64,000 bases of DNA from an uncultured Actinomycetes bacterium (GCA_963761665.1 CAVXHM010000005.1:135773-199772); one strand, 5' to 3'; counted from the first letter of the stretch, positions 1 to 64,000 are shown. Made by a program: numbers and translations. The notes: generated from the sequence alone by a model not told the origin.

Positions 1-467
1 CGATCAGTCCGATACGCGGGGACGGCGAACGTGTGCGACGCGTCGTCCGGCGGGATGATCGTTCGGCGTCTTGCCGTCGACGGTGATCGCGTTGCCGTCG
101 ATGCCCTGCGGCCGCGCCAGATAGCTGTTGCGCAGGCCGCTGGCGCCGTCGAAGTTGTAGATCGGTCACGTGCACGGTCGCGTTCGCGGGCAGCTGCCAG
201 ACGGTGTCGCGCACCCACTTGCCCTTCGTGTTCCGGATCAGGTACGAGACGCAGTCCGGGTGCGCGGGGCTGAGCTGCGGGCCGACGGCGGCGACGGTCT
301 CGATCGTCAGGTTGACCACCGGGTGGCCGTTCGCCGTCTGCACCGGGAACGTGTACGACGGAGAACCCGCCTCCGTTCGTCAATTTGGAGACGTAGAGGC
401 CGACGAGAACGCCCACCGCCACCACGACGACGGCAACGCCGATCAGCTTCCACGTGAGCGGGCGCAT
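1..467 (-). CDS. membrane-anchored hypothetical protein; N-terminal part only, runs off the window; frame broken three times
   Basis: ATG at 467-465 gives MRPLTWKLIGVAVVVVAVGVLVGLYVSKLTNGGGFS (TM helix). The sensible continuation (SYTFPVQTANGHPVVNLTIETVAAVGPQLSPAHPDCVSYLIRNTKGKWVRDTVWQLPANATVHVT / IYNFDGASGLRNSYLARPQGIDGNAITVDGKTPN / IIPPDDASHTFAVPAY) needs one-base frame hops near 360, 163 and 60. Confidence 0.4.
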   Translation of the reverse strand, partial: MRPLTWKLIGVAVVVVAVGVLVGLYVSKLTNGGGFSVVHVPGADGERPPGGQPDDRDRRRRRPAAQPRAPGLRLVPDPEHEGQVGARHRLAAARERDRARDRSTTSTAPAACATAIWRGRRASTATRSPSTARRRTIIPPDDASHTFAVPAYRTD

Positions 468-601
468 CCGCGGGGATCTCTATCGCAGCCCGATCCGGCC
501 GACGCGGAAATGACAAAAGTGTCATGCCGGTGTCATGTCCTTGTCATGTCGCGTGGAGGGGGTTACAGTCGCGTGCGGCGGGCCGGTCGAATCGGGACAC
601 G

Positions 602-1268
602 ATGCGAATCCTGGTAGTTGAGGACGAAGCTCGCATCCAGGCCTTTCTCACGAGAGGGCTGGAGGCGGAGGGCTACACAGTCGTCGCAGCGGACAACGGT
701 CGCGATGGGCTCGCGCTCGCCTCCGCGGAGCAGTGGGACCTCGTCGTGCTCGACCTGCTCCTGCCCGGGCTGAGCGGTCTGCAGGTGCTGCGCGAGCTCC
801 ATCGGGCGCGGCCGCAGGCTGCCGGTGCTGATCCTCTCGGCCCGCTCGGACCTGCAGACGAAGCTGCGCGGGTTCGAGCTGGGCGCCACCGACTACGTGG
901 CGAAGCCGTTCTCGCTCGACGAGCTGCTTGCGCGCGTGCGCGTGCAGCTGCGCGTGGCGCGGCCGATCGAGGACGAGCACCTGCTGCGGGCCGGGCGCGT
1001 CGCGCTCGACCTGGCGCGCCGGCAGGCGCGGATCGGCGAGCTCGTCACGGATCTCTCCGACCGTGAGTTCCGGCTGCTCCACCACCTGCTGCTGCACGTC
1101 GGCGAGGTGGTCAGCCGCGAGCGGCTGCTCTCCGAGGTCTGGGGCTACGGCTTCGACCCCGGCTCGAACGTCGTCGACGTCTGCGTCCGCCGGCTGCGGC
1201 AGAAGCTCGGGCCCGAGGCCCCGATCGAGACGGTGCGGAATGCGGGATACCGGCTGGCTGCGGCGTAA
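602..1268 (+). CDS. OmpR/PhoB-family response regulator (receiver plus winged-helix); frame disrupted near 818
   Basis: MRILVVEDEARIQAFLTRGLEAEGYTVVAADNGRDGL...VVLDLLLPGLSGLQVLRELHRARPQ, then after one extra g (818) LPVLILSARSDLQTKLRGFELGATDYVAKPFSLDELLARV...REFRLLHHLL...VDVCVRRLRQKL...VRNAGYRL. These are the ORF-track pieces 524..1066 and 825..1268. Confidence 0.85.
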
Positions 1269-2335
1269 CTGGGTCGAGAGCTGGTGGGGCGCGTTCGCGC
1301 TCGCCAACCTCGCCGCGATGATCGCCTGGCCGAGCTGGGAGACGATCCCGTTCCACTTCGTCTGGATCAGCCTCACGCTCGTCTACGGCTTCCGGGTCTG
1401 GTCGCCGCCGGTCACGCTCGCGGTGCTCGCCGTCGTCATCTTCGGAACCGGCGCGAGCATCCTCAGCGACGCGTTCGCCGGCATCCAGCTCTGGGGCGAG
1501 CTGTTCGAGGTGCCGCTGATGAGCGCGATGTTCGTCGCGATGGTGTGGCATGCGCGGCGCCGTCAGGCGGCGATGAACCAGGTCGAGGCGCTGGCGGAGA
1601 CCCGCGCGTCGCTGCTCGAGCGCCAGGAGCGGTTCCTCCACGATGCGTCGCACGAGCTGCGCACGCCGGTGACGATCGCGCGCGGACATCTCGAGCTGCT
1701 GCAGCGCGAGGTGCCGCACGCTCCCGAGGTGCTGGTCGCGCTCGACGAGCTGGAGCGGATCGAGCACATCGTCGAGCGGCTGCTGCTGCTGGCGAAGGCC
1801 GACCAGCCCGACTTCGTCGCTCATGCGCGACGTCGAGCTGGAGAGCTTCCTCGACGACGTCTTCATGCGCTGGTCGGAGGTGGCGCCGCGCACATGGCGG
1901 CTGGAGATCGACGTGGCGGGTGTCGTGCACGCGGACGCCGAGGCGCTGCGGAGCGCGCTCGACGCGCTGCTCGAGAACGCCGTGAAGTACACGGAGCCGC
2001 ACGACGCGATCGCGCTGCGCGCGTACGCCGCCGGCGGCGAGATCGTGATCGAGGTGGCGGATGAGGGCTGCGGCGTTCCGCCGGAGGCGCTCGATCGGAT
2101 CTTCGACCGCTTCGCGCGGGCGGACGGGGCACGCACGCGCGCGCAGGGCGGCGCAGGGCTCGGGCTCTCGATCGTCGACGCGATCGCCAAGGCGCACGGC
2201 GGTCGCTGCACCGTCACGACGGCGACGCGGGGCGTGACCTTTGCCTTGCGGCTGCCGGTGCGGCTGGTCCCGGACCCGGAGCCGGCGGGCCTGCGCATCG
2301 ACGCCGCGCCGGAGCTGGCGCCGACGGCGACCTAG
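1240..2335 (+). CDS. sensor histidine kinase (HisKA plus HATPase_c); frame disrupted near 1822
   Basis: The ATG at 1240 overlaps the regulator's 3' end. Two TM segments are followed by an H-box ([23 protein letters not shown]). After a one-base hop comes [13 protein letters not shown]...LENAVKYT...[11 protein letters not shown]...[19 protein letters not shown] (N, G1 and G2 boxes). Confidence 0.8.
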
Positions 2336-3039
2336 ACGGCGTCGAGCGCGGCGCGGAGCGAGGCGACGTACTCGCGCAGCGCGTCCGGTCCCTGCTCGGC
2401 GACCTGCACGGCGCGCGAGCCGACGACGACGCCGTCCGCGACCTCGGCGAATGCCCGCGCGTGCTCGGGCGTCGAGACGCCGAAGCCTGCGTAGAGCGGC
2501 AGCCCCGCGGGCGCGAGTGCGCGTGTGCGCTCGACGAGCGTGCCCAGCCGCTGCGACGCCTCCTCCCGCGCGCCGGTCGTGCCCGTGAGCGAGACCACGT
2601 AGAGCCAGCCGTCCGTGTTCGCGGTGGCGGCGCGGATGCGTTCGTCGGTCGAAGTCGGCGCGATCAGCTGGATCCGCCTCAGCTCCGGATGCATCTCGAC
2701 GGGCAGGTCGACGATGATCGCGCTCGATGCGCCCGCGGCCGCGGCGTCGTCGGCGAAGCGCTCGTAGCCGTAGGCCTCGAGGATCGCCGCGTAGGTCATC
2801 GGCACGATCGGGACGTCGACGAGCTCGCGCGTGCGGGCCAGCACGTCGAGGCACGGGCGCGTGCGCATCCCGCGCGCGAGGGCGCGCTCGGACGCCTGCC
2901 GGATCATCGGCCCCTCCGCGAGCGGGTCGGAGAAGGGGATGCCGAGCTCGATCATGTCCGCGCCGCCGTCGACCGCCGCACGCGCGAGCTCCGGCGTCTC
3001 CGGCTCGGCCATCAGGTAGATGACGAGCGTCTTGCTCAT
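2332..3039 (-). CDS. trpA: tryptophan synthase alpha chain
   Basis: 235-aa ORF: [54 protein letters not shown]... It is the last gene of the trp operon. Confidence 0.9.
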
Positions 3040-3162
3040 GACGAAGCCGCGAACCTTCCGTCACGGGGCCTGGCCCCGGACTTCGAGCAGCCGCAACGGT
3101 TCCGGAAGGCGGGGGCCAGGCCCGAATACGGAAGTGTTGCGACTTCGTCGCGGGAGATCGGG
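3040..3162. repeat. structured palindrome-rich intergenic element between trpB and trpA
   Basis: An imperfect 21-nt inverted repeat (3040-3060 vs 3129-3149, 17/21 matches) encloses an inner stem (3054-3060 with 3103-3109). It also encloses the palindromes GGGGCCTGGCCCC (3065-3077) and GGGCCAGGCCC (3113-3123). Confidence 0.6.
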
Positions 3163-4291
3163 TCAGCCATCCAGCCGCTCCAGCGCCTTCAGCGCCTCGT
3201 CGAGATCCTTGTCGCCGCGGCCGGAGAGGCAGACGAGGATCAGCTCGGCGTCGAGGTCGCGCGCCCGCGCGAGGGCGTGCGCGGGCTCGAGGGCCGGGAT
3301 GATGCCCTCGCTGCGGGCGAGGTCGCGGAAGGCGTTCAGCGCCTCCTCGTCGGTGGCCGCGCGGTACTCGGCACGACCGGTGTCGCGGAGGTACGCGTGC
3401 TCGGGGCCGACGCCGGGATAGTCGAGCCCGGCCGAGATCGAGTGCGCGTCGGCGATCTGTCCGTCCTCGTCGGCGAGCACGGAGGAGCGCGCGCCGTGGA
3501 GCACCGCCGCCCGCCCGCTGCCGAGCGACGCCGCGCCGGCGGCCTCGACGCCGATCAGCCGCACGTCCGCGTCCTCGAGGAAGCCGTGGAAGATGCCGAT
3601 CGCGTTGGAGCCGCCGCCGACCGCCGCAATCGACCGCTTCCGGCAGGCGGCCTTCCGCGCCGAGATGCTGCTCGCGCGCCTCGCGGCCGATCACGGACTG
3701 CAATTCTGCGACGAGCTCCGGATACGGCGCGGGACCGACGCAGGAACCGATCAGATAGTGCGTCGACTCGACGTTCGTGATCCAGTCGCGGATCGCTTCG
3801 CTCGTCGCCTCCTTCAGCGTCTTCGTGCCGAAGTCGACTCCCACGACCTCGGCGCCGAGCAGGTACATCCGCTCGACGTTGGGGCGCTGGCGGCGCATGT
3901 CCTCCTCACCCATGTACACGACGCACTCGAGCCCGAAGCGCGCGCAGACGGTCGCGGTGGCGACGCCGTGCTGGCCGGCGCCCGTCTCGGCGACGATCCG
4001 GTGCTTGCCCAGCCGTCGCGCGAGCACCGCCTGGCCGAGCGCGTTGTTCAGCTTGTGCGCGCCGGTGTGGAGGAGATCCTCGCGCTTCAGGTAGATCCGC
4101 TTGCCGGGCGCGAACCGCTCGGCGAGCGTGAGCGGCGTCGGCCGGCCGGCGTACGTCGTCGCCAGGTGCTGCAGCTCCGCGTGGAAGGCGTCGTCGGCGA
4201 GCGCGTCGCGCCAGCCCTGCCCCAGCTCGTCGAGCGCCGGGATGAGCGTCTCGGGGACGTAGCGTCCACCGTACTCGCCGAAGTCCGTCAT
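3163..4291 (-). CDS. trpB: tryptophan synthase beta chain; frame disrupted near 3631
   Basis: [23 protein letters not shown]...[22 protein letters not shown]...[12 protein letters not shown]...GRLPEAV, then after one extra base [32 protein letters not shown]... (ORF 3163..3564). The ATG at 4291 overlaps the trpC/F stop (ATGA). Confidence 0.9.
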
Positions 4292-5445
4292 GCGCGCGCC
4301 GCCTCCACGTAGGCGCGCACGCGCGCGTGATCCTTGATCCCCGGCTCGGTCTCGAGCGACGACGACGCGTCCACGCCCCACGGATGAACCGTCTCGATCG
4401 CGGCGTGGACGTTCTCCGGGCCGAGCCCGCCGGCGAGCACGATCCGGCCGTCGGCACGCGCAGCCGCGTCCCAGTGCTGGGGGTCGGTGCCCTGCCACGG
4501 CTGGTCGAGCAGCCGCGCGACGGGCTCACCCTCGCGAAGGAGCACGGCGTCGCGGCCGCGGACGGTGCCGGCGTCGTCGGGGTACAGCTGGACGAGATCC
4601 GCGCCGGTGTCCTCCGGCTCGCCCACGAACACAGCGACCGAGAGCCGCGTCTCCGGCACGTCGAGCACCGACGTCGCGCGGCGCGGGCTCTTGTCCACGA
4701 GGATGAAGCCGAGGAGATCGGCGCCCGCCTCGACGGCGGCGTCGACGTCCTCCTGGCGTGTCAGCCCGCACACCTTCACCAGCGGACGCGAGAGCAGCTC
4801 GACGAGCTTCGCTCCGGGATCGTCCGCGCGCATCAGCGTCGTGCCGACGAGGATCGCGTCCGCGCCTGCGAGCTCGGCGGCGGCGCCCTGCGCGCGCGTG
4901 TGGATCGCGCTCTCGGCCACGACGATCTTGTCTCGCGCTGCGCGCGCGACTAGGGCCAGCTGAGAGCGACGATCGATCGAGAAAGACGAGAGGTCGCGCG
5001 CGTTGACGCCAATCACCGGCGCGTCCAGCGCCTCCGCGCGACGGAGCTCGTCCAGGTCGTGCGCCTCGACGAGCGTGTCCATGCCGAGCTCCGTCGCCCG
5101 CTGCATCAGCCGCCGGACATGATCGTCGTCGAGATCGTGGAGGATCAGCAGCGCCGCGTCGGCTCCGGCCTCGCGCAGCTCTCGGAGCTGCGCCTCTGTC
5201 GAAAAGAACCCTTTCGCAAGCAGCGGGATCCCAGTCGCCGCGCGAGCGGCGACCAGATCGTCGAGCGAGCCGGCGAAGCGCTCGTCCACGAGCACGGAGA
5301 TCGCGGCTGCGCCGCCTGCCGAGTACGCCGGGACGAGCTCCTCGACGCGCGCGTCGGGCCGGATGTCACCGGCGGACGGCGAGCGCCGCTTGAACTCGGC
5401 GATCGCACCGAGCCCCGGTGCGCGGAGAGCATCGGCGAACCTCAC
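4288..5445 (-). CDS. trpC: fused indole-3-glycerol-phosphate synthase / phosphoribosylanthranilate isomerase
   Basis: The GTG at 5445 overlaps the trpD stop (GTGA). The TrpC-like part reads [14 protein letters not shown]...[14 protein letters not shown]...LLAKGFF...VGVNARDL. The TrpF-like part reads [27 protein letters not shown]...[10 protein letters not shown]. Total 385 aa. Confidence 0.85.
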
Positions 5446-6461
5446 GCCGCCTGCTCCTGTGTGAGCGCGACGAGCTGCTCGAGCCGTTCGGCCGCGGCGC
5501 CGGAGTCGACCGCCTCGCGCGCGAGCTCGAGTCCTTCGTGGAGATTCTTCGCATGTCCCGCCGCGGCGATCCCGCCCGCCGCGTTGAGCAGCACCGCGGA
5601 CCGGTGGCCGCCGGCCGCGCCGCCGAGGACGCCGCGGAGCGCCCGCGCGTTCGTCGCCGGGTCGCCGCCGCGCAGCTCCGCGGGGTCGCAGCGCTCGACG
5701 CCGAGCTCGAGCGGATCGAGCTCGTACTCGCGCACGGTGCCGTTGTCCACCTCGCAGACGAGATTCGGTCCGCACGGCGAGAGCTCGTCGATGCCGCCGG
5801 CGCCGTGGACGACGTACGCGCGACTCGCGCCGAGCTGCACGAGCGCAGCCGCGAGCGTGCGCGTCAGCTGCGGCGAGTACACGCCGAGCATGAGCGCACG
5901 GGCGCCGGCGGGGTTGGTCAGCGGGCCGAGCACGTTGAAGACGGTACGTGTCGCGAGCTCGCGGCGCACGGGGCCGGCGTGCTTCATCGCCGGGTGATGG
6001 GCCTGGGCGAAGAGGAAGCCGAAGCCGAGCTCGTCGATCGACCGCTCGATCCGCTCCGGCGGAAGATCGAGCCGGAAGCCGAGGGCCTCGAGCACGTCGG
6101 CGGAGCCGCTGGCGGACGACGCGGCGCGGTTGCCGTGCTTCGCGATCGCAGCGCCGGCGCCGGCGGCGACGAGCGCGGCGGCGGTGGAGATGTTGAAGGT
6201 GTTGGCGCCGTCGCCGCCGGTGCCGACGATGTCGACGAGGTCGGTGCGCTGCGGCCGCACGTGCAGCACGAGCTCGCGCATCGCCTCCGCGCAGCCGGCG
6301 ATCTCGTCTGCGGTCTCTCCCTTTGCGCGCAGCGCGACGAGGAAGCCGGCGATCTGCGCCTGCGTCGCCTCGCCGCGCATGATCTCGCCCATGGCGTCGT
6401 GCGCCTCGGCCTGCGTCAGGTCCTGACCGTCGCACAGCCGGGAAATCGTCTGCTGGATCAC
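5442..6461 (-). CDS. trpD: anthranilate phosphoribosyltransferase
   Basis: The GTG at 6461 overlaps the trpG stop. Sequence: VIQQTISRLCDGQDLTQAEAHDAMGEIMRGEATQAQIAGFLVALRAKGETADEI...VGTGGDGANTFNISTAAA...KHGNRAASSASGSADVLEALG. Confidence 0.9.
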   Translation of the reverse strand: MIQQTISRLCDGQDLTQAEAHDAMGEIMRGEATQAQIAGFLVALRAKGETADEIAGCAEAMRELVLHVRPQRTDLVDIVGTGGDGANTFNISTAAALVAAGAGAAIAKHGNRAASSASGSADVLEALGFRLDLPPERIERSIDELGFGFLFAQAHHPAMKHAGPVRRELATRTVFNVLGPLTNPAGARALMLGVYSPQLTRTLAAALVQLGASRAYVVHGAGGIDELSPCGPNLVCEVDNGTVREYELDPLELGVERCDPAELRGGDPATNARALRGVLGGAAGGHRSAVLLNAAGGIAAAGHAKNLHEGLELAREAVDSGAAAERLEQLVALTQEQAA

Positions 6462-7024
6462 AGCCTTCCCTCCAGGAAGTTCCGCGCGAGCGTCGGCCCG
6501 TCCGGGGTGAGCACCGACTCGGGGTGGAACTGGACTCCGGCAACCCGGAGCGAGCGGTGGCGCACGGCCATCACCTCGCCGTCGTCTGCGAACGCCGTCG
6601 GCTCCAGCTCGTCCGGCAGCCGCGTGGCGGCGAGCGAGTGGTAGCGGCCGGCGTCGAACGGATCGGGGAGCCCGGTGAACAGGCCGGCGCCGTCGTGGCG
6701 CACCGGGCTCGCCTTCCCGTGCAGCAGCTCCCGCGCGTAGCCGACCTCGCCGCCGAACGCCTCGACGATCGCCTGGTGGCCGAGGCACACGCCGAGCGTC
6801 GGCGTCGTCGGCGCGAGCCGCCGGATGATCTCGAGCGTCGCGCCCGCCGCGGCCGGCCGTCCCGGACCGGGGGAGACGACGAGGTACGACGGCGCCAGGC
6901 GCTCCGCCTCGTCCGCGTCGAGCTCGTCGTTGCGCAGCACCGTCACGTCGACTCCCAGCGCCCCGAACAGGTGCGCGAGGTTGTACGTGAACGAGTCGTA
7001 GTTGTCGACGAGGAGCATGGTCAT
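6458..7024 (-). CDS. trpG: anthranilate synthase component II (glutamine amidotransferase)
   Basis: MTMLLVDNYDSFTYNLAHLFGALG...LGVCLGHQAIVEAFGG...VQFHPESVLT (Cys-His-Glu triad motifs). The ATG at 7024 overlaps the trpE stop (ATGA). Confidence 0.9.
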   Translation of the reverse strand: MTMLLVDNYDSFTYNLAHLFGALGVDVTVLRNDELDADEAERLAPSYLVVSPGPGRPAAAGATLEIIRRLAPTTPTLGVCLGHQAIVEAFGGEVGYARELLHGKASPVRHDGAGLFTGLPDPFDAGRYHSLAATRLPDELEPTAFADDGEVMAVRHRSLRVAGVQFHPESVLTPDGPTLARNFLEGRL

Positions 7025-8265
7025 GCCGACTCCACCTCCGCCAGGTCGATCGCGGCTTCCAGCGCGGCGAGCTTGTTCAGACACTCCTCGTGCTCGTCCC
7101 TCGGATCGGAGTCGGCGACGATGCCGCCGCCCGCCTGGAGATACGCGACGCCGTCGCGCAGCACGAGCGTGCGGATGGCGATGCACGTGTCCATCTCCCG
7201 CTGCGCCGGGAAGACGTAGCCGACAGCGCCCGCGTAGATCCCGCGCCGGTGGCCCTCGAGCTCCGAGATGATCTGCATCGCGCGCACCTTCGGCGCACCC
7301 GAGACGGTGCCGGCGGGAAAGCACGCGCGCAGCAGCTCGAACGGCGTGCGGTCGCCCTGCAGCTCGCCGACGACCTCCGACACGAGATGCGTCACGTGCG
7401 AGTACCGCTCCGGCTGCATGAACTGCTCGACGTGGACCGTGCCGGGGACGCAGACGCGCGAGAGGTCGTTGCGGCCGAGATCGACGAGCATCACGTGCTC
7501 GGCGCGGTCCTTCTCCGACGAGAGCAGGGCTTCGGCGTCGCCCTCGCCCGGCGCGATCGTGCCGGCGATCGGATTGAGCGCGGCACGCGGGCCTTCGCAC
7601 TTGACCACCGTCTCGGGCGAGCTGCCGACCAGCGCCAGTTCGTCCAGCTCCAGCAGGAAGAGATACGGCGACGGGTTGACGCGGCGAAGCGCGCGGTAGA
7701 GCTCGAAGGCCGATGCGGAGGTCGGCCGCTCGGCGCGCTGCGCGATCACGACCTGGAAGACGTCGCCCTCGCGGATGTGCTCCTTCGCACGCTCGATGCG
7801 GCGCAGGTGCTCGTCGCGGTCGGGGAAGCGGCGCAGCGGGCCGGAGACGCCGCCGCCCGGCTCGGGCTCGGGCTGCGGGCCGGCGAGGACGGCGGCCGCT
7901 TCGGCCGGGTCGCCGACGAGCGTCTCCGCGACGCCGCGCGCATGGTCGAAGCGGACGAGCAGCTCCGGCACGACGAACATGCTCTCCGGGAAGCCGTGCC
8001 CGTGCTCCGGCAGCGGAACCGTCGGCTCGAACCGCGCCACCGCGTCGTAGCCGAGGTAGCCGACCACCGGCTCGCCGAGCGCCTCCGCCTCGTCGAAGTC
8101 GACGAGCCGCGAGCCGCAGCCGACGAAGGAGTGCCGCCCCAGCCGCCCGCGCTCCACCGACTCGAGCAGGAACGACCCGCGCGCGCCCGGCCGTCCGCGC
8201 AGGCGCAGGTAGGCCCCGAGCGGGGTGAGGAGGTCGGTGGCGATTTCTTGGGTCATCACGGTCAC
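7021..8265 (-). CDS. trpE: anthranilate synthase component I
   Basis: 414-aa ORF with ...SPYLFLLELDELALVGSSPE...LNPIAGT...MLVDLGRNDLSRV...HLVSEV...FPAGTVSGAPKVRAMQII...RGIYAGAVGY...IRTLVL...AGGGIVADSDP. The start is GTG 8265 or ATG 8256. Confidence 0.9.
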   Translation of the reverse strand: MTVMTQEIATDLLTPLGAYLRLRGRPGARGSFLLESVERGRLGRHSFVGCGSRLVDFDEAEALGEPVVGYLGYDAVARFEPTVPLPEHGHGFPESMFVVPELLVRFDHARGVAETLVGDPAEAAAVLAGPQPEPEPGGGVSGPLRRFPDRDEHLRRIERAKEHIREGDVFQVVIAQRAERPTSASAFELYRALRRVNPSPYLFLLELDELALVGSSPETVVKCEGPRAALNPIAGTIAPGEGDAEALLSSEKDRAEHVMLVDLGRNDLSRVCVPGTVHVEQFMQPERYSHVTHLVSEVVGELQGDRTPFELLRACFPAGTVSGAPKVRAMQIISELEGHRRGIYAGAVGYVFPAQREMDTCIAIRTLVLRDGVAYLQAGGGIVADSDPRDEHEECLNKLAALEAAIDLAEVESA

Positions 8266-8268
8266 GGC

Positions 8269-8295
8269 AAACGAAAACGGCCCCTTGCGGAGCCG
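8269..8295 (-). terminator. intrinsic terminator (attenuator) directly upstream of trpE
   Basis: The minus-strand RNA reads CGGCUCC-GCAA-GGGGCCG followed by UUUUCGUUU. This is a 7-bp stem with one G-U pair, a GNRA-like loop and a U-rich tail ending 3 nt before the trpE GTG. Confidence 0.65.
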
Positions 8296-8328
8296 AGAGG
8301 AGCGGAGCGGGCTGTGCTGCGCGTCAGG

Positions 8329-8391
8329 TCAGCGCAGGCTCCCGCACCGCTCGGAGCGCCAGGCCCACCAGGTGCGAGAGACGAAGTTCAT
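8329..8391 (-). CDS. trpL: trp operon leader peptide, 20 aa: MNFVSRTWWAWRSERCGSLR
   Basis: My own minus-strand translation: ATG 8391-8389, three UGG codons within four codons (8370-8359) and UGA at 8331-8329. It sits between the ACT gene and the attenuator hairpin and is too short for the ORF track. Confidence 0.6.
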   Translation of the reverse strand: MNFVSRTWWAWRSERCGSLR

Positions 8392-8399
8392 CTGCACGC

Positions 8400-8405
8400 A
8401 GACTA
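8400..8405 (-). promoter_or_regulatory. candidate -10 box TAGTCT for the trp leader transcript
   Basis: Minus strand reads TAGTCT, an 8-nt spacer, then the leader-peptide ATG. It fits the TANNNT pattern seen at other genes in this window. Confidence 0.35.
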
Positions 8406-8424
8406 GGCACGGCGCTGCGGCCCG

Positions 8425-8799
8425 TCAAGGATCGATCGAGTGACCGGCGGCGCGGAGTGACTCGACCGCCCGCGGGAAGTCGGCCTCGCGCACGAGCAGA
8501 TAGTCCGTCTCGAAGGTGGAGAGGACGAAGATCGGCACCTCGTCGTCGGCGAGCGGCGAGACGAGCGAGGCGACAACGCCCGTGAGCGTGAAGTCGAGCG
8601 GGCCAATCAGCTCGAGCGCGCACCAGCCGCGTTCGGCCCGGGTCTCGTCCGGCAGGTCCTCCTCCGAGCAGACGATCGACAGCTCCGAGTCGCTGCGCGT
8701 CACCGACCAGAACGGGCTGTCGTAGACCCAGTCGGGAACGGCCTCGTCGGGGTCGAGGCGGAGGATGGCGAAGATGTCGCTGAGGGTGCGGAGCCTCAC
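8425..8799 (-). CDS. ACT-domain-containing protein (ACT_7-like)
   Basis: 124-aa ORF: ...FAILRLDPDEAVPDW...WSVTRSDSELSIVCSE...GWCALELIGPLDFTLTGVVASLVSPLADDEVPIFVLSTFETDYLLV. This matches my recollection of small ACT_7 proteins. Confidence 0.6.
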   Translation of the reverse strand: MRLRTLSDIFAILRLDPDEAVPDWVYDSPFWSVTRSDSELSIVCSEEDLPDETRAERGWCALELIGPLDFTLTGVVASLVSPLADDEVPIFVLSTFETDYLLVREADFPRAVESLRAAGHSIDP

Positions 8800-8840
8800 G
8801 GTGGCGGGAACCTACAGCGGGGAGCGCACCGGAGCGTCGA

Positions 8841-8846
8841 TAGAGT
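8841..8846 (+). promoter_or_regulatory. candidate -10 box TAGAGT, 7 nt upstream of GTG 8854 (leaderless mRNA)
   Basis: Sequence reads TAGAGT caacgca GTG. There is no Shine-Dalgarno-like purine tract between them. Confidence 0.4.
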
Positions 8847-8853
8847 CAACGCA

Positions 8854-9906
8854 GTGGCGATTCCCGTGCTGCTCGACCGTCTGCTCCGCGCGCCCGGGCC
8901 GTCCGGGCAGGAGTCTCTGCCCGCGGCGGTGTGGCGCGAGGCGGCCGCGTCCGTCGGCGAGGTCTCGGGCAACGTGCTCGGCTCGTCGTGGGTGCGCGTT
9001 CCCGGTGCGTCCGGCGGGCCGCTGCTCGCGGTCGTCGGCCACATCGACGAGATCGGCGTCGTCGTCACGCATGCCGGCGACGACGGGCTGCTGGCGGTGC
9101 GCGCGATCGGCGGGTGGGATCCGCACGTGCTGCTGGGGCAGCGCGTCGAGATCCTGACGCGCGACGGGCCGCTGCCGGCGGTGGTCAGCGCGCGGCGGGA
9201 GAAGCGCAGGCCCGGCTCGGAGCGGAAGCCCGTCTCGTTCGACGATCTGTTCCTCGACGTCGGCGCGCGGAACGGCGAGGAGGCGCGTGCGCTCGTCCGG
9301 CCCGGCGACTCCGCCGTGATCGCCGGCTCACCGGTGGAGCTGCGCAACGGACGGATCGCGTCGCGCTCGCTGGACAACCGGATCGGCGCCTATGTCGCGC
9401 TCGAGGTCGCGCGCCGCGCGGCCGAGGCGGGTACGCCGGGCGACGTCGCGGGGCTCGCTGTCGTCCAGGAGGAGGTCGGCGACTTCGCCGGCTCGCGAAC
9501 GGTGGCGTGGGAGCTCGAGCCTGCCGTCGCGATCGCAGTCGACGTCACCTACGCGACCGACGTGCGCGGCGGCGATCCAGAGGAGGACGGCGAGCACAAG
9601 CTCGGTAGCGGCGCCGTGATCATGCGCGGCCCGTCGATCCATCCGCGGGTGTTCGAGCTCTTGCACGAGACCGCGGAGGCGGAGAAGATCCCGTTCACGA
9701 TCGAGGTCTCGCGGGGCTCGACGAGCACGGATGCGGACGCCGTCTATCTCAGCCGCCGCGGCGTCGCGACCGGCCTCGTCTCCGTCCCGCTGCGCTCGAT
9801 GCACACGCCCGTCGAGACGATTGAGCTCGACGACGTCGAAGCGGCGGTCGCGTTGATCGTGGCGTTCGCCGGGCGCCTCGAGCGCGGCGTCTCGTTCGCG
9901 CGCTGA
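8854..9906 (+). CDS. M42-family metallo-aminopeptidase (FrvX/glutamyl aminopeptidase-like)
   Basis: 350-aa ORF with ...LLAVVGHIDEIGVVVTH...GGWDPHVLLGQRV...SRSLDNRIGAYVALE...VQEEVG...VDVTYATD...STDADAV...PLRSMHTPVE. Confidence 0.8.
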   Translation: MAIPVLLDRLLRAPGPSGQESLPAAVWREAAASVGEVSGNVLGSSWVRVPGASGGPLLAVVGHIDEIGVVVTHAGDDGLLAVRAIGGWDPHVLLGQRVEILTRDGPLPAVVSARREKRRPGSERKPVSFDDLFLDVGARNGEEARALVRPGDSAVIAGSPVELRNGRIASRSLDNRIGAYVALEVARRAAEAGTPGDVAGLAVVQEEVGDFAGSRTVAWELEPAVAIAVDVTYATDVRGGDPEEDGEHKLGSGAVIMRGPSIHPRVFELLHETAEAEKIPFTIEVSRGSTSTDADAVYLSRRGVATGLVSVPLRSMHTPVETIELDDVEAAVALIVAFAGRLERGVSFAR

Positions 9907-9912
9907 CCCCGC

Positions 9913-10000
9913 GGTGCCCGACACCCGGCGGCCGCTTGGTGCCTGGCACCAGAGAGCCGTTTGGTGCCAGACACTTCGTCACGACTTCGTGTCAGACACC
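9913..10000. repeat. array of palindromic units (GGTGYCWGRCACC family), inverted relative to the copy at 52171-52267
   Basis: Units: GGTGCCCGACACC 9913-9925, GGTGCCTGGCACC 9938-9950, GGTGCCAGACAC 9963-9974 and GTGTCAGACACC 9989-10000. The reverse complement of 9938-9974 is near-identical to 52230-52267. The reverse complement of 9964-9982 is identical to 52171-52189. Confidence 0.75.
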
Positions 10001-10011
10001 AGGGGTGCGGC

Positions 10012-10017
10012 TAGGCT
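10012..10017 (+). promoter_or_regulatory. candidate -10 box TAGGCT, 7 nt upstream of ATG 10025 (leaderless)
   Basis: Sequence reads TAGGCT ggccgac ATG. Confidence 0.4.
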
Positions 10018-10024
10018 GGCCGAC

Positions 10025-11176
10025 ATGACCAGAACCGTCATCGTCTCCGCTGTGCGGACGCCGTTCGGGAAGCTCGGCGGCGGGCTGAAGAACCGTCAGG
10101 CGACCGAGCTCGGCGGTCTCGCGATCCAGGCGGCGCTCGAGCGCGCAGGCATCGACGGCGGAGAGGTCGACTACGTGATCATGGGCCAGGTGCTGCAGGG
10201 CGGCGCCGGGCAGGCGCCCGCGCGGCAGGCCGCGGTCGCCGCGGGAATCCCGATCGAGGTGCCGGCGGACACGGTCAACAAGGTCTGCGCCTCCTCCATC
10301 CGCGCGGTCGAGATTGCCGACTCGATGATCCGCGCGGGCGACGCCGACGTGATCGTCACCGGCGGCATGGAGTCGATGTCGAACGCGCCGTACATCCTCA
10401 GCAAGGCCCGGTTCGGCTACCGGCTCGGCGACGGCTCGCTGATCGACCTGATGACCCACGACGGCCTCACGTCGTCGTTCGACGGGCAGCACATGGTGCA
10501 GCAGGCGTCGTTCGTCTCCCGCGAGCTCGGCATCCCGCGCGAGGAACAGGACCGGTGGGCGCTGCGCTCGCACGAGCGCGCGGCCGCCGCTCAGGACGCC
10601 GGCCTCTTCGATGACGAGATCGTCCCGGTCGGCGAGGTCGTCGCCGACGAGTCGGTGCGTCGCGACACGACTTACGAGAAGCTCGCCGGGCTCAAGCCCG
10701 TCTTCGACCCGGAAGGGACGACGACGGCCGGCAACGCTCCCGGCGTCAACGACGGCGCCTCATGCGTGATCGTCTGCTCGGAGGAGTACGCGCAGCGCCG
10801 CGGGCTCGAGCCGCTCGCCACGGTGCTCGCGCAGGGCTACGTCGCGGACGAGTTTGCCTACCTCGCGCGTACGCCGGCGAAGGCGGGCGCGCAGGCGCTC
10901 GAGCGCGCGGGCAAGGCGATCGGCGACGTGAAGCGTGTCGAGATCAACGAAGCGTTCGCCTCGGTCGCGTTCAACTCGACGAAGCTGCTCGGAGCCGATC
11001 CGGAGCTCGTCAACGTCAACGGCGGAGCGGTCGCGCTCGGCCACCCGATCGGCGCGAGCGGCGGCCGCATTCTCGGCACGCTCGTGCACGAGCTGCGTCG
11101 CGACGGCGGCGGGCTCGGACTCGCGGCAATCTGCTCCGGCGGAGGCCAGGGCGACGCGCTGCTGATCGAAGTCTAG
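10025..11176 (+). CDS. acetyl-CoA C-acetyltransferase (thiolase II)
   Basis: MTRTVIVSAVRTPFGKLGGGLKN...VNKVCASSIRAV...NEAFASV...NVNGGAVALGHPIGASGGRIL...LAAICSGGGQGDALLIEV. The thiolase active-site Cys, His and Cys motifs are present. Confidence 0.9.
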   Translation: MTRTVIVSAVRTPFGKLGGGLKNRQATELGGLAIQAALERAGIDGGEVDYVIMGQVLQGGAGQAPARQAAVAAGIPIEVPADTVNKVCASSIRAVEIADSMIRAGDADVIVTGGMESMSNAPYILSKARFGYRLGDGSLIDLMTHDGLTSSFDGQHMVQQASFVSRELGIPREEQDRWALRSHERAAAAQDAGLFDDEIVPVGEVVADESVRRDTTYEKLAGLKPVFDPEGTTTAGNAPGVNDGASCVIVCSEEYAQRRGLEPLATVLAQGYVADEFAYLARTPAKAGAQALERAGKAIGDVKRVEINEAFASVAFNSTKLLGADPELVNVNGGAVALGHPIGASGGRILGTLVHELRRDGGGLGLAAICSGGGQGDALLIEV

Positions 11177-11216
11177 GCCGAGACGGACCTCCGGCGGCGC
11201 GCCGGTCGTACCTACC

Positions 11217-12203
11217 GTGATGCGCCGGCTCGCCCTTCTTCTCTTCGCCGTCTCGCTCCTCGCCGCTCCGGCTGCACTCGCCGACGGACAGATGCCGTTC
11301 GCGGTTCAGGACGGAACGGGGCTCCTCTCCGCCGACTGGTCTGTGCGCTATCTCACGCTCGGCGCCGGCGAGAACACCGTGCTGGCGGAGGTGAGCGCGA
11401 AGGACGGCGAGCCGCTTCGCGAAACGAGCTTGCTGGGCTCGTACGGGATCCCGATGCTCACCGGCAACGTCGCCGCCGACGCGCTCTCGCACGACGGCAA
11501 GCTGCTCGTCGTCGCCGGCACTGCGCTCACCGGGCCGAGCCGCTTCCTCGTCTACGGCACGCGGACGCTGCGGCTGCGCAACTGGCTCGTGCTGCACGGG
11601 AGCTTCGCCTTCGACGCACTGTCGCCGGACGCTTCGCGGCTCTATCTGATCCAGCACACCGAGGCTGCGAACGGCGACTACGCGCACTACGTCGTGCGCG
11701 CGTACGACCTGCGCACGCACCGGCTGCTGCCGGGACGCGTCGCCGATCGCACGCAGAAGAGCTGGGTGATGGACGGCTACCCGGTGACGCGCGTGACGAG
11801 CGCCGACGGACGCTGGGTCTACACGCTCTACCAGAACGGCGGCGACGGCTATCCGTTCGTGCACGCGCTCGACACCGTCCGCGGGGTCGCGCACTGCATC
11901 GGCCTGCCGCTGGCGAACCAGAACGGCATCTACAACCTCGTCCTCGCGCTGCGCGACGACGGCAAGACGCTGGCCGTCCACTGGCAGAGCGGCCGGCCGT
12001 GGCTCGACGTGAACACCGCCACGTGGGGGATCAGCATGGCCGACGGCGGGACGCCGTGGTGGTGGATCGGCTCGGGCATCGGCGGCGGGGCTTTGCTCGC
12101 CGCTGCCGCTGCCGCGCTAATGCTCCGGCGCCGACTCCGTCAGGAAGTCGACGAGCAGGCGCGCGATGAGCTCCGGCTCGCGGAGCGTCAGGTAGTGGTC
12201 TGA
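11217..12203 (+). CDS. hypothetical secreted protein with signal peptide and C-terminal TM anchor
   Basis: 328-aa ORF. N-terminus MMRRLALLLFAVSLLAAPAALADG (signal). C-terminus WWWIGSGIGGGALLAAAAAALMLRRRLR (TM plus a basic stop-transfer). I recognise no family. Its 3' end overlaps the convergent hydrolase gene by 87 bp. Confidence 0.55.
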   Translation: MMRRLALLLFAVSLLAAPAALADGQMPFAVQDGTGLLSADWSVRYLTLGAGENTVLAEVSAKDGEPLRETSLLGSYGIPMLTGNVAADALSHDGKLLVVAGTALTGPSRFLVYGTRTLRLRNWLVLHGSFAFDALSPDASRLYLIQHTEAANGDYAHYVVRAYDLRTHRLLPGRVADRTQKSWVMDGYPVTRVTSADGRWVYTLYQNGGDGYPFVHALDTVRGVAHCIGLPLANQNGIYNLVLALRDDGKTLAVHWQSGRPWLDVNTATWGISMADGGTPWWWIGSGIGGGALLAAAAAALMLRRRLRQEVDEQARDELRLAERQVVV

Positions 12204-12896
12204 GTCGACCTCGACGTGGCGCGCGTTCGGTACGTCGCGCGCGACGAGCGGGCCGATCTCGCGCATGCCCGGTGGATCGTGACGGGCGGTGATCGCGAGC
12301 GTCGGCACGGCGAGCTCAGCGAGCCGCGGCGCAGCGGGCGACGCCGTCGCGCGCGGCTCGACTCCCGGCGGGAGGGGATCCGCGTCGGGTGTGGCGAGCC
12401 ACAGCTCGCGCATCAGGTCGTCGGCGCCGAGCGGCGCCCAGACTTCGAAGTCCACCGCCATCGCGGCATCGATGTCGCGCGCCGTCTCCGCGGCCTCGTA
12501 CGCGGCGTCCTGCTCCTCCGTCATGGCGCGGCTGTCGTGGCCGGAGAGCGCGGGTGCGACGCCGGCGACTGCCCAGCAGCGCTCCGGCGCCGCGAGCGCA
12601 GTGTCGAACGCGACGCGGCCGCCGAACGACAGGCCGACGAGCGCGGCGCGCGTCATCGCCAGCTCGTCGAGCAGGGCGACGACGTCGTCGACGAACGAGA
12701 ACGGAGCCGCCGGGCCCGTCGAGCGGCCGTAGAAGCGCTGGTCGAAGCGGACCGTCCGGAACCGCTCGGACAGCGGGAGGAACTGCGGCTCCCAGAGGCG
12801 CGCGTCGCCGAGGCCGCCGTGGATCAGCACGACGGCGTGGCCCTCGCCGGCCTCCTCGTACCAAAGGCGCGCTCCGTTCACCTCGGCCGTCGGCAT
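12117..12896 (-). CDS. alpha/beta-fold hydrolase
   Basis: MPTAEVNGARLWYEEAGEGHAVVLIHGGLGDARLW...ALVGLSFGGRVAF (GxSxG nucleophile elbow)...DSDHYLTLREPE. The ATG at 12896 lies within the longer ORF 12117..13493. Confidence 0.8.
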   Translation of the reverse strand: MPTAEVNGARLWYEEAGEGHAVVLIHGGLGDARLWEPQFLPLSERFRTVRFDQRFYGRSTGPAAPFSFVDDVVALLDELAMTRAALVGLSFGGRVAFDTALAAPERCWAVAGVAPALSGHDSRAMTEEQDAAYEAAETARDIDAAMAVDFEVWAPLGADDLMRELWLATPDADPLPPGVEPRATASPAAPRLAELAVPTLAITARHDPPGMREIGPLVARDVPNARHVEVDSDHYLTLREPELIARLLVDFLTESAPEH

Positions 12897-12902
12897 GGCG
12901 CG

Positions 12903-12912
12903 ACGATAGCCT
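12903..12912. promoter_or_regulatory. back-to-back overlapping -10 boxes in a 22-bp divergent intergenic region
   Basis: The plus strand reads ACGATAGCCT. TAGCCT (12907-12912) lies 6 nt before GTG 12919. On the minus strand, TATCGT (12908-12903) lies 6 nt before ATG 12896. Confidence 0.45.
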
Positions 12913-12918
12913 CCGCCC

Positions 12919-13749
12919 GTGGACTTCGAGCATGTTCTCGTCGTCGGCGCCGGCCAGATGGGCGGCGGGATCGCACAGGTCGTGGCCGCGTCCGGCCGCC
13001 GGGTCTCGCTGCACGACGCCGCGCCCGGAGCGGTCGACCGCGGTCTCGAGTCGATGCGCAAGAGCCTGACGCGGCTCGCGGAGAAGGGCGGCGCCGATCC
13101 CGACGGGGTGCTCGGCCGCGTCACCGCGGTGGACGACCTCGTCCCCGCCGACCTGCTGATCGAGGCGGTGGTCGAGGACGCGCAGGTGAAGGAAGCGATC
13201 TTCCGCGCCGCCGACGACGCGCTCCCGCCCGGGGCGATCCTCGCGTCGAACACGTCGTCGATCCCGATCACGTCGCTCGCCGCGGTGACATCGCGGCCGG
13301 AACGCGTGATCGGCATGCACTTCTTCAACCCGGTGCCGGTGCTGAAGCTCGTGGAGGTGATCCGCGGGCTGGAGACGTCGGACGAGACGGCCGCGGCGAT
13401 CGCTGCGCTCGCCGTCGATCTCGGCAAGACGCCGGCGGAGGCGCGCGACTTCCCCGGCTTCGTCTCCAACCGGATCTTGATGCCGTTCATCAACGAGGCG
13501 GCCTACGCGCTGCTCGAGGGCGTCGCCGAGGCGGAGGCGATCGACACGATCGCCAAGCTCGGGTTCGCGCATCCGATGGGGCCGCTCGCGCTCGCGGACC
13601 TGATCGGGCTCGACACGTGCGTCGCGATCATGGAGGTGCTGCACCGGGGCCTCGGCGACCCCAAGTACGCGCCGTGTTCTCTGCTCCGGCAGTACGTGCA
13701 GGCGGGCCGCCTTGGCCGAAAGACCGGACGGGGTTTCTACAGCTACTAG
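12919..13749 (+). CDS. hbd: 3-hydroxybutyryl-CoA dehydrogenase
   Basis: [26 protein letters not shown] (Rossmann GxGxxG)...SNTSSIPIT...[16 protein letters not shown]...[15 protein letters not shown]...[18 protein letters not shown]. Confidence 0.9.
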
Positions 13750-13752
13750 AGT
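13747..13752 (+). promoter_or_regulatory. candidate -10 box TAGAGT overlapping the hbd stop codon, 6 nt upstream of GTG 13759
   Basis: Sequence reads TAGAGT ctcgcc GTG. The TAG is the hbd stop codon. Confidence 0.35.
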
Positions 13753-13758
13753 CTCGCC

Positions 13759-14922
13759 GTGGACTTCGAGCTGAGTGCGGAGCAGAAGGAGATCCAGGCG
13801 CTCGCCCGCGAGTTCTCCCGGCAGGAGATCGAGCCGAACGCCGCGGCGTGGGACCGGGAGCACCGCTTCCCGCGCGAGGTGTTCGCGAAGCTGGCCGACC
13901 TCGGTCTGATGGGCACGTGCGTCCCCGAGGAGTACGGCGGCGCCGGAGCCGACTTCCTCTCCTACATCCTCGTGCTCGAGGAGCTGTCGCGCGGCGACGC
14001 GGGAGTCGGCGTCACGGTCGCGGTGCACACGAGCGCCGCCACGTTGCCGCTGCTCGCGTTCGGGACGGACGAGCAGCGCGCGCGTTTCGTGCCGCCGCTC
14101 GCGCGCGGCGAGCTGATCGGCGCGTTCGCGCTGACCGAGCCGGAAGCGGGCTCGGATGCGGGCGCGCTGCGCACGCGCGCAGACGCGGACGGCGACGGCT
14201 GGCGCATCACCGGCGCGAAGCAGTGGATCACGAGCGGCCGCTTCGCCGGCACCTTCATCCTCTTCGCGCGGACCGATCCCGACACGCCGGGCGCCGCCGG
14301 CGTCAGCGCATTCGTGCTCGACGCCGAGCACGTGCGCATCACGCGCGACGAGGAGAAGCTCGGGCTCAACTCGTCCGCCACCAACGACCTCGTCGTCGAG
14401 GGTGCGTTCGTCGGACGCGACCGGCTGCTGCACGAGGAGGGCAAGGGCTTCCAGGTGGCGATGGCCACGCTCGACGGCGGCCGGATCGGCATCGCCGCGC
14501 AGGCGGTCGGCATCGCGCAGGCGGCGTACGACGTCGCGCGCGAGTACGCGAAGGAGCGGCACGCGTTCGGGCAGCCGATCGCGCAGCTCCAGGCGATCCA
14601 GCACAAGCTCGCGAACATGTCGACCGAGATCGACGCGGCGCGGCTGCTCACCTACCGCGCGGCACTGCTGAAGGACCGCGGCGAGCCGCACACGGAGGCA
14701 GGCGCGAAGGCGAAGCTGTTCGCGTCGGAGATGGCCCGGCGTCAGACCGCCGAGGCGATCCAGGTCCTCGGGGGCTACGGGTACACGAAGGAGTTCCCGG
14801 TCGAGCGCTACTACCGCGACGCGAAGATCACGGAGATCTACGAGGGCACGAGCGAGATCCAGCGACTCGTCATCGCCCGCTCGATCCTCGGTCTCCAGCG
14901 CGAGCCGCGCACGGTCGCGTAG
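13759..14922 (+). CDS. acyl-CoA dehydrogenase (short-chain/butyryl-CoA type)
   Basis: 387-aa ORF: MDFELSAEQKEIQALAREFSRQEIEPNAAAWDREHRFP...GAFALTEPEAGSDAG...WITSG...LDGGRIGIAAQAVGIAQAAYD...GGYGYTKEFPVERYYRDAKITEIYEGTSEIQRLVIAR. Confidence 0.9.
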   Translation: MDFELSAEQKEIQALAREFSRQEIEPNAAAWDREHRFPREVFAKLADLGLMGTCVPEEYGGAGADFLSYILVLEELSRGDAGVGVTVAVHTSAATLPLLAFGTDEQRARFVPPLARGELIGAFALTEPEAGSDAGALRTRADADGDGWRITGAKQWITSGRFAGTFILFARTDPDTPGAAGVSAFVLDAEHVRITRDEEKLGLNSSATNDLVVEGAFVGRDRLLHEEGKGFQVAMATLDGGRIGIAAQAVGIAQAAYDVAREYAKERHAFGQPIAQLQAIQHKLANMSTEIDAARLLTYRAALLKDRGEPHTEAGAKAKLFASEMARRQTAEAIQVLGGYGYTKEFPVERYYRDAKITEIYEGTSEIQRLVIARSILGLQREPRTVA

Positions 14923-14931
14923 CCGTCGCGC

Positions 14932-15693
14932 GTGCCTGTCGACCTGACCGAGACGCGCGCGACCGCCGTGCAAGTGGCAGCCGAGTGGGGGCTGGAGCTG
15001 GCCGAGCCGTTCGCGCTTTCGAATTACTCGTACGTGGCGCCCGTGAGCGACGACGCCGTGCTGAAGGTCGCGTGGGCAGGCGACGACGAGTCGCTCCACG
15101 ACGTGGCGGCGCTCGAGCTCTGGGACGGCAACGGCGCGGTGCGCGTGCTGCGTGCCGACCCGGCCCGTCGCGCGTCGCTGCTCGAGCGGGCCGTCCCCGG
15201 GACGGACATCTCGCAGCTCGACGACGATGCCGCGACGGCGATCGCGGTGGACGTCGCCTCGCGGCTGTGGCTGCCGGCCGGCGCGCCGTTCCGTCCGGTG
15301 GAGCCGGAAGTACGGCGCTGGCTCGACGACGCCGAGCGGGAGGGGAGCGAGCTCGTCCCGCTTGCGCGCGAGCTGCTCGCGGAGATCGGCGCCGGCGCCG
15401 ACTGGCTCGTGCACGGCGACTTCCACCATCACAACATCCTTCGCCACGGCGAGCGCTTCGCCGCCATCGACCCGAAGCCGTACCTGGCCGACCGCGAGTA
15501 CGACGTGCCGTCGTTCCTCTGGAACCCGATGGACTACCGCATGGAGGACAGCGCGACCACCGAGCGGCGCATCGCGGCGTTCGCCGGCGCCGGTCTCGAC
15601 GAGGTCCGGATCCGCGCGTGGACGGTGATCCGCGGCGCGTACCTGCGCCCGGAGCTCGAGTACGTCGAGCCGCTCCGCGCGCTGCTCGGCTAG
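14932..15693 (+). CDS. aminoglycoside phosphotransferase family protein (APH(6)/streptomycin kinase-like)
   Basis: 253-aa ORF with ...AVLKVAWAGDDES...ALELWDGNGAVRVL...LVHGDFHHHNILRHGERFAAIDPKPYLADREYDV (Brenner-type HGDxxxxN catalytic loop and a downstream D). Confidence 0.65.
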   Translation: MPVDLTETRATAVQVAAEWGLELAEPFALSNYSYVAPVSDDAVLKVAWAGDDESLHDVAALELWDGNGAVRVLRADPARRASLLERAVPGTDISQLDDDAATAIAVDVASRLWLPAGAPFRPVEPEVRRWLDDAEREGSELVPLARELLAEIGAGADWLVHGDFHHHNILRHGERFAAIDPKPYLADREYDVPSFLWNPMDYRMEDSATTERRIAAFAGAGLDEVRIRAWTVIRGAYLRPELEYVEPLRALLG

Positions 15694-16235
15694 CGGAGCT
15701 CCGCCGCGGGCGCGACGCGCGCGTAGCCGCCGGCGAGCGCGGCGAGGAACGCCGCGTGGACGTCGGCGGCGGCGACCTCGCGGCCGTCGAAGGTGAGGCT
15801 CGGCGCGGCGCAGGCGTCGTGCGCGACGCTCGTCCCGAAGCCGAGATCCGCCGCGGCGCGGACGGTGGCGTCCACGCACATGCTCGTCATCATCCCGCAG
15901 ACGACGAGCGTGTCGACCCGTCGCTTGCGATTGCGCAGATAGCTCTCGAGGCCCGTGTCGCGAAAGCTGTTCGGGCGCGCCTTCTTCAGCACCATCTCCT
16001 CGCCCACCGGAGCGACCAGCGCGTGGATCTCGACCCCTTCCGTACCCGGCCGCATGAACGCCGCGTCGGGCGCATCCCAGACGTGCTGCATGTGCACGAT
16101 CGTCTCGCCCGAAGCGCGGAACGCGTCGAGCAGCACTCGCGCCTGCGCCGCCGCCTCCTCCGGGCCGGCGAGCGGAAACGCGCCGCCCGGGAAGTAGTCG
16201 TTCTGGATGTCCACCACGATCAACGCACGTGTCAT
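15690..16235 (-). CDS. isochorismatase-family cysteine hydrolase
   Basis: MTRALIVVDIQNDYFPGGAFPL...VHMQHV...DTLVVCGMMTSMCVDATVRAA (D-K-C triad context). Its stop shares the tetranucleotide CTAG with the convergent APH stop. Confidence 0.8.
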   Translation of the reverse strand: MTRALIVVDIQNDYFPGGAFPLAGPEEAAAQARVLLDAFRASGETIVHMQHVWDAPDAAFMRPGTEGVEIHALVAPVGEEMVLKKARPNSFRDTGLESYLRNRKRRVDTLVVCGMMTSMCVDATVRAAADLGFGTSVAHDACAAPSLTFDGREVAAADVHAAFLAALAGGYARVAPAAELR

Positions 16236-16690
16236 TCAGGCCTCCATTCGTACAGCGCGTCGGGCGTCTTCTCCTCGTTGCCCGAGCCGTCCGTCAGCTT
16301 GACGAGACGGCAGCCGCGGCGCTCGTAGAAGCGGCGCGCCGGCTCGTTCTGCTGGAAGACCCAGAAGGCGAAGCCGTCCGGCCGCCGTTCCTTCGCCCGC
16401 TCCAGCAGCGCGCTGCCGGCTCCGCGGCCCTGCGCGTCCGGATGCACGTAGAGCTGATCGAGCATCTCCGCCGACAGCACGGCCAGCCCGACGATGCGGC
16501 CGCCGTCCTCGGCCACCCAGACCTCCTCCGTCTCGACGAGGCGCCCGATGTAGCCGCGCTGCTCCTCGGGGGTGTGCAGCATCGGCAGGAATGTCAGCGT
16601 CGCGAACGAGGCGGCGAAGACCTCCGCCGCGGCGTCCGCGTCGTCCGGTCCGGCGAGCCTGACCTCCACGGGGCCTAATCTACGGCGCAT
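16232..16690 (-). CDS. GNAT-family N-acetyltransferase
   Basis: ...IVGLAVLSAEMLDQLYVHPDAQGRGAGSALLERAKE...FWVFQQNEPARRFYERRG (acetyl-CoA-binding motif A). The start is ATG 16690 or, more likely, GTG 16669. Confidence 0.8.
   Translation of the reverse strand: MRRRLGPVEVRLAGPDDADAAAEVFAASFATLTFLPMLHTPEEQRGYIGRLVETEEVWVAEDGGRIVGLAVLSAEMLDQLYVHPDAQGRGAGSALLERAKERRPDGFAFWVFQQNEPARRFYERRGCRLVKLTDGSGNEEKTPDALYEWRPE
16676..16682. promoter_or_regulatory. back-to-back overlapping -10 boxes (TAATCTA) between the GNAT and adenosyltransferase genes
   Basis: On the plus strand, TAATCT (16676-16681) lies 7 nt before ATG 16689. On the minus strand, TAGATT (16682-16677) lies 7 nt before GTG 16669. Confidence 0.45.
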
Positions 16691-17282
16691 GAGCCCCCGC
16701 CGTCGCGACGAGCCGGTCCGCCTGACGCGGATCTACACGCGCGGCGGCGACCAGGGGGAGACGAGCCTCGGCGACGGCTCGCGCGTGTCGAAGCTCGACC
16801 CGCGCATCGCGGCGTACGGCGCGGTCGACGAGCTCAACTCGCAGCTCGGCGTCGTGCTCGCCGGTGAGCTTCCGCAGCCGTTGCGGGCCTCGCTCGAGCG
16901 CGTGCAGAACGAGCTGTTCGACCTCGGCGCCGACCTCTCCGTCCCGTTCGCCGGCGAGGACGGGAAGCTGCGTGTGACGCAGGAGGTGATCGACGGCCTC
17001 GAGCGTCTCTGCGACGAGCTGAACGGGCCGCTGCCCGAGCTGACCAGCTTCGTGCTGCCCGGCGGCACCGACGCGGCTGCAAGGCTGCACGTCGCGCGCA
17101 CCGTGGCCCGCCGTGCCGAGCGGGACGCCCTCGCCGCCGACGAAGCGCACGGCGTCAACCCGCTCGCGTTGGTCTATCTGAACCGAGTGTCCGACCTGCT
17201 CTTCATCGCCGCGAGGTCGGCGAACCAGCTGGTTGGAGAGAAGGAGCCGCTCTGGCAGCCCGGCAAGAAGGCCGGAGGCTAA
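16689..17282 (+). CDS. PduO-type ATP:cob(I)alamin adenosyltransferase
   Basis: MSPRRRDEPVRLTRIYTRGGDQGETSLGDGSRVSKLDPRIAAYGAVDELNSQLGV...SFVLPGG...LHVARTVARRAER...YLNRVSDLLFIAAR. Confidence 0.85.
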   Translation: MSPRRRDEPVRLTRIYTRGGDQGETSLGDGSRVSKLDPRIAAYGAVDELNSQLGVVLAGELPQPLRASLERVQNELFDLGADLSVPFAGEDGKLRVTQEVIDGLERLCDELNGPLPELTSFVLPGGTDAAARLHVARTVARRAERDALAADEAHGVNPLALVYLNRVSDLLFIAARSANQLVGEKEPLWQPGKKAGG

Positions 17283-17474
17283 CGCAGCCGAAGGCGCGTT
17301 AGACGGAGGCGAGCTCATGCGGCCGGGGATGACCGCAGGTCACCACCGGCCGCACGGGGAAGCGAACGCGCCCCGACCGCTCTGAGTGGAGCACGCTCCG
17401 CCGCGCGCAGCCGGGACCGCGCTCCCGGCGGAGCGCACACACCGCGCCGCCACGAGCGCGAAGAGGAGGGGGCC

Positions 17475-17499
17475 AACGGGGGAACCCCGTTCCCCCGTT
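17475..17499. terminator. perfect 11-bp-stem palindrome between convergent genes, overlapping the giant gene's stop codon
   Basis: AACGGGGGAAC-CCC-GTTCCCCCGTT. The TAA stop of the giant gene is at 17500-17498. There is no clear U-tract on either strand. Confidence 0.4.
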
Positions 17500-20400
17500 A
17501 CCTCCGCGCAGTTTGGGGATAGCGCGACGTCGCCGCGAGCTGCGAGACGGCCTTCACGATCTTCTTCGGGCTGGACTTCTTCGAGAGCACGACCGTTGCG
17601 CCGAACCGCTTCGCGCGCTTGAGCTGTGCCGGGTGGCTCGAGACCGCGATGATCTTCACCATCGGGAAGACGAGGTGCAGGTTGTGCACGAGCCGCACCC
17701 CGTACTGGTCAACGTCGACGACGATCACCTGGGGGCTCCGCTTCTTATCCGCCGTGAAGTTCCAGGCCGCCATGTCCGAGCCGGCCACGAGCCGTGCCAC
17801 CTGCTTCGTCCCGGCCGGCAGCTGCGGGAGACCGGTGCCGGCCATGACCACGTACACCGGCTTCTTCGACTTGGGCAGCAGGGTGTGGATCGACTTGACG
17901 ATCTGCAGGCCGAAGGTGCGGTGGAGGACGGTCGTCCCGGACACCGCGCTCCAGCGCAGCGAGTACCAGCCGACATGGCGCGCCTTCGCCGGCAGGTAGA
18001 GCTTCCGGATCCCGATGCCGGCGCGGAACGAGAAGTGCCAGGTCTTCAGCGCCTTGTGCTTCTTGTTCAGCAGCGTCACCGTGAACGTCGACGGGTTGTT
18101 CGAGGCGAAGCGGACGCCGATGAACTTGCGCTGGGCGAGCGGCAGCCGGCCGGTGCCGATCAGGCCGAAGCCCCACTTGGCCTGGACATTCGAGCCGGCG
18201 AGCTGGAGCGCGATGGCCGACCCGGGCGCCGCGAGGTTGATGCCGACCGGGCCGACGACGGTGCCGTCGGGCGCGGTCGAGCCGGTCACGGTGATGTCGC
18301 CGACGGTGAACCCGGCCGCCAGGAGGGCCGCGCGGGCGGCGCTGAGGCTGAGGCCGGCGATGCTCGGCACGAGCTTCACCGTCGCGGGCGCGCTCGTGGC
18401 GCCGCTCGTGTCGACCTCGACGATCGAGTACGTGTGCGCGTCGTTCGGGTCGTACGGGCCGACGGTGTACTGCGTCTGGTTGCCGCCGAGGTTGGCGACC
18501 GGCTTGCCGTCGACGAAGAAGACGTAGTTCGCGACCGGGTCGCTGTTCCCCGGAGCCCAGTACAGCGTCAGGTTGCCGCCGTTGGCGGAGGCGGTGACGT
18601 TGCTCGGCGGCGCCGGCGACTGCGTGGCGGCGGTCAACGCGAACAGCGAGAGATGGCGCGTGAGGATGTGCAGCGTGCCGCCGGAGACGTAGTAGCCGTC
18701 CGTCCAGCCGGCCGGGAGCACGCCCGCGGTCGGGACTGCCTGGATCAGCCGCCACGACGTTCCGTCGTAGGTCGCGGCGGTGCTGCCGCCGTTGGCGCCG
18801 TCGATCTGGATATCGAGCGGCTGCACGAAGGAGTGCACCAGGCCGCCGGCCAGCGCCCAGTACGCGCTCGCGTCGACGACGGAGGTGAGTGCCATCGGCG
18901 CCGCCGGCGCTGCAGAGGGCTGCTCCGGCTGGACGCGGATGACGAGCCAGTCACCGGGGTTCCCGCCCGTCCAGGCGTTCGCCGGCATCGTCATGCTCGA
19001 GTCGGCGTCGGCCGAGTCGACCGTCGTCGAGTGCGCCAGCGACGCGTTCTTCTCCACGTACGGGGTCGTGCCCGGGCCGGAGGTGAAGACGGTGAAGTGG
19101 AGGAGGAACGGCGTCTGCTTGCCGACGGCGTCGGTCAGCGTGCCCGCGAGCGTGTGCGGGCCGGCCGACAGGGCGCCGGTGGCGTAGTCGACGTGCGTGC
19201 CGGTGATCGTCGGGGCGACGGTCGGGTTCCCGTCGAGCGTGACGCCGCTCAGCGTGACGTCCTCGCTCGTGTCGAACGCGATCGAGCTGGCGCTCGTGGT
19301 CACGGCGCCGTCCGTCGGGACGGAGGAGACGATGGACGGTGCGGTGTTGTCGATCCGGACGCCCGCGCGGACGCTCGTGCCCTGGTTGCCCAGGCCGTCG
19401 ATCGCCAGCGCGCGGATGTCGTAGAGGCCGTCGGACTCGGTGGTCGTGTCGAAGCTGGCGCTCCACGGGGAAGCGTGGTCGACGGAGATCGTCTGCCAGG
19501 TGTTCGCGCCGGCCGGGCTGACCTCGAAGGTGACGGAGACCGCAGCGGGGCCGCTCGTCGACGCCGTCAGCGGGACGGTGCCGGAGATGCCGGTGCCCGG
19601 ATCGGTCAGGACGACGGTCGGTGCGGTCGAGTCGACGTGGACGGTGACGGGCGCCGTCGTCTTGACGTTGCCGGCGTTGTCGGTGATCACGAGCCGCAGG
19701 TCGTAGTCGGCGGTCGGCACGGCCGACGCGTCCCAGTTGGTCTGGTACGGAGCGGAGCCGACCGTGGCGATCGACGTCCAGCTGTTCGTCCCGGTCGGCG
19801 CGTACTCGAACTGGACGCCGGCCACGCCGGAGCCGCCGTCGGAGGCGGTTGCGGCGAGCGGCGCGCTCGGGCCGCCGATGGTCTGGCCGGCGAGCGGCGA
19901 CGTCAGCGAGCCGGTCGGGTTCGTGTTGTCGACGACGACGGTGACGATCGGGCTCGTGCCGGTGTGGCCGGCCTGGTCGGTCGCGATCGCGTGCAGCTCG
20001 TAGGTGCCGTCCGTGAGGAGGTTCGTGTTGAAGGCGGTGCTGAACGGCGGGCCGACCGTCGCGATCGTCGTCCACGAGGAGCCGCCCTGCAGGCGGTACT
20101 CGAACTCGACCGTGGCCGTGTCCGCATCCGAGGTGGCGGAGATCGTCGGCGTGCCGGAGACGGCGGCGCCCGGGTTGTTCAGGGTCGGCGTGGGAGCGTG
20201 GTTGTCCACGTTCACCGTCACCGCCGCGGACGTCGTCGAGTTGCCGGCCGGGTCGGTGGCGCGCACCTGGATCGAGACCGGGCCGTCGCCGACCGAGGTC
20301 GAATCCCAGGTGGCGCTCGGGGACGCGCCGCTGGCGACGACGGAGCCGTTGACGAGGAAGTCGTACGTGAGCGGGTTCGCGTCGGAGGCGCTCGCGGTGA

Positions 20401-23400
20401 TGCCGACGCTGCTGCCGCCGACGAAGGAGCCGCCGGCGGGCGAGCCGACCGCCGCCGTCGGGGCGGTGTTGTCGACGACCACGACGCCCGCGCCGCCCGG
20501 GTGCAGGTCGATGGTCGAGACGTTGCTCGCGTTGTCGGTGATCACGGCCTGGAGGTGATAGGCGCCGTCGCCCGCAGCCGTCGTATCCCAGCTGGTCGAG
20601 TAGGTGCCGGCGCTGCCGGTCGTGTCGGTGCCGATGGTCGTCCACGTGACGCCGTCCGGCGAGTACTGGAAGGCGACCGAGGCGATGCCGGACAGCGAGG
20701 TCGGCGTCGCGGACAGCGTCACCGTGCCGCGGTAGTAGTCGGCGGCGGTGCAGCTCGGGCAGGCCGGCGGCGTCGCGTCGATCTGGACGACGACGGAGTG
20801 CTGCGTCTCGACGTTGCCGGCGTTGTCGACCGACTGGAACGTGATCGTGTGCGAGCCGTCGTTCGAGCCGTTGGACGGTGCCGGGATCAGCACCGAGGTG
20901 CCGTGCTGGGTCGGGCCGTTGTCGATGCTGTAGAGCGTGTCGCTGACGCCCGAGCCGGAGTCGGTCGGGGTGAGGGTGACGGTGACGTCGGTCGACGAGA
21001 AGCCGGGCGGGACGCCCGAGGCGGTCGTGACCGGCGGCGTGTTGTCGACGCGGCGGGCGGTCACGACGCTCGGCGTGCTGACGTTGCCGGCCGCGTCGGT
21101 GACGGTCGCGCGGACGTCGTACAGGCCGTCGGTGACGCCCGTCGTGTTCCAGCTGGCGCCCACCGGCTGCCAGGTCGCGCCGCCGTCGCCGGAGATCTCG
21201 TAGCTCGTCGAGACGATGCCGGAGGCGTTCGCGCCCGGATCGTTCGTACCGGCGGGGTTGGTCGCGAGCAGCACCGTGCCGCGGAGGTTCGCACCCGGAT
21301 CGACGATCTGGACGACCGGCGGAGTGTTGTCGACGAGACGGTTCGTCACCACGGTCGAGGCGGTCTGGTTGCCGGCGACGTCGTAGGCGACCGTGCGGAA
21401 GTCGTAGTGGCCGTCGGTCAGCGTCGTCGTGTCGAACGACGCGGAGTACGCGGGGCCGGTCGAGGTGCCGACCGTCGACCACGTGTTCGCGCCGGCCGGG
21501 GAGACCTGGAAGTCGACGTTGCCGACGCCGGAGCCGGGCTGGTTCTGCGGGTCGAGCGGATCCGCGGCGGTGCCCGTCAGGTTGACCGTGGCGCGCAGGT
21601 ACTGGCCCGGATCGTCCTGCGACGTGACCGGAGGCGTGTTGTCGATCTTCACGTTCGCGACCAGCGGCGACGTCGTCGTGTTGCCGGCGAAGTCGGTCAC
21701 GAGCACCTGCATCTGGTAGATGCCGTCGGTCACAGCGGTGGTGTCCCAGGCCGCCGGGTTGGCGATCGTCGCCCACGTGATGCCGTCGGCCGAGTACTGG
21801 TACGTAATCGTGGCGGGATCGACGCCGGAGGCGTAGCCGTTCGTGGTCGGGTCGCCGGTGGTGGAGGACAGCGCGACCGTGCCGCGGATGGCGTGCGCCG
21901 CGTTCGCCGCCGCCGGATCGGTCAGCGTCGCCGTCGGCGCGGTGTTGTCCTCGTGCCACGTCCAGCTGGCGGGCGACGCGTCGACGTTGCCGGCGAGGTC
22001 GACGGCGCGGATCTGCAGCGTGTGGCTGCCGTCGATCGGCGTGACCGCGAGGCTGTACGGGCTGGCGCAGGTCGTCCAGCCGCCGCCGTCGAGGTTGCAC
22101 TCGATCTTCTGCGTCGCCTCGCTCGCCGAGAAGGTGAAGGTCGGGTGCGCGTCGTTCGTCGGGTCGCCCGGCTTGGTCAGGATCGTCGTGTCGGGCGCCG
22201 TCCGGTCGACGGTCACGGCCGCGATCGAGCTGCTGGTGTGGCCGACGAAGTCGCCGGCGACGGCCTCGATCCAGTAGGTGCCGTCCGCCGGGATCGTCCA
22301 GGCGGTGCTGTAGACGCCGGCCGAGCCGGTCGAGTCGGTGCCGAGGTGGGTCGGCGAGCTCGAGCACGTGGCGTCGGTGCACTCGTAGAAGTCGACCTGC
22401 TGGACGCCGGTGCCCGCGTCGGCCGCGTTCGCCTTCACGGTGTACGGGTCGTTGTCGCTGGCGTTGACGTAGCCGCCGTCGACCGGCGCGGTGACGCTCA
22501 CCGTCGGCGCGTGGTTGTCCACGGTCACGTTCGTGACCGGCGTGGCGACGGTGACGTTGCCCGCCCAGTCGGTGGCGGTGGCGCGGATGTCGTACTGGCC
22601 GTCGGCGACCGCGTCCGGGCCTGTCTTCGTGTTCCAGGTCGCGGGCACGGTCTGCCAGCTCGTCGTGCCGTGCGGCGCGACTTCCCAGACGACCGCCGGG
22701 CTCGGGTCGGCGTCGACGATCGTCGCGGTGAGCGAGACGGTGTTGGCGATGCCGCCGTTGCTGAGCGGGCTGGTGATCGTGACCGACGGCGGGGTGTTGT
22801 CGATCCGGACGTTCGTGATCGGCGAGGACGACGCGGAGTTGCCGGCGTTGTCGACCGCGACCACGTGGAGGTCGTAGAGGCCGTCGGCGACCGCGTCGGG
22901 ACCGGTCTGCGTGTTCCAGGTCGAGGACGAGATCGGCGTCCACGGGCCGCCGCTGCCGGCGGTCGAGTACTCGAAGGTGGTGCTGGCGACGCCGGTGCCG
23001 CCGATGTCGGTCGACGTCGAGTTGAGCGAGATGGTGCCGCTCAGGTGGCTGCCGGGGTTGTTCATGCCCGCCGATGGCGGCACGGTGTCGATCGTCCACG
23101 AGTAGGCGGCCGGGGACGGGTCGACGTTGCCGGCGACATCGGTGGCGCGGACGTGGAACGTGTGCGGGCCCTCGCCGAGGGTCGGCAGCGTCAGCGGCGA
23201 GGCGCAGGCGCTGTAGCCGGCGCCGTCGAGCGAGCACTCGAAGGTGGAGCCGGCCTCGCTGGACGAGAAGCCGAAGGTCGGGGCGGCCACGTTGCTCGGG
23301 TTGGACGGCTTCGCGCCGATGCTCGTCGTCGGCGGGATCGTGTCGATCTGCACCGTCTGGGTGCCGACGGCGGTGATGTTGCCGACGTTGTCCTCGGCGA

Positions 23401-26400
23401 GCCACTCGATCGTGGTCGTGCCCTCGGTCGAGACGTTGAACGTGGCGGATGTGCCCGCGACCTCGGTGCCGTTGGTGACGACGTCGCTGCCGTTGATCGC
23501 CGGCGTGGAGCCGTCGGTGGTGTAGACGATGCGCTGGACGCCGGAGCCTGCGTCGGAGGCGTTGAGCGCGATCGAGACCGGGCTGCTCGTGTACCAGCCG
23601 GCCGAGCAGGCGGCGGAGTCGCAGCTGATCGACGCGGTCGGGTTCGTGCCGTCGGCCTGGGCGGTGAAGCCGGCGCCGCCGCTCGAGAGTCCGGCGTTGT
23701 TCTGCGCCGTGACCGAGCCGCTCTGCGTTCCGGCGCTGTTGTCGAAGGTGTAGAGACCGTTCGTGTTCGACCAGCCGGAGCCGAGCGACGGATACGTGTA
23801 GCCGGCGAGACCGGAGTCCGCGTCGGCCGAGCCGCTCGCGTTGACGGTGAAGCTGCCGGTTCCGCCGCCCTGGAAGAAGACGGTCGAGCCGGAGCCGGAG
23901 TAGTACGTGTGCGCGCCGCTCGTGAAGTTGAGCGTCGGCGCGTTCGGCGCGGTCGTGTCGAGCTCGACGGTCTGCGTCGAGATGGAGGAGACGTTGCCGA
24001 CGTTGTCCTCGGCGATCCACTTCACGGTGGTGGTGCCGAGGGCGACGATGTTGAAGTTGGCGACGGCCGCGTCGACCTCGGTGCCGTTGGTGACGAGGTC
24101 GCTGCCGTTGATCGCCGGCGCGGAGCCGTCGGTGGTGTAGACGATCCGCTCGACACCGGAGCCGCCGTCGCTGCCGCTGATGGACAGGGCAACCGGGCTG
24201 CTCGTGTACCAGCCGGCCGAGCAGGCGACGGTGTTGCAGGTGACGGAGCTGGTCGGTGCGGTCGAGTCGGCCTGCGCGGTGAAGCTCGTGCCGGAGCCGG
24301 CGAGCCCGGCGTTGTTCTCCGCGGTGACCGAGCCGGACTGCGTACCCGCGGTTCCGTCGAAGCTGTACGCGCCGCCGGTGTTCGTCCAGCCGGTGCCGAG
24401 CGACGGGTAGTCGTAGCCGGAGACGCCCGACTCGGGATCGGTCGAGCCGCTCGCGGCGACGGTGAAGCCGCCGGAGACGCCGCCCTGGAAGAACACGGTC
24501 GAGCCGCTGCCGGGCCAGTACGCATGGCTCGGGGAGGAGAAGGTGAAGCCGGTCGGCGCGGTCGGCGCGCTGCCGTCGATCTGCAGCGTGATCGACTGCA
24601 CGCCCGACGCGTTGCCGAGGTCGTCGACGGCGAACCACTTGATCGTCTCCGGGGTGGAGAGCTGGAACGACGCGGTCGAGGCGTTCACCGTGGTCGCGGT
24701 GCCGCTTGTGGTCGGGTCGGAGCCGTCGGTGGTGTAGACGACCTTCTTCACGCCCGAGCCCGAGCCGTCGTTGCCCGTGATGTCGATGTTCACCGGGACG
24801 CTCGTGATCCAGCCGGAGCCGCACGGGTTGCTGTCGCAGGTGATCGAGCTCGTCGGCGCGCTCCCGTCGACCCGGGCGGTGAAGCCCGTGCCGGTGCTGG
24901 AGAGTCCGGCGTTGTTCTGCGCCGTGACCGAGCCGCTCTGCGTCGTCGCGGAGCTGCTGAAGGTGTAGACGCCGCCGGTGTTGGCGAAGCCGCCGCCGAG
25001 GCTCGGATATGTGTAGCCCGCGATGCCGGACTCGCCGTCGGTCGAGCCGGAGCCGCCGACGGTGAAGCCGCCGCTCGCGCCGCTCTCGACGAAGACGGTC
25101 GAGCCGCTGCCCGGGTAGTACGCGTTGGTCAGGCCGGAGAAGCCGAGCGTCGGCGCGGTCGGGGCGGTGGTGTCGAGCTCGACCGTCTGGCTGCTGACGC
25201 TGCTGATGTTGCCGACGTTGTCCTCGGCGATCCACTTGACCGTGGTCGTCCCGAGCGAGCTGACATTGAAGCTGGCGGATCCGCCGGCGACTTCCGTGCC
25301 GTTGGTGACGGTGTCGCTGCCGTTGATCGTGGGTGCGCTGCCGTCGGTGGTGTAGACGATGCGCTCGACGCCGGCGGCTCCGTCGTTGGCCGTGATGGAC
25401 ATCGAGACCGGGCTGGAGGTGTACCAGCCCGCGCTGCAGGCGGCGCTGTCGCAGCTGATCGAGCTGGTCGGCGCGGAGCCGTCGGCCTGGGCGGTGAAGC
25501 TCGTGCCCGTGCTGGAGAGTCCGGCGTTGTTCTGCGCGGTGACGGCGCCGCTCTGCGTTCCGGCGGTGTTGTCGAAGGTGTAGGCGCCGTTCGCGTGCGA
25601 CCAGCCGCTGCCGAGACCCGGGTACGTGTAGCCGGCGACGCCGGAGTCGCCGTCGGTCGAGCCGTTGGCCGCGACGGTGAAGCCGCCGGTGCCGCCGTTC
25701 TGGAAGTAGACGGTCGAGCCGCTGCCCGGGTAGTAGGCCTCGGTCGTGCCGGAGAAGGAGAAGCCGGTGGGCGCGGTCGGCGCGGTCGTGTCGAGCTCGA
25801 CCGTCTGGCTGCTGACGCTGCTGATGTTGCCGACGTTGTCCTCGGCGATCCAGCGGACCGTCGTCGTCCCGTCGCTCGTCACGTTCAGGCTCGCGTTCGC
25901 ACCGGCGACCTCGGTGCCGTTGGTGACGACGTCGCTGCCGTTGATCGCCGGCGCGGATCCGTTGGTGGTGTAGACGATGCGCTCGACACCGGCGCCCGCG
26001 TCGCTCCCTGTGATGGACATGGCGACGGGCGAGCTGGTGTACCAGCCGGCCGAGCAGGCGGCGGTGTTGCAGGTGACGGAGCTGGTCGGCGCCGAGGAGT
26101 CGACCTGGGCGGTGAAGCTGGTGCCGGCGCTGTCGAGTCCGGCGTTGTTCTGCGCGGTGACGGAGCCGGTCTGCGTGCCCGCCGTGCTGTCGAACGTGTA
26201 GCCGCCGCCGGTGTTCGACCAGCCGCTGCCGAGGCCGGGGTAGGTGTAGCCGGCGAGGCCGGACTGCAGGTCGGTCGAGCCGCTCGCGGTGACGGTGAAG
26301 CCGCCGGAGCCGCCGCCCTGGAAGAACACGGTCGAGCCGGCGCCCGAGTAGTAGGCGTTGCCGAAGCCGGAGTAGGAGAGGCTCGGTGCGTTGGGCGCGG

Positions 26401-29400
26401 TGGTGTCCAGCTTGACCGTCTGGCTGCTGACGCTGCTGATGTTGCCGACGTTGTCCTCGGCGATCCACTTGACGGTGGTGGTGCCGAGGGTGGTGATGTT
26501 GAAGCTGGCGCTGTTGCCGGCGACTTCGGTGCCGTTGGTGACGGTGTCGCTGCCGTTGATCGTCGGGTCGGAGCCGTCGGTGGTGTAGACGATGCGCTCG
26601 ACGCCCGAGCTGCCGTCGGAGCCGCTGATCGCGATCGCGACGGGCGAGCTGGTGTACCAGCCGGCGCTGCAGGCGGCGGTGTTGCAGGTGACGGAGCTGG
26701 TCGGTGCGGAGCCGTCGGCCTGGGCGGTGAAGCTGGTGCCGGAGCTGGAGAGTCCGGCGTTGTTCTGGGCGGTGACCGAGCCGCTCTGGGTGCCGGCGGT
26801 GCTGTCGTAGGTGTAGGCGCCGCCCGTGTTCGACCAGCCGCTGCCGAGGCCCGGGTAGGTGTAGCCGGCGACGCCCGATTCACCGTCGGCCGAGCCGCTC
26901 GCCGCGACGGTGAAGCCGCCCGAGCCGCCGCTCTGGAAGTAGACCGTCGTCCCCGAGCCGGGCCAGTACGCATGGCTCGGCGAGGAGAAGGTGAAGCCGG
27001 TCGGCGCCGACGGAGCGGTCGTGTCGAGCTTGACCGTCTGGCTGGAGACGCTGCTGACGTTGCCGACGTTGTCCTCGGCGATCCACTTGACCGTGGTGGT
27101 GCCGAGCGTGGAGATGTTGAAGGTGGCGCTGTTGCCGGCGACTTCGGTGCCGTTGGTGACGGTGTCGCTGCCGTTGATCGTCGGTGCGCTGCCGTCGGTG
27201 GTGTAGACGATGCGCTCGACGCCGGCGCCTGCGTCGCTGCCGGTGATGGCGATCGAGACCGGGCTGGTGGTGTACCAGCCGGCCGAGCAGGCGGCCGTGT
27301 CGCAGGTGACCGAGCTGGTCGGCGCGGCCGAGTCGGACTGGGCGGTGAAGCTCGTGCCGCTGCCGGTGTTGCCGGCGTTGTCCTGCGCCGTGACGGAGCC
27401 GCTCTGCGTGCCGGCCGAGCCGGTGAAGGTGTAGGCGCCGCCCGTGTTCGACCAGCCGCTGCCGAGGCCCGGGTAGGTGTAGCCGGCGACGCCCGACGTC
27501 GCGTCGGCCGAGCCGCTCGCTGCGACGGTGAAGCCGCCCGAGCCGCCGCCCTGGAAGTACACGGTCGAGCCGGAGCCGGGCCAGTAGGCATGGCTCGGCG
27601 ACGAGAACGTGAACCCGGTCGGCGCGGTCGGCGGCGTCGTGTCGAGCTCGACGATCTGGCTGGATACGCCGCTGATGTTGCCGACGTTGTCCTCGGCGAT
27701 CCACTTGACCGTCGTCGTCCCGTCGCTGCTGACGTTCAGGCTGGCGGTGGCTCCGGCGACCTCGGTGCCGTTGGTGACCGCGTCGCTGCCGTTGATCGTC
27801 GGTGCGCTGCCGTCGGTGGTGTAGACGATCCGCTCGACGCCGGCGCCCGCGTCGCTACCGGTGATGGAGACCGAGACGGGGGAGACGGTGTACCAGCCGG
27901 CTGAGCAGGCGATCGAGTTGCAGGTGACCGAGCTGGTCGGGGCCGAGGAGTCGGACTGGGCGGTGAAGCTCGTGCCGCTGCCGGTGTTGCCGGCGTTGTC
28001 CGTGGCCGTGACCGAGCCGCTCTGCGTCGCGGCGGAGCTGTTGTAGCTGTAGACGCCGCCCGTGTTGAGCCAGCCGGTGCCGAGCGCCGGGAAGGTGTAG
28101 CCGCCGACGCCGGACTGCGAGTCGGTCGAGCCGGAGGCCGCAACGGTGAAGCCGCCGGAGCCGCCGCTCTGGAAGTAGACGGTCGAGCCGGAGCCGGGCC
28201 AGTAGGCGTGGTTGGTGGCGGAGAAGGCGAAGCCGGTCGGCGCGGTCGGCGGCGTCGTGTCGATCTGGATCGTCGTCGACTGCACCGACGAGGCGTTGCC
28301 GACGTTGTCGGTGCTGAACCACTCGATCGTCTCGGCAGAGGAGATCGGGAACGAGGTCGACGCGGCGTTCACCGTCGTCGCGGTGCCGCTCGTCGTCGGG
28401 TCGCTGCCGTCGGTCGTGTACGTGATCGAAGCGACGCCCGAGCCGGCGCCGTCGTCGGCGACGATGCCGATCGTGACCGGGATGCTGTTCGTCCAGCCGC
28501 CCGGGCACGCGCTGCCGTCGCAGGTGAGCGAGCTGGTCGGTGCGGCCGAGTCGGACTGGGCGGTGAAGCTGGTGCCGGAGCTGGAGAGGCCGGCGTTGTT
28601 CTGCGCGGTGACGGAGCCGCTCTGCGTTCCGGCGGAGCCGGTGAAGGTGTAGGCGCCGTTGGTGTTCGACCAGCCGGTGCCGAGGCCCGGGTAGGTGTAG
28701 CCGGCGACGCCGGACTCGCCGTCGGTGGAGCCGGAGGCCGTGACGGTGAAGCCGCCGGCGACGCCGCCCTGGAAGAAGATCGTCGCGCCGGAGCCGGGGT
28801 AGTACGCGTGCGTCGGACTCGAGAACGAGAAGCCGGTCGGTGCGGTCGGGGCGGTGGTGTCGAGCTTGACCGTCTGGCTGCTGACGCTGCTGATGTTGCC
28901 CACGTTGTCCTCGACGATCCACTTGACCGTGTTCGTGCCGAGGGTCGAGATGTTGAAGCTCGCGGAGCTCGCGTCGACTTCGGTGCCGTTCGTGACCGCG
29001 TCGCTGCCGTTGATCGTGGGTGCGCTGCCGTCGGTGGTGTAGACGATGCGCTCGACGCCGGAGGCTCCGTCACTGCCTGTGATGGACATGGCAACCGGCG
29101 ACGTCGTGTACCAGCCCGCGCTGCAGGCGATCGTGTTGCAGGTGACGGAGCTCGTCGGCGCGGCTGCGTCGGACTGGGCGGTGAAGCTGGTGCCGGAGCT
29201 GGAGAGCCCGGCGTTGTTCTGCGCGGTGACGGAGCCGCTCTGGGTTCCGGCGCTGTTGTCGAAGGTGTAGTTGCCGTTGCTGCCGGACCAGCCGCCGCCG
29301 AGTGCCGGGTAGGTGTAGCCCGCGACGCCGGAGTCCACGTCGGTGGAGCCGTTGGCCGCGACGGTGAAGCCGCCGGACCCGCCGCCCTGGAAGTAGACGG

Positions 29401-32400
29401 TCGCGCCGGCGCCGGGCCAGTACGCATGGCTCGTGGACGAGAAGGTGAAGCCGGTCGGCGCGGTCGGGGCGGTGGTGTCGAGCTCGACCGTCTGGCTGCC
29501 GATCGACGAGACGTTGCCGACGTTGTCCTCGGCGATCCACTTGACCGTGTTCGTGCCGAGGCTGGTGATGTTGAAGCTCGCCGACGTCGCGTCCACCTCG
29601 GTGCCGTTGGTGACGACGTCGCTGCCGTTGATCGTCGGCGCGGATGCCGTCGGTGGTGTAGACGATGCGCTCGACACCGGCGCCCGCGTCGCTGCCTGTG
29701 ATGGAGATGGCGACGGGCGAGCTGGTGTACCAGCCGGCGGAGCAGGCGGCGGTGTTGCAGGTGACGGAGCTGGTCGGCGCCGAGGAGTCGACCTGGGCGG
29801 TGAAGCTGGTGCCGGCGCTGTCGAGTCCGGCGTTGTTCTGCGCGGTGACGGAGCCGGTCTGCGTGCCCGCCGTGCTGTCGAACGTGTAGCCGCCGCCGGT
29901 GTTCGACCAGCCGCTGCCGAGGCCGGGGTAGGTGTAGCCGGCGAGGCCGGACTGCAGGTCGGTCGAGCCGCTCGCGGTGACGGTGAAGCCGCCGGAGCCG
30001 CCGCCCTGGAAGAACACGGTCGAGCCGGCGCCCGAGTAGTAGGCGTTGCCGAAGCCGGAGTAGGAGAGGCTCGGTGCGTTGGGCGCGGTGGTGTCCAGCT
30101 TGACCGTCTGGCTGCTGACGCTGCTGATGTTGCCGACGTTGTCCTCGGCGATCCACTTGACGGTGGTGGTGCCGAGGGTGGTGATGTTGAAGCTGGCGCT
30201 GTTGCCGGCGACTTCGGTGCCGTTGGTGACGGTGTCGCTGCCGTTGATCGTCGGGTCGGAGCCGTCGGTGGTGTAGACGATGCGCTCGACGCCCGCTCCG
30301 CCGTCGGAGCCGCTGATCGCGATCGCGACGGGCGAGCTGGTGTACCAGCCGGCCGCTGCAGGCGGCGGTGTTGCAGGTGACGGAGCTGGTCGGTGCGGAG
30401 CCGTCGGCCTGGGCGGTGAAGCTGGTGCCGGAGCTGGAGAGTCCGGCGTTGTTCTGCGCGGTGACCGAGCCGGTCTGCGTGCCGGCGGTGCTGTCGTAGG
30501 TGTAGGCGCCGCCGGTGTTCGACCAGCCGGTGCCGAGGCCCGGGTAGGTGTAGCCGGCGACGCCGGATTCGCCGTCGGCCGAGCCCGCTCGCCGCGACGG
30601 TGAAGCCGCCCGAGCCGCCGCTCTGGAAGTACACGGTGGAGCCGCTACCCGGGTAATAGGCGTGGCCGAAGCCGGAGTAGGAGAGGCTCGGCGCGGTCGG
30701 CGCGGTGGTGTCGAGCTTGACCGTCTGGCTGGAGACGCTTCTGATGTTGCCGACGTTGTCCTCGGCGATCCACTTGACCGTGGTGGTGCCGAGCGTGGAG
30801 ATGTTGAAGGTGGCGCTGTTGCCGGCGACTTCGGTGCCGTTGGTGACGGTGTCGCTGCCGTTGATCGTCGGCGCGCTGCCGTCGGTGGTGTAGACGATGC
30901 GCTCGACGCCGGCGGCTGCGTCGCTGCCGGTGATGGCGATCGAGACCGGCGAGGTCGTGTACCAGCCGGCGCTGCAGGCGGCGGTGTCGCAGGTGACGGA
31001 GCTGGTCGGTGCGGCCGAGTCGGACTGGGCGGTGAAGCTGGTGCCGGTGCTGGAGAGTCCGGCGTTGTTCTGGGCGGTGACGGAGCCGCTCTGCGTTCCG
31101 GCGGAGCCGGTGAAGGTGTAGGCGCCGTTGGTGTTCGACCAGCCGGTGCCGAGGCCCGGGTAGGTGTAGCCGGCGACGTTGGACTCGCCGTCGGTCGAGC
31201 CGGAGGCCGTGACGGTGAAGCCGCCGGCGACGCCGCCCTGGAAGAAGATCGTCGCGCCGGAGCCGGGGTAGTACGCGTGCGTCGGGCTCGAGAAGGAGAA
31301 GCCGGTGGGCGCGCTCGGGGCGGTGGTGTCGAGCTTGACCGTCTGGCTGGAGACGCTGCTGATGTTGCCGACGTTGTCCTCGGCGATCCACTTGACCGTG
31401 GTGGTGCCGAGCGTGGAGATGTTGAAGGTGGCGCTGTTGCCGGCGACTTCGGTGCCGTTGGTGACGGTGTCGCTGCCGTTGATCGTCGGTGCGCTGCCGT
31501 CGGTGGTGTAGACGATGCGCTCGACGCCGGCGCCTGCGTCGCTGCCGGTGATGGCGATCGAGACCGGGCTGGTGGTGTACCAGCCGGCCGAGCAGGCGGC
31601 CGTGTCGCAGGTGACCGAGCTGGTCGGCGCGGCCGAGTCGGACTGGGCGGTGAAGCTCGTGCCGCTGCCGGTGTTGCCGGCGTTGTCCGTGGCCGTGACC
31701 GAGCCGCTCTGCGTCGCCGCCGAGCTGCTGAACGTGTACGCGCCGTTCGTGTTCGACCAGCCGGTGCCGAGCGCCGGGTAGTTGTAGCCGCCGACGCCGG
31801 ACTGCGAGTCGGTCGAGCCGGAGGCCGCGACGGTGAAGCCGCCCGAGCCGCCGCCCTGGAAGTACACGGTCGATCCGGAGCCGGGCCAGTACGCATGGGT
31901 CGGCGACGAGAAGGCGAAGCCGGTCGGCGCAGTCGGCGGCGTCGTGTCGATCTGCAGCGTCGTCGTCTGCACCGAGGAGGCGTTGCCGACGTTGTCGGTG
32001 CTGAACCACTTGATCGTCGTGGCGGACGAGACCTGGAACGACGCCGTCGCGGCGTTCACAGTCGTCGCCGTCCCGCTCGAGGTCGGGTCGCTGCCGTCAG
32101 TCGTGTACGTGATGCTCGCGACGCCGGAGCCGCCGTCGGAGGCGTTGATGTCGATGTTCACCGGCGACGCGTTCGACCAGCCACCCGGGCAGGAGAAGCC
32201 GTTGCAGGTGAGCGAGCTCGACGGCGCGGCCGCGTCGGACTGCGCGGTGAAGCTCGTGCCGCTGCTCGACAGTCCGGCGTTGTTCTGCGCCGTGACGGCG
32301 CCGGTCTGCGTCGCCGCAGAGCTGTTGAAGGTGTAGGCGCCGCCGGTGTTCGACCAGCCGCTGCCGAAGGTCGGGTACGTGTAGCCGGCGACACCGGTGT

Positions 32401-35400
32401 CGGCATCGCTCGAGCCGCTCGCGGTGACCGTGAAGCCGCCCGAGCCGCCGCCCTGGAAGTAGACGGTCGAGCCCGCGCCCGGGTAGTACGCGTGCGTGGG
32501 CGCCGAGAAGGCGAGCGAGGACGGGGCCGACGGCGCGGTCGTGTCGACCTTGACCACCGTCGAGATCGAGGCGGCGTTGCCGACGTTGTCGGTGCCGGTG
32601 AGGGTGAGCAGATAGCAGTTGCCGCTGGCGACGGTCTGCGAGGTCGTGCCGGTGATCGTGGCCGGCGCGCCGTAGCTGCCGCAGCTGTTGCCGGAGAGTG
32701 TCGCCGACTTGATCGTCAGGGTCGAGTTGCTGAGGCCGGAGGCGGTGCCGGTCTGGGCCTCGGTGTAGTCGGTGCGGCTGTTGATCGTCAGCGTCGTACC
32801 GCTGTTCAGGTAGCTGGAGCTGCCGCCTCCGGTGGCCGCGGTGCCGTTGGCGCTGAACGCGCCGCCGCCGGGGGCGGTCGTGTCGGACTGCGCGGTGAAG
32901 CTCGCGCCCGCGCCGGTGAGCCCGGCGTTGTTGGTCGCCGTGACGGTGCCGCTGCCGGTCGGCGAAGCCGCTGTGAAGGTATAGGCACCGGCGGTGTTGC
33001 CCCAGCCGGATCCGGCGATGGCGCCGTAGTTGTACGAGGCGACACCGGAGTCGCTGTCGGTCGATCCGCTCGCGGTGGCGGTGAAGCCGCCGGCGGTGCC
33101 GCCCTGGAAGAAGACGGTCGAGCCGGAGCCGGGCCAGTATGCGGATCCGCTGAGCGAGCCGAACGTGAACGTCGTCGGCGCCGTCGGTCCGGTTGTGTCG
33201 ACCATCACGGTGGTGGTGACGGAGCTGCTCTGGTTGCCGACGTTGTCGGTGCCGCGGAGGGTGAGCAGGTAGCAGTGGCCGCTCGCGACGGTCTGGCTGG
33301 TCGTGCCGGTGATCGTCGTCGGGGCTCCGAAGCCGCCGCAGCTTCCGCCGCTGAACGTCGCCGTCTGAATGGTCAGGGTGGAGTTGGCGAGGCCGGAGGC
33401 GGTGGCGGTCTGCGTCTCGCTGTAGTCGGTGCGGCTGTTGATCGTCAGCGTCGTGCCGCTGTTCAGGAAGCTCGAGGTGCCGGCGCCGGAGGCCGCGATG
33501 CCGTTGGCCGTGAAGGCGCCGCCGGTCGGCGCCGTCGTATCGGACTGGGCGGTGAAGCTCGTGCCGGCGCTGGAGAGTCCGGCGTTGTTCTGCGCGGTGG
33601 CCGAGCCGCTCTGCGTGCCCGCGCCGCTCGTGAAGGTGTAGACGCCCGCGGCGTTCGACCAGCCCGCTCCGAGGGCGGGATAGGTGTAGCCGGCGATGCC
33701 GGTGTCGGCGTCGGTCGACCCGGAGGCGGTGGCGGTGAAGCCGCCGGCGGCGCCGCCCTTGAAGTAGACGATCGAGCCGGAGCCGGGGTAGTACGCGTTC
33801 GTCGGCGCGCTGTAGGCGAGGCTCGGAGCCGACGGCGCCGTCGTGTCCACCATCACCGTCGTGGAGATCGACGCGGTGTTGCCGACGTTGTCGGTGCCGG
33901 TCAGCGTGAGCAGGTAGCAGTGGCCGCTCGCGACGGTCTGCGAGCTCGTGCCCGTGATCGTGGCGGGTGCGCCGTAGGCGGAGCAGCTGTCGGCGGAAAG
34001 CGTGCCGGTCTGCATGGTCAGCGTGGAGGAGGCGAGTCCGGAGCCGCCGTCGGTGTAGTCGGTGCGGCTGTTGATCGTTAGCGTGGTGCCGCTGTTCAGG
34101 TAGCTGCTCGTGCCGGCGCCGGAGGCTACGACGCTGTTGGCGGTGAACGCGCCTCCGCTCGGGGCGGTCGAGTCGACCTGGGCGGTGAAGCTCGTGCCGG
34201 AGCCCGTCGCGCCTGCGCCGTTCGTCGCGGTCACCGACGCGCTGCCGGTCGGCGAGGCGGCGGTGAAGGTGTAGGCGCCGGCGGTATTGCCCCAGCCGGT
34301 TCCGGCGATGGCGCCGTAGTTGTAGGTGGCGACGCCGGTGTCCGCGTCGGTGCTGCCGGAGGCGAGAGCGGTGAAGCCGCCGGCCGAGCCGCCCTTGACG
34401 TAGATCGTCGTACCCGCGCCGGAGTAGTACGCGTTGGTCAGTCCGCTGAAGCTGAAGCCGGTCGGGGCGCTCGGCGCGGTGGTGTCGACCATCACCGTGG
34501 TGGAGATCGAAGCGCTGTTGCCGACGTTGTCGGTGCCGGTGAGGGTGAGCAGGTAGCAGTTGCCGCTGGCGACCGTCTGCGAGGTGGTGCCGGTGATCGA
34601 GCTCGGCGCGCCGTAGGAGCCGCAGCTGTTGCCGCTGAGCGTGGCCGACTGGATCGTCAGCGTCGAGGACGCGAGGCCCGAACCGCCGTCGGTGTAGTCC
34701 GTGCGGCTGTTGATCGTCAGCGTCGTCCCGGAGGTGAGGTAGCTCGACGTGCCGCCCGCGGAGGCCACGGTGCCGTTGGCCGTCAGTGCGCCTCCTGCCG
34801 GGGCGGTCGAGTCGGACTGCGCGGTGAAGCTGGTGCCGGAGCCGGTCGTGCCTGCGCCGTTCGTCGCCGTGACCGAGCCGGAGCCGGTGGGCGAGATGCC
34901 CGTGAAGGTGTAGGCGCCGCCGACGTTGCCCCAGCCCGCGCCGGCGACCGCGCCGTAGTTGTAGGTCGAGATCCCCGTGTCGGCGTCCGCCGAGCCCGAG
35001 GCGAGGGCGGTGAAGCCGCCGGCCGATCCGCCCTTGAAGAAGATCGTCGTGCCGGCGCCGGGGTAGTACGCGTTGGTCAGGCCGCTGAAGCTGAAGCCGG
35101 TCGGCGCGGACGGGGCGGTGGTGTCCACCATGACGGTGGTGGAGATCGAGGCGGCGTTGCCGACGTTGTCGGTGCCGGTGAGCGTGAGCAGGTAGCAGTT
35201 GCCGCTGGCGACCGTCTGCGACGTGGTGCCCGTGATCGTGGCCGGCGCGCCGTAGCTGCCGCAGCTGTTGCCGGAGAGCGTCGCCGTCTGGATGGTCAGC
35301 GTGGAGTTGGCGAGGCCCGAGGCGGTGCCGGTCTGCGCCTCGGTGTAGTCGGTGCGGCTGTTGATCGTGAGCGTGGTGCCGGCCGTGAGGTAGCTCGAGC

Positions 35401-38400
35401 TGCCGCCGCCCGTGGCCGCGATGCTGTTGGCCGAGAAGGCGCCACCGGCCGGGGCGGTCGCGTCGACCTGGGCGGTGAAGCTCGTGCTGCTACCCGTGAG
35501 TCCGGCGCTGTTCGTCGCGGTGACTGCGCCGGTGCCGGTGGGCGAGGCTGCGGTGAAGGTGTAGGCGCCGGCGGTGTTGCCCCAGCCGGTTCCGGCGATC
35601 GCGCCGTAGTTGTAGCCGGCGATGCCCGAGTCGGCGTCGCTCGCGCCGGAGACGGTGGCGGTGAAGCCACCGGCCGAGCCGCCCTTGACGTAGACGATCG
35701 AGCCGGAGCCGGGGTAATAGCTGTTGGTGAAGCCGGAGAAGCCGAACGTGGTCGGCGCCGACGGGGCGGTGGTGTCGACCTTGACGGTGGTGGAGATGCT
35801 CGCCGCGTTGCCGACGTTGTCGGTGCCGGTGAGGGTGAGCAGGTAGCAGTTGCCGCTGGCGACGGTCTGGCTCGTCGTTCCGGTGATCGTGCTCGGCGCG
35901 CCGAAGGAGCCGCAGCTGTTCGCGGTGAGCGTGGCCGACTGGATGGTGAGCGTCGAGTTGGCGAGACCGGAGGCGGTCGCAGTCTGCGTCTCGGTGTAGT
36001 CGGTGCGGCTGTTGATCGTCAGCGTGGTGCCGCTGTTCAGGTAGCTCGTGCTGCCGCCGCTGGTAGCCGCGTTGCCGTTGGCGCTGAAGGTGCCGCCGCC
36101 CGGGGCGGTGGAGTCGGACTGCGCGGTGAAGCTCGCGCTCGCACCCGTGACTCCGGCGCCGTTCGTGGCCGTGACTGCGCCGGTGCCGGTGGGCGAGGCG
36201 CCGGTGAAGGTGTAGGCGCCGGCGGTGTTGCCCCAGCCGGTGCCGGCGATGGCGCCGTAGTTGTAGGTGGCGATGCCGGTGTCGGCGTCGGTTGCGCCGG
36301 AGGCGGTGGTGGTGAAGCCGCCGGCCGATCCGCCCTTGACGTAGACGATCGAGCCGGAGCCGGGGTAGTAGCTGTTGGTGAAGGCGGAGAAGCCGAAGGT
36401 GGTGGGCGCGCTCGGTGCGGTGGTGTCCACCATCACCGTGGTCGAGACGGAGGCGGTGTTGCCGACGTTGTCGGTGCCGGTCAGTGTCAGCAGGTAGCAG
36501 TGGCCGCTGGCCACGGTCTGGCTGGTGGTGCCGGTGATCGTTGCCGGCGCGCCGTAGGCCGAGCAGCTGTTGCCGGAGAGCGTGCCGGTCTGGATGGTCA
36601 GGGTGGAGTTGGCGAGGCCGGAGGCGGTGGCGGTCTGGGTCTCGGTGTAGTCGGTGCGGCTGTTGATGGTCAGGGTGGTGCCGGCGGTGAGGTAGCTGGT
36701 GCTGCCGCCGCCTGTGGCCGCGTTGCCGTTGGCCGAGAAGGCGCCGCCGGCGGGGGCGGTGGAGTCGGACTGGGCGGTGAAGCTGGCGCTGGGGCCGGTG
36801 AGTGCGGCGTTGTTGGTGGCGGTGGCGGAGCCGGTGCCGGTGGGGGAGATGCCGGTGAAGGTGTAGGCGCCGGCGGTGTTGCCCCAGCCTGCGCCGGCGA
36901 TGGCGCCGTAGTTGTAGGTGGCGATGCCGGTGTCGGCGTCGGTGGCGCCGGAGGCGGTGGTGGTGAAGCCGCCGGCCGTGCCGCCCTTGAAGTAGACGAT
37001 CGAGCCGGAGCCGGGGTAGTAGCTGTTGGTGAAGGCCGAGAAGCTGAACGTGGTCGGCGCCGACGGGGCGGTGGTGTCGACCTTGACCGTGGTGGAGATG
37101 CTGGCGGTGTTGCCGACGTTGTCGGTGCCGGTGAGCGTGAAGAGGTAGCAGTGGGCGGTGGCGACGGTCTGCGACGTCGTTCCGGTGATGGTGGCCGGTG
37201 CCCCGTAGGCCGAGCAGCTGTTGCCGGAGAGCGTGCCGGTTTGCATGGTCAGGGTGGAGCTGGCGAGGCCCGAGCCGCCGTCGGTGTAGTCGGTGCGGCT
37301 GTTGATGGTGAGCGTGGTGCCGCTGTTGAGGTAGCTGGAGCTGCCGCCGCCGGTGGCCACGGTGCTGTTGGCGGTGAAGGCGCCTGCGCTCGGTGCGGTG
37401 GAGTCGGCGGTGGCGGTGAAGCTGGCGCTGGATCCGGTGAGTCCGGCGTTGTTGCTGGCGGTGACGGCGCCGGTGCCGGTGGGGGAGGCGCTGGTGAAGG
37501 TGTAGGCGCCGGCGGTGTTGCCCCAGCCGGTCCCGGCGACCGCGGCGTAGTTGTAGCCGGCGATGCCGGTGTCGGCGTCGGTCGATCCGCTCGCGGTGAC
37601 GGTGAAGCCGCCGGCACTGCCTCCCTTGAAGTACACGGTCGAGCCGGAGCCGGGGTAGTAGCTGTTGGTGAAGGCCGAGAAGCCGAACGTCGTCGGTGCC
37701 GACGGGGCGGTGGTGTCCACCTTGACCGTGGTGGAGATCGAGGCGGTGTTGCCGACGTTGTCGGTGCCGGTCAGCGTGAGCAGGTAGCAGTGGCCGCTGG
37801 CGACCGTCTGCGAGGTCGTGCCGCTGATCGTGGCCGGGGCTCCGTAGGCCGAGCAGCTGTTGCCGGAGAGCGTTCCGGTCTGCATCGTCAGCGTGGAGGA
37901 CGCCAGTCCGGAGCCGCCGTCGGTGTAGTCGGTGCGGCTGTTGATCGTCAGCGTGGTACCGGCATTCAGGTAGCTCGAGCTGCCGCCACCCGTGGCCGCG
38001 ACGCTGTTCGCGGTGAAGGCGCCTCCGCTCGGGGCCGTCGAGTCGACCGTGGCGGTGAAGTTCGCGCTCGAGCCGGTGACCAACGCACCGTTCGTCGCCG
38101 TGACCGCGCCCGTGCCGGTCGGCGACACGCCGGTGAACGTGTACCCGTTACCCGTGTTCGCCCATCCGGAGCCGGCGATGGCGCCGTAGGTGTACGACCC
38201 GACTCCGGTCTCGGCATCGGCCGCGCCGGAGGCCGTGACGGTGAAGCCGCCGGCGGCGCCGCCCTTGAAGTAGACGGTCGAGCCGGCGCCGGAGTAGTAC
38301 GCGTTGGTCAGCGCGGAGAAGACGAACCCGGTCGGCGCGCTCGGCGGCGTCGTGTCCACCTTCACCGTGGTGCTGATCGAGCCCGTGATGCCGACGTTGT

Positions 38401-41400
38401 CGGTGCCGGTGAGCGTGAGCAGGTAGCAGTTGCCACTCGCGACGGTCTGCGACGTGGTGCCGCTGATCGTGCTCGGCGCGCCGAAGGAGCCGCAGTTGTT
38501 GGCAGAAAGCGTGGCCGACTGGATTGTCAGCGTCGACGAGGCGATGCCCGAGCCGCTGTCGGTGAAGTCGGTGCGGCTGTTGATCGTCAGCGTCGTGCCG
38601 GCGGTGAGGTAGCTCGTGCTGCCGCCGCCGGTGGCCGCGATGCCGTTGGCCGTGAAGGCGCCGCCCGACGGGGCGGTCGTGTCGGACTGGGCGGTGAAGG
38701 TCGTGCTGCCGCCCGTCAGTCCGGCGTTGTTCGTGGCGGTGACCGCGCCGGTGCCGGTCGGCGAGGCGGCGGTGAAGGTGTAGGCGCCGGCGGTGTTGCC
38801 CCAGCCGGTGCCGGCGACGGCGCCGTAGTTGTAGCCCGAGACGCCGGTGTCGGCGTCGGTCGAGCCGGAAGCGGTGACGGTGAAGCCGCCGGCACGTGCC
38901 TCCCTTGAAGTAGATGGTCGTGCCGGCGCCCGGGTAGTAGGCGTTGCTCAGCGCCGGAGAAGGTGAAGCCGGTCGGGCGCCGACGGCGCGGTCGGTGTCG
39001 ACCATCACCGTGGTCGAGATCGAGGCGGTGTTGCCGACGTTGTCGGTGCCGGTCAGGGTGAGCAGGTAGCAGTGGCCGCTGGCGACGGTCTGCGAGGTCG
39101 TGCCGGTGATCGTGGCGCGGTGCGCCGTAGGCCGAGCAGCTGTTGCCGGACAGCGTTCCGGTCTGCATGGTCAGCGTGGAGGAGGCGAGGCCGGAGCCGC
39201 CGTCGGTGTAGTCGGTGCGGCTGTTGATGGTGAGTGTGGTGCCGCTGTTGAGGTAGCTGGAGCTGCCGCCGCCGGTGGCCACGGTGCTGTTGGCGGTGAA
39301 GGCGCCGCCGCTCGGGGCGGTGGAGTCGGCGGTGGCGGTGAAGCTGGCGCTCGCTCCCGTGAGTCCTGCGTTGTTGCTGGCGGTGACCGCGCCGGTGCCG
39401 CTGGGCGAGGCGCCGGTGAAGGTGTAGGCGCCGGCGGCGTTGGCCCAGCCGGTGCCGGCGATGGCGCCGTAGTTGTAGGCGGCGACGCCGGTGTCGGCGT
39501 CGGTCGAGCCGGAGGCGGTGGCGGTGAAGCCGCCGGCACTGCCTCCCTTGAAGTAGACGGTCGTGCCGGCGCCCGGGTAGTAGGCGTTGCTCAGCCCGGA
39601 GAAGGTGAAGCCGGTGGGCGCCGACGGGGCGGTCGTGTCCACCATCACCGTGGTCGAGATCGAGGCGGTGTTGCCGACGTTGTCGGTACCGGTCAGGGTG
39701 AGCAGGTAGCAGTGGCCGCTGGCGACCGTCTGCGAGGTCGTGCCGCTGATCGTGGCCGGTGCGCCGTAGGCCGAGCAGCTGTTGCCCGACAGCGTTCCGG
39801 TCTGCATGGTCAGCGTGGAGGAGGCGAGGCCGGAGCCGCCGTCGGTGTAGTCGGTGCGGCTGTTGATGGTGAGTGTGGTGCCGCTGTTGAGGTAGCTGGA
39901 GCTGCCGCCGCCGGTGGCCACGGTGCTGTTGGCGGTGAAGGCGCCTGCGCTCGGGGCGGTGGAGTCGGCGGTGGCGGTGAAGCTGGCGCTCGCTCCCGTG
40001 AGTCCTGCGTTGTTGCTGGCGGTGACCGCGCCGGTGCCGCTGGGCGAGGCGCCGGTGAAGGTGTAGGCGCCGGCAGCGTTGGCCCAGCCGGTGCCGGCGA
40101 TGGCGCCGTAGTTGTAGGCGGCGACGCCGGTGTCGGCGTCGGTTGCGCCGGAGGCGGTGGCGGTGAAGCCGCCGGCGGCGCCGCCCTTGAAGTAGACGGT
40201 CGAGCCGGCGCCCGGGTAGTAGGCGTTGCTCAGCCCGGAGAAGGTGAAGCCGGTCGGCGCCGACGGCGCGGTCGTGTCCACCATCACCGTGGTCGAGACG
40301 GAGGCAGCGTTGCCGACGTTGTCGGTGCCGGTCAGTGTCAGCAGGTAGCAGTGGCCGCTGGCGACCGTCTGCGAGGTCGTGCCGGTGATCGTTGCCGGCG
40401 CGCCGTACGCGCTACAGGCGTTGCCGGAGAGGGTTCCGGTCTGCATGGTCAGCGTCGAGCTGGCGAGGCCGGAGGCGGTGGCGGTCTGCGTCTCGGTGTA
40501 GTCGGTGCGGCTGTTGATCGTCAGCGTCGTGCCGGCGTTCAGGTAGCTGCTCGTGCCCGCGCCGGAAGCCACGACCGTGTTGGCGGTCAGCGCGCCGCCG
40601 GCGGGAGCGGTGGAGTCGGACTGCGCCGTGAAGCTGGCCGAGGCGCCGGTCACGCCGACACCGTTGGTGGCGGTGGCCGAGCCGGTGCCGGTGGGCGAGA
40701 GACCCGTGAAGGTATACGCGCCGGAGACGTTCCCCCAGCCGGCGCCCGCGATCGCGCCGTAGTTGTAGGAGGCGATCCCCGAGTCGGCATCGGTGGCGCC
40801 CGACGCGGCGGCGGTGAAGCCGCCGGCCGTGCCGCCCTTGAAGTAGACGATCGAGCCGGAGCCGGGGTAGTAGCTGTTGGTGAACGCCGAGAAGCCGAAC
40901 GTCGTCGGCGCGCTCGGGGCGGTCGTGTCCACCTTGACCGTGGTGGAGATCGAGGCGGTGTTGCCGACGTTGTCGGTGCCGGTCAGCGTGAGCAGGTAGC
41001 AGTGGCCGCTGGCGACGGTCTGCGAGGTCGTCCCCGTGATCGTGGCCGGTGCGCCGTACGCGCTACACGCATTGCCCGAGAACGTTCCCGTCTGCATCGT
41101 CAGCGTGGACGAGGCAAGCCCGGAGCCGCCGTCGGTGTAGTCGGTGCGGCTGTTGATCGTCAGCGTCGTGCCTGCCGTGATGGTGCTCGAGCTGCCGCCG
41201 CCCGTGGCTGCGACGCTGTTCGCCGTGAAGGCGCCGGTCGCCGGCGCGGTGGAGTCGACGGTCGCGGTGAAGCTGGCGCTCGAGCCGGTCAGTCCGGCGT
41301 TGTTGGTGGCGGTGACCGCGCCGGTGCCGCTCGGCGATGCGGCCGTGAAGGTGTAGGCCCCGGCGGCGTTGGCCCAGCCGGTGCCGGCGATCGCGCCGTA

Positions 41401-44400
41401 GTTGTAGCCCGAGACGCCGGAGTCGGCGTCGGTGGCGCCGGAGGCCGTGGCGGTGAAGCCGCCTACCGCGCCGCCCTTGAAGTACACCGTCGAGCCGGCG
41501 CCCGGGTAGTAGGCGTTGCTCAGGCCGCTGAAGGTGAAGCCGGTCGGCGCGCTCGGGGCCGTCGTATCCACCATCACCGTCGTCGAGATGGAGGCGGCGT
41601 TGCCGACGTTATCGGTGCCGGTGAGCGTGAGCAGGTAGCAGTGGGCGGTGGCGACGGTCTGGCTGGTGGTGCCGGTGATGGTGGCGGGTGCGCCGTAGGC
41701 CGAGCAGCTGTTGCCGGAGAGGGTTCCGGTCTGCATGGTGAGCGTCGAACTGGCGAGGCCGGAGCCGCCGTCGGTGTAGTCGGTGCGGCTGTTGATCGTC
41801 AGCGTCGTGCCGCTGTTGATGTAGCTCGTCGTGCCCGCGCCCGACGCCGCGACGGTGTTGGCGGTGAGCGCGCCGCCGGCAGGAGCCGTCCCGTCGGACT
41901 GCGCCGTGAAGGTCGTGGCGGAGCTGGCCAGGCCCGCGTTGTTCGACGCCGTGACCGAGGAGGTGCCCGTCGGGGAGGCGGCAGTGAAGGTGAACGCGCC
42001 GGCGACGTTGGCCCAGCCGGTGCCCGCGATCGCGCCGTACGTGTAGCCGGAGATGCCGGTGTCAGCGTCGGCCGAGCCGCTCGCGGTGGCGGTGAAGCCG
42101 CCGGCTGCGCCGGCCTTCGTGTAGATGATCGTGCCCGAGCCGGGGTAGTAGCTGCTCGTCAGCGCCGAGAAGGTGAATCCGGTCGGCGCGCTCGGCGCGG
42201 TCGTATCCACCTTCACCGTCGTGCTGACCGTGGGAGCGACGTTGCCGACGTTGTCGGTGCCGGTCAGCGTCAGCAGGTAGCAGTGGCCGCTCGCGACGGT
42301 CTGCGAGGTGGTGCCGGTGATCGTCGCGGGGGCGCCGTACGCGCTGCAGGCGTTGCCCGAGAGCGTCCCGGTCGCCATCGTCAGCGTCGAGCTCGCGACG
42401 CCCGAGCCGCCGTCGGTGAAGTCGGTGCGGCTGTTGATCGTCAGCGTCGTGCCGCTGTTCAGATAGCTGGAGCTGCCGCCGCCGCTGGCCGCAACGCTGT
42501 TCGCGGTGAACGCGCCGCCACTCGGAGCCGTCGAGTCCGCGGAGGTCGTCCACGTGCCGTTGGCGGAGGTGAGCCCGACGTTGTTCGTCGCCGTGACGTT
42601 CTGCGCGCCCGGAGTGGCCGCGCCGGTCGTATACGAATACGTGCGCGTCGCCCCGGAGCCCGACACGGCCCAGTTCGTCCCCATCGAGCCGGCCGTCGGG
42701 AACGTGTAGCTCGCGATGCCGGTGTCGGCGTCGGTCGAGCTGGCGGTGATGTCGAAGGTGCCCGTGGCGGCGCCCGGCCGGAACCAGACGGTCGAGCCGG
42801 CGCCGGAGTAGTACGCCCCGCCGCCGAGGTTCGCGAAGGCAAAGGTCGGCGCGCTCGGCGCGGTGGTGTCGACCTTCACCGTGGTGCTGAGGGTGGGGGC
42901 GACGTTGTTGACGTTGTCGGTGCCGGTCAGCGTAAGGAGATAGCAGTTGCCGCTCGCAACCGTCTGCGAGGTCGTACCGGTGATCGTCGTCGCGCTCCCG
43001 AACGCGCCGCAGGTGTTGCCGGTCAACGACGCCGACTGGATCGTGAGCGTCGAGGAGCGGATCCCGGAGCCGGCATCCGTGAAGTCGGTGCGGCTGTTGA
43101 TGGTGAGCGTGGTGCCGCTGGTGATCGTGCTCGAGCTGCCGGCGCCGGTCGTCGCGGCGACGCTGTTGGCGGTGAACGCGCCGCCGGTCGGCGCGGTCGT
43201 GTCGGCGACGTAGTTGAGGATGACGGAGCTCGTGTTTCCGGCAGCGTCCGCGGCCAGCAGCGTCTCGGGCCCGGGCGCCGTCGTCGCCGACGTCGTCCAC
43301 GCGTACGACGGCGACTGCCACGGCGATCCGGTCGCGACGGCGCCGGCGCCGGTAAAGCCCACCGGCAGTACGCGCGCCGCGTACTGAGCGGTGACCTGCG
43401 CCGCGCTGAGCACGCTCGAATAGACCGAGACGTCGTCGATCGATCCGTTGAAGTACTTGCCGCCGTTCGACGCGTCGTCCACCGGCACGGCGACGCCCAC
43501 GTTGAACCCCTGCGCCCCCGGCGCCACCGTGTTGAGCGGAGTCGTCGGGGTCTGCGAGCCGAGGCTGGTGCCGTCGAGATACACGGTCATCGAGTTCGTC
43601 GAGCCGTTGTAGGTCTCGACCGCCTCATGCCAGTTCCCGTCCTCGACGTTGGAGGTGACCGGCGTCGTACTGAAGGTCAGGTCCTCGCCGCCGCCCCAGC
43701 CCCAGGTCATGAGCTGGTTCGCGCTCAGGACGAAGAGGCCGAAGTTCTGGCCGGCCGAGCAGCCGCTGACGCCGCTCGTACACCCGTAGCTCGTCAGCGC
43801 CTGCTGCCCGGTCGTCGTCGTCTTGAACCAGGCCGAGACCGACCGGCTCGCGGTGCCGCTCGGGATCCCGATGGGATTCGCCCCGACGACCTTGCCGTTG
43901 CTCGCAGCGGTGAACGTGATCGCCGGGTCCGTATCGGTCGAGAAGGCACCCGGCGTCGTATTACGCGTGTAGCCGCCGCTGGCGACGCCGGTGTTGCCGT
44001 TGCCGGACGAGTCGGCGACCGTCGTGCCGGCCGTCTCGCTGAAGCGCCAGAATAGCACCGGGCTCTGGGTCATGGCCGTGTTTGCGGTGGTGCCGATCCC
44101 GGGGAAGATCGTCGAGCCGAGTCCGCTGCCGCTGTCGCTGGAGGCCGAGCCGTCGACCTTGAAATCGCCGGCGACCGTCGGGTTGTAGTACAGCGTGTCG
44201 GAGCCCGAGTTGTAGAACTGGTCGAGGGGATTCGTGCCGGGAACGATGGTGAACGACGCCGTCGGCGCAGTCGTGTCGTACAAGAACGTCTTCGAGGCGA
44301 CTGCCGATGCGTTCTCCGCGTAGTCCGCCGTCTGCGTGTGGATCGTGTAGCTGTCCCCGTTGGTGAGGTTCGTGTTCGGGAAGGTGTAGCTCCACGTGGC

Positions 44401-47211
44401 TGCCGAGCCCGGCGTCGCCGTCGTGGGACCGGAGGTCGGGTTGAAGTACACCTCGGGTCCGGCGGCGGCACCCCAGGCGGCTCCGCTCCAGTACTTGTTC
44501 GCCGTGTCGTCGTGGATCGAGAGCTGGGTGACCCCGGCGGTGACGTCGATGCCCGATCCGCCCGTCTCGTCGGTGGCGCTGCCCGTGATCGCTCCCGCCC
44601 AGCCGGTCGCGTTGTAGGCCGCATTGGCCGGATACGTCACGGCGGCGGTCGGCGCGGTGACGTCGAGCTTGTACGCGACGGTGACGGCTGCCCACTGTCC
44701 GGACGTGACGGCGCCGCCGCAGATCTGGGCGCCCGTCGCGTTGACGTTCTTGTACACGGCCTCCGCCTGCATCGTCCCGACGGTTCCGAGCAGGCCCGTG
44801 GCGGAGCACGAGTTGTTCCCGCCGTTCACGGTCACCGTGCCGCTGGCGAGGCCTCCGACGACCAGGTCGCTGGCCTGGGAGGTCGCTCCCGTGGTCGCGG
44901 TCGCGCTCGCCGTATTGCCCGTGCTCGACCCGACGGTGCCATCGACCGGGCTTGAGGTGAGCACGCCGCGGAAGGCGTACACGGTCGCCACCTTCAGAGC
45001 GGTCGACGTTACGGGGAACGTGACCGTGATCGTGTTGCCACTGGCCAGAGCCTGGGTAACAGGCGCCCGCAGGAGTGCGGCGTGCTTCGTTCCCGTCGCG
45101 TTATTCGATCCCGCGTCCTGTGTATAGGTGTTGTGGGTCGCAAGGTTGTCCGTCGCGGAGATGGCCGTGGCCGAGCTGGCGTTCTGCGCGGCGACGATGA
45201 AGAGCGTGCTGTTGACGGGGACGTTGTCGGTCAGGGTGACCGTGACCGTGTTCGCGTTCGCCACGGACGTGTTCGAGGCGATCGGCGCCGGCCCGAACGC
45301 GTAGGTGGCGAGCGCCGCGCCGTAGTGGGAGTTCGCCGAGAGGGTCGCGGTGCACGACGTCGTTCCCGTCGCCGTGAGTTGGTTGTAGAACGGCTGGAGT
45401 CCGATACCGGTGGCCGTCGTCTGCGTGGCTGCAGTCGGGCAGCTCGGGCTGTTGAACGTCCTGGCATTGCTGTTGACCGCTCCTGCGGCGACCACGAACT
45501 CGTACGGGCTCGTCGTCGCCGCGGTCGTGCCGGTGGTGAACGCCGTCGTATTCGCCGCCGATCCGTTTGTGACGGTCTTGTCCACCTGGGCTGCGGAGCC
45601 CTGCACGTAGAAGGCGGAGACAGCGCGCGCTGCGGTCGCGGCGCTTGTCGTGACGGTGATCGTCTTGCCGCTCGCCATCGGCTGGGTGACGGGCGCGCTC
45701 ATGATCACCGTCGTCTGGCCCGTGTTGTCCTGCACGTCCTGGGTGTAGGTCTCGTGCGTCGCCAGGTTGTCGGTGGCGGTCCAGGCGCCGGCGGTCGTCG
45801 TGCTCATCGACCCGACGATGAAGATCGTGCTGCCCACCGGCACGGCCACGCCGGACGTGATCGTGAGGGTTGTCGTCGTGCTGCTGGCGGAGCTGGCGCT
45901 TCCGATCGCGACAGGACCGGGCGAGGCGATCGCCGCCTGGTACGGACCGACGTACGGTCCGCCCGCCGCCCGGCCGGAGATGCCGGCCGGAACGACCTCC
46001 GCCGTATTCGTGTCGCTTAACGCGCGCGCGAGGTCGAGACGGCCGTTGCCGGTCTGGGGCTTCGTGCCCGCCTTGTGCGCGCTGCGGGCGAGCCGGCCGA
46101 TCACGATCGAGTTCGTGGACTTCTTGTCGTTGCCGAGCAGCAGTGCCGCGCCGCCCGCGACGAGTGCTGCCGACGCGGAGGTACCGGTGACCATCGTCGT
46201 TCCGCCGCCCGGCGCGTCCGCGACGATGTTCACACCCGGTGCGGCGATGAACGTGTCGGCGCCGTAGTTGCTTCCCGACCAGAGACGATCGAGCGGATCG
46301 GTCGCCGACACGCCGACGACATGCGCGTCGCCGGCCGGGTACGTCGGCGTGCTCGAGCCGTGGTTGCCGGTCGCCGCGACGACGACTGCGCCCTTCGACC
46401 ACGCGTAGTCGATCGCGCGCTGAAGGTCGGGGCTGTAGCCGCTGCCGGCGAAGCTCATGAGGATGACGTTCGCGTGATGGTCCGCGGCCCACACGAGACC
46501 CTTGATGATGTCGCTGTCCGTTCCGAGTCCGTGTGCGTCGAGCACCTGCACCGGCATGATCTTCGCGTACTGATCGACTGCGAGTGCGGTGCTCGTCATC
46601 CATGTTCCATGTCCGTTCGGATCGCTCGTCGCGCTCGAACCGGTGAATGCGCTGTAGCCGCCGACGAGGTGCGAGTGGAGATCGCGCAGACTTCCGTCGA
46701 CGCCGGTGTCGAGAATCGCGACCTTTACGTTTCTCTTCGCGGTCGCGTTGCGATACGCGGACTGCCAACCGATCCGCTGCAACGCCCACTGTCGTGAGAT
46801 CGCAGAGTTGGTTGCGCCGCCCGCGATGCTGCGGACCTCGTTCGGCGATGCACTCGCGACGTTGTGACTCGCACGCAGATGCGCGAGCAGGCGCTTCGCC
46901 TTCGACGGCGCGACGGAGATGACGGACAGACCGAGAGGAAGCGATCCGGTCGTGACCGTGCCGTAACCGGAGAGCAGTTGCTTCTGCTTCGCGCTCGACA
47001 GACCCGAGCGGAAGCGGACGGTGATCGATGCGGTCCGCGTCTTGCCGCTGTGCGGAGTGCGCACGAGCAGGTCGGACTGCGGCCAGTTCGGGAGGGCGGA
47101 CGGCGACGTGGTGTGCCGGCCCCCGCCGACGAGCAGGATGACGCCCGCGACGGCAGCGCACAGCGCAGCCATCGCGAGTACATGCAGATGCAGGTGTCGA
47201 CGTGCGGTCAC
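17498..47211 (-). CDS. giant (about 9,900 aa) secreted or cell-surface repeat protein with N-terminal S8 subtilase; frame disrupted by 8 single-base insertions
   Basis: ORFs 38716..47466 and 17498..38365 are co-linear and carry the same repeat family. The gap and the out-of-frame stretches are explained by extra bases at about 39117, 38995, 38977, 38953, 38895, 30585, 30354 and 29645, seen by comparison with sister repeats. From GTG 47211 (AGGTG 6 nt upstream) to TAA 17498, excluding the stop codon, is 29,711 nt; minus 8 this is 29,703 nt, exactly 9,901 codons. ATG 47172 is an alternative start. Confidence 0.75.
17520..17865 (-). other. C-terminal Lys/Arg-rich module with a receiver(CheY)-like sequence pattern
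   Basis: PVYVVMAGTG...ARLVAGSDMAAWNFTADKKRSPQVIVVDVDQYGVRLVHNLHLVFPMVKIIAVSSHPAQLKRAKRFGATVVLSKKSSPKKIVKAVSQLA. The beta3 VVDVD, beta4 IIAVS and beta5 LSKK spacing resembles REC domains, but the beta1 acidic pair is absent. GC content here is visibly lower than in the repeats. Confidence 0.3.
18195..18365 (-). other. PASTA-like domain
   Basis: VPSIAGLSLSAARAALLAAGFTVGDITVTGSTAPDGTVVGPVGINLAAPGSAIALQLAGS matches the PASTA pattern as I remember it (vP.l.G.s...A...L...Gl.vg.......v..G.Vv.q.P..G......g..v.l..s). Confidence 0.5.
18365..18615 (-). other. fibronectin type III-like domain
   Basis: APPSNVTASANGGNLTLYWAPGNSDPVANYVFFVDGKPVANLGGNQTQYTVGPYDPNDAHTYSIVEVDTSGATSAPATVKLVP. Confidence 0.5.
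19085..23335 (-). repeat. about 15 divergent ~95-105-aa bacterial Ig-like modules
   Basis: Modules are delimited by (I/V)DNT(P/A)P, e.g. ...WNTKTGPDAVADGQYDIRATATDWAGNVTVATPVTNVTVDNHAP. Two modules are of the type PTFGFSSSEAGSTFECSLDGAGYSACASP...GPHTFHVRATDVAGNVDPSP. The last one resembles an SbsA-type Ig domain (SVPTDGAVTTSASSIAFDTSEDVTLSGVTLDG). Confidence 0.6.
23335..32540 (-). repeat. type-B tandem coding repeat, 15 units of ~615 bp (~205 aa)
   Basis: Consensus: DTTAPTAPTGF(T/S)FSSP(S/T)HAYWPGSGSTVYFQGGGSGGFTVAASGS.D..SGVAGYTYPGLG.GWSNT.GAYTF....GTQSGSVTAQNNAGLSS.GTSFTAQ.D.(S/A)APTSSVTC.T.ACSAGWYT.SPV.I.ITGSD..AGVERIVYTTDGSAPTINGSD.VTNGTEV.....F.....GTTTVKWIAEDNVGN.SSVSSQTV.L. The ..YTTDGS.PT.. 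half resembles chitobiase/hexosaminidase C-terminal (CHB_HEX_C-like) domains. Confidence 0.8.
32540..43210 (-). repeat. type-A tandem coding repeat, about 17 units of ~640 bp (~213 aa)
   Basis: Consensus: DTTAPSAPTGFTFSGL(S/T)NAYYPG(A/S)GSTVYFKGG.AGGFTATASGS.DADTG...YNYGAIAGTGW.N.AGAYTFT.ASP(T/S)GTG.VTA.NNAGLTG.SASFTA..DSTAP.GGAFTANS.VA.GGGSSSYLNSGTTLTINSRTDYTDGGSGLASSTLTMQTGTLSGNSCSAYGAPATITGTTSQTVASGHCYLLTLTGTDNVGN.ASISTTV.V. Each unit has two conserved Cys residues. Confidence 0.85.
43375..44065 (-). other. LamG / concanavalin-A-like lectin domain (Laminin_G_3-like)
   Basis: PVLFWRFSETAGTTVADSSGNGNTGVASGG...SRSVSAWFKTTTTGQQALTSYG...NQLMTWGWGG...DGNWHEAVETYNGSTNSMTVYLDGTSLGSQ...YFNGSIDDVSVYSSVLSAAQVTAQY. 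This is the typical 'L.F.E..G....D.SG.GN.G...G' and 'F.G.iDeV.iY...Ls..qi' pattern. Confidence 0.65.
44661..45939 (-). repeat. two tandem ~205-aa Thr/Ala/Ser-rich modules of unknown family following the protease
   Basis: The paired motifs are ...PVGSTIFIVGSMSTTTAGAWTATDNLATHETYTQDVQDNTGQTTVIMSAPVTQPMASGKTITVT... and ...PVNSTLFIVAAQNASSATAISATDNLATHNTYTQDAGSNNATGTKHAALLRAPVTQALASGNTITVT... Confidence 0.55.
46011..46734 (-). other. peptidase S8 (subtilisin) catalytic domain
   Basis: Catalytic triad motifs: VAILDTGVD (Asp codon 46710-46708), NGHGTWMTS (His codon 46611-46609) and GTSASAALVAG (Ser codon 46179-46177), with oxyanion ATGNHG. It is preceded by an I9-like propeptide stretch and a TM/signal anchor (LAMAALCAAVAGVILLVGG). 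Confidence 0.85.
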
Positions 47212-47660
47212 GCCGACACCTGCACCTGGTCGAGCGGGTGCATCGCGACTGCGGCCCTTGGAGTGGCGAGCTCGGAGAGGGTCGAGACGATGCGTACTGC
47301 GGCCGGAGCGACCGCGGCAACGGCGAGCGGAACGCACAGCAGGCGAACGCCCTCGGACAGGTCCGAGGACATTCGATTGGGCCGCACGTTCGGGAAGCTC
47401 GCCATTTCCAAGTCGCGCGCATGGACGCGCGATCTCCAGTCCTGTTGATCGGCTTACAGGGCCCACTCACTGAAGGGTTTCCCGGTTAGAAAAAGGTAGG
47501 AAAGGTGACGGAGGACGAAAAGATCACCCCGTAGAGGGAGGGATAAACGCGATGTCCGCGTCAGGAGCGCGATTGCGGGTCGTTCGCGCTCGCGCCTCCG
47601 TCACACCGGATCAGCCTCGACTCGAGCGTGAGAGTCACCGATTTCGACGGAGCCCGCGCG

Positions 47661-47666
47661 TACAAT
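47661..47666 (+). promoter_or_regulatory. candidate -10 box TACAAT, 6 nt upstream of ATG 47673 (leaderless mutase mRNA)
   Basis: Sequence reads TACAAT cgcggc ATG. Confidence 0.45.
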
Positions 47667-47672
47667 CGCGGC

Positions 47673-49342
47673 ATGGCGACGACCGAAGATCCGGAAGCAG
47701 TCGGCGGCGTCGACGAGTGGCGACGTGATCGTTTCGCGTCGTCGCCGGAGCGGTCGGGCGAGTTGTTCTCGACCATGTCCGGCGTCGACAACGAGCCGCT
47801 GTACGCACCGGAGAATGTCGACGTCGAGTACGAGCGCGACCTCGGGTATCCGGGTGCGTTTCCGTTCACGCGCGGTGTGTATCCGTCGATGTACCGCGGG
47901 CGGTTGTGGACGATGCGCCAGTTCGCCGGGTTCGGCACGGCGGAGGAGACGAACGAGCGGTTCCGCTATCTGCTCGAGCACGGGCAGACGGGTCTGTCCA
48001 CGGCGTTCGACATGCCGACGCTGATGGGCTACGACTCGGACCATCCGCGCTCGTTGGGCGAGGTCGGACGCGAGGGTGTCGCGGTCGATTCGCTCGACGA
48101 CATGGAGACGTTGTTCGCGGGCATTCCGTTGGGCGACGTGTCGACGTCGATGACGATCAACTCGCCGGCTGCGATGTTGCTCGCGTTCTATGCGTGCGTC
48201 GGTGAGGAGCAGGGTGTGTCGATTGCGCAGCTGCGCGGGACCGTGCAGACGGACATCCTCAAGGAGTACATCGCGCAGAAGGAATGGATCTTTCCGCCGG
48301 AGCCGTCGTTGCGTCTCGTCGTCGACATGATCGAGTGGTGTGCGCGCGAGATGCCGTTGATGCATCCGGTGTCGATCTCCGGCTACCACATCCGCGAAGC
48401 GGGATCGACGGCGGGGCAGGAGTTGGCGTTCACGCTCGCGGACGGTTTCGCGTACGTCGACGCATGTCATGGAACGCGGGATGGACGTCGACGAGTTCGC
48501 GCCGCGGTTGTCGTTCTTCTTCAACGCGCATCTGGACTTCTTCGAGGAGATCGCGAAGTACCGTGCGGCGCGTCGCATCTGGGCGACGGCTGATGCGCGA
48601 CCGCTACGGCGCGAAGGATCCGCGTTCGCTGCTGATGCGTTTCCATACGCAGACGGCGGGTGTGTCGTTGACGGCGCAGCAGCCGGAGGTGAATCTGATC
48701 CGCACCGCGATCGAAGCGCTGGCGGCGGTGCTCGGTGGCACGCAGTCGTTGCACACGAACAGCTTCGACGAGGCGCTCGCGTTGCCGACCGAGAACGCGG
48801 TGCGGCTCGCGTTGCGCACGCAGCAGGTGATCGCGCACGAGACCGGAGTGGTGAACACGATCGATCCGCTCGGCGGCTCCTACTATCTCGAGCAGCTGAC
48901 GAACGAGCTGGAGCGACAGGCGTACGACTACTTCGACCGGATCGAGAAACTCGGCGGCGTGATCGCGGCGATCAAGGAGAACTTCTTCCAGCGCGAGATC
49001 GCCGAAGCGTCGTTCCGCTACCAGTCGGAAGTGGAGCAGGAACAGCGCGTGATCGTCGGCGTCAACCGCTACGTGCAGAGCGACGAACAGCCGCCGGAGA
49101 TCCTGCGCATCGACCCCGCGCTCGAGACGAAGCAGATCGCGCGCGTGCAGGCGCTGCGCGCACGACGCGACAGCGCCGCGGTCGAGACCGCACTCGCACG
49201 ACTCAAGGACGACGCCGCACACGCGGACCGCAACCTGATGCCGCCCATCCTCGACGCAGCACGCGCCTACACCACCATGGGCGAGATGTGCGACGCGCTC
49301 CGCGACGTGTGGGGCGTCTGGCGCGAGACGCCGGTCTTCTGA
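47673..49342 (+). CDS. B12-dependent acyl-CoA mutase, large (substrate-binding) subunit; frame disrupted near 48468 and 48587
   Basis: [10 protein letters not shown]...[61 protein letters not shown]...[17 protein letters not shown]...[32 protein letters not shown] / [39 protein letters not shown] / [68 protein letters not shown]... These three pieces lie in three consecutive frames (ORFs 47628.., 48469.., 48284..49342). Confidence 0.85.
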
Positions 49343-49345
49343 TCG

Positions 49346-49840
49346 GTGCGTTCCTTCCTCGACAAGTGGGCGTTGTGGATCGGCATCGCCGTGCTCGTCG
49401 CCGGCGTCGCCGCGTACGCCGCGACGCGCTTCGACTCCACCGGAAGCGGCAACGCCGCCGCGTCGTCGACGGTGACGCAGTCGGTGCCGGCCGACCCGCA
49501 TGCGCTCGCCGTCGCGAAGAGGTTCGTCGCCACCGCGGTCGCGCGGAAGAACCTCGTCGAGGCGTGGAACCTCGCAGCGCCGGTGATGCGGCAGAACCTC
49601 ACGCTCGCGCAATGGAAGACCGGCACGATCCCCGTGCAGCCGTATCCGGTGGGGAAGGCCGCCGCGCAGTACACCGTCGCGTCGTCGCATCCGGACAGCG
49701 CGTCGTACCGCGTCATCTTCACTCCGCCGCCGGGATCGTCGACCGCGGCCGGCGACTTCATGATCGAGCTCGACCACAGCTCGGGAAAGTGGCTCGTCTC
49801 GAGCTGGAGCCCGCGCGAGGTCGTGGGCGCGCACCAATAG
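49346..49840 (+). CDS. hypothetical membrane-anchored protein inside the mutase operon
   Basis: 164-aa ORF with an N-terminal TM segment ([19 protein letters not shown]). It sits 4 nt after the large subunit and 20 nt before the small subunit. I recognise no family. Confidence 0.5.
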
Positions 49841-49847
49841 ACCGGCA

Positions 49848-49853
49848 TAGACT
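49848..49853 (+). promoter_or_regulatory. candidate -10 box TAGACT, 7 nt upstream of ATG 49861
   Basis: Sequence reads TAGACT tcgccct ATG. Confidence 0.35.
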
Positions 49854-49860
49854 TCGCCCT

Positions 49861-50256
49861 ATGGCGCACACGATTCGAGTCGTCGTCGCGAAGCCGGGCC
49901 TGGACGGGCACGATCGCGGCGCGAAGATCATCGCCCGCGCGCTGCGCGACGCCGGCATGGAAGTGATCTACACCGGCCTGCACCAGACGCCGGAGCAGAT
50001 CGTGGAGACCGCCATCCAGGAGGACGCGGACGCGATCGGCATCTCCATCCTCTCCGGCGCGCACATGACGCTCGTGCCGCGCATCCTCGAGCTGCTGCGC
50101 GACAGCGGCGCCGAGGACGTGATCGTCGTGGTCGGCGGCACCATCCCGGCCGACGACGCCGACGAGCTGAAGCGGCTGGGCGTGGCCGGCGTGTTCGGCC
50201 CCGGAGCGACGACCGCCGAGATCGTCGACTTCGTCAAGGGCGCGGTTCCGGCTTGA
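49861..50256 (+). CDS. acyl-CoA mutase small subunit (cobalamin-binding domain)
   Basis: [71 protein letters not shown]...VVVGGTIP. The DxHxxG...SxL...GG B12-binding signature is present. Confidence 0.85.
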
Positions 50257-51005
50257 ACGTCGACGTCGCGCGCTCGGGCGCCGTCGCCGTCGTCACCATC
50301 GACCGCCCGGACGCGCTCAACGCCCTCGACGTTCCCACCCTGACGGAGCTCCGCGACCGGCTGGCCGAGCTCGCGTGGGACGGCACCGTGCGCGCGCTCG
50401 TACTCACCGGCGCGGGCGAGAAGGCCTTCGTAGCAGGAGCGGACATCAAGTACATGAGCGGGCTCGATGCCGACGGCGCGAAGGCGTGGGGCGCGCTCGG
50501 CCACGAGGCGGGGCTGCTGCTCGAGACGATGCCGAAGCCGACGATCGCCGCGATCAACGGCTTCGCGCTCGGCGGCGGCTGCGAGCTCGCGCTCGCCTGC
50601 GACCTGCGCTATGCGGCGAGCCGCGCGAAGCTGGGACAACCGGAGATCAATCTCGGCATCGTTCCCGGTTGGGGCGGCACGCAACGTCTGGCCCGCGTCT
50701 GCGGCATCGGCGTGGCGAAGGACCTGATCCTCTCCGGACGGACGGTGGACGCGGAAGAGGCGCTGCGCATCGGCCTCGTGAACGCCGTCGCCGATCCGGT
50801 GCTCGACCGCGCGCTGGAGACGGCGAACGCGCTGGCGGCGAAGAGCCCGGTTGCGCTGGCGCTGGCGAAGCGGCTGGTGAACCTCGCGCCCGCGGCGCTC
50901 GACGCCGAGGCGGATGCGTTCGGCGAGCTCTTCTCGAGCGACGACGCGAAGGAGGGGCTCACCGCCTTCGTGGAGAAGCGCGAGCCACGTTTTACCGGCC
51001 GATAA
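50253..51005 (+). CDS. enoyl-CoA hydratase (crotonase family)
   Basis: 250-aa ORF: ...[16 protein letters not shown]...[20 protein letters not shown]...[25 protein letters not shown]...[18 protein letters not shown]... Confidence 0.85.
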
Positions 51006-51045
51006 CAAAGGAGTCGCGCCGCCCACCGGGTATTCGGACCATCCG

Positions 51046-52143
51046 ATGCGCGTCCGGACCGTCGTCTTCCTCTGCGCGCTCGCGGCGGGCCTGGCCTTCG
51101 CCGGACCCGCACTCGCGCGCAATCCACAGGCAGCAGGGCTGCAGGTCGCACTGCGCGCGCAGGGTCTCTACCTCGGTCCGATCGACGCCATCGTCGGACC
51201 GCGCACCCGCGCTGCCGTCCGGTCCTTCCAGCGCACGCACGGGCTCCCGGTCACCGGCGTCGCGAACGCGCGCACGCGAATCGCGATGGGACCGCTCGGC
51301 CGGCATCTCTTCGGCACAAGGCAGCTCGGCCGCGGCTCGTTCGGCTGGGACGTCGCGGTCCTCCAGTTCCTGCTGATCCGCCACGGTCAGAACGTGCCGG
51401 TCAACGGCTACCTCGACGGTCCGACGCTGCGAGGGCTACGCCGCTTCCAGCGCTCGGCGCGACTGGCGACCGACGGGATCGGCGGCACCCGGACGTTCGC
51501 AGCGCTGCGCGGATCACGCGCGACGGTGAGAACGATCCGGACGGCGGCGCGCACCGCCCCGCGCACGCGCCTCTATGTCGTCAAGGCCGGCGACTCGCTG
51601 ACGACGATCGCGCGCGGCGCGGGCACGTCGCTCGCCGTGCTCGCGCGCCTCAACCACATCGACCCGGCCCGCGTGCTGTTGATCGGCAAGCACCTACGCG
51701 TTCCGGCTCGCGCCGCCGCCTCCGCGAAGCCCCAGGTCGTAGAGGCAAGTGCCGCCCCATCCTCCGTGCGCGCATCGCTGGACAAGTGGGCGGCGTACTA
51801 CGGCATCAACCCGAGCCTCGCGCACGCGCTCGCGTGGATGGAGTCCGGCTACAACAACAGCGTCGTCTCGTCGGTCGGCGCGCAGGGCGTGATGCAGCTG
51901 CTGCCGACGACGTGGGACTACGTGGAGACGGTGCTGGTCGGACGCGCGATCCCGCACGACGCCGACGGCAACGTCCACGCGGGGCTCGCCTATCTCCACC
52001 ATCTGCTCTCCGTCTTCCACGGCGACGAGCACCTGGCGCTGGCCGCCTGGTACCAGGGCGAGTACTCGGTGCGGCAGCAGGGCCCGCTGAAGGTGACGAC
52101 CACGTTCGTCTCGGACGTGCTCGCCCTGAAGCAGCGGATGTAG
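51046..52143 (+). CDS. secreted peptidoglycan-binding / LysM / lytic transglycosylase (SLT) protein
   Basis: Signal peptide MRVRTVVFLCALAAGLAFAGPALA. Two PG_binding_1-like repeats (LQVALRAQGLYLGPIDAIVGPRTRAAVRSFQRTHGLPVTG; VLQFLLIRHG...VNGYLDGPTLRGLRRFQ). LysM segment YVVKAGDSLTTIARGAGTSLAVLARLNHI. SLT segment ALAWMESGYNNSVVSSVGAQGVMQLLP. Confidence 0.8.
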   Translation: MRVRTVVFLCALAAGLAFAGPALARNPQAAGLQVALRAQGLYLGPIDAIVGPRTRAAVRSFQRTHGLPVTGVANARTRIAMGPLGRHLFGTRQLGRGSFGWDVAVLQFLLIRHGQNVPVNGYLDGPTLRGLRRFQRSARLATDGIGGTRTFAALRGSRATVRTIRTAARTAPRTRLYVVKAGDSLTTIARGAGTSLAVLARLNHIDPARVLLIGKHLRVPARAAASAKPQVVEASAAPSSVRASLDKWAAYYGINPSLAHALAWMESGYNNSVVSSVGAQGVMQLLPTTWDYVETVLVGRAIPHDADGNVHAGLAYLHHLLSVFHGDEHLALAAWYQGEYSVRQQGPLKVTTTFVSDVLALKQRM

Positions 52144-52148
52144 CTCCC

Positions 52149-52267
52149 GTCACGAATCCGCCAGGGTCTCGTGACGAAGTGTCTGGCACGAAACGGCCCC
52201 GAGGTGCCAGGCACACAGAACGGCTCTGTGGTGCCAGGCACCAAACGGCTCTCTGGTGCCAGGCACC
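52149..52267. repeat. tandem palindromic-unit array (GGTGCCAGGCACC family) upstream of etfB
   Basis: A hairpin GTCACGA...TCGTGAC (52149-52177) is followed by GTGTCTGGCAC (52179-52189). Three near-identical units GGTGCCAGGCAC(C) then start at 52203, 52230 and 52255, separated by (A)AACGGCTCT(C/G)T spacers. Confidence 0.8.
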
Positions 52268-52301
52268 GAGGGCAGGTGAATCACCGCAAGGGCGGCTTGA
52301 T

Positions 52302-52307
52302 TAGAGT
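52302..52307 (+). promoter_or_regulatory. candidate -10 box TAGAGT, 7 nt upstream of ATG 52315 (leaderless etfB)
   Basis: Sequence reads TAGAGT cacggcg ATG. Confidence 0.4.
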
Positions 52308-52314
52308 CACGGCG

Positions 52315-53085
52315 ATGAAGATCGCGGTCTGCGTGAAGCACGTCCCGGAGGGCTCGGCCCGGATCGATCCCGCGTCGAAGCGGCTCGACCGCTCCGGCGA
52401 GGGCGCGTTGAACAAGTTCGACGCGAACGCGGTGGAGGAGGCCCTGCGGTTGAAGGGCGACTCCGACACGGAAGTGGTGGTCGTGTCGATGGGTCCCGAG
52501 AAGGCGGCGGACTCGCTGCGCAAGGCGCTGGCGATGGGCGCGGACCGGGCGGTGCTGGTCAGCGACGACGCGGCGGCCGGCTCCGACCTGGTGGCGACGA
52601 GCCGGGTGCTGGCGAAGGCGCTGGAGCGCGAGGGCGCGGATCTCGTGCTGTTCGGCCAGCAGGCGGGCGACGGTGACGGCGCCGTGCTGTGGGCCGCCGT
52701 CGCGGAACGATTGCGCCGCCCGGTGGTGTCGCAGGCGGCGGGCCTGACGCTGCAGGACGGATCGCTGCGGGTGAAGCGGCAGACGGAGTTCGGCTACGAC
52801 GTGATCGAGTCGCCGTTGCCCGCGATCGTGGCGGTGAGCGACGCGATCAACGAGCCGCGCTATCCGTCGCTGAAGGGGATCATGGGCGCCAAGAAGAAGC
52901 CCCAAGAAATACTGTCACTCTCCGATCTGGGCGTGGACGCCTCCGACGTGGGCGAGGCGGGGTCGCGGACGGTGGTGCTGGCGCTGGCGGATCCGCCCGC
53001 GCGCGGCGGGTCGCGGAAGATCGAGGACGACGGCAACGCCGCGCAGGCGATCGTCGACTTCCTCAACGAGAAGAGGCTGCTGTGA
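52315..53085 (+). CDS. etfB: electron transfer flavoprotein beta subunit
   Basis: MKIAVCVKHVPEGSARIDPASKRLDRSGEGALNKFDANAVEEALRLKG...VVVVSMGPEKA...LRKALAMGADRAVLV...DLVLFGQQAGDGDGAVL...PRYPSLKGIMGAKKKP. Confidence 0.9.
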   Translation: MKIAVCVKHVPEGSARIDPASKRLDRSGEGALNKFDANAVEEALRLKGDSDTEVVVVSMGPEKAADSLRKALAMGADRAVLVSDDAAAGSDLVATSRVLAKALEREGADLVLFGQQAGDGDGAVLWAAVAERLRRPVVSQAAGLTLQDGSLRVKRQTEFGYDVIESPLPAIVAVSDAINEPRYPSLKGIMGAKKKPQEILSLSDLGVDASDVGEAGSRTVVLALADPPARGGSRKIEDDGNAAQAIVDFLNEKRLL

Positions 53086-54047
53086 AGACGCTCGTGTTCG
53101 TCGAGCACCACGGCGGCGAGCTGCAGAAGGGCTCGCTGGGCGTGCTGGCGAAGGCCGCGTCCCTCGGCGGCGACGTGGGCGCCGTGCTCGTCGGGGCGGG
53201 CGTGACCGCACTCGCGGCCGAGGCCGGCCGCTACGGCGCGACCACCGTGTACGTGGCCGAGGACGCCGCGCTCGATCCGCCGCTGCCGCAGGCGCGCGTG
53301 GACGTGCTCGCCTCGGTGGTGCGCGACGGCGGCTACGACACGGTGCTGTTCGCAAACTCGGTGCTGGCGGCGGACGTCGCCGCGGGGCTGGCGGCGCGGC
53401 TGGACGCCGGGCTGAACTGGGACCTGAGCGACGTGGTCGTCCAGGACGGCGCGCTCGTCGGCAAGCGGCCGGCGCTGCAGGATTCCGTGCTCGTCGATGT
53501 CGGCTGGACGTCGGAGCCGCGGCTGGCGCTGTTCCGCGCCGGCTCGTTCGACGCGGCCGAGGCCGGAACGGGCGACGCGCAGGTCGTCGCCACGGCGGTC
53601 GCACTCGAGGAGCACTCGCAGCTGGCCAGGATCGTCGACCAGGAGCACGAGGAGTCGTCCGGCCCGTCGATCGAGGACGCCGACGTGATCGTGGCCGGCG
53701 GCCGCGGACTCGGCGGCCCGGAGAACTTCACGCTGGCCGAGGAGCTGGCGCGCGCGCTCGGCGGCGCCGTCGGCGCCACCCGAGCCGTCGTCGACGCGGG
53801 CTGGTACCCGTACGCGTCCCAGATCGGCCAGACCGGCAAGACCGTCTCGCCCAAGCTCTACGTCGCGCTCGGCATCAGCGGCGCGATCCAGCACAAGGTC
53901 GGCATGCAGAGCTCGAACACGATCGTTGCGATCAACAAGGACGCGAACGCGCCCATCTTCGAGTTCAGCGACCTCGGCGTCGTCGGCGACCTCCACGAGA
54001 TCGTCCCGAAGCTGACCGAGCTCGTGAAGCAGCAACGAAGCGGATGA
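53082..54047 (+). CDS. etfA: electron transfer flavoprotein alpha subunit
   Basis: The GTG at 53082 overlaps the etfB stop (GTGA). Sequence: VKTLVFVEHHGGELQKGSLGVL...IVAGGRGLGGPENF...LGGAVGATRAVVDAGWYPYASQIGQTGKTVSPKLYVALGISGAIQHKVGMQSSNTIVAINKDANAPIF. Confidence 0.9.
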   Translation: MKTLVFVEHHGGELQKGSLGVLAKAASLGGDVGAVLVGAGVTALAAEAGRYGATTVYVAEDAALDPPLPQARVDVLASVVRDGGYDTVLFANSVLAADVAAGLAARLDAGLNWDLSDVVVQDGALVGKRPALQDSVLVDVGWTSEPRLALFRAGSFDAAEAGTGDAQVVATAVALEEHSQLARIVDQEHEESSGPSIEDADVIVAGGRGLGGPENFTLAEELARALGGAVGATRAVVDAGWYPYASQIGQTGKTVSPKLYVALGISGAIQHKVGMQSSNTIVAINKDANAPIFEFSDLGVVGDLHEIVPKLTELVKQQRSG

Positions 54048-55738
54048 CCGTGCGGGCCTCCGACTACCCGCCGCCGTTCAGCGCGAGCGAGTTCGTCGGC
54101 GAGCCGACCGACCCGGTGGACGAGCGGATCGAGGTCGGCGTCCTGATCGTCGGCGGCGGCCCTGCCGGGCTCGCCTGCGCGATCCGCCTCGGCCAGCTGC
54201 TCGAGGAGCATCCCGACGTGGCCGAGCGGCTCGGTGAGGTGCCGGTCGCGCTCGTGGAGAAGGGCAAGCAGCCCGGCTCGCACCTGCTCTCCGGCGCCGT
54301 CGTGAACCCGATCGGGCTGAAGCGGCTGTTCGGCGACCGCTACCGCCGCGAGGAGTATCCGTCGTACGGCGAGGTGCACGGCGAGGCCGTCTATGTGCTG
54401 TCGAAGCGCGGCGCCGCGCGGATCCCGCCGCCGCCGACGATGCGGAACCACGGCAACATGGTCTTCTCGCTCTCCCGTCTCGGCCGCTGGCTCGCCGAGC
54501 ATGCGGAGGAGGGCGGCGCGATGATCCTGCCCGAGACAGCCGCCGACAAGCTGCTCGTCTCGCACGGTCGAGTGACGGGCGTTCGAACAGGCGACAAGGG
54601 GCGCGACCGCGACGGCAAGGCCATGGGCAACTTCGAGCCGGGCGCCGATCTCGTCGCGAAGGTGACGGTGCTCGCCGAGGGGACGCAGGGCCATCTCACC
54701 GGCGTCGCCATCGACCGGTTCGGCCTCCACGGCGCGGAGCCGCAGGTGTGGGAGCTCGGCGTGAAGGAGGTGTGGAAGGTCCCGAAGCCGCTGCGCGACG
54801 TCGTCCACACGATGGGCTGGCCGCTGCGCAAGGGGGCGAAGTACCGCGAGTTCGGCGGCTCGTTCCTCTACCCGATGGGCGACGACATGCTCACGATCGG
54901 GATGGTCGTCGGGCTCGACTACCGCGACGTGGAGCTGTCGGCGCACGACCTGCTGCAGGAGCTGAAGACCCATCCGAAGATCCGCAAGCTGCTCGAGGGC
55001 GGCGAGCGCGTCGCCTGGGGCGCGAAGACGATTCCGAGCGGCGGCTTCCATGCGCTGCCGTCGCAGCTGCACGCGCCGGGGCTGCTGCTGTGCGGCGACG
55101 GCGTCGGCATGGTCAACATCCCGCGGCTGAAGGGCGTGCACTACGCGATCGAGTCGGGGCGGCTCGCGGCCGAGTCTGCGTTCGCCTCGCTGCAGCCCGG
55201 TGCGTCGCCCGGCTCGTCGCTCGGCTCCTACGACGAGGCGGTGAAGCAGAGCCTCATCTACAGCGATCTCCGCGAGGTGCGCGACATGCGCCAGGTGTTC
55301 GGGCGCGGCTTTGTCGTCGGCGGCGCGCTCGCGAGCGCGATGACCGTATCGAAAGGAAAGATCGCCGTCGGCAAGCTCGCGGCCGAGCCGGACGCGGAGG
55401 CGCCGCTGCTGCGCACGAACCGCGCGGCGAGCTATCCCGCTCCCGACGGCACGCTCACCTTCGACAAGCTCTCGTCCGTCTTCGCGTCGGGGAACAAGAC
55501 GCGCGACGACCAGCCGAATCACATCCGCGTGCAGGAGCGCGTGCCGCGCGACGTCGCGGAGCTGTGGGCGCACATGTGTCCGGCGCAGGTCTACGAGGTC
55601 GGCGAGGAGAACGAGGACGGAACCGTGACCGTTCGTCTGGCGCCGTCCAACTGCGTGCAGTGCGGCGCGATCACCGCCAAGGGCGGCCGGCTCACTCCGC
55701 CCGAGGGCGGCTCCGGCCCCGAGTACACGCTGACCTAG
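54044..55738 (+). CDS. electron-transfer flavoprotein:quinone oxidoreductase (ETF-QO/FixC-like, with C-terminal 4Fe-4S region)
   Basis: 564-aa ORF: ...VGVLIVGGGPAGLACAIRL (FAD GxGxxG)...GGSFLYPMGDDMLTIGMVVGLDY...GDGVGMVNIPRLKGVHYAIESG...CPAQVYEV...APSNCVQCGAITAKG. Its start overlaps the etfA stop. Confidence 0.85.
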   Translation: MTVRASDYPPPFSASEFVGEPTDPVDERIEVGVLIVGGGPAGLACAIRLGQLLEEHPDVAERLGEVPVALVEKGKQPGSHLLSGAVVNPIGLKRLFGDRYRREEYPSYGEVHGEAVYVLSKRGAARIPPPPTMRNHGNMVFSLSRLGRWLAEHAEEGGAMILPETAADKLLVSHGRVTGVRTGDKGRDRDGKAMGNFEPGADLVAKVTVLAEGTQGHLTGVAIDRFGLHGAEPQVWELGVKEVWKVPKPLRDVVHTMGWPLRKGAKYREFGGSFLYPMGDDMLTIGMVVGLDYRDVELSAHDLLQELKTHPKIRKLLEGGERVAWGAKTIPSGGFHALPSQLHAPGLLLCGDGVGMVNIPRLKGVHYAIESGRLAAESAFASLQPGASPGSSLGSYDEAVKQSLIYSDLREVRDMRQVFGRGFVVGGALASAMTVSKGKIAVGKLAAEPDAEAPLLRTNRAASYPAPDGTLTFDKLSSVFASGNKTRDDQPNHIRVQERVPRDVAELWAHMCPAQVYEVGEENEDGTVTVRLAPSNCVQCGAITAKGGRLTPPEGGSGPEYTLT

Positions 55739-56574
55739 CCGCTCGCGATTCCGCGCAGGACCGCGTCGAGCGTCGCGTCGTCCGCGCCGGCGTCGTCGAG
55801 CCGCGGCGAGCGCCGGAACAGCTCCGCCGCGGCGAGATGGAATCCGTCCGGAAGGCCGGCCGCCGCGAACGTGGCGGCGATCTCCTCCATCTCGGCGGTC
55901 CAGCGCCAGCCCTTTGCCGCCGCGGAGCGGGCGGCCTGGAGCGACATGCCGGGAAGGTGCGGCAGCGACTCGTTCCAGTCGGCCAGCAGCGCGTCCTCGA
56001 GCCCGGTCTCGCGCGCGAGCGCGCGCACGTCGAGCAGGAGAGCCGCGGCGCCCTTCGTCCAGGCGGCGAAGACCATCTTCATGGTGGAGGCGTCGCCGAT
56101 CCGGCCGGACAGCACCCGTGCGTCCACGATCGTCCCATGGAAGAGCTCCGCGACCGCCGGCGCATCTGCACCGGATAGATAGAGCCTCGTCGTTCCCGTC
56201 GCGACGGGCGGCGAGCCGATGATGCCGCCGTCCACGTACGTGCCGCCTCCGTCCACGATCGCCTCCCCGACCGTGCGCGACGTCGCCGCGGAGACGGCGT
56301 TCGCGTCGACGAACACGCCGCCGTAGCCGGCCACCTCGCGCGCGACGTCGAGCGCGGCGTGCGGCGGGCAGACGGAGAGGATCACGGCGGCGCGGCTGCA
56401 CAGCCCCGCCACACTCCCCGCGTCGTCGAGTCCGGCCGCCTCCGCGCGGCGTGCGGTCGCGGCGCTCCGTCCCTCCGACGCCCAGACCACGTCGTGGCCG
56501 GCGCCGCGCAGGGCCGCGCCGATCGCCGCGCCCATCTCGCCGGGATGCAGCAGTCCGATCGTCGTCTCCGCCAC
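55735..56574 (-). CDS. NAD(P)-binding dehydrogenase-like protein (6PGDH NAD-binding N-terminus plus DUF1932-like C-terminus)
   Basis: GTG 56574 is preceded by GGAGG with a 5-nt spacer. Sequence: VAETTIGLLHPGEMGAAIGAALRGAGHDVVW...VILSVCPP...FVDANAVS...DASTMKMVFAAWTKGAAALLL... Confidence 0.6.
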   Translation of the reverse strand: MAETTIGLLHPGEMGAAIGAALRGAGHDVVWASEGRSAATARRAEAAGLDDAGSVAGLCSRAAVILSVCPPHAALDVAREVAGYGGVFVDANAVSAATSRTVGEAIVDGGGTYVDGGIIGSPPVATGTTRLYLSGADAPAVAELFHGTIVDARVLSGRIGDASTMKMVFAAWTKGAAALLLDVRALARETGLEDALLADWNESLPHLPGMSLQAARSAAAKGWRWTAEMEEIAATFAAAGLPDGFHLAAAELFRRSPRLDDAGADDATLDAVLRGIASG

Positions 56575-56681
56575 CGTCGCCTCCGTTCGCAGGTTTACGT
56601 GTGTTTTACGCCGTCCGTACCGCTGCGTGACGGCGCCGCTCGAGAGTGAGCGCATCGATGTTCGAGAAAAGGGGTCATCCG

Positions 56682-57411
56682 ATGCGCAGCAGGATCGTTC
56701 TTCTCATCGCGGCGGTGGTTGCGCTGGTCGCCGCCGCAAGCGCCTTCGCCGACAACGGCCCTGGCAAGGCCCGCGGGATCCACTACGCCTTCGTCGGCCA
56801 GCTGACGGCCGCGCCCGCGAACGGCGCCGTTCCGATCACGGTCGAGGGCGGGAACCGCGTAGCCCTCCGCGCCATGCTCGGCCAGCCGGTGACGCAGACG
56901 TTCGCGTACGGCGCGACCACCGAGTTCCTCAAGTGGGCGCACGGCGTCCCGACGGTCGTCCAGCCGTCCGACCTCGCGGCCGGCGACTACGTTCGCGTGA
57001 ACGTCAACGCGCCCCGCGGCGCCGCGCTCGCGGCGATCGAGCAGGAGCGCCGCCGGAATCGTCGGCGACCACGGCACGCAGCTGTACAAGCCGACCCAGC
57101 CGCTCTATCTCTTCCGCGGGACGCTCACCTCGGTCGGCACGTCGAGCGTCGCAGTGCACGTCACGGGCGGAGACGCCAGGGCGATGCGCCTGCTGATCGG
57201 ACAGTCGGCCGACCAGACCTTCGCCTTCGGCGACCAGACCATCTTCCTGCTCTGGCAGGGGAAGGTGCCGACGGTGATCCAGGCGTCCCAGCTGACCGTC
57301 GGCGACCGGATCGTCGTCCGGGTCCGCGCCGAGAAGGGCTCGACGCTCGCGCAGGTCGAGTCGACGCCCGCCGTGCACATCGGCGACCGGGAGCCTGCAT
57401 CTCAACCGTGA
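56682..57411 (+). CDS. secreted protein with two internal ~100-aa repeats (DUF5666-like); frame disrupted near 57046
   Basis: Signal peptide MRSRIVLLIAAVVALVAAASAFA. Repeat 1: GIHYAFVGQLTAAPANGAVPITVEGGNRVALRAMLGQPVTQTFAYGATTEFLKWAHGVPTVVQPSDLAAGDYVRVNV. After a one-base hop, repeat 2: LYLFRGTLTSVGTSSVAVHVTGGDARAMRLLIGQSADQTFAFGDQTIFLLWQGKVPTVIQASQLTVGDRIVVRV (ORF 57154..57411). Confidence 0.55.
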
Positions 57412-57437
57412 CGGACGGGGCCCACCGCCACCGCGAC

Positions 57438-57457
57438 AGCCGCCCTTCGGGGCGGCT
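57438..57457 (+). terminator. candidate intrinsic terminator hairpin
   Basis: AGCCGCCC-TTCG-GGGCGGCT (8-bp GC stem with a UUCG tetraloop), 27 nt after the stop. The T-run (TTTT, 57466-57469) lies 8 nt downstream, so this is not a textbook tail. Confidence 0.45.
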
Positions 57458-57510
57458 TCGCGGCGTTTTACAGACCCCTTACGCAGCCCGGCCGAGAAGG
57501 GAACGATGAT

Positions 57511-58194
57511 ATGAGCATGACCCGTCGTCGCATTGCGCTCCTCGGTGTTGCTCTGGTTGCTGCATGCGCGACGGCGCCGGCGGCCTTTGGCCTGCCGCGC
57601 GCGATCATCAACCAGTTCACCGGCGCGCGCGTGATCCGCGCCGAGGTGATCGTCCTCGCGGCCGACGGCACGGCGCAGGACACGCGGATCGACCGCGGCG
57701 TGATCGTCCTCCTCACCCCGGCGACGGTGACGTTGCGCGAGTCGAACGGCAACATCGTCCCGGTGGCGATCGGCGCCGGGACGCAGGTGCAGGGCGCACG
57801 GGTCTCGACGCCCGGACAGCTGCGCCGTGGGATGCGCGTCGTCGTCTACCAGGTCACCGGCCAGCCGGCGCAGATCACCCAGGGCGACTCGATCAACCCG
57901 CAGTTCTTCGGGCCGCGGATGGTTCGCGCCGAGGTGCTGCTCCTCGGCGCCGGCGGCGCCGTGCAGGACTACCGGCTCGACCGCGGCGTCGTCGTGTCCG
58001 CCGTATCGGGCACTCTGACGGTACGTGAGTCCGACGGCACCACCGTTCCGCTTCCGGTCGATCCCGCCGCGCAGGTGCAGGGCGGCGGCCGCAAGGCCAC
58101 CGCGGCAACCCTGCGGAAGGGCACCCGCGTCGTCGTCTACCGGTCGGCCAACGCTCCTGCGGAGCTCGTGCAGGTCGAAGGCGTCGGTCCCTAG
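57511..58194 (+). CDS. secreted protein with two internal ~100-aa repeats (DUF5666-like paralogue)
   Basis: 227-aa ORF with signal MSMTRRRIALLGVALVAACATAPAAFG. Repeats: RVIRAEVIVLAADGTAQDTRIDRGVIVLLTPATVTLRESNGNIVPVAIGAGTQVQG...LRRGMRVVVYQ and RMVRAEVLLLGAGGAVQDYRLDRGVVVSAVSGTLTVRESDGTTVPLPVDPAAQVQG...LRKGTRVVVYR. Confidence 0.6.
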   Translation: MSMTRRRIALLGVALVAACATAPAAFGLPRAIINQFTGARVIRAEVIVLAADGTAQDTRIDRGVIVLLTPATVTLRESNGNIVPVAIGAGTQVQGARVSTPGQLRRGMRVVVYQVTGQPAQITQGDSINPQFFGPRMVRAEVLLLGAGGAVQDYRLDRGVVVSAVSGTLTVRESDGTTVPLPVDPAAQVQGGGRKATAATLRKGTRVVVYRSANAPAELVQVEGVGP

Positions 58195-58200
58195 GACCCC

Positions 58201-58888
58201 ATGAACGGGAATGTGACCGGGGGCGTCCTTCTTCTCGTCGAGGACGACGACTCGATCGGTCGTCTCGTCAAGCAGTACCTCGAGCAGCAGGACGGCTGGC
58301 GCGTGGTCTGGTTGCGGACGGGCGAGGAGGCGATGACCGAGCTGCGCCGTCATCCGGTGCGGCTGGTCGTGCTCGACATCGGTCTGCCCGGGATGGACGG
58401 ATTCGAGGTGTGCCGGCGCATGCGCGCCCACTCGAAGGTGCCGATCGTGATGCTGACCGCGCGTGACGAGGAGCCGGATCGCGTCGCCGGGCTCGAGATC
58501 GGCGCCGACGACTACGTGGCGAAGCCGTTCTCGCCGCGCGAGCTGGCGGCGCGGATCAAGGCGATCCTCCGCCGCACCGAGCAGCGCTCCGAGGACGAGG
58601 TGCTCGCCGCGCGCGACATCGTCCTCCGCCGCGACTCGCGCGACGTCACCGTCGTCGGGCTCGGAGATCGAGCTGACCGGCAAGGAGTTCGACCTGCTCG
58701 CCTGCTTCCTCGAGCACCCGGGCATCGTGCTCTCGCGCGAGCGGCTGCTCGACCTCGTCTGGGGGATGACCTACCCCGGCGGCACGCGCACCGTCGACGT
58801 GCACGTCGCGCAGCTTCGGCGGAAGCTCGGCGACCCGGAGACGATCCGCACCGTGCGCGGAGCCGGGTACAAGCTCCAGACGGCGTGA
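58201..58888 (+). CDS. OmpR/PhoB-family response regulator; frame disrupted near 58660
   Basis: MNGNVTGGVLLLVEDDDSIGRLVKQYLEQQDGWRVVWLRTGEEAMTELRRHPVRLVVLDIGLPGMDGFEVCRRMR...IVMLTARDEE...GADDYVAKPFSPRELAARIKAILRR...DVTVVG. After an extra g comes SEIELTGKEFDLLACFLEHPGIVLSRERLLDLVWGMTYPGGTRTVDVHVAQLRRKLG...VRGAGYKL (ORF 58463..58888). Confidence 0.85.
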
Positions 58889-60210
58889 AACCCCGGGCTT
58901 CGCTCCGGTCGCGGCTGTTCCAGGCGATCGCGCTGATCGTGCTGCTGTGCGTCGGGCTGACGCTCGGGCTCGGGCTGCTGCTGACGCGCCGCGCCGTGGA
59001 CGAGGCGACGCTCAAGGACGTCGCCCACCAGGCGGACCTGATCGCCGGCAGCCAGCGCATCGCGCTGTCGCCGCTCACGCACCTGCCGGAGCTGAACCAG
59101 TACTTCGCGCGCCAGCACGAGACGTATCTCGTGCACGCGACGAAGCTGCCCGCGTGGGCGCAGGCCCACCTGAAGGCGGGAAAGCCCGCCCAGGGCTCGG
59201 TCACGATCGCCGGCACCGACTACTTCTTCGCCGCGCAGCCCGTCGGCAACCAGGCGTTCGTCCTGCTGCGGCCGAAGAGCGTGACGAAGTCGCAGCTGAC
59301 GCCGTTCGTCGAGGGTCTGCTGATCGCGACGCTCGCTGGCGGCGCGCTTGCGGCCGCGGCAGCGTTCGTGCTCGCGCGGCGGATCGCGCGACCCGTCGGC
59401 CGCGTCGCCGACGCAGCGCGCAGTCTCGCCGGCGGCACGTACCCGGATCCGATTCCGCTCGAGGGCGCGGCCGAGCTGGCGACGCTGGCGGGAGCGTTCA
59501 ACGACCTGGCGGTTCAGCTCTTCCAGGCGCGCGAGGCGGAACGGAACTTCCTGCTCTCCGTCAGCCACGAGCTGAAGACGCCGTTGACCGCGATCCGCGG
59601 CTACTCCGAAGCCCTGCGCGACGGCGCGGTCACGGTGCAGGACGCGACGGAGACGGTGGCGCTGGAGGCGGCGCGGCTCGAGCGGCTCGTCGGCGACCTG
59701 CTCGACCTCGCCCGGATGAACCGCACCGACTTCAGCGTGCACAACTCGGAGATCGACCTGTCGGAGGTGGCGGACGACGCGGTGCGGCGCTACCTGCCGC
59801 AGGCGGACGCCTTCGGGGTTGCGCTCACGGCGTTCGCAGACGGCCCCGCACCCGCCCTCGCCGACGCCGACCGGGTCCTCCAGGTCGTGTCGAACCTCGT
59901 CGAGAACGCGCTTCGCCTCGCGCCGCCCGGCGGCGAGATCCGCCTCGTCACCGCGCCGGGGTTGCTCCGCGTCGAGGACACGGGACCGGGTCTGAAGCCG
60001 GAGGAGCACGAGCACGCCTTCGAGCGCTTCTATCTGCACGAGCGCTACGGACGCGAGCGGCCGGTCGGTACCGGTCTCGGGCTGGCGATCGTGAAGGAGC
60101 TGACGCAGGCGATGGGCGGGACCGTCGAGGTGGCGAGCGTGCCCGGCGGGCTGACCACGTTCACGGTGCGCCTGGCCGTCCCGGCGCGGCAGCCGGCCGC
60201 GGCACCGTAG
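58885..60210 (+). CDS. sensor histidine kinase (TM-sensor-TM-HAMP-HisKA-HATPase_c)
   Basis: The GTG at 58885 overlaps the regulator stop (GTGA). Sequence: [33 protein letters not shown]...; H-box [23 protein letters not shown]; [14 protein letters not shown]; VEDTGPGL; [18 protein letters not shown]. Confidence 0.85.
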
Positions 60211-60213
60211 GGT
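60208..60213 (+). promoter_or_regulatory. candidate -10 box TAGGGT overlapping the kinase stop codon, 8 nt upstream of ATG 60222
   Basis: Sequence reads TAGGGT tcctcccc ATG. The spacer is pyrimidine-rich and contains no Shine-Dalgarno sequence. Confidence 0.3.
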
Positions 60214-60221
60214 TCCTCCCC

Positions 60222-61175
60222 ATGCCGACCCTCGACGACGTCCAGCGCGCACAGCGCGTGATCCAGGGGCGCCTGCACCGCACGCCGCTGCTGCGTTCGG
60301 CGACGCTGTCCGAGCTGCTCGGCGTGGACGCCCACTTCAAGGCGGAGCTGCTCCAGCGGACGGGCTCGTTCAAGGTGCGCGGCGTCCTCAACACGCTCTC
60401 GCAGCTCGACGACGAGGCCAAGGGGCGCGGCGTGATCTCCATCTCCGCCGGCAACCACGCGCAGGCGGTCGCGTGGGGCTCGCGCGAGGAGGGCATCGAC
60501 GCGCTCATCGTCATGTGGCAGGACGCGAGCCCGCTGAAGATCGAGGCGACGCGCGGCTACGGCGCGAGCGTCGACACGTCGCCGTCCGACCCGACCACCG
60601 CGTTCGCGCACCTCGACGTCCTCCAGGCCGAGACGGGGCGGACGCTGATCCATCCGTTCAACGACCCGGCCGTGATCGCCGGCCAGGGAACGGTCGGGCT
60701 GGAGATCCTCGAGGACGTTCCCGAGGCCGACGTCGTGCTCGTCCCGTGCGGCGGCGGCGGGCTCGTCACGGGGATCGCCGTCGCGGTGAAGGCGCTGCGG
60801 CCGTCGGCGCGGGTGATCGCCGTCGAGCCGGAGCTCTCGCCGGCGCTGCACGACGGACTCGAGGCGGGGAAGTCGGTGCCGGTGACGCCGCGCAGCGCCG
60901 CCGACGCCCTCAGCGCGCCGTTCGCCGGCGAGCGCTGCGTCGAGCTCTGCCGCGAGCTCGGCGTCGAGTCGGTGCTGGTCGACGAGGACGATCTCGCGAA
61001 CGCGTTCCGCTGGATCTATGCCCGGACGAAGCTCGCGTGCGAGCTCGGCGCGGCCGCCTCGACGGCGGCGCTGCTGTCCGGAAAAGTCGCCGTGGAAGCG
61101 GGCCAGACGGTGGTCGCGGTCGTCTCCGGCGGCAACGTAGGGCCGAAACAGGCCGCTGCTATCCTGGCCTCATGA
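60222..61175 (+). CDS. PLP-dependent threonine/serine dehydratase (no C-terminal ACT regulatory domain)
   Basis: [59 protein letters not shown] (PLP lysine motif)...[15 protein letters not shown]...[13 protein letters not shown]... Confidence 0.8.
61160..61165 (+). promoter_or_regulatory. candidate -10 box TATCCT, 6 nt upstream of the rpmE ATG 61172
   Basis: Sequence reads TATCCT ggcctc ATG. It lies inside the 3' end of the dehydratase gene. Confidence 0.35.
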
Positions 61176-61387
61176 AGGCAGACATCCATCCCGAGTACGT
61201 CCTGACGACGGTGACGTGCTCCTGCGGGAACACGTTCCAGACTCGCTCGACGAAGTCCGAGCTCCACGTCGAGATCTGCTCGGAATGCCATCCGTTCTAC
61301 ACGGGCAAGCAGAAGCTCGTGGACACGGGCGGCCGGGTGGAACGCTTCCAGCGTCGGCTCGAGCGGGCCGAGCGCTCGAAGAGCTAG
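61172..61387 (+). CDS. rpmE: 50S ribosomal protein L31 (Zn-ribbon type A)
   Basis: [62 protein letters not shown], with the CxC...CxxC pattern. Confidence 0.9.
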
Positions 61388-61404
61388 CGGCCGGGCGCCG
61401 AGGC

Positions 61405-62337
61405 ATGGCGAACGTCGGCGGACAGGCGGTCCTCGAGGGCGTGATGATGCGCGGCCCGGGGAACTGGTCCGTCGCGGTCCGCACTCCGCACGGGACGATC
61501 GAGCACGTGTCGCGGCAGATCGAGTCTGGCATGGCGCGCCACCGCGTGCTGCGCCTGCCGGTGATCCGCGGCGTCATGGCCATCGGCGAGTCGCTCGCGA
61601 TCGGCTTTCGCGCGCTCGCCATCTCCGCCAACTACGCGGCGCAGGAGGCCAAGGAGGCGAAGGAGCTGGGCGAGCCCGAGCCCGAGGCCGAAAAGGAGCT
61701 CTCGCGCGGCGCGCTGGTCTTCGCGTTCGCGATCGCGATCGGCTTCGCCATCGCGCTGTTCAAGGTGACGCCGGGCCTGCTCACCGAGCTGCTGCCGATC
61801 AAGAGCGGCACCTGGTTCGTGATCGTCGAGGGCGCGATTCGCGTGACGATCTTCGTCCTCTACCTGACGTTGCTGTCGTTCCTGCCCGACCTCCGTCGCG
61901 TGTTCCAGTACCACGCCGCCGAGCACAAGGCGATCAACGCGTACGAGGCGGGGGAGGAGCTGGAGCCCGAGATCGTCCAGCGGTACTCCCTCCTCCACCC
62001 GCGTTGCGGCACCGCCTTCCTGCTGTGGGTGATGGTGATCGCCGTGTTCGTGTTCGCCTTCTTCGGGCGGCCCACCTGGTACTGGCTGATCGTGACGCGG
62101 ATCCTGCTGCTGCCGGTGATCGCCGGGCTCGCGTACGAGCTGATCCGCTTCGCCGGCAAGCACTCGGACAACCGCATCCTCATGGCCGTGCTCGCGCCGG
62201 GGCTCTGGCTCCAGCGGCTGACGACGCGCGAGCCGTCGCTCGACCAGCTCGAAGTCTCGATCCGGGCCCTCCGCGAGGTGCTCGACCTCGAGGAGCGCGG
62301 CGACCCCGCCGCCGGGCTCGTCGAAGTCATGGCCTAA
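61405..62337 (+). CDS. DUF1385-domain membrane protein (YqhQ-like), in its usual position between rpmE and prfA
   Basis: MANVGGQAVLEGVMMRGPGNWSVAVR...RLPVIRGVMAIGESL...YHAAEHKAINAYE...HPRCGTAFLL...LLLPVIAGLAYELIRFAGKH...LWLQRLTTREP. Confidence 0.8.
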   Translation: MANVGGQAVLEGVMMRGPGNWSVAVRTPHGTIEHVSRQIESGMARHRVLRLPVIRGVMAIGESLAIGFRALAISANYAAQEAKEAKELGEPEPEAEKELSRGALVFAFAIAIGFAIALFKVTPGLLTELLPIKSGTWFVIVEGAIRVTIFVLYLTLLSFLPDLRRVFQYHAAEHKAINAYEAGEELEPEIVQRYSLLHPRCGTAFLLWVMVIAVFVFAFFGRPTWYWLIVTRILLLPVIAGLAYELIRFAGKHSDNRILMAVLAPGLWLQRLTTREPSLDQLEVSIRALREVLDLEERGDPAAGLVEVMA

Positions 62338-62371
62338 CCGGCCACGGCCCGGTCCGCGACACTCTCGTCAC

Positions 62372-62468
62372 CCGTGTCTGACACCGGAACGTGTCTCGTG
62401 CGGACATAGCGCTGCCTCGCAATCCCGCTCCACCACTCGAGGGACATGTCCTGGTGTCTGACACCAGG
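62372..62468. repeat. palindromic repeat elements of the same family (GTGTCTGACAC type) upstream of osmC
   Basis: GTGTCTGACAC at 62374-62384. A perfect 10-bp palindrome GGACATGTCC at 62442-62451. A perfect 19-bp palindrome CCTGGTGTCTGACACCAGG at 62450-62468, immediately followed by CTAGGT. Confidence 0.7.
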
Positions 62469-62535
62469 CTAGGTCCGCGGCGGACACGGCCTCTCGTTTC
62501 GTAGGCTCACGCTTTCAGCGACCGAAAGGAACCCG

Positions 62536-62973
62536 ATGGCGACGGACCGGCGTGCAGACGTGACCTGGCAGGGCGGCTTGATGGACGGGAGCGGGACGAT
62601 CCGCTCGACCACGAGCGGGGCGATCGGAGAGCAGCCCGTCAGCTGGGCCGCGCGCTCCGAGGACGTCGCGGCGGGCGGAAAGACGAGCCCCGAGGAGCTG
62701 ATCGCCGCCGCGCATGCGTCGTGCTTCTCGATGGCGCTGTCGGCCGGGCTGGCGAAGGCGGGCACACCGCCGGAGCAGCTCGACACCTCCGCCACCGTCA
62801 CCTTCCAGCCGGGCGAGGGCATCACGAAGATCGCGTTGGCGGTCGAGGGCCGCGTCCCGGGCCTCGACGCCGCCGGCTTCGCAGAGGCGGCGCAGGGCGC
62901 GAAGGAGAACTGCCCCGTCTCGAAGGCGCTGGCCGGCGTCCCCGAGATCACGCTCGAGGCGACGCTCGCCTAG
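62536..62973 (+). CDS. osmC: OsmC-family peroxiredoxin
   Basis: 145-aa ORF: ...DVTWQGGLMDGSGTI...TSPEELIAAAHASCFSMALS...AKENCPVSKAL (two conserved Cys residues). The Shine-Dalgarno sequence GAAAGGAA lies upstream. Confidence 0.85.
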   Translation: MATDRRADVTWQGGLMDGSGTIRSTTSGAIGEQPVSWAARSEDVAAGGKTSPEELIAAAHASCFSMALSAGLAKAGTPPEQLDTSATVTFQPGEGITKIALAVEGRVPGLDAAGFAEAAQGAKENCPVSKALAGVPEITLEATLA

Positions 62974-63449
62974 ACCGGCCTGAGCTTCCCCGTCTCGACC
63001 TCGTAGACGAACCCCGTCGCGGAGAACGAGTCGGGGAGCAGCGGCGCGCTCGCGATCGTCTCCACGCTCTGCCGCACGCGCGCGTCCACGTCGGGGAACG
63101 GCTGGAAATCGATCGACTCCGACTCGGGGCCGAGCTTCGCGTGGATGTCGTCGTTCGTGAACGTGATCATCCCGCAGTCCGTGTGCCCGATCACGATCGC
63201 CTCCTGCGTGCCGAGGAGATGGTGCGAGATCACGAGCGAGCGCAACGTCTCGTCGTTGACGAGCCCGCCCGCGTTCCGGATCACGTGCGCGTCGCCCTCC
63301 TCGAGCCCGAGGAACTTCGCCGGGTCGAGCCGCGCATCCATGCACGTCACCACCGCGAACCGGCGGCCCGGAGGCATGGGCAGGTCGCCCTTGGTGAACC
63401 CGTCTGCGTACTGCGCGTTCGCATTCGTGACCTCGTCGACGACGGACAT
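62970..63449 (-). CDS. beta-class carbonic anhydrase
   Basis: Starts at ATG 63449: MSVVDEVTNANAQYADGFTKGDLPMPPGRRFAVVTCMDARLDP...VIRNAGG...VIGHTDCGM (the CxDxR and HxxC zinc ligand motifs). Confidence 0.85.
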   Translation of the reverse strand: MSVVDEVTNANAQYADGFTKGDLPMPPGRRFAVVTCMDARLDPAKFLGLEEGDAHVIRNAGGLVNDETLRSLVISHHLLGTQEAIVIGHTDCGMITFTNDDIHAKLGPESESIDFQPFPDVDARVRQSVETIASAPLLPDSFSATGFVYEVETGKLRPV

Positions 63450-63531
63450 GCGGCACCTCGTGATCGTGGGTTGACCACACGAAGCTATAGAAAGTGAAGC
63501 GTTCTGCACAAGGGCTAACCTTGTCCCCGAT

Positions 63532-64000
63532 ATGGCCTCCGACTTCGACAATCTGATCGACGAGCTCGAGCGCTCCTACGAGGAGACGCAGGAGCGCATG
63601 TCGGACCCGTCCGTCTACAACGACCACCGCGAGGCGGCGGAGGTCGGGCGCAAGCTGAAGGAGCTGGAAGGCCCGTACAAGCTGGCCCAGGAGTGGAAGG
63701 CGGCGCGCGAGGATCTCGACGCAGCGCGCGACGACGCCGAGCTCGAGGAGCTCGTGGCGGAGCTGGAGGAGCGGACGGCGCGGCTCGAGGAGGAGCTGCG
63801 GCTGGCCCTGGTCCCGAGCGACCCGGCCGACCACAAGGACGTCATCCTCGAGGTGCGGCAGGGGGTCGGCGGCGACGAGGCGGCGCTGTGGGCCGGCGAC
63901 GTCTACCGGATGCTCGCCCGCTACGCCGAGCGGCGCGGCTTCAAGGTCGAGGAGCTCGAGCGCCAGCCCGAGCGACGGCGGCGGCTACAAGGAGGTGACG
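63532..64000 (+). CDS. prfA: peptide chain release factor 1; 5' part, continues beyond the window; frame disrupted near 63970
   Basis: [55 protein letters not shown]...[54 protein letters not shown]. The expected [10 protein letters not shown] is then only readable after a one-base hop. Confidence 0.85.

Follow-up and report, generated by a model that had tools for sequence, protein, structure and literature searches.

The locus lies at positions 17498..47211 of the minus strand and, with a length of about 29.7 kb, takes up nearly half of the window, i.e. the whole stretch of 64,000 nucleotides that was analysed. Two minus-strand ORFs are present here, 38716..47466 and 17498..38365 (the latter referred to as ORF B), exactly where the first-pass annotation of this DNA had placed them. 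It had also been claimed that the repeat encoded by both ORFs continues through the gap between them and that every break of the frame is a single extra base, eight in total. Indeed, one broken repeat unit joins the two ORFs, and DNA alignment gives eight 1-base insertions. When these eight bases are removed, 29,703 nt remain between the GTG start codon (47209-47211) and the TAA stop codon (17498-17500), and the 9,901 codons plus TAA obtained in this way reproduce the earlier figure. The corrected product comprises 9,901 aa with a mass of 969.8 kDa and a pI of 4.2. There is no stop in the corrected frame, whereas the other two frames contain 148 and 17 stops, respectively, so that the frame is open far beyond chance, and the repeat stays in register through both clusters of frameshifts described below. 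Start and stop of the gene are fixed by alignments with homologues. Residue 1 of the homologue P0001 aligns at GTG 47211, and the motif AGGTG is found 5 nt upstream of this start codon. Furthermore, P0001 has a divergent methylmalonyl-CoA mutase gene upstream, as is the case in the window. Directly 3' of the stop codon a G+C-rich hairpin (17470..17497, minus strand, 11-bp stem, -22.8 kcal/mol) could act as a terminator; its z value against shuffles is -0.9 and therefore not significant. Judged by its sequence, the host is an uncultured soil bacterium of the Gaiellaceae (Thermoleophilia, Actinomycetota). The cluster mates of the flank proteins (at least 90% identity) carry the name Gaiellaceae bacterium.

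Domain architecture of the corrected product

All features described in the following are encoded on the minus strand, and the N- to C-terminal order of domains proposed in the first-pass annotation survived testing. The protein starts with a basic n-region, followed by a hydrophobic segment at aa 11-29 (47125..47181; Kyte-Doolittle mean 2.68). This segment is predicted to be a Sec signal peptide or a signal anchor and is the sole hydrophobic one of the protein, as the next best segment in the Kyte-Doolittle scan scores 1.69; no clear signal-peptidase site is present after the h-region. It is followed by a propeptide-like region at aa ~55-135 (46807..47049), which is conserved in homologues. 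With phmmer, positions 69-395 of the query align to pro-subtilisin E (3whi) and thus extend into the latter's propeptide, which weakly supports the I9-like propeptide suggested earlier, whereas Pfam gives no match to Inhibitor_I9 at E<=0.1. The catalytic domain of the peptidase S8 family (PF00082; aa 160-400, 46012..46734) is matched over aa 160-383 with 106.1 bits compared with a cut-off of 21.8. The D-H-S triad had been described as intact, and D168, H201, and S345 are in fact present and, together with the oxyanion-hole residue N283, invariant across 10 homologues. The domain is of the subtilisin/thermitase type with a complete triad and predicted to be active; the closest solved structures are the Ak.1 protease and thermitase. 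Two tandem all-beta modules of ~205 aa follow (aa 425-850, 44662..45939), which consist of strands throughout in the AF2 model (pLDDT 73) and have neither a Pfam or NCBIfam match nor a convincing match in a PDB fold comparison. They are followed by an Ig-like region (aa 851-1045, 44077..44661), which is conserved in homologues and has only a very weak Big_3_3 match, and by a LamG/concanavalin-like lectin domain (aa ~1046-1290, 43342..44076; Laminin_G_3, 67 bits).

The largest part of the protein is made up of three arrays. The type-A array (32552..43350) contains one partial and 16 full units of 213-217 aa, each of which combines a shared ~100-aa module with a Cys-paired beta module that has no Pfam model. 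The type-B array (23354..32548) contains 15 units of ~206 aa, in which the same shared module is combined with a CHB_HEX_C_1/Fn3_assoc module carrying a CxxxxC pair. Then 15 Ig-like modules of 89-104 aa follow (19334..23353; Big_13, Big_3_3, Big_7), which were counted by boundary motifs in aa 7951-9290. CHB_HEX_C_1, Fn3_assoc, Big_13, Big_3_3, and Big_7 all score over their cut-offs. The Cys pairs give 17 type-A units (spacing 22) and 15 type-B units (spacing 5), which agrees, as does the number of Ig-like modules, with the ~17, 15, and ~15 units counted before. In total, the three arrays hold about 80 beta-sandwich modules in 47 tandem units, and the whole protein consists of about 90 bead-like domains; 78 cysteines form 39 regular pairs and one further cysteine lies in the TM segment. 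It is possible, at well below even odds, that the gene is real and its length partly an assembly artefact, with units duplicated or collapsed, so that 17 type-A units, 15 type-B units, and 9,901 aa are not the true numbers. The DNA of three successive A units is 95-99% identical, with the first cluster of errors at their edge, a pattern typical of read misplacement; the unit number in this near-identical block (window ~39000-40300) could be mis-assembled. However, most other units differ by 10-30% at the DNA level from their best match and are therefore individually placeable, and a relative on contig L084 likewise has long arrays.

The C-terminus is formed by a cassette of 612 aa that is conserved in about 24 proteins. 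Its first part, aa 9291-9527 (18623..19333), is conserved in about 20 homologues and has no Pfam match. It is followed by a beta sandwich at aa 9528-9612 (18368..18622), whose earlier designation as FN3-like is upheld by the AF2 model (pLDDT ~90) and by FN3 matches in Foldseek; Pfam fn3 finds no match in the protein's own tail; one of the tail homologues has a precomputed PF00041 match. The PASTA domain (PF03793; aa 9613-9672, 18188..18367), previously annotated as PASTA-like, exceeds the cut-off of 23.2 by a small margin, with 26.7 bits in a 145-aa piece and 24.0 bits in a long piece, and 17 of the 24 homologues of the tail have it as a precomputed match. What had been called a basic tail is basic, but instead of being disordered it comprises two folded, conserved domains according to AF2. 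These are a beta sandwich at aa 9680-9770 (17894..18166), identified by the AF2 model and a charge count (16 K+R and zero D/E in aa 9681-9775), and an alpha/beta domain at aa 9776-9892 (17528..17878) with beta-alpha repeats. Together these two domains have a net charge of +34, and the last 221 aa have a pI of 11.8 compared with 4.2 for the whole protein. AF2 models the tail with four folded domains at a pLDDT of 79. For the last domain, no family gives a significant match, and its resemblance to RcsB (E=0.01) is sub-threshold. Its identity as a receiver (REC) domain is not supported: Response_reg (PF00072) gives 21.9 bits compared with a cut-off of 30.2, beta1 reads VVMAGTG and lacks the acidic pair, and hhalign against CheY was negative (probability 0.1). 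Near the C-terminus the regular expression L[PA]xT[GAN] detects no LPXTG motif, and there is no C-terminal hydrophobic segment. Among the HMM families proposed for checking, Peptidase_S8, Laminin_G_3, CHB_HEX_C_1, the Big types, and PASTA were recovered; Inhibitor_I9 and fn3 were not.

The head has homologues with 48-87% identity in MAGs of Gaiellaceae, Acidimicrobiia, and other Actinomycetota (P0001-P0010), all of which are fragments, and none of them shows the full head-to-tail architecture. A complete S8-headed orthologue in a single ORF was not found in the databases, as all of them break off where the contig stops or run into out-of-frame sequence. Two further relatives, P0165 (5,969 aa) and P0167 (3,411 aa), are uninterrupted ORFs, each with an N-terminal signal/TM segment and the 612-aa cassette, to which they are 33 and 41% identical over its full length, respectively. 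A- and B-like units are visible in P0165, and P0167 has six type-A matches besides Ig-like/Fn3_assoc domains. Moreover, hundreds of S8 proteins with Ig repeats exist in MAGs, annotated as "S8 family serine peptidase, partial" or "thermitase". Hence, the earlier statement that no known family combines such parts was overstated, and by sequence comparison the protein is not unique but has relatives that share its repeats and its tail.

Comparison with known systems and proposed orientation on the cell

It is very likely that this acidic, disulfide-rich protein is secreted or surface-located, since the 39 Cys pairs, the single TM-like segment, and the Ig, FN3, LamG, CHB_HEX_C, and PASTA domain types all point to an extracytoplasmic location. 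The cell-envelope proteinases of Gram-positive bacteria, such as PrtP (lactocepin) and the streptococcal C5a peptidases ScpA/ScpB, have an N-terminal signal and propeptide, an S8 head, an FN3/Ig-like stalk, and a C-terminus on the wall; with its propeptide-like region and putative C-terminal anchor, the protein would follow the same plan, in which a spacer carries the protease. These proteinases are roughly five times shorter. Unlike PrtP and ScpA, the protein has no LPXTG motif, its putative anchor being the PASTA and polybasic domains, its stalk is composed of 47 tandem units, and no PA insert was detected: there is no match to a PA domain, and the S8 match runs without interruption from profile position 2 to 281 over 224 residues. 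Among the giant tandem-Ig adhesins known from monoderm bacteria are the 7,651-aa adhesin of Mobiluncus mulieris (PMC10619420) and Giant1-5 of Apilactobacillus (PMC12863079). Like these and Ebh of S. aureus, the protein falls into a range of ~3,000 to ~10,000 aa, is acidic and secreted, is encoded by what is by far the largest gene of its genome, and has dozens of near-identical beta-sandwich repeats; with one TM-like segment, 47 units, and 39 Cys pairs it displays further traits of giant adhesins. In contrast to this protein, those adhesins are anchored via LPXTG or a C-terminal TM segment where they have been characterised, and the A and B units differ from theirs in that half of each unit has no Pfam model. 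To our knowledge, the M. mulieris adhesin, Ebh, and Giant1-5 have binding heads and no catalytic subtilase. N-terminal S8 subtilisin domains were described for some giant proteins of Omnitrophota and Actinobacteriota, and CheY-like receiver domains for giant actinobacterial proteins (West-Roberts et al., 10.1101/2023.11.21.568195). However, those giants exceed 30,000 aa and have many TM segments and SecA-like domains, whereas the protein described here contains only one TM-like segment and lacks such domains. The best NCBIfam model for the S8 head is that of mycosin, the subtilase of type VII secretion (TIGR03921). As it scores 130.8 bits, far below the cut-off of 278.75, no ESX genes are among the annotated flanking genes, and the C-terminal TM segment of mycosins is missing, the protein is not a mycosin.

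For the orientation on the cell, we consider a C-terminal, non-covalent anchoring with a distal head to be plausible, at slightly less than even odds. The protein would be exported by Sec with its N-terminus first. Autocatalytic removal of an N-terminal propeptide is the normal case in subtilases; if it is also assumed here, the cut would at the same time separate the mature protein from the membrane segment at the N-terminus. The C-terminal cassette, which would be exported last, would then hold the protein on the cell non-covalently, with PASTA binding peptidoglycan and the polybasic domains binding anionic wall polymers or the membrane. If each domain is taken to be about 3.5-4 nm long, the Ig-like arrays would form a stalk of ~0.3 um that presents the protease, the two ~205-aa modules, and the lectin domain far from the cell, where this head would bind material that is proteinaceous or bears glycans and degrade it. 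Such a protein would amount to a cell-envelope proteinase with a very long tether. A reversed topology is rather unlikely. Here, the N-terminal segment would be a retained signal anchor, which the lack of a clear signal-peptidase site after the h-region would fit, with the protease at the surface and the PASTA/basic cassette pointing outward as an adhesin for the walls of other cells or anionic particles. PASTA and polybasic domains could indeed bind foreign peptidoglycan or minerals, and since relatives that lack the head retain this tail, the latter may be the functional end. However, the propeptide-like region is conserved, and its autocatalytic removal would sever an N-terminal anchor; moreover, where giant adhesins and cell-envelope proteinases of Gram-positive bacteria have been characterised, it is their C-terminus that lies next to the wall.

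Frame breaks and the putative C-terminal tether

The eight breaks form two clusters. The first (38896..39117) lies at the 3' edge of the three-unit block of 95-99% identity and has one extra base at each of five sites, whose approximate positions, with the inserted base on the minus strand, are 39117 (C), 38995 (C), 38974 (G), 38953 (C), and 38896 (C). All five are within one repeat unit and were placed by aligning this unit with its sister, which lies 639 bp upstream and has 99% identity. The second cluster (29645..30586) comprises three 1-base insertions, 30586 (G), 30354 (G), and 29645 (A), and is hidden in ORF B, since the alternative frames are open in that stretch and no stop is created; that this part of ORF B is in wrong frames became apparent from a scan of the GC3 phase and from tblastn searches in which repeat units served as queries. 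Three further breaks are found in two nearby housekeeping genes. Two shifts of +1 (or -2) distribute the neighbouring methylmalonyl-CoA mutase gene over three frames, positions 2-234 and 284-512 of the Pfam profile lying in different frames, and trpB has one shift in the same direction (+1 or -2). The orthologous contigs L001, L083, and L084 are partial. In the close orthologues L084 and L083 the equivalent C-terminal region is intact, and they are broken elsewhere. For aa 7901-9901, which are downstream of every break, dN/dS against two orthologues is 0.24-0.51, and this region is thus under purifying selection, whereby values of 0.4-0.5 in parts of the tail indicate moderate constraint only. 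The eight breaks are therefore probably uncorrected single-base insertion errors of the assembly and not biology, because all of them are 1-base insertions accompanied by same-way shifts in the mutase gene and trpB, because the first cluster borders on the most self-similar block and the orthologues break elsewhere, and because of the dN/dS values downstream.

It is improbable that the frameshifts are real and the locus is a pseudogene of recent decay or comprises two genes or more, one for an S8-headed protein of ~2,900 aa and one for a head-less protein of ~6,950 aa. Giant repeat genes impose a high cost and are frequently lost, the uncorrected first ORF runs into out-of-frame sequence until the stop at 38716, and no intact S8-headed orthologue of such size is on record. 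On the other hand, five insertions in 222 bp with hardly any substitutions compared with the 99% identical sister unit are unlike pseudogene decay, the same direction of the shifts in the two housekeeping genes and the constraint downstream of the breaks argue against it, and 9,901 codons are stop-free once corrected; ORF B lacks a signal sequence of its own and its "start" is the first GTG within a repeat. A biological use of the breaks, i.e. programmed frameshifting or phase variation leading to truncated and full-length forms, is hardly credible: two of the eight insertions (30586, 30354) lengthen short G runs, but there is no common slippery motif, most sites are outside homopolymers, eight independent events would be required, and identical-looking shifts occur in unrelated housekeeping genes. 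The single gene that was originally proposed is supported by the stop-free corrected frame, the kept register, the start and cassette matched in homologues, and the uninterrupted relatives, and the locus is probably one gene that is intact in vivo. That it is one functional giant gene for an S8-headed surface protein, the breaks of which are artefacts, is assigned a probability of about 0.7.

Tentatively, the C-terminal cassette may represent a new sortase-independent tether for megadalton surface proteins of Gaiellaceae and related uncultured Actinomycetota, in which interchangeable heads sit on a common stalk of A and B units. If this is true, the head would be an S8 protease with a lectin domain in the protein described here, and other heads would be carried by the 3,411- and 5,969-aa relatives.

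Reading frame and frame breaks of the giant gene

ORF listing of the minus strand gave two very long ORFs, 38716..47466 (2,916 aa) and 17498..38365 (6,955 aa), named here ORF A and ORF B, and a 639-bp repeat can be traced across the gap between them through all three frames, the terminal part of ORF A being out-of-frame and arginine/proline-rich. Alignment of the broken unit to a 99%-identical unit 639 bp upstream places five single-base insertions at about 39117, 38995, 38974, 38953, and 38896, which lead from the frame of ORF A exactly into that of ORF B. Within ORF B, a scan of codon-phase G+C (GC3) revealed that about 29.6-30.2 kb is out of phase, and three-frame translation and tblastn with unit queries showed that the homologous reading passes through all three frames there. 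Three further insertions, each of a single base, were located by DNA alignment to the neighbouring units: G at 30586, G at 30354, and A at 29645. None of them introduces a stop, the alternative frames being open over this part of ORF B. After removal of the eight bases the gene comprises 29,703 nt, i.e., 9,901 codons followed by TAA, with no stop in the corrected frame versus 148 and 17 in the other two. The first-pass annotation had proposed a single gene of ~29.7 kb with eight extra bases and 9,901 codons; both figures were reproduced by the DNA alignments and the stop-free corrected sequence, and the observation was accurate and its interpretation sound overall. An AGGTG lies 5 nt ahead of the start codon GTG 47211, with which P0001, the closest named homologue, aligns by its residue 1, while about 20 homologues end at the same place as the giant protein, their C-termini aligning end to end. 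An 11-bp G+C-rich hairpin directly follows the stop at 17498, which is no better than in shuffled sequence and hence not significant.

Several independent observations argue that the eight breaks are assembly or consensus errors, to which we assign a probability of roughly 0.8. Each of the eight is the insertion of one base. Within one unit, a span of 222 bp contains five of these insertions; apart from them, this unit and its 99%-identical neighbour are separated by a few substitutions. The cluster lies at the 3′ edge of the gene's most self-similar block, made up of three units with 95-99% DNA identity, and it is in such a block of near-identical units that read placement is most difficult. 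Moreover, frame shifts of the same direction are found in ordinary genes of the window. The divergent gene for the methylmalonyl-CoA mutase large subunit (47628-49342, plus strand) lies in three frames with shifts near 48465 and 48590 (+1 or -2), and positions 2-234 and 284-512 of the mutase Pfam profile match in different frames. In the trp operon (2332-8265), trpB changes frame near 3625 (+1 or -2; ~3560-3700, minus strand), reading ...GRLPEAV in one frame and then [14 protein letters not shown]...[10 protein letters not shown] in another. The related metagenomic contigs L084 and L083 have the same gene end and the same downstream genes, with protein identities to the window of 93-95% over most of the Ig array and about 90%, respectively, and both show frame breaks at other positions, where the window is intact. 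A real inactivation of the giant gene is possible as well, provided that it happened very recently: in the 2,000 codons that lie beyond the last of the eight breaks, dN/dS against L083/L084 is 0.24-0.51, and the sequence is therefore unlike a stretch drifting after an old inactivation. Errors in the assembly or consensus are the reading that we prefer.

Domain architecture of the corrected protein

The sole hydrophobic segment of the protein (aa 11-29) is followed by a conserved propeptide-like region (aa ~55-135), which phmmer aligns to pro-subtilisin E (3whi) from residue 69. It has no Pfam match to Inhibitor_I9; of the “I9-like propeptide” suggested earlier the conserved, pro-subtilisin-like region stands, and the assignment to I9 is tentative. 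Peptidase_S8 (aa 160-400) is matched with 106 bits in Pfam, its closest solved relatives being Ak.1 protease, thermitase, and subtilisin BPN′, and D168, H201, N283, and S345 are invariant in 10 of 10 homologues, which bears out the S8 protease with an intact D-H-S triad (D168/H201/S345) of the first-pass annotation. By its sequence, the giant protein is a member of peptidase family S8. Assignment to the mycosins was rejected (130.8 bits vs. a cut-off of 278.75), and the protein is not a PrtP/ScpA-type enzyme, because the PA insert and LPXTG are both lacking. The S8 domain is followed by two related modules of ~205 aa (aa 425-850), predicted to be all-beta by AlphaFold2 (pLDDT 73), for which neither Pfam nor NCBIfam gave a match and Foldseek against the PDB gave nothing credible (best hit the N-terminal region of reelin, probability 0.30). 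An Ig-like region (aa 851-1045) and Laminin_G_3 (aa 1046-1290, 67 bits), which confirms the LamG-like domain proposed before, complete the head. Detection depended on the length of the query: Pfam returned no family at E<=0.01 for the whole 2,831-aa N-terminal piece (38719-47211), whereas the same residues searched as 430-480-aa pieces recovered Peptidase_S8 with 106 bits and Laminin_G_3 with 67 bits.

The type-A array (aa 1288-4885) consists of one partial and 16 full units of 213-217 aa, the type-B array (aa 4887-7950) of 15 units of ~206 aa, and 15 Ig-like modules matching Big_13, Big_3_3, and Big_7 follow at aa 7951-9290. The first ~100 aa are common to A and B units (DTTAPSAPTGFTFS...YYPGSGSTVYFKGG), but the second halves differ, as that of the A unit is a Cys-paired module without a Pfam model and that of the B unit a CHB_HEX_C_1/Fn3_assoc module with a CxxxxC pair. 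An independent count via the Cys pairs gave 17 A and 15 B units, in agreement with the initial estimate of about 17 type-A and 15 type-B units; its figure of about 15 Ig-like modules holds as well. The beta-sandwich modules of the protein number about 80, and their disulfide pairs are regular.

The conserved 612-aa C-terminal cassette (aa 9291-9901) comprises an unassigned region, an FN3-like sandwich, a PASTA domain, a beta sandwich, and an alpha/beta domain. The PASTA-like domain, also foreseen at first reading, scores 26.7 bits in Pfam, above the cut-off of 23.2, and the last 382 aa were modelled by AlphaFold2 with a mean pLDDT of 79. The last ~220 residues have a net charge of +34 and a pI of 11.8, in a protein of 969.8 kDa with an overall pI of 4.2; neither LPXTG nor a C-terminal hydrophobic segment was found in it. 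The last ~120 aa (17528-17878, minus strand) form the predicted alpha/beta domain, in which the motif VIVVDxD...VFP...GA is invariant. For an extracellular protein, this is an odd fold to end with. Giant actinobacterial proteins with receiver-like domains have already been noted (10.1101/2023.11.21.568195). We do not call the last domain a receiver, because Pfam (Response_reg, 21.9 bits), the PDB profile search (RcsB, E=0.01), and hhalign against CheY were all sub-threshold or negative; in a Foldseek search with a four-domain model of the tail, FN3 matches dominate and the last domain gets no information.

Relatives and genomic neighbourhood

Among 8,000 candidates scored, 487 proteins matched the head (aa 1-1330) at E <= 1e-5; most of them come from MAGs of Actinomycetota and Chloroflexota, have Ig-like repeats behind S8, and are annotated as “S8 family serine peptidase, partial” or “thermitase.” The closest head relatives are 48-87% identical and each stops at a contig end or in out-of-frame sequence; the divergent mutase gene is also present beside one of them. 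A scan of genome contigs with the head alignment yielded no close full-length orthologue (best identity 50%). At 90% identity or more, the proteins of flanking genes cluster with ones named Gaiellaceae bacterium (Thermoleophilia, Actinomycetota). The cassette matched 24 proteins with 36-88% identity, and one A unit, in a full HMMER pass against 1.84 billion representatives, matched 700 proteins at E <= 1e-3 and 143 at E <= 1e-30. Two of the A-unit matches, P0165 (5,969 aa) and P0167 (3,411 aa), are uninterrupted ORFs that have a signal/TM segment at the N-terminus and contain the 612-aa cassette in full (33% and 41% identity, respectively). P0165 contains both A-like and B-like units, and P0167 has six type-A unit matches together with Ig-like, Fn3_assoc, and PASTA domains; the S8 head is absent from both. 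Stalk and tail can therefore be regarded as a conserved chassis, intact as giant genes elsewhere, and the S8/LamG head as one of several heads, since P0165 and P0167 share units and cassette without the S8 head.

The window has a G+C content of about 71%. Over 46000-50000, which covers the gene head, the intergenic region, and the mutase gene, it is 0.66-0.67 compared to ~0.71 elsewhere, and GC3 is 0.84 in the S8 head versus 0.95-0.98 in the arrays. Downstream of the giant gene (17498..47211, minus strand) lie genes for a cobalamin adenosyltransferase, a GNAT acetyltransferase, an isochorismatase, an APH-type kinase, an acyl-CoA dehydrogenase, and a 3-hydroxyacyl-CoA dehydrogenase. Upstream, the mutase gene is followed by a gene for a 164-aa protein (49346-49840, plus strand) that has a hydrophobic segment near its N-terminus and matches no Pfam family, by that of the B12-binding subunit, by an ORF (50253-51005) that by eye looks like an enoyl-CoA hydratase, and, 3.7 kb upstream of the giant gene, by a lytic transglycosylase gene (50914-52143, plus strand) encoding two PG_binding_1, a LysM, and an SLT domain. 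This wall-remodelling enzyme might help a megadalton protein to cross the wall. Nothing resembling a dedicated secretion, glycosylation, or sortase system was found among the flanking genes annotated, and tRNA and Rfam searches gave no match in the window.

A plus-strand ORF of 3,463 aa (17513..27904) runs antisense to the arrays; it was rejected as a gene because the domain and homologue evidence is all on the minus strand, and is regarded as a shadow of the sense frame, whose GC3 is very high (0.95-0.98). Further long antisense ORFs are present at 39100-44055 and 30662-34081. All three are probably such shadows and could mislead gene callers. In L083 (1-10000) and L084 (1-10000), the homologous arrays are covered in the public annotation by dozens of ORFs of 30-140 aa called on the wrong strand, and thus the giant gene is effectively unannotated there. 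The practical lesson is that gene callers split or miss this locus.

Possible function and significance

The observed parts start with a single hydrophobic segment of the export type, which precedes a subtilase whose active site is complete and a domain of the lectin type; at the C-terminus comes a folded cassette, conserved among relatives, which contains PASTA and is very basic. From these it can be assumed that the protein would be exported by Sec and that the propeptide would be removed autocatalytically, as in subtilisin and thermitase, the chain also being freed from its N-terminal segment. The cassette would emerge last and retain the protein on the cell, with PASTA binding peptidoglycan and the polybasic domains binding anionic polymers or the membrane, and the arrays would act as a spacer of about 0.3 µm bearing the protease/lectin head. 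The main rival to this model is that the N-terminus stays in the membrane and that the tail is the distal, adhesive end. The whole arrangement would follow the logic of the lactococcal and streptococcal cell-envelope proteinases, but the giant protein is ~fivefold longer and would have another anchor.

The giant protein appears to belong functionally to the giant tandem-Ig surface proteins, like the 7,651-aa adhesin of Mobiluncus (PMC10619420) and the Giant proteins of Apilactobacillus (PMC12863079). In surveys of huge proteins, surface proteins are one of the two main bacterial classes (PMC11573180), and S8 at the N-terminus of giant proteins has been remarked on (10.1101/2023.11.21.568195). 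In the literature searched and to our general knowledge, we found no description of the full head-to-tail architecture, of the A and B units, of the two N-terminal modules, or of the PASTA/polybasic cassette as a shared end piece. The corrected sequence gives a first head-to-tail view of a protein of which public MAGs have fragments only, and from it come a candidate cassette for anchoring without LPXTG and two types of module that no family model covers.

The community surveys retrieved often list Gaiellaceae with the Actinomycetota of soils and sediments. To our knowledge only few cultured representatives exist, and we are aware of almost nothing reported on their cell surface. Gaiella occulta has a genome of about 3 Mb (PMC6741124), and of a genome of this size a gene of about 30 kb would make up roughly 1%. 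The giant gene is under purifying selection in several lineages, and therefore it is presumably central to how Gaiellaceae cells meet their surroundings.
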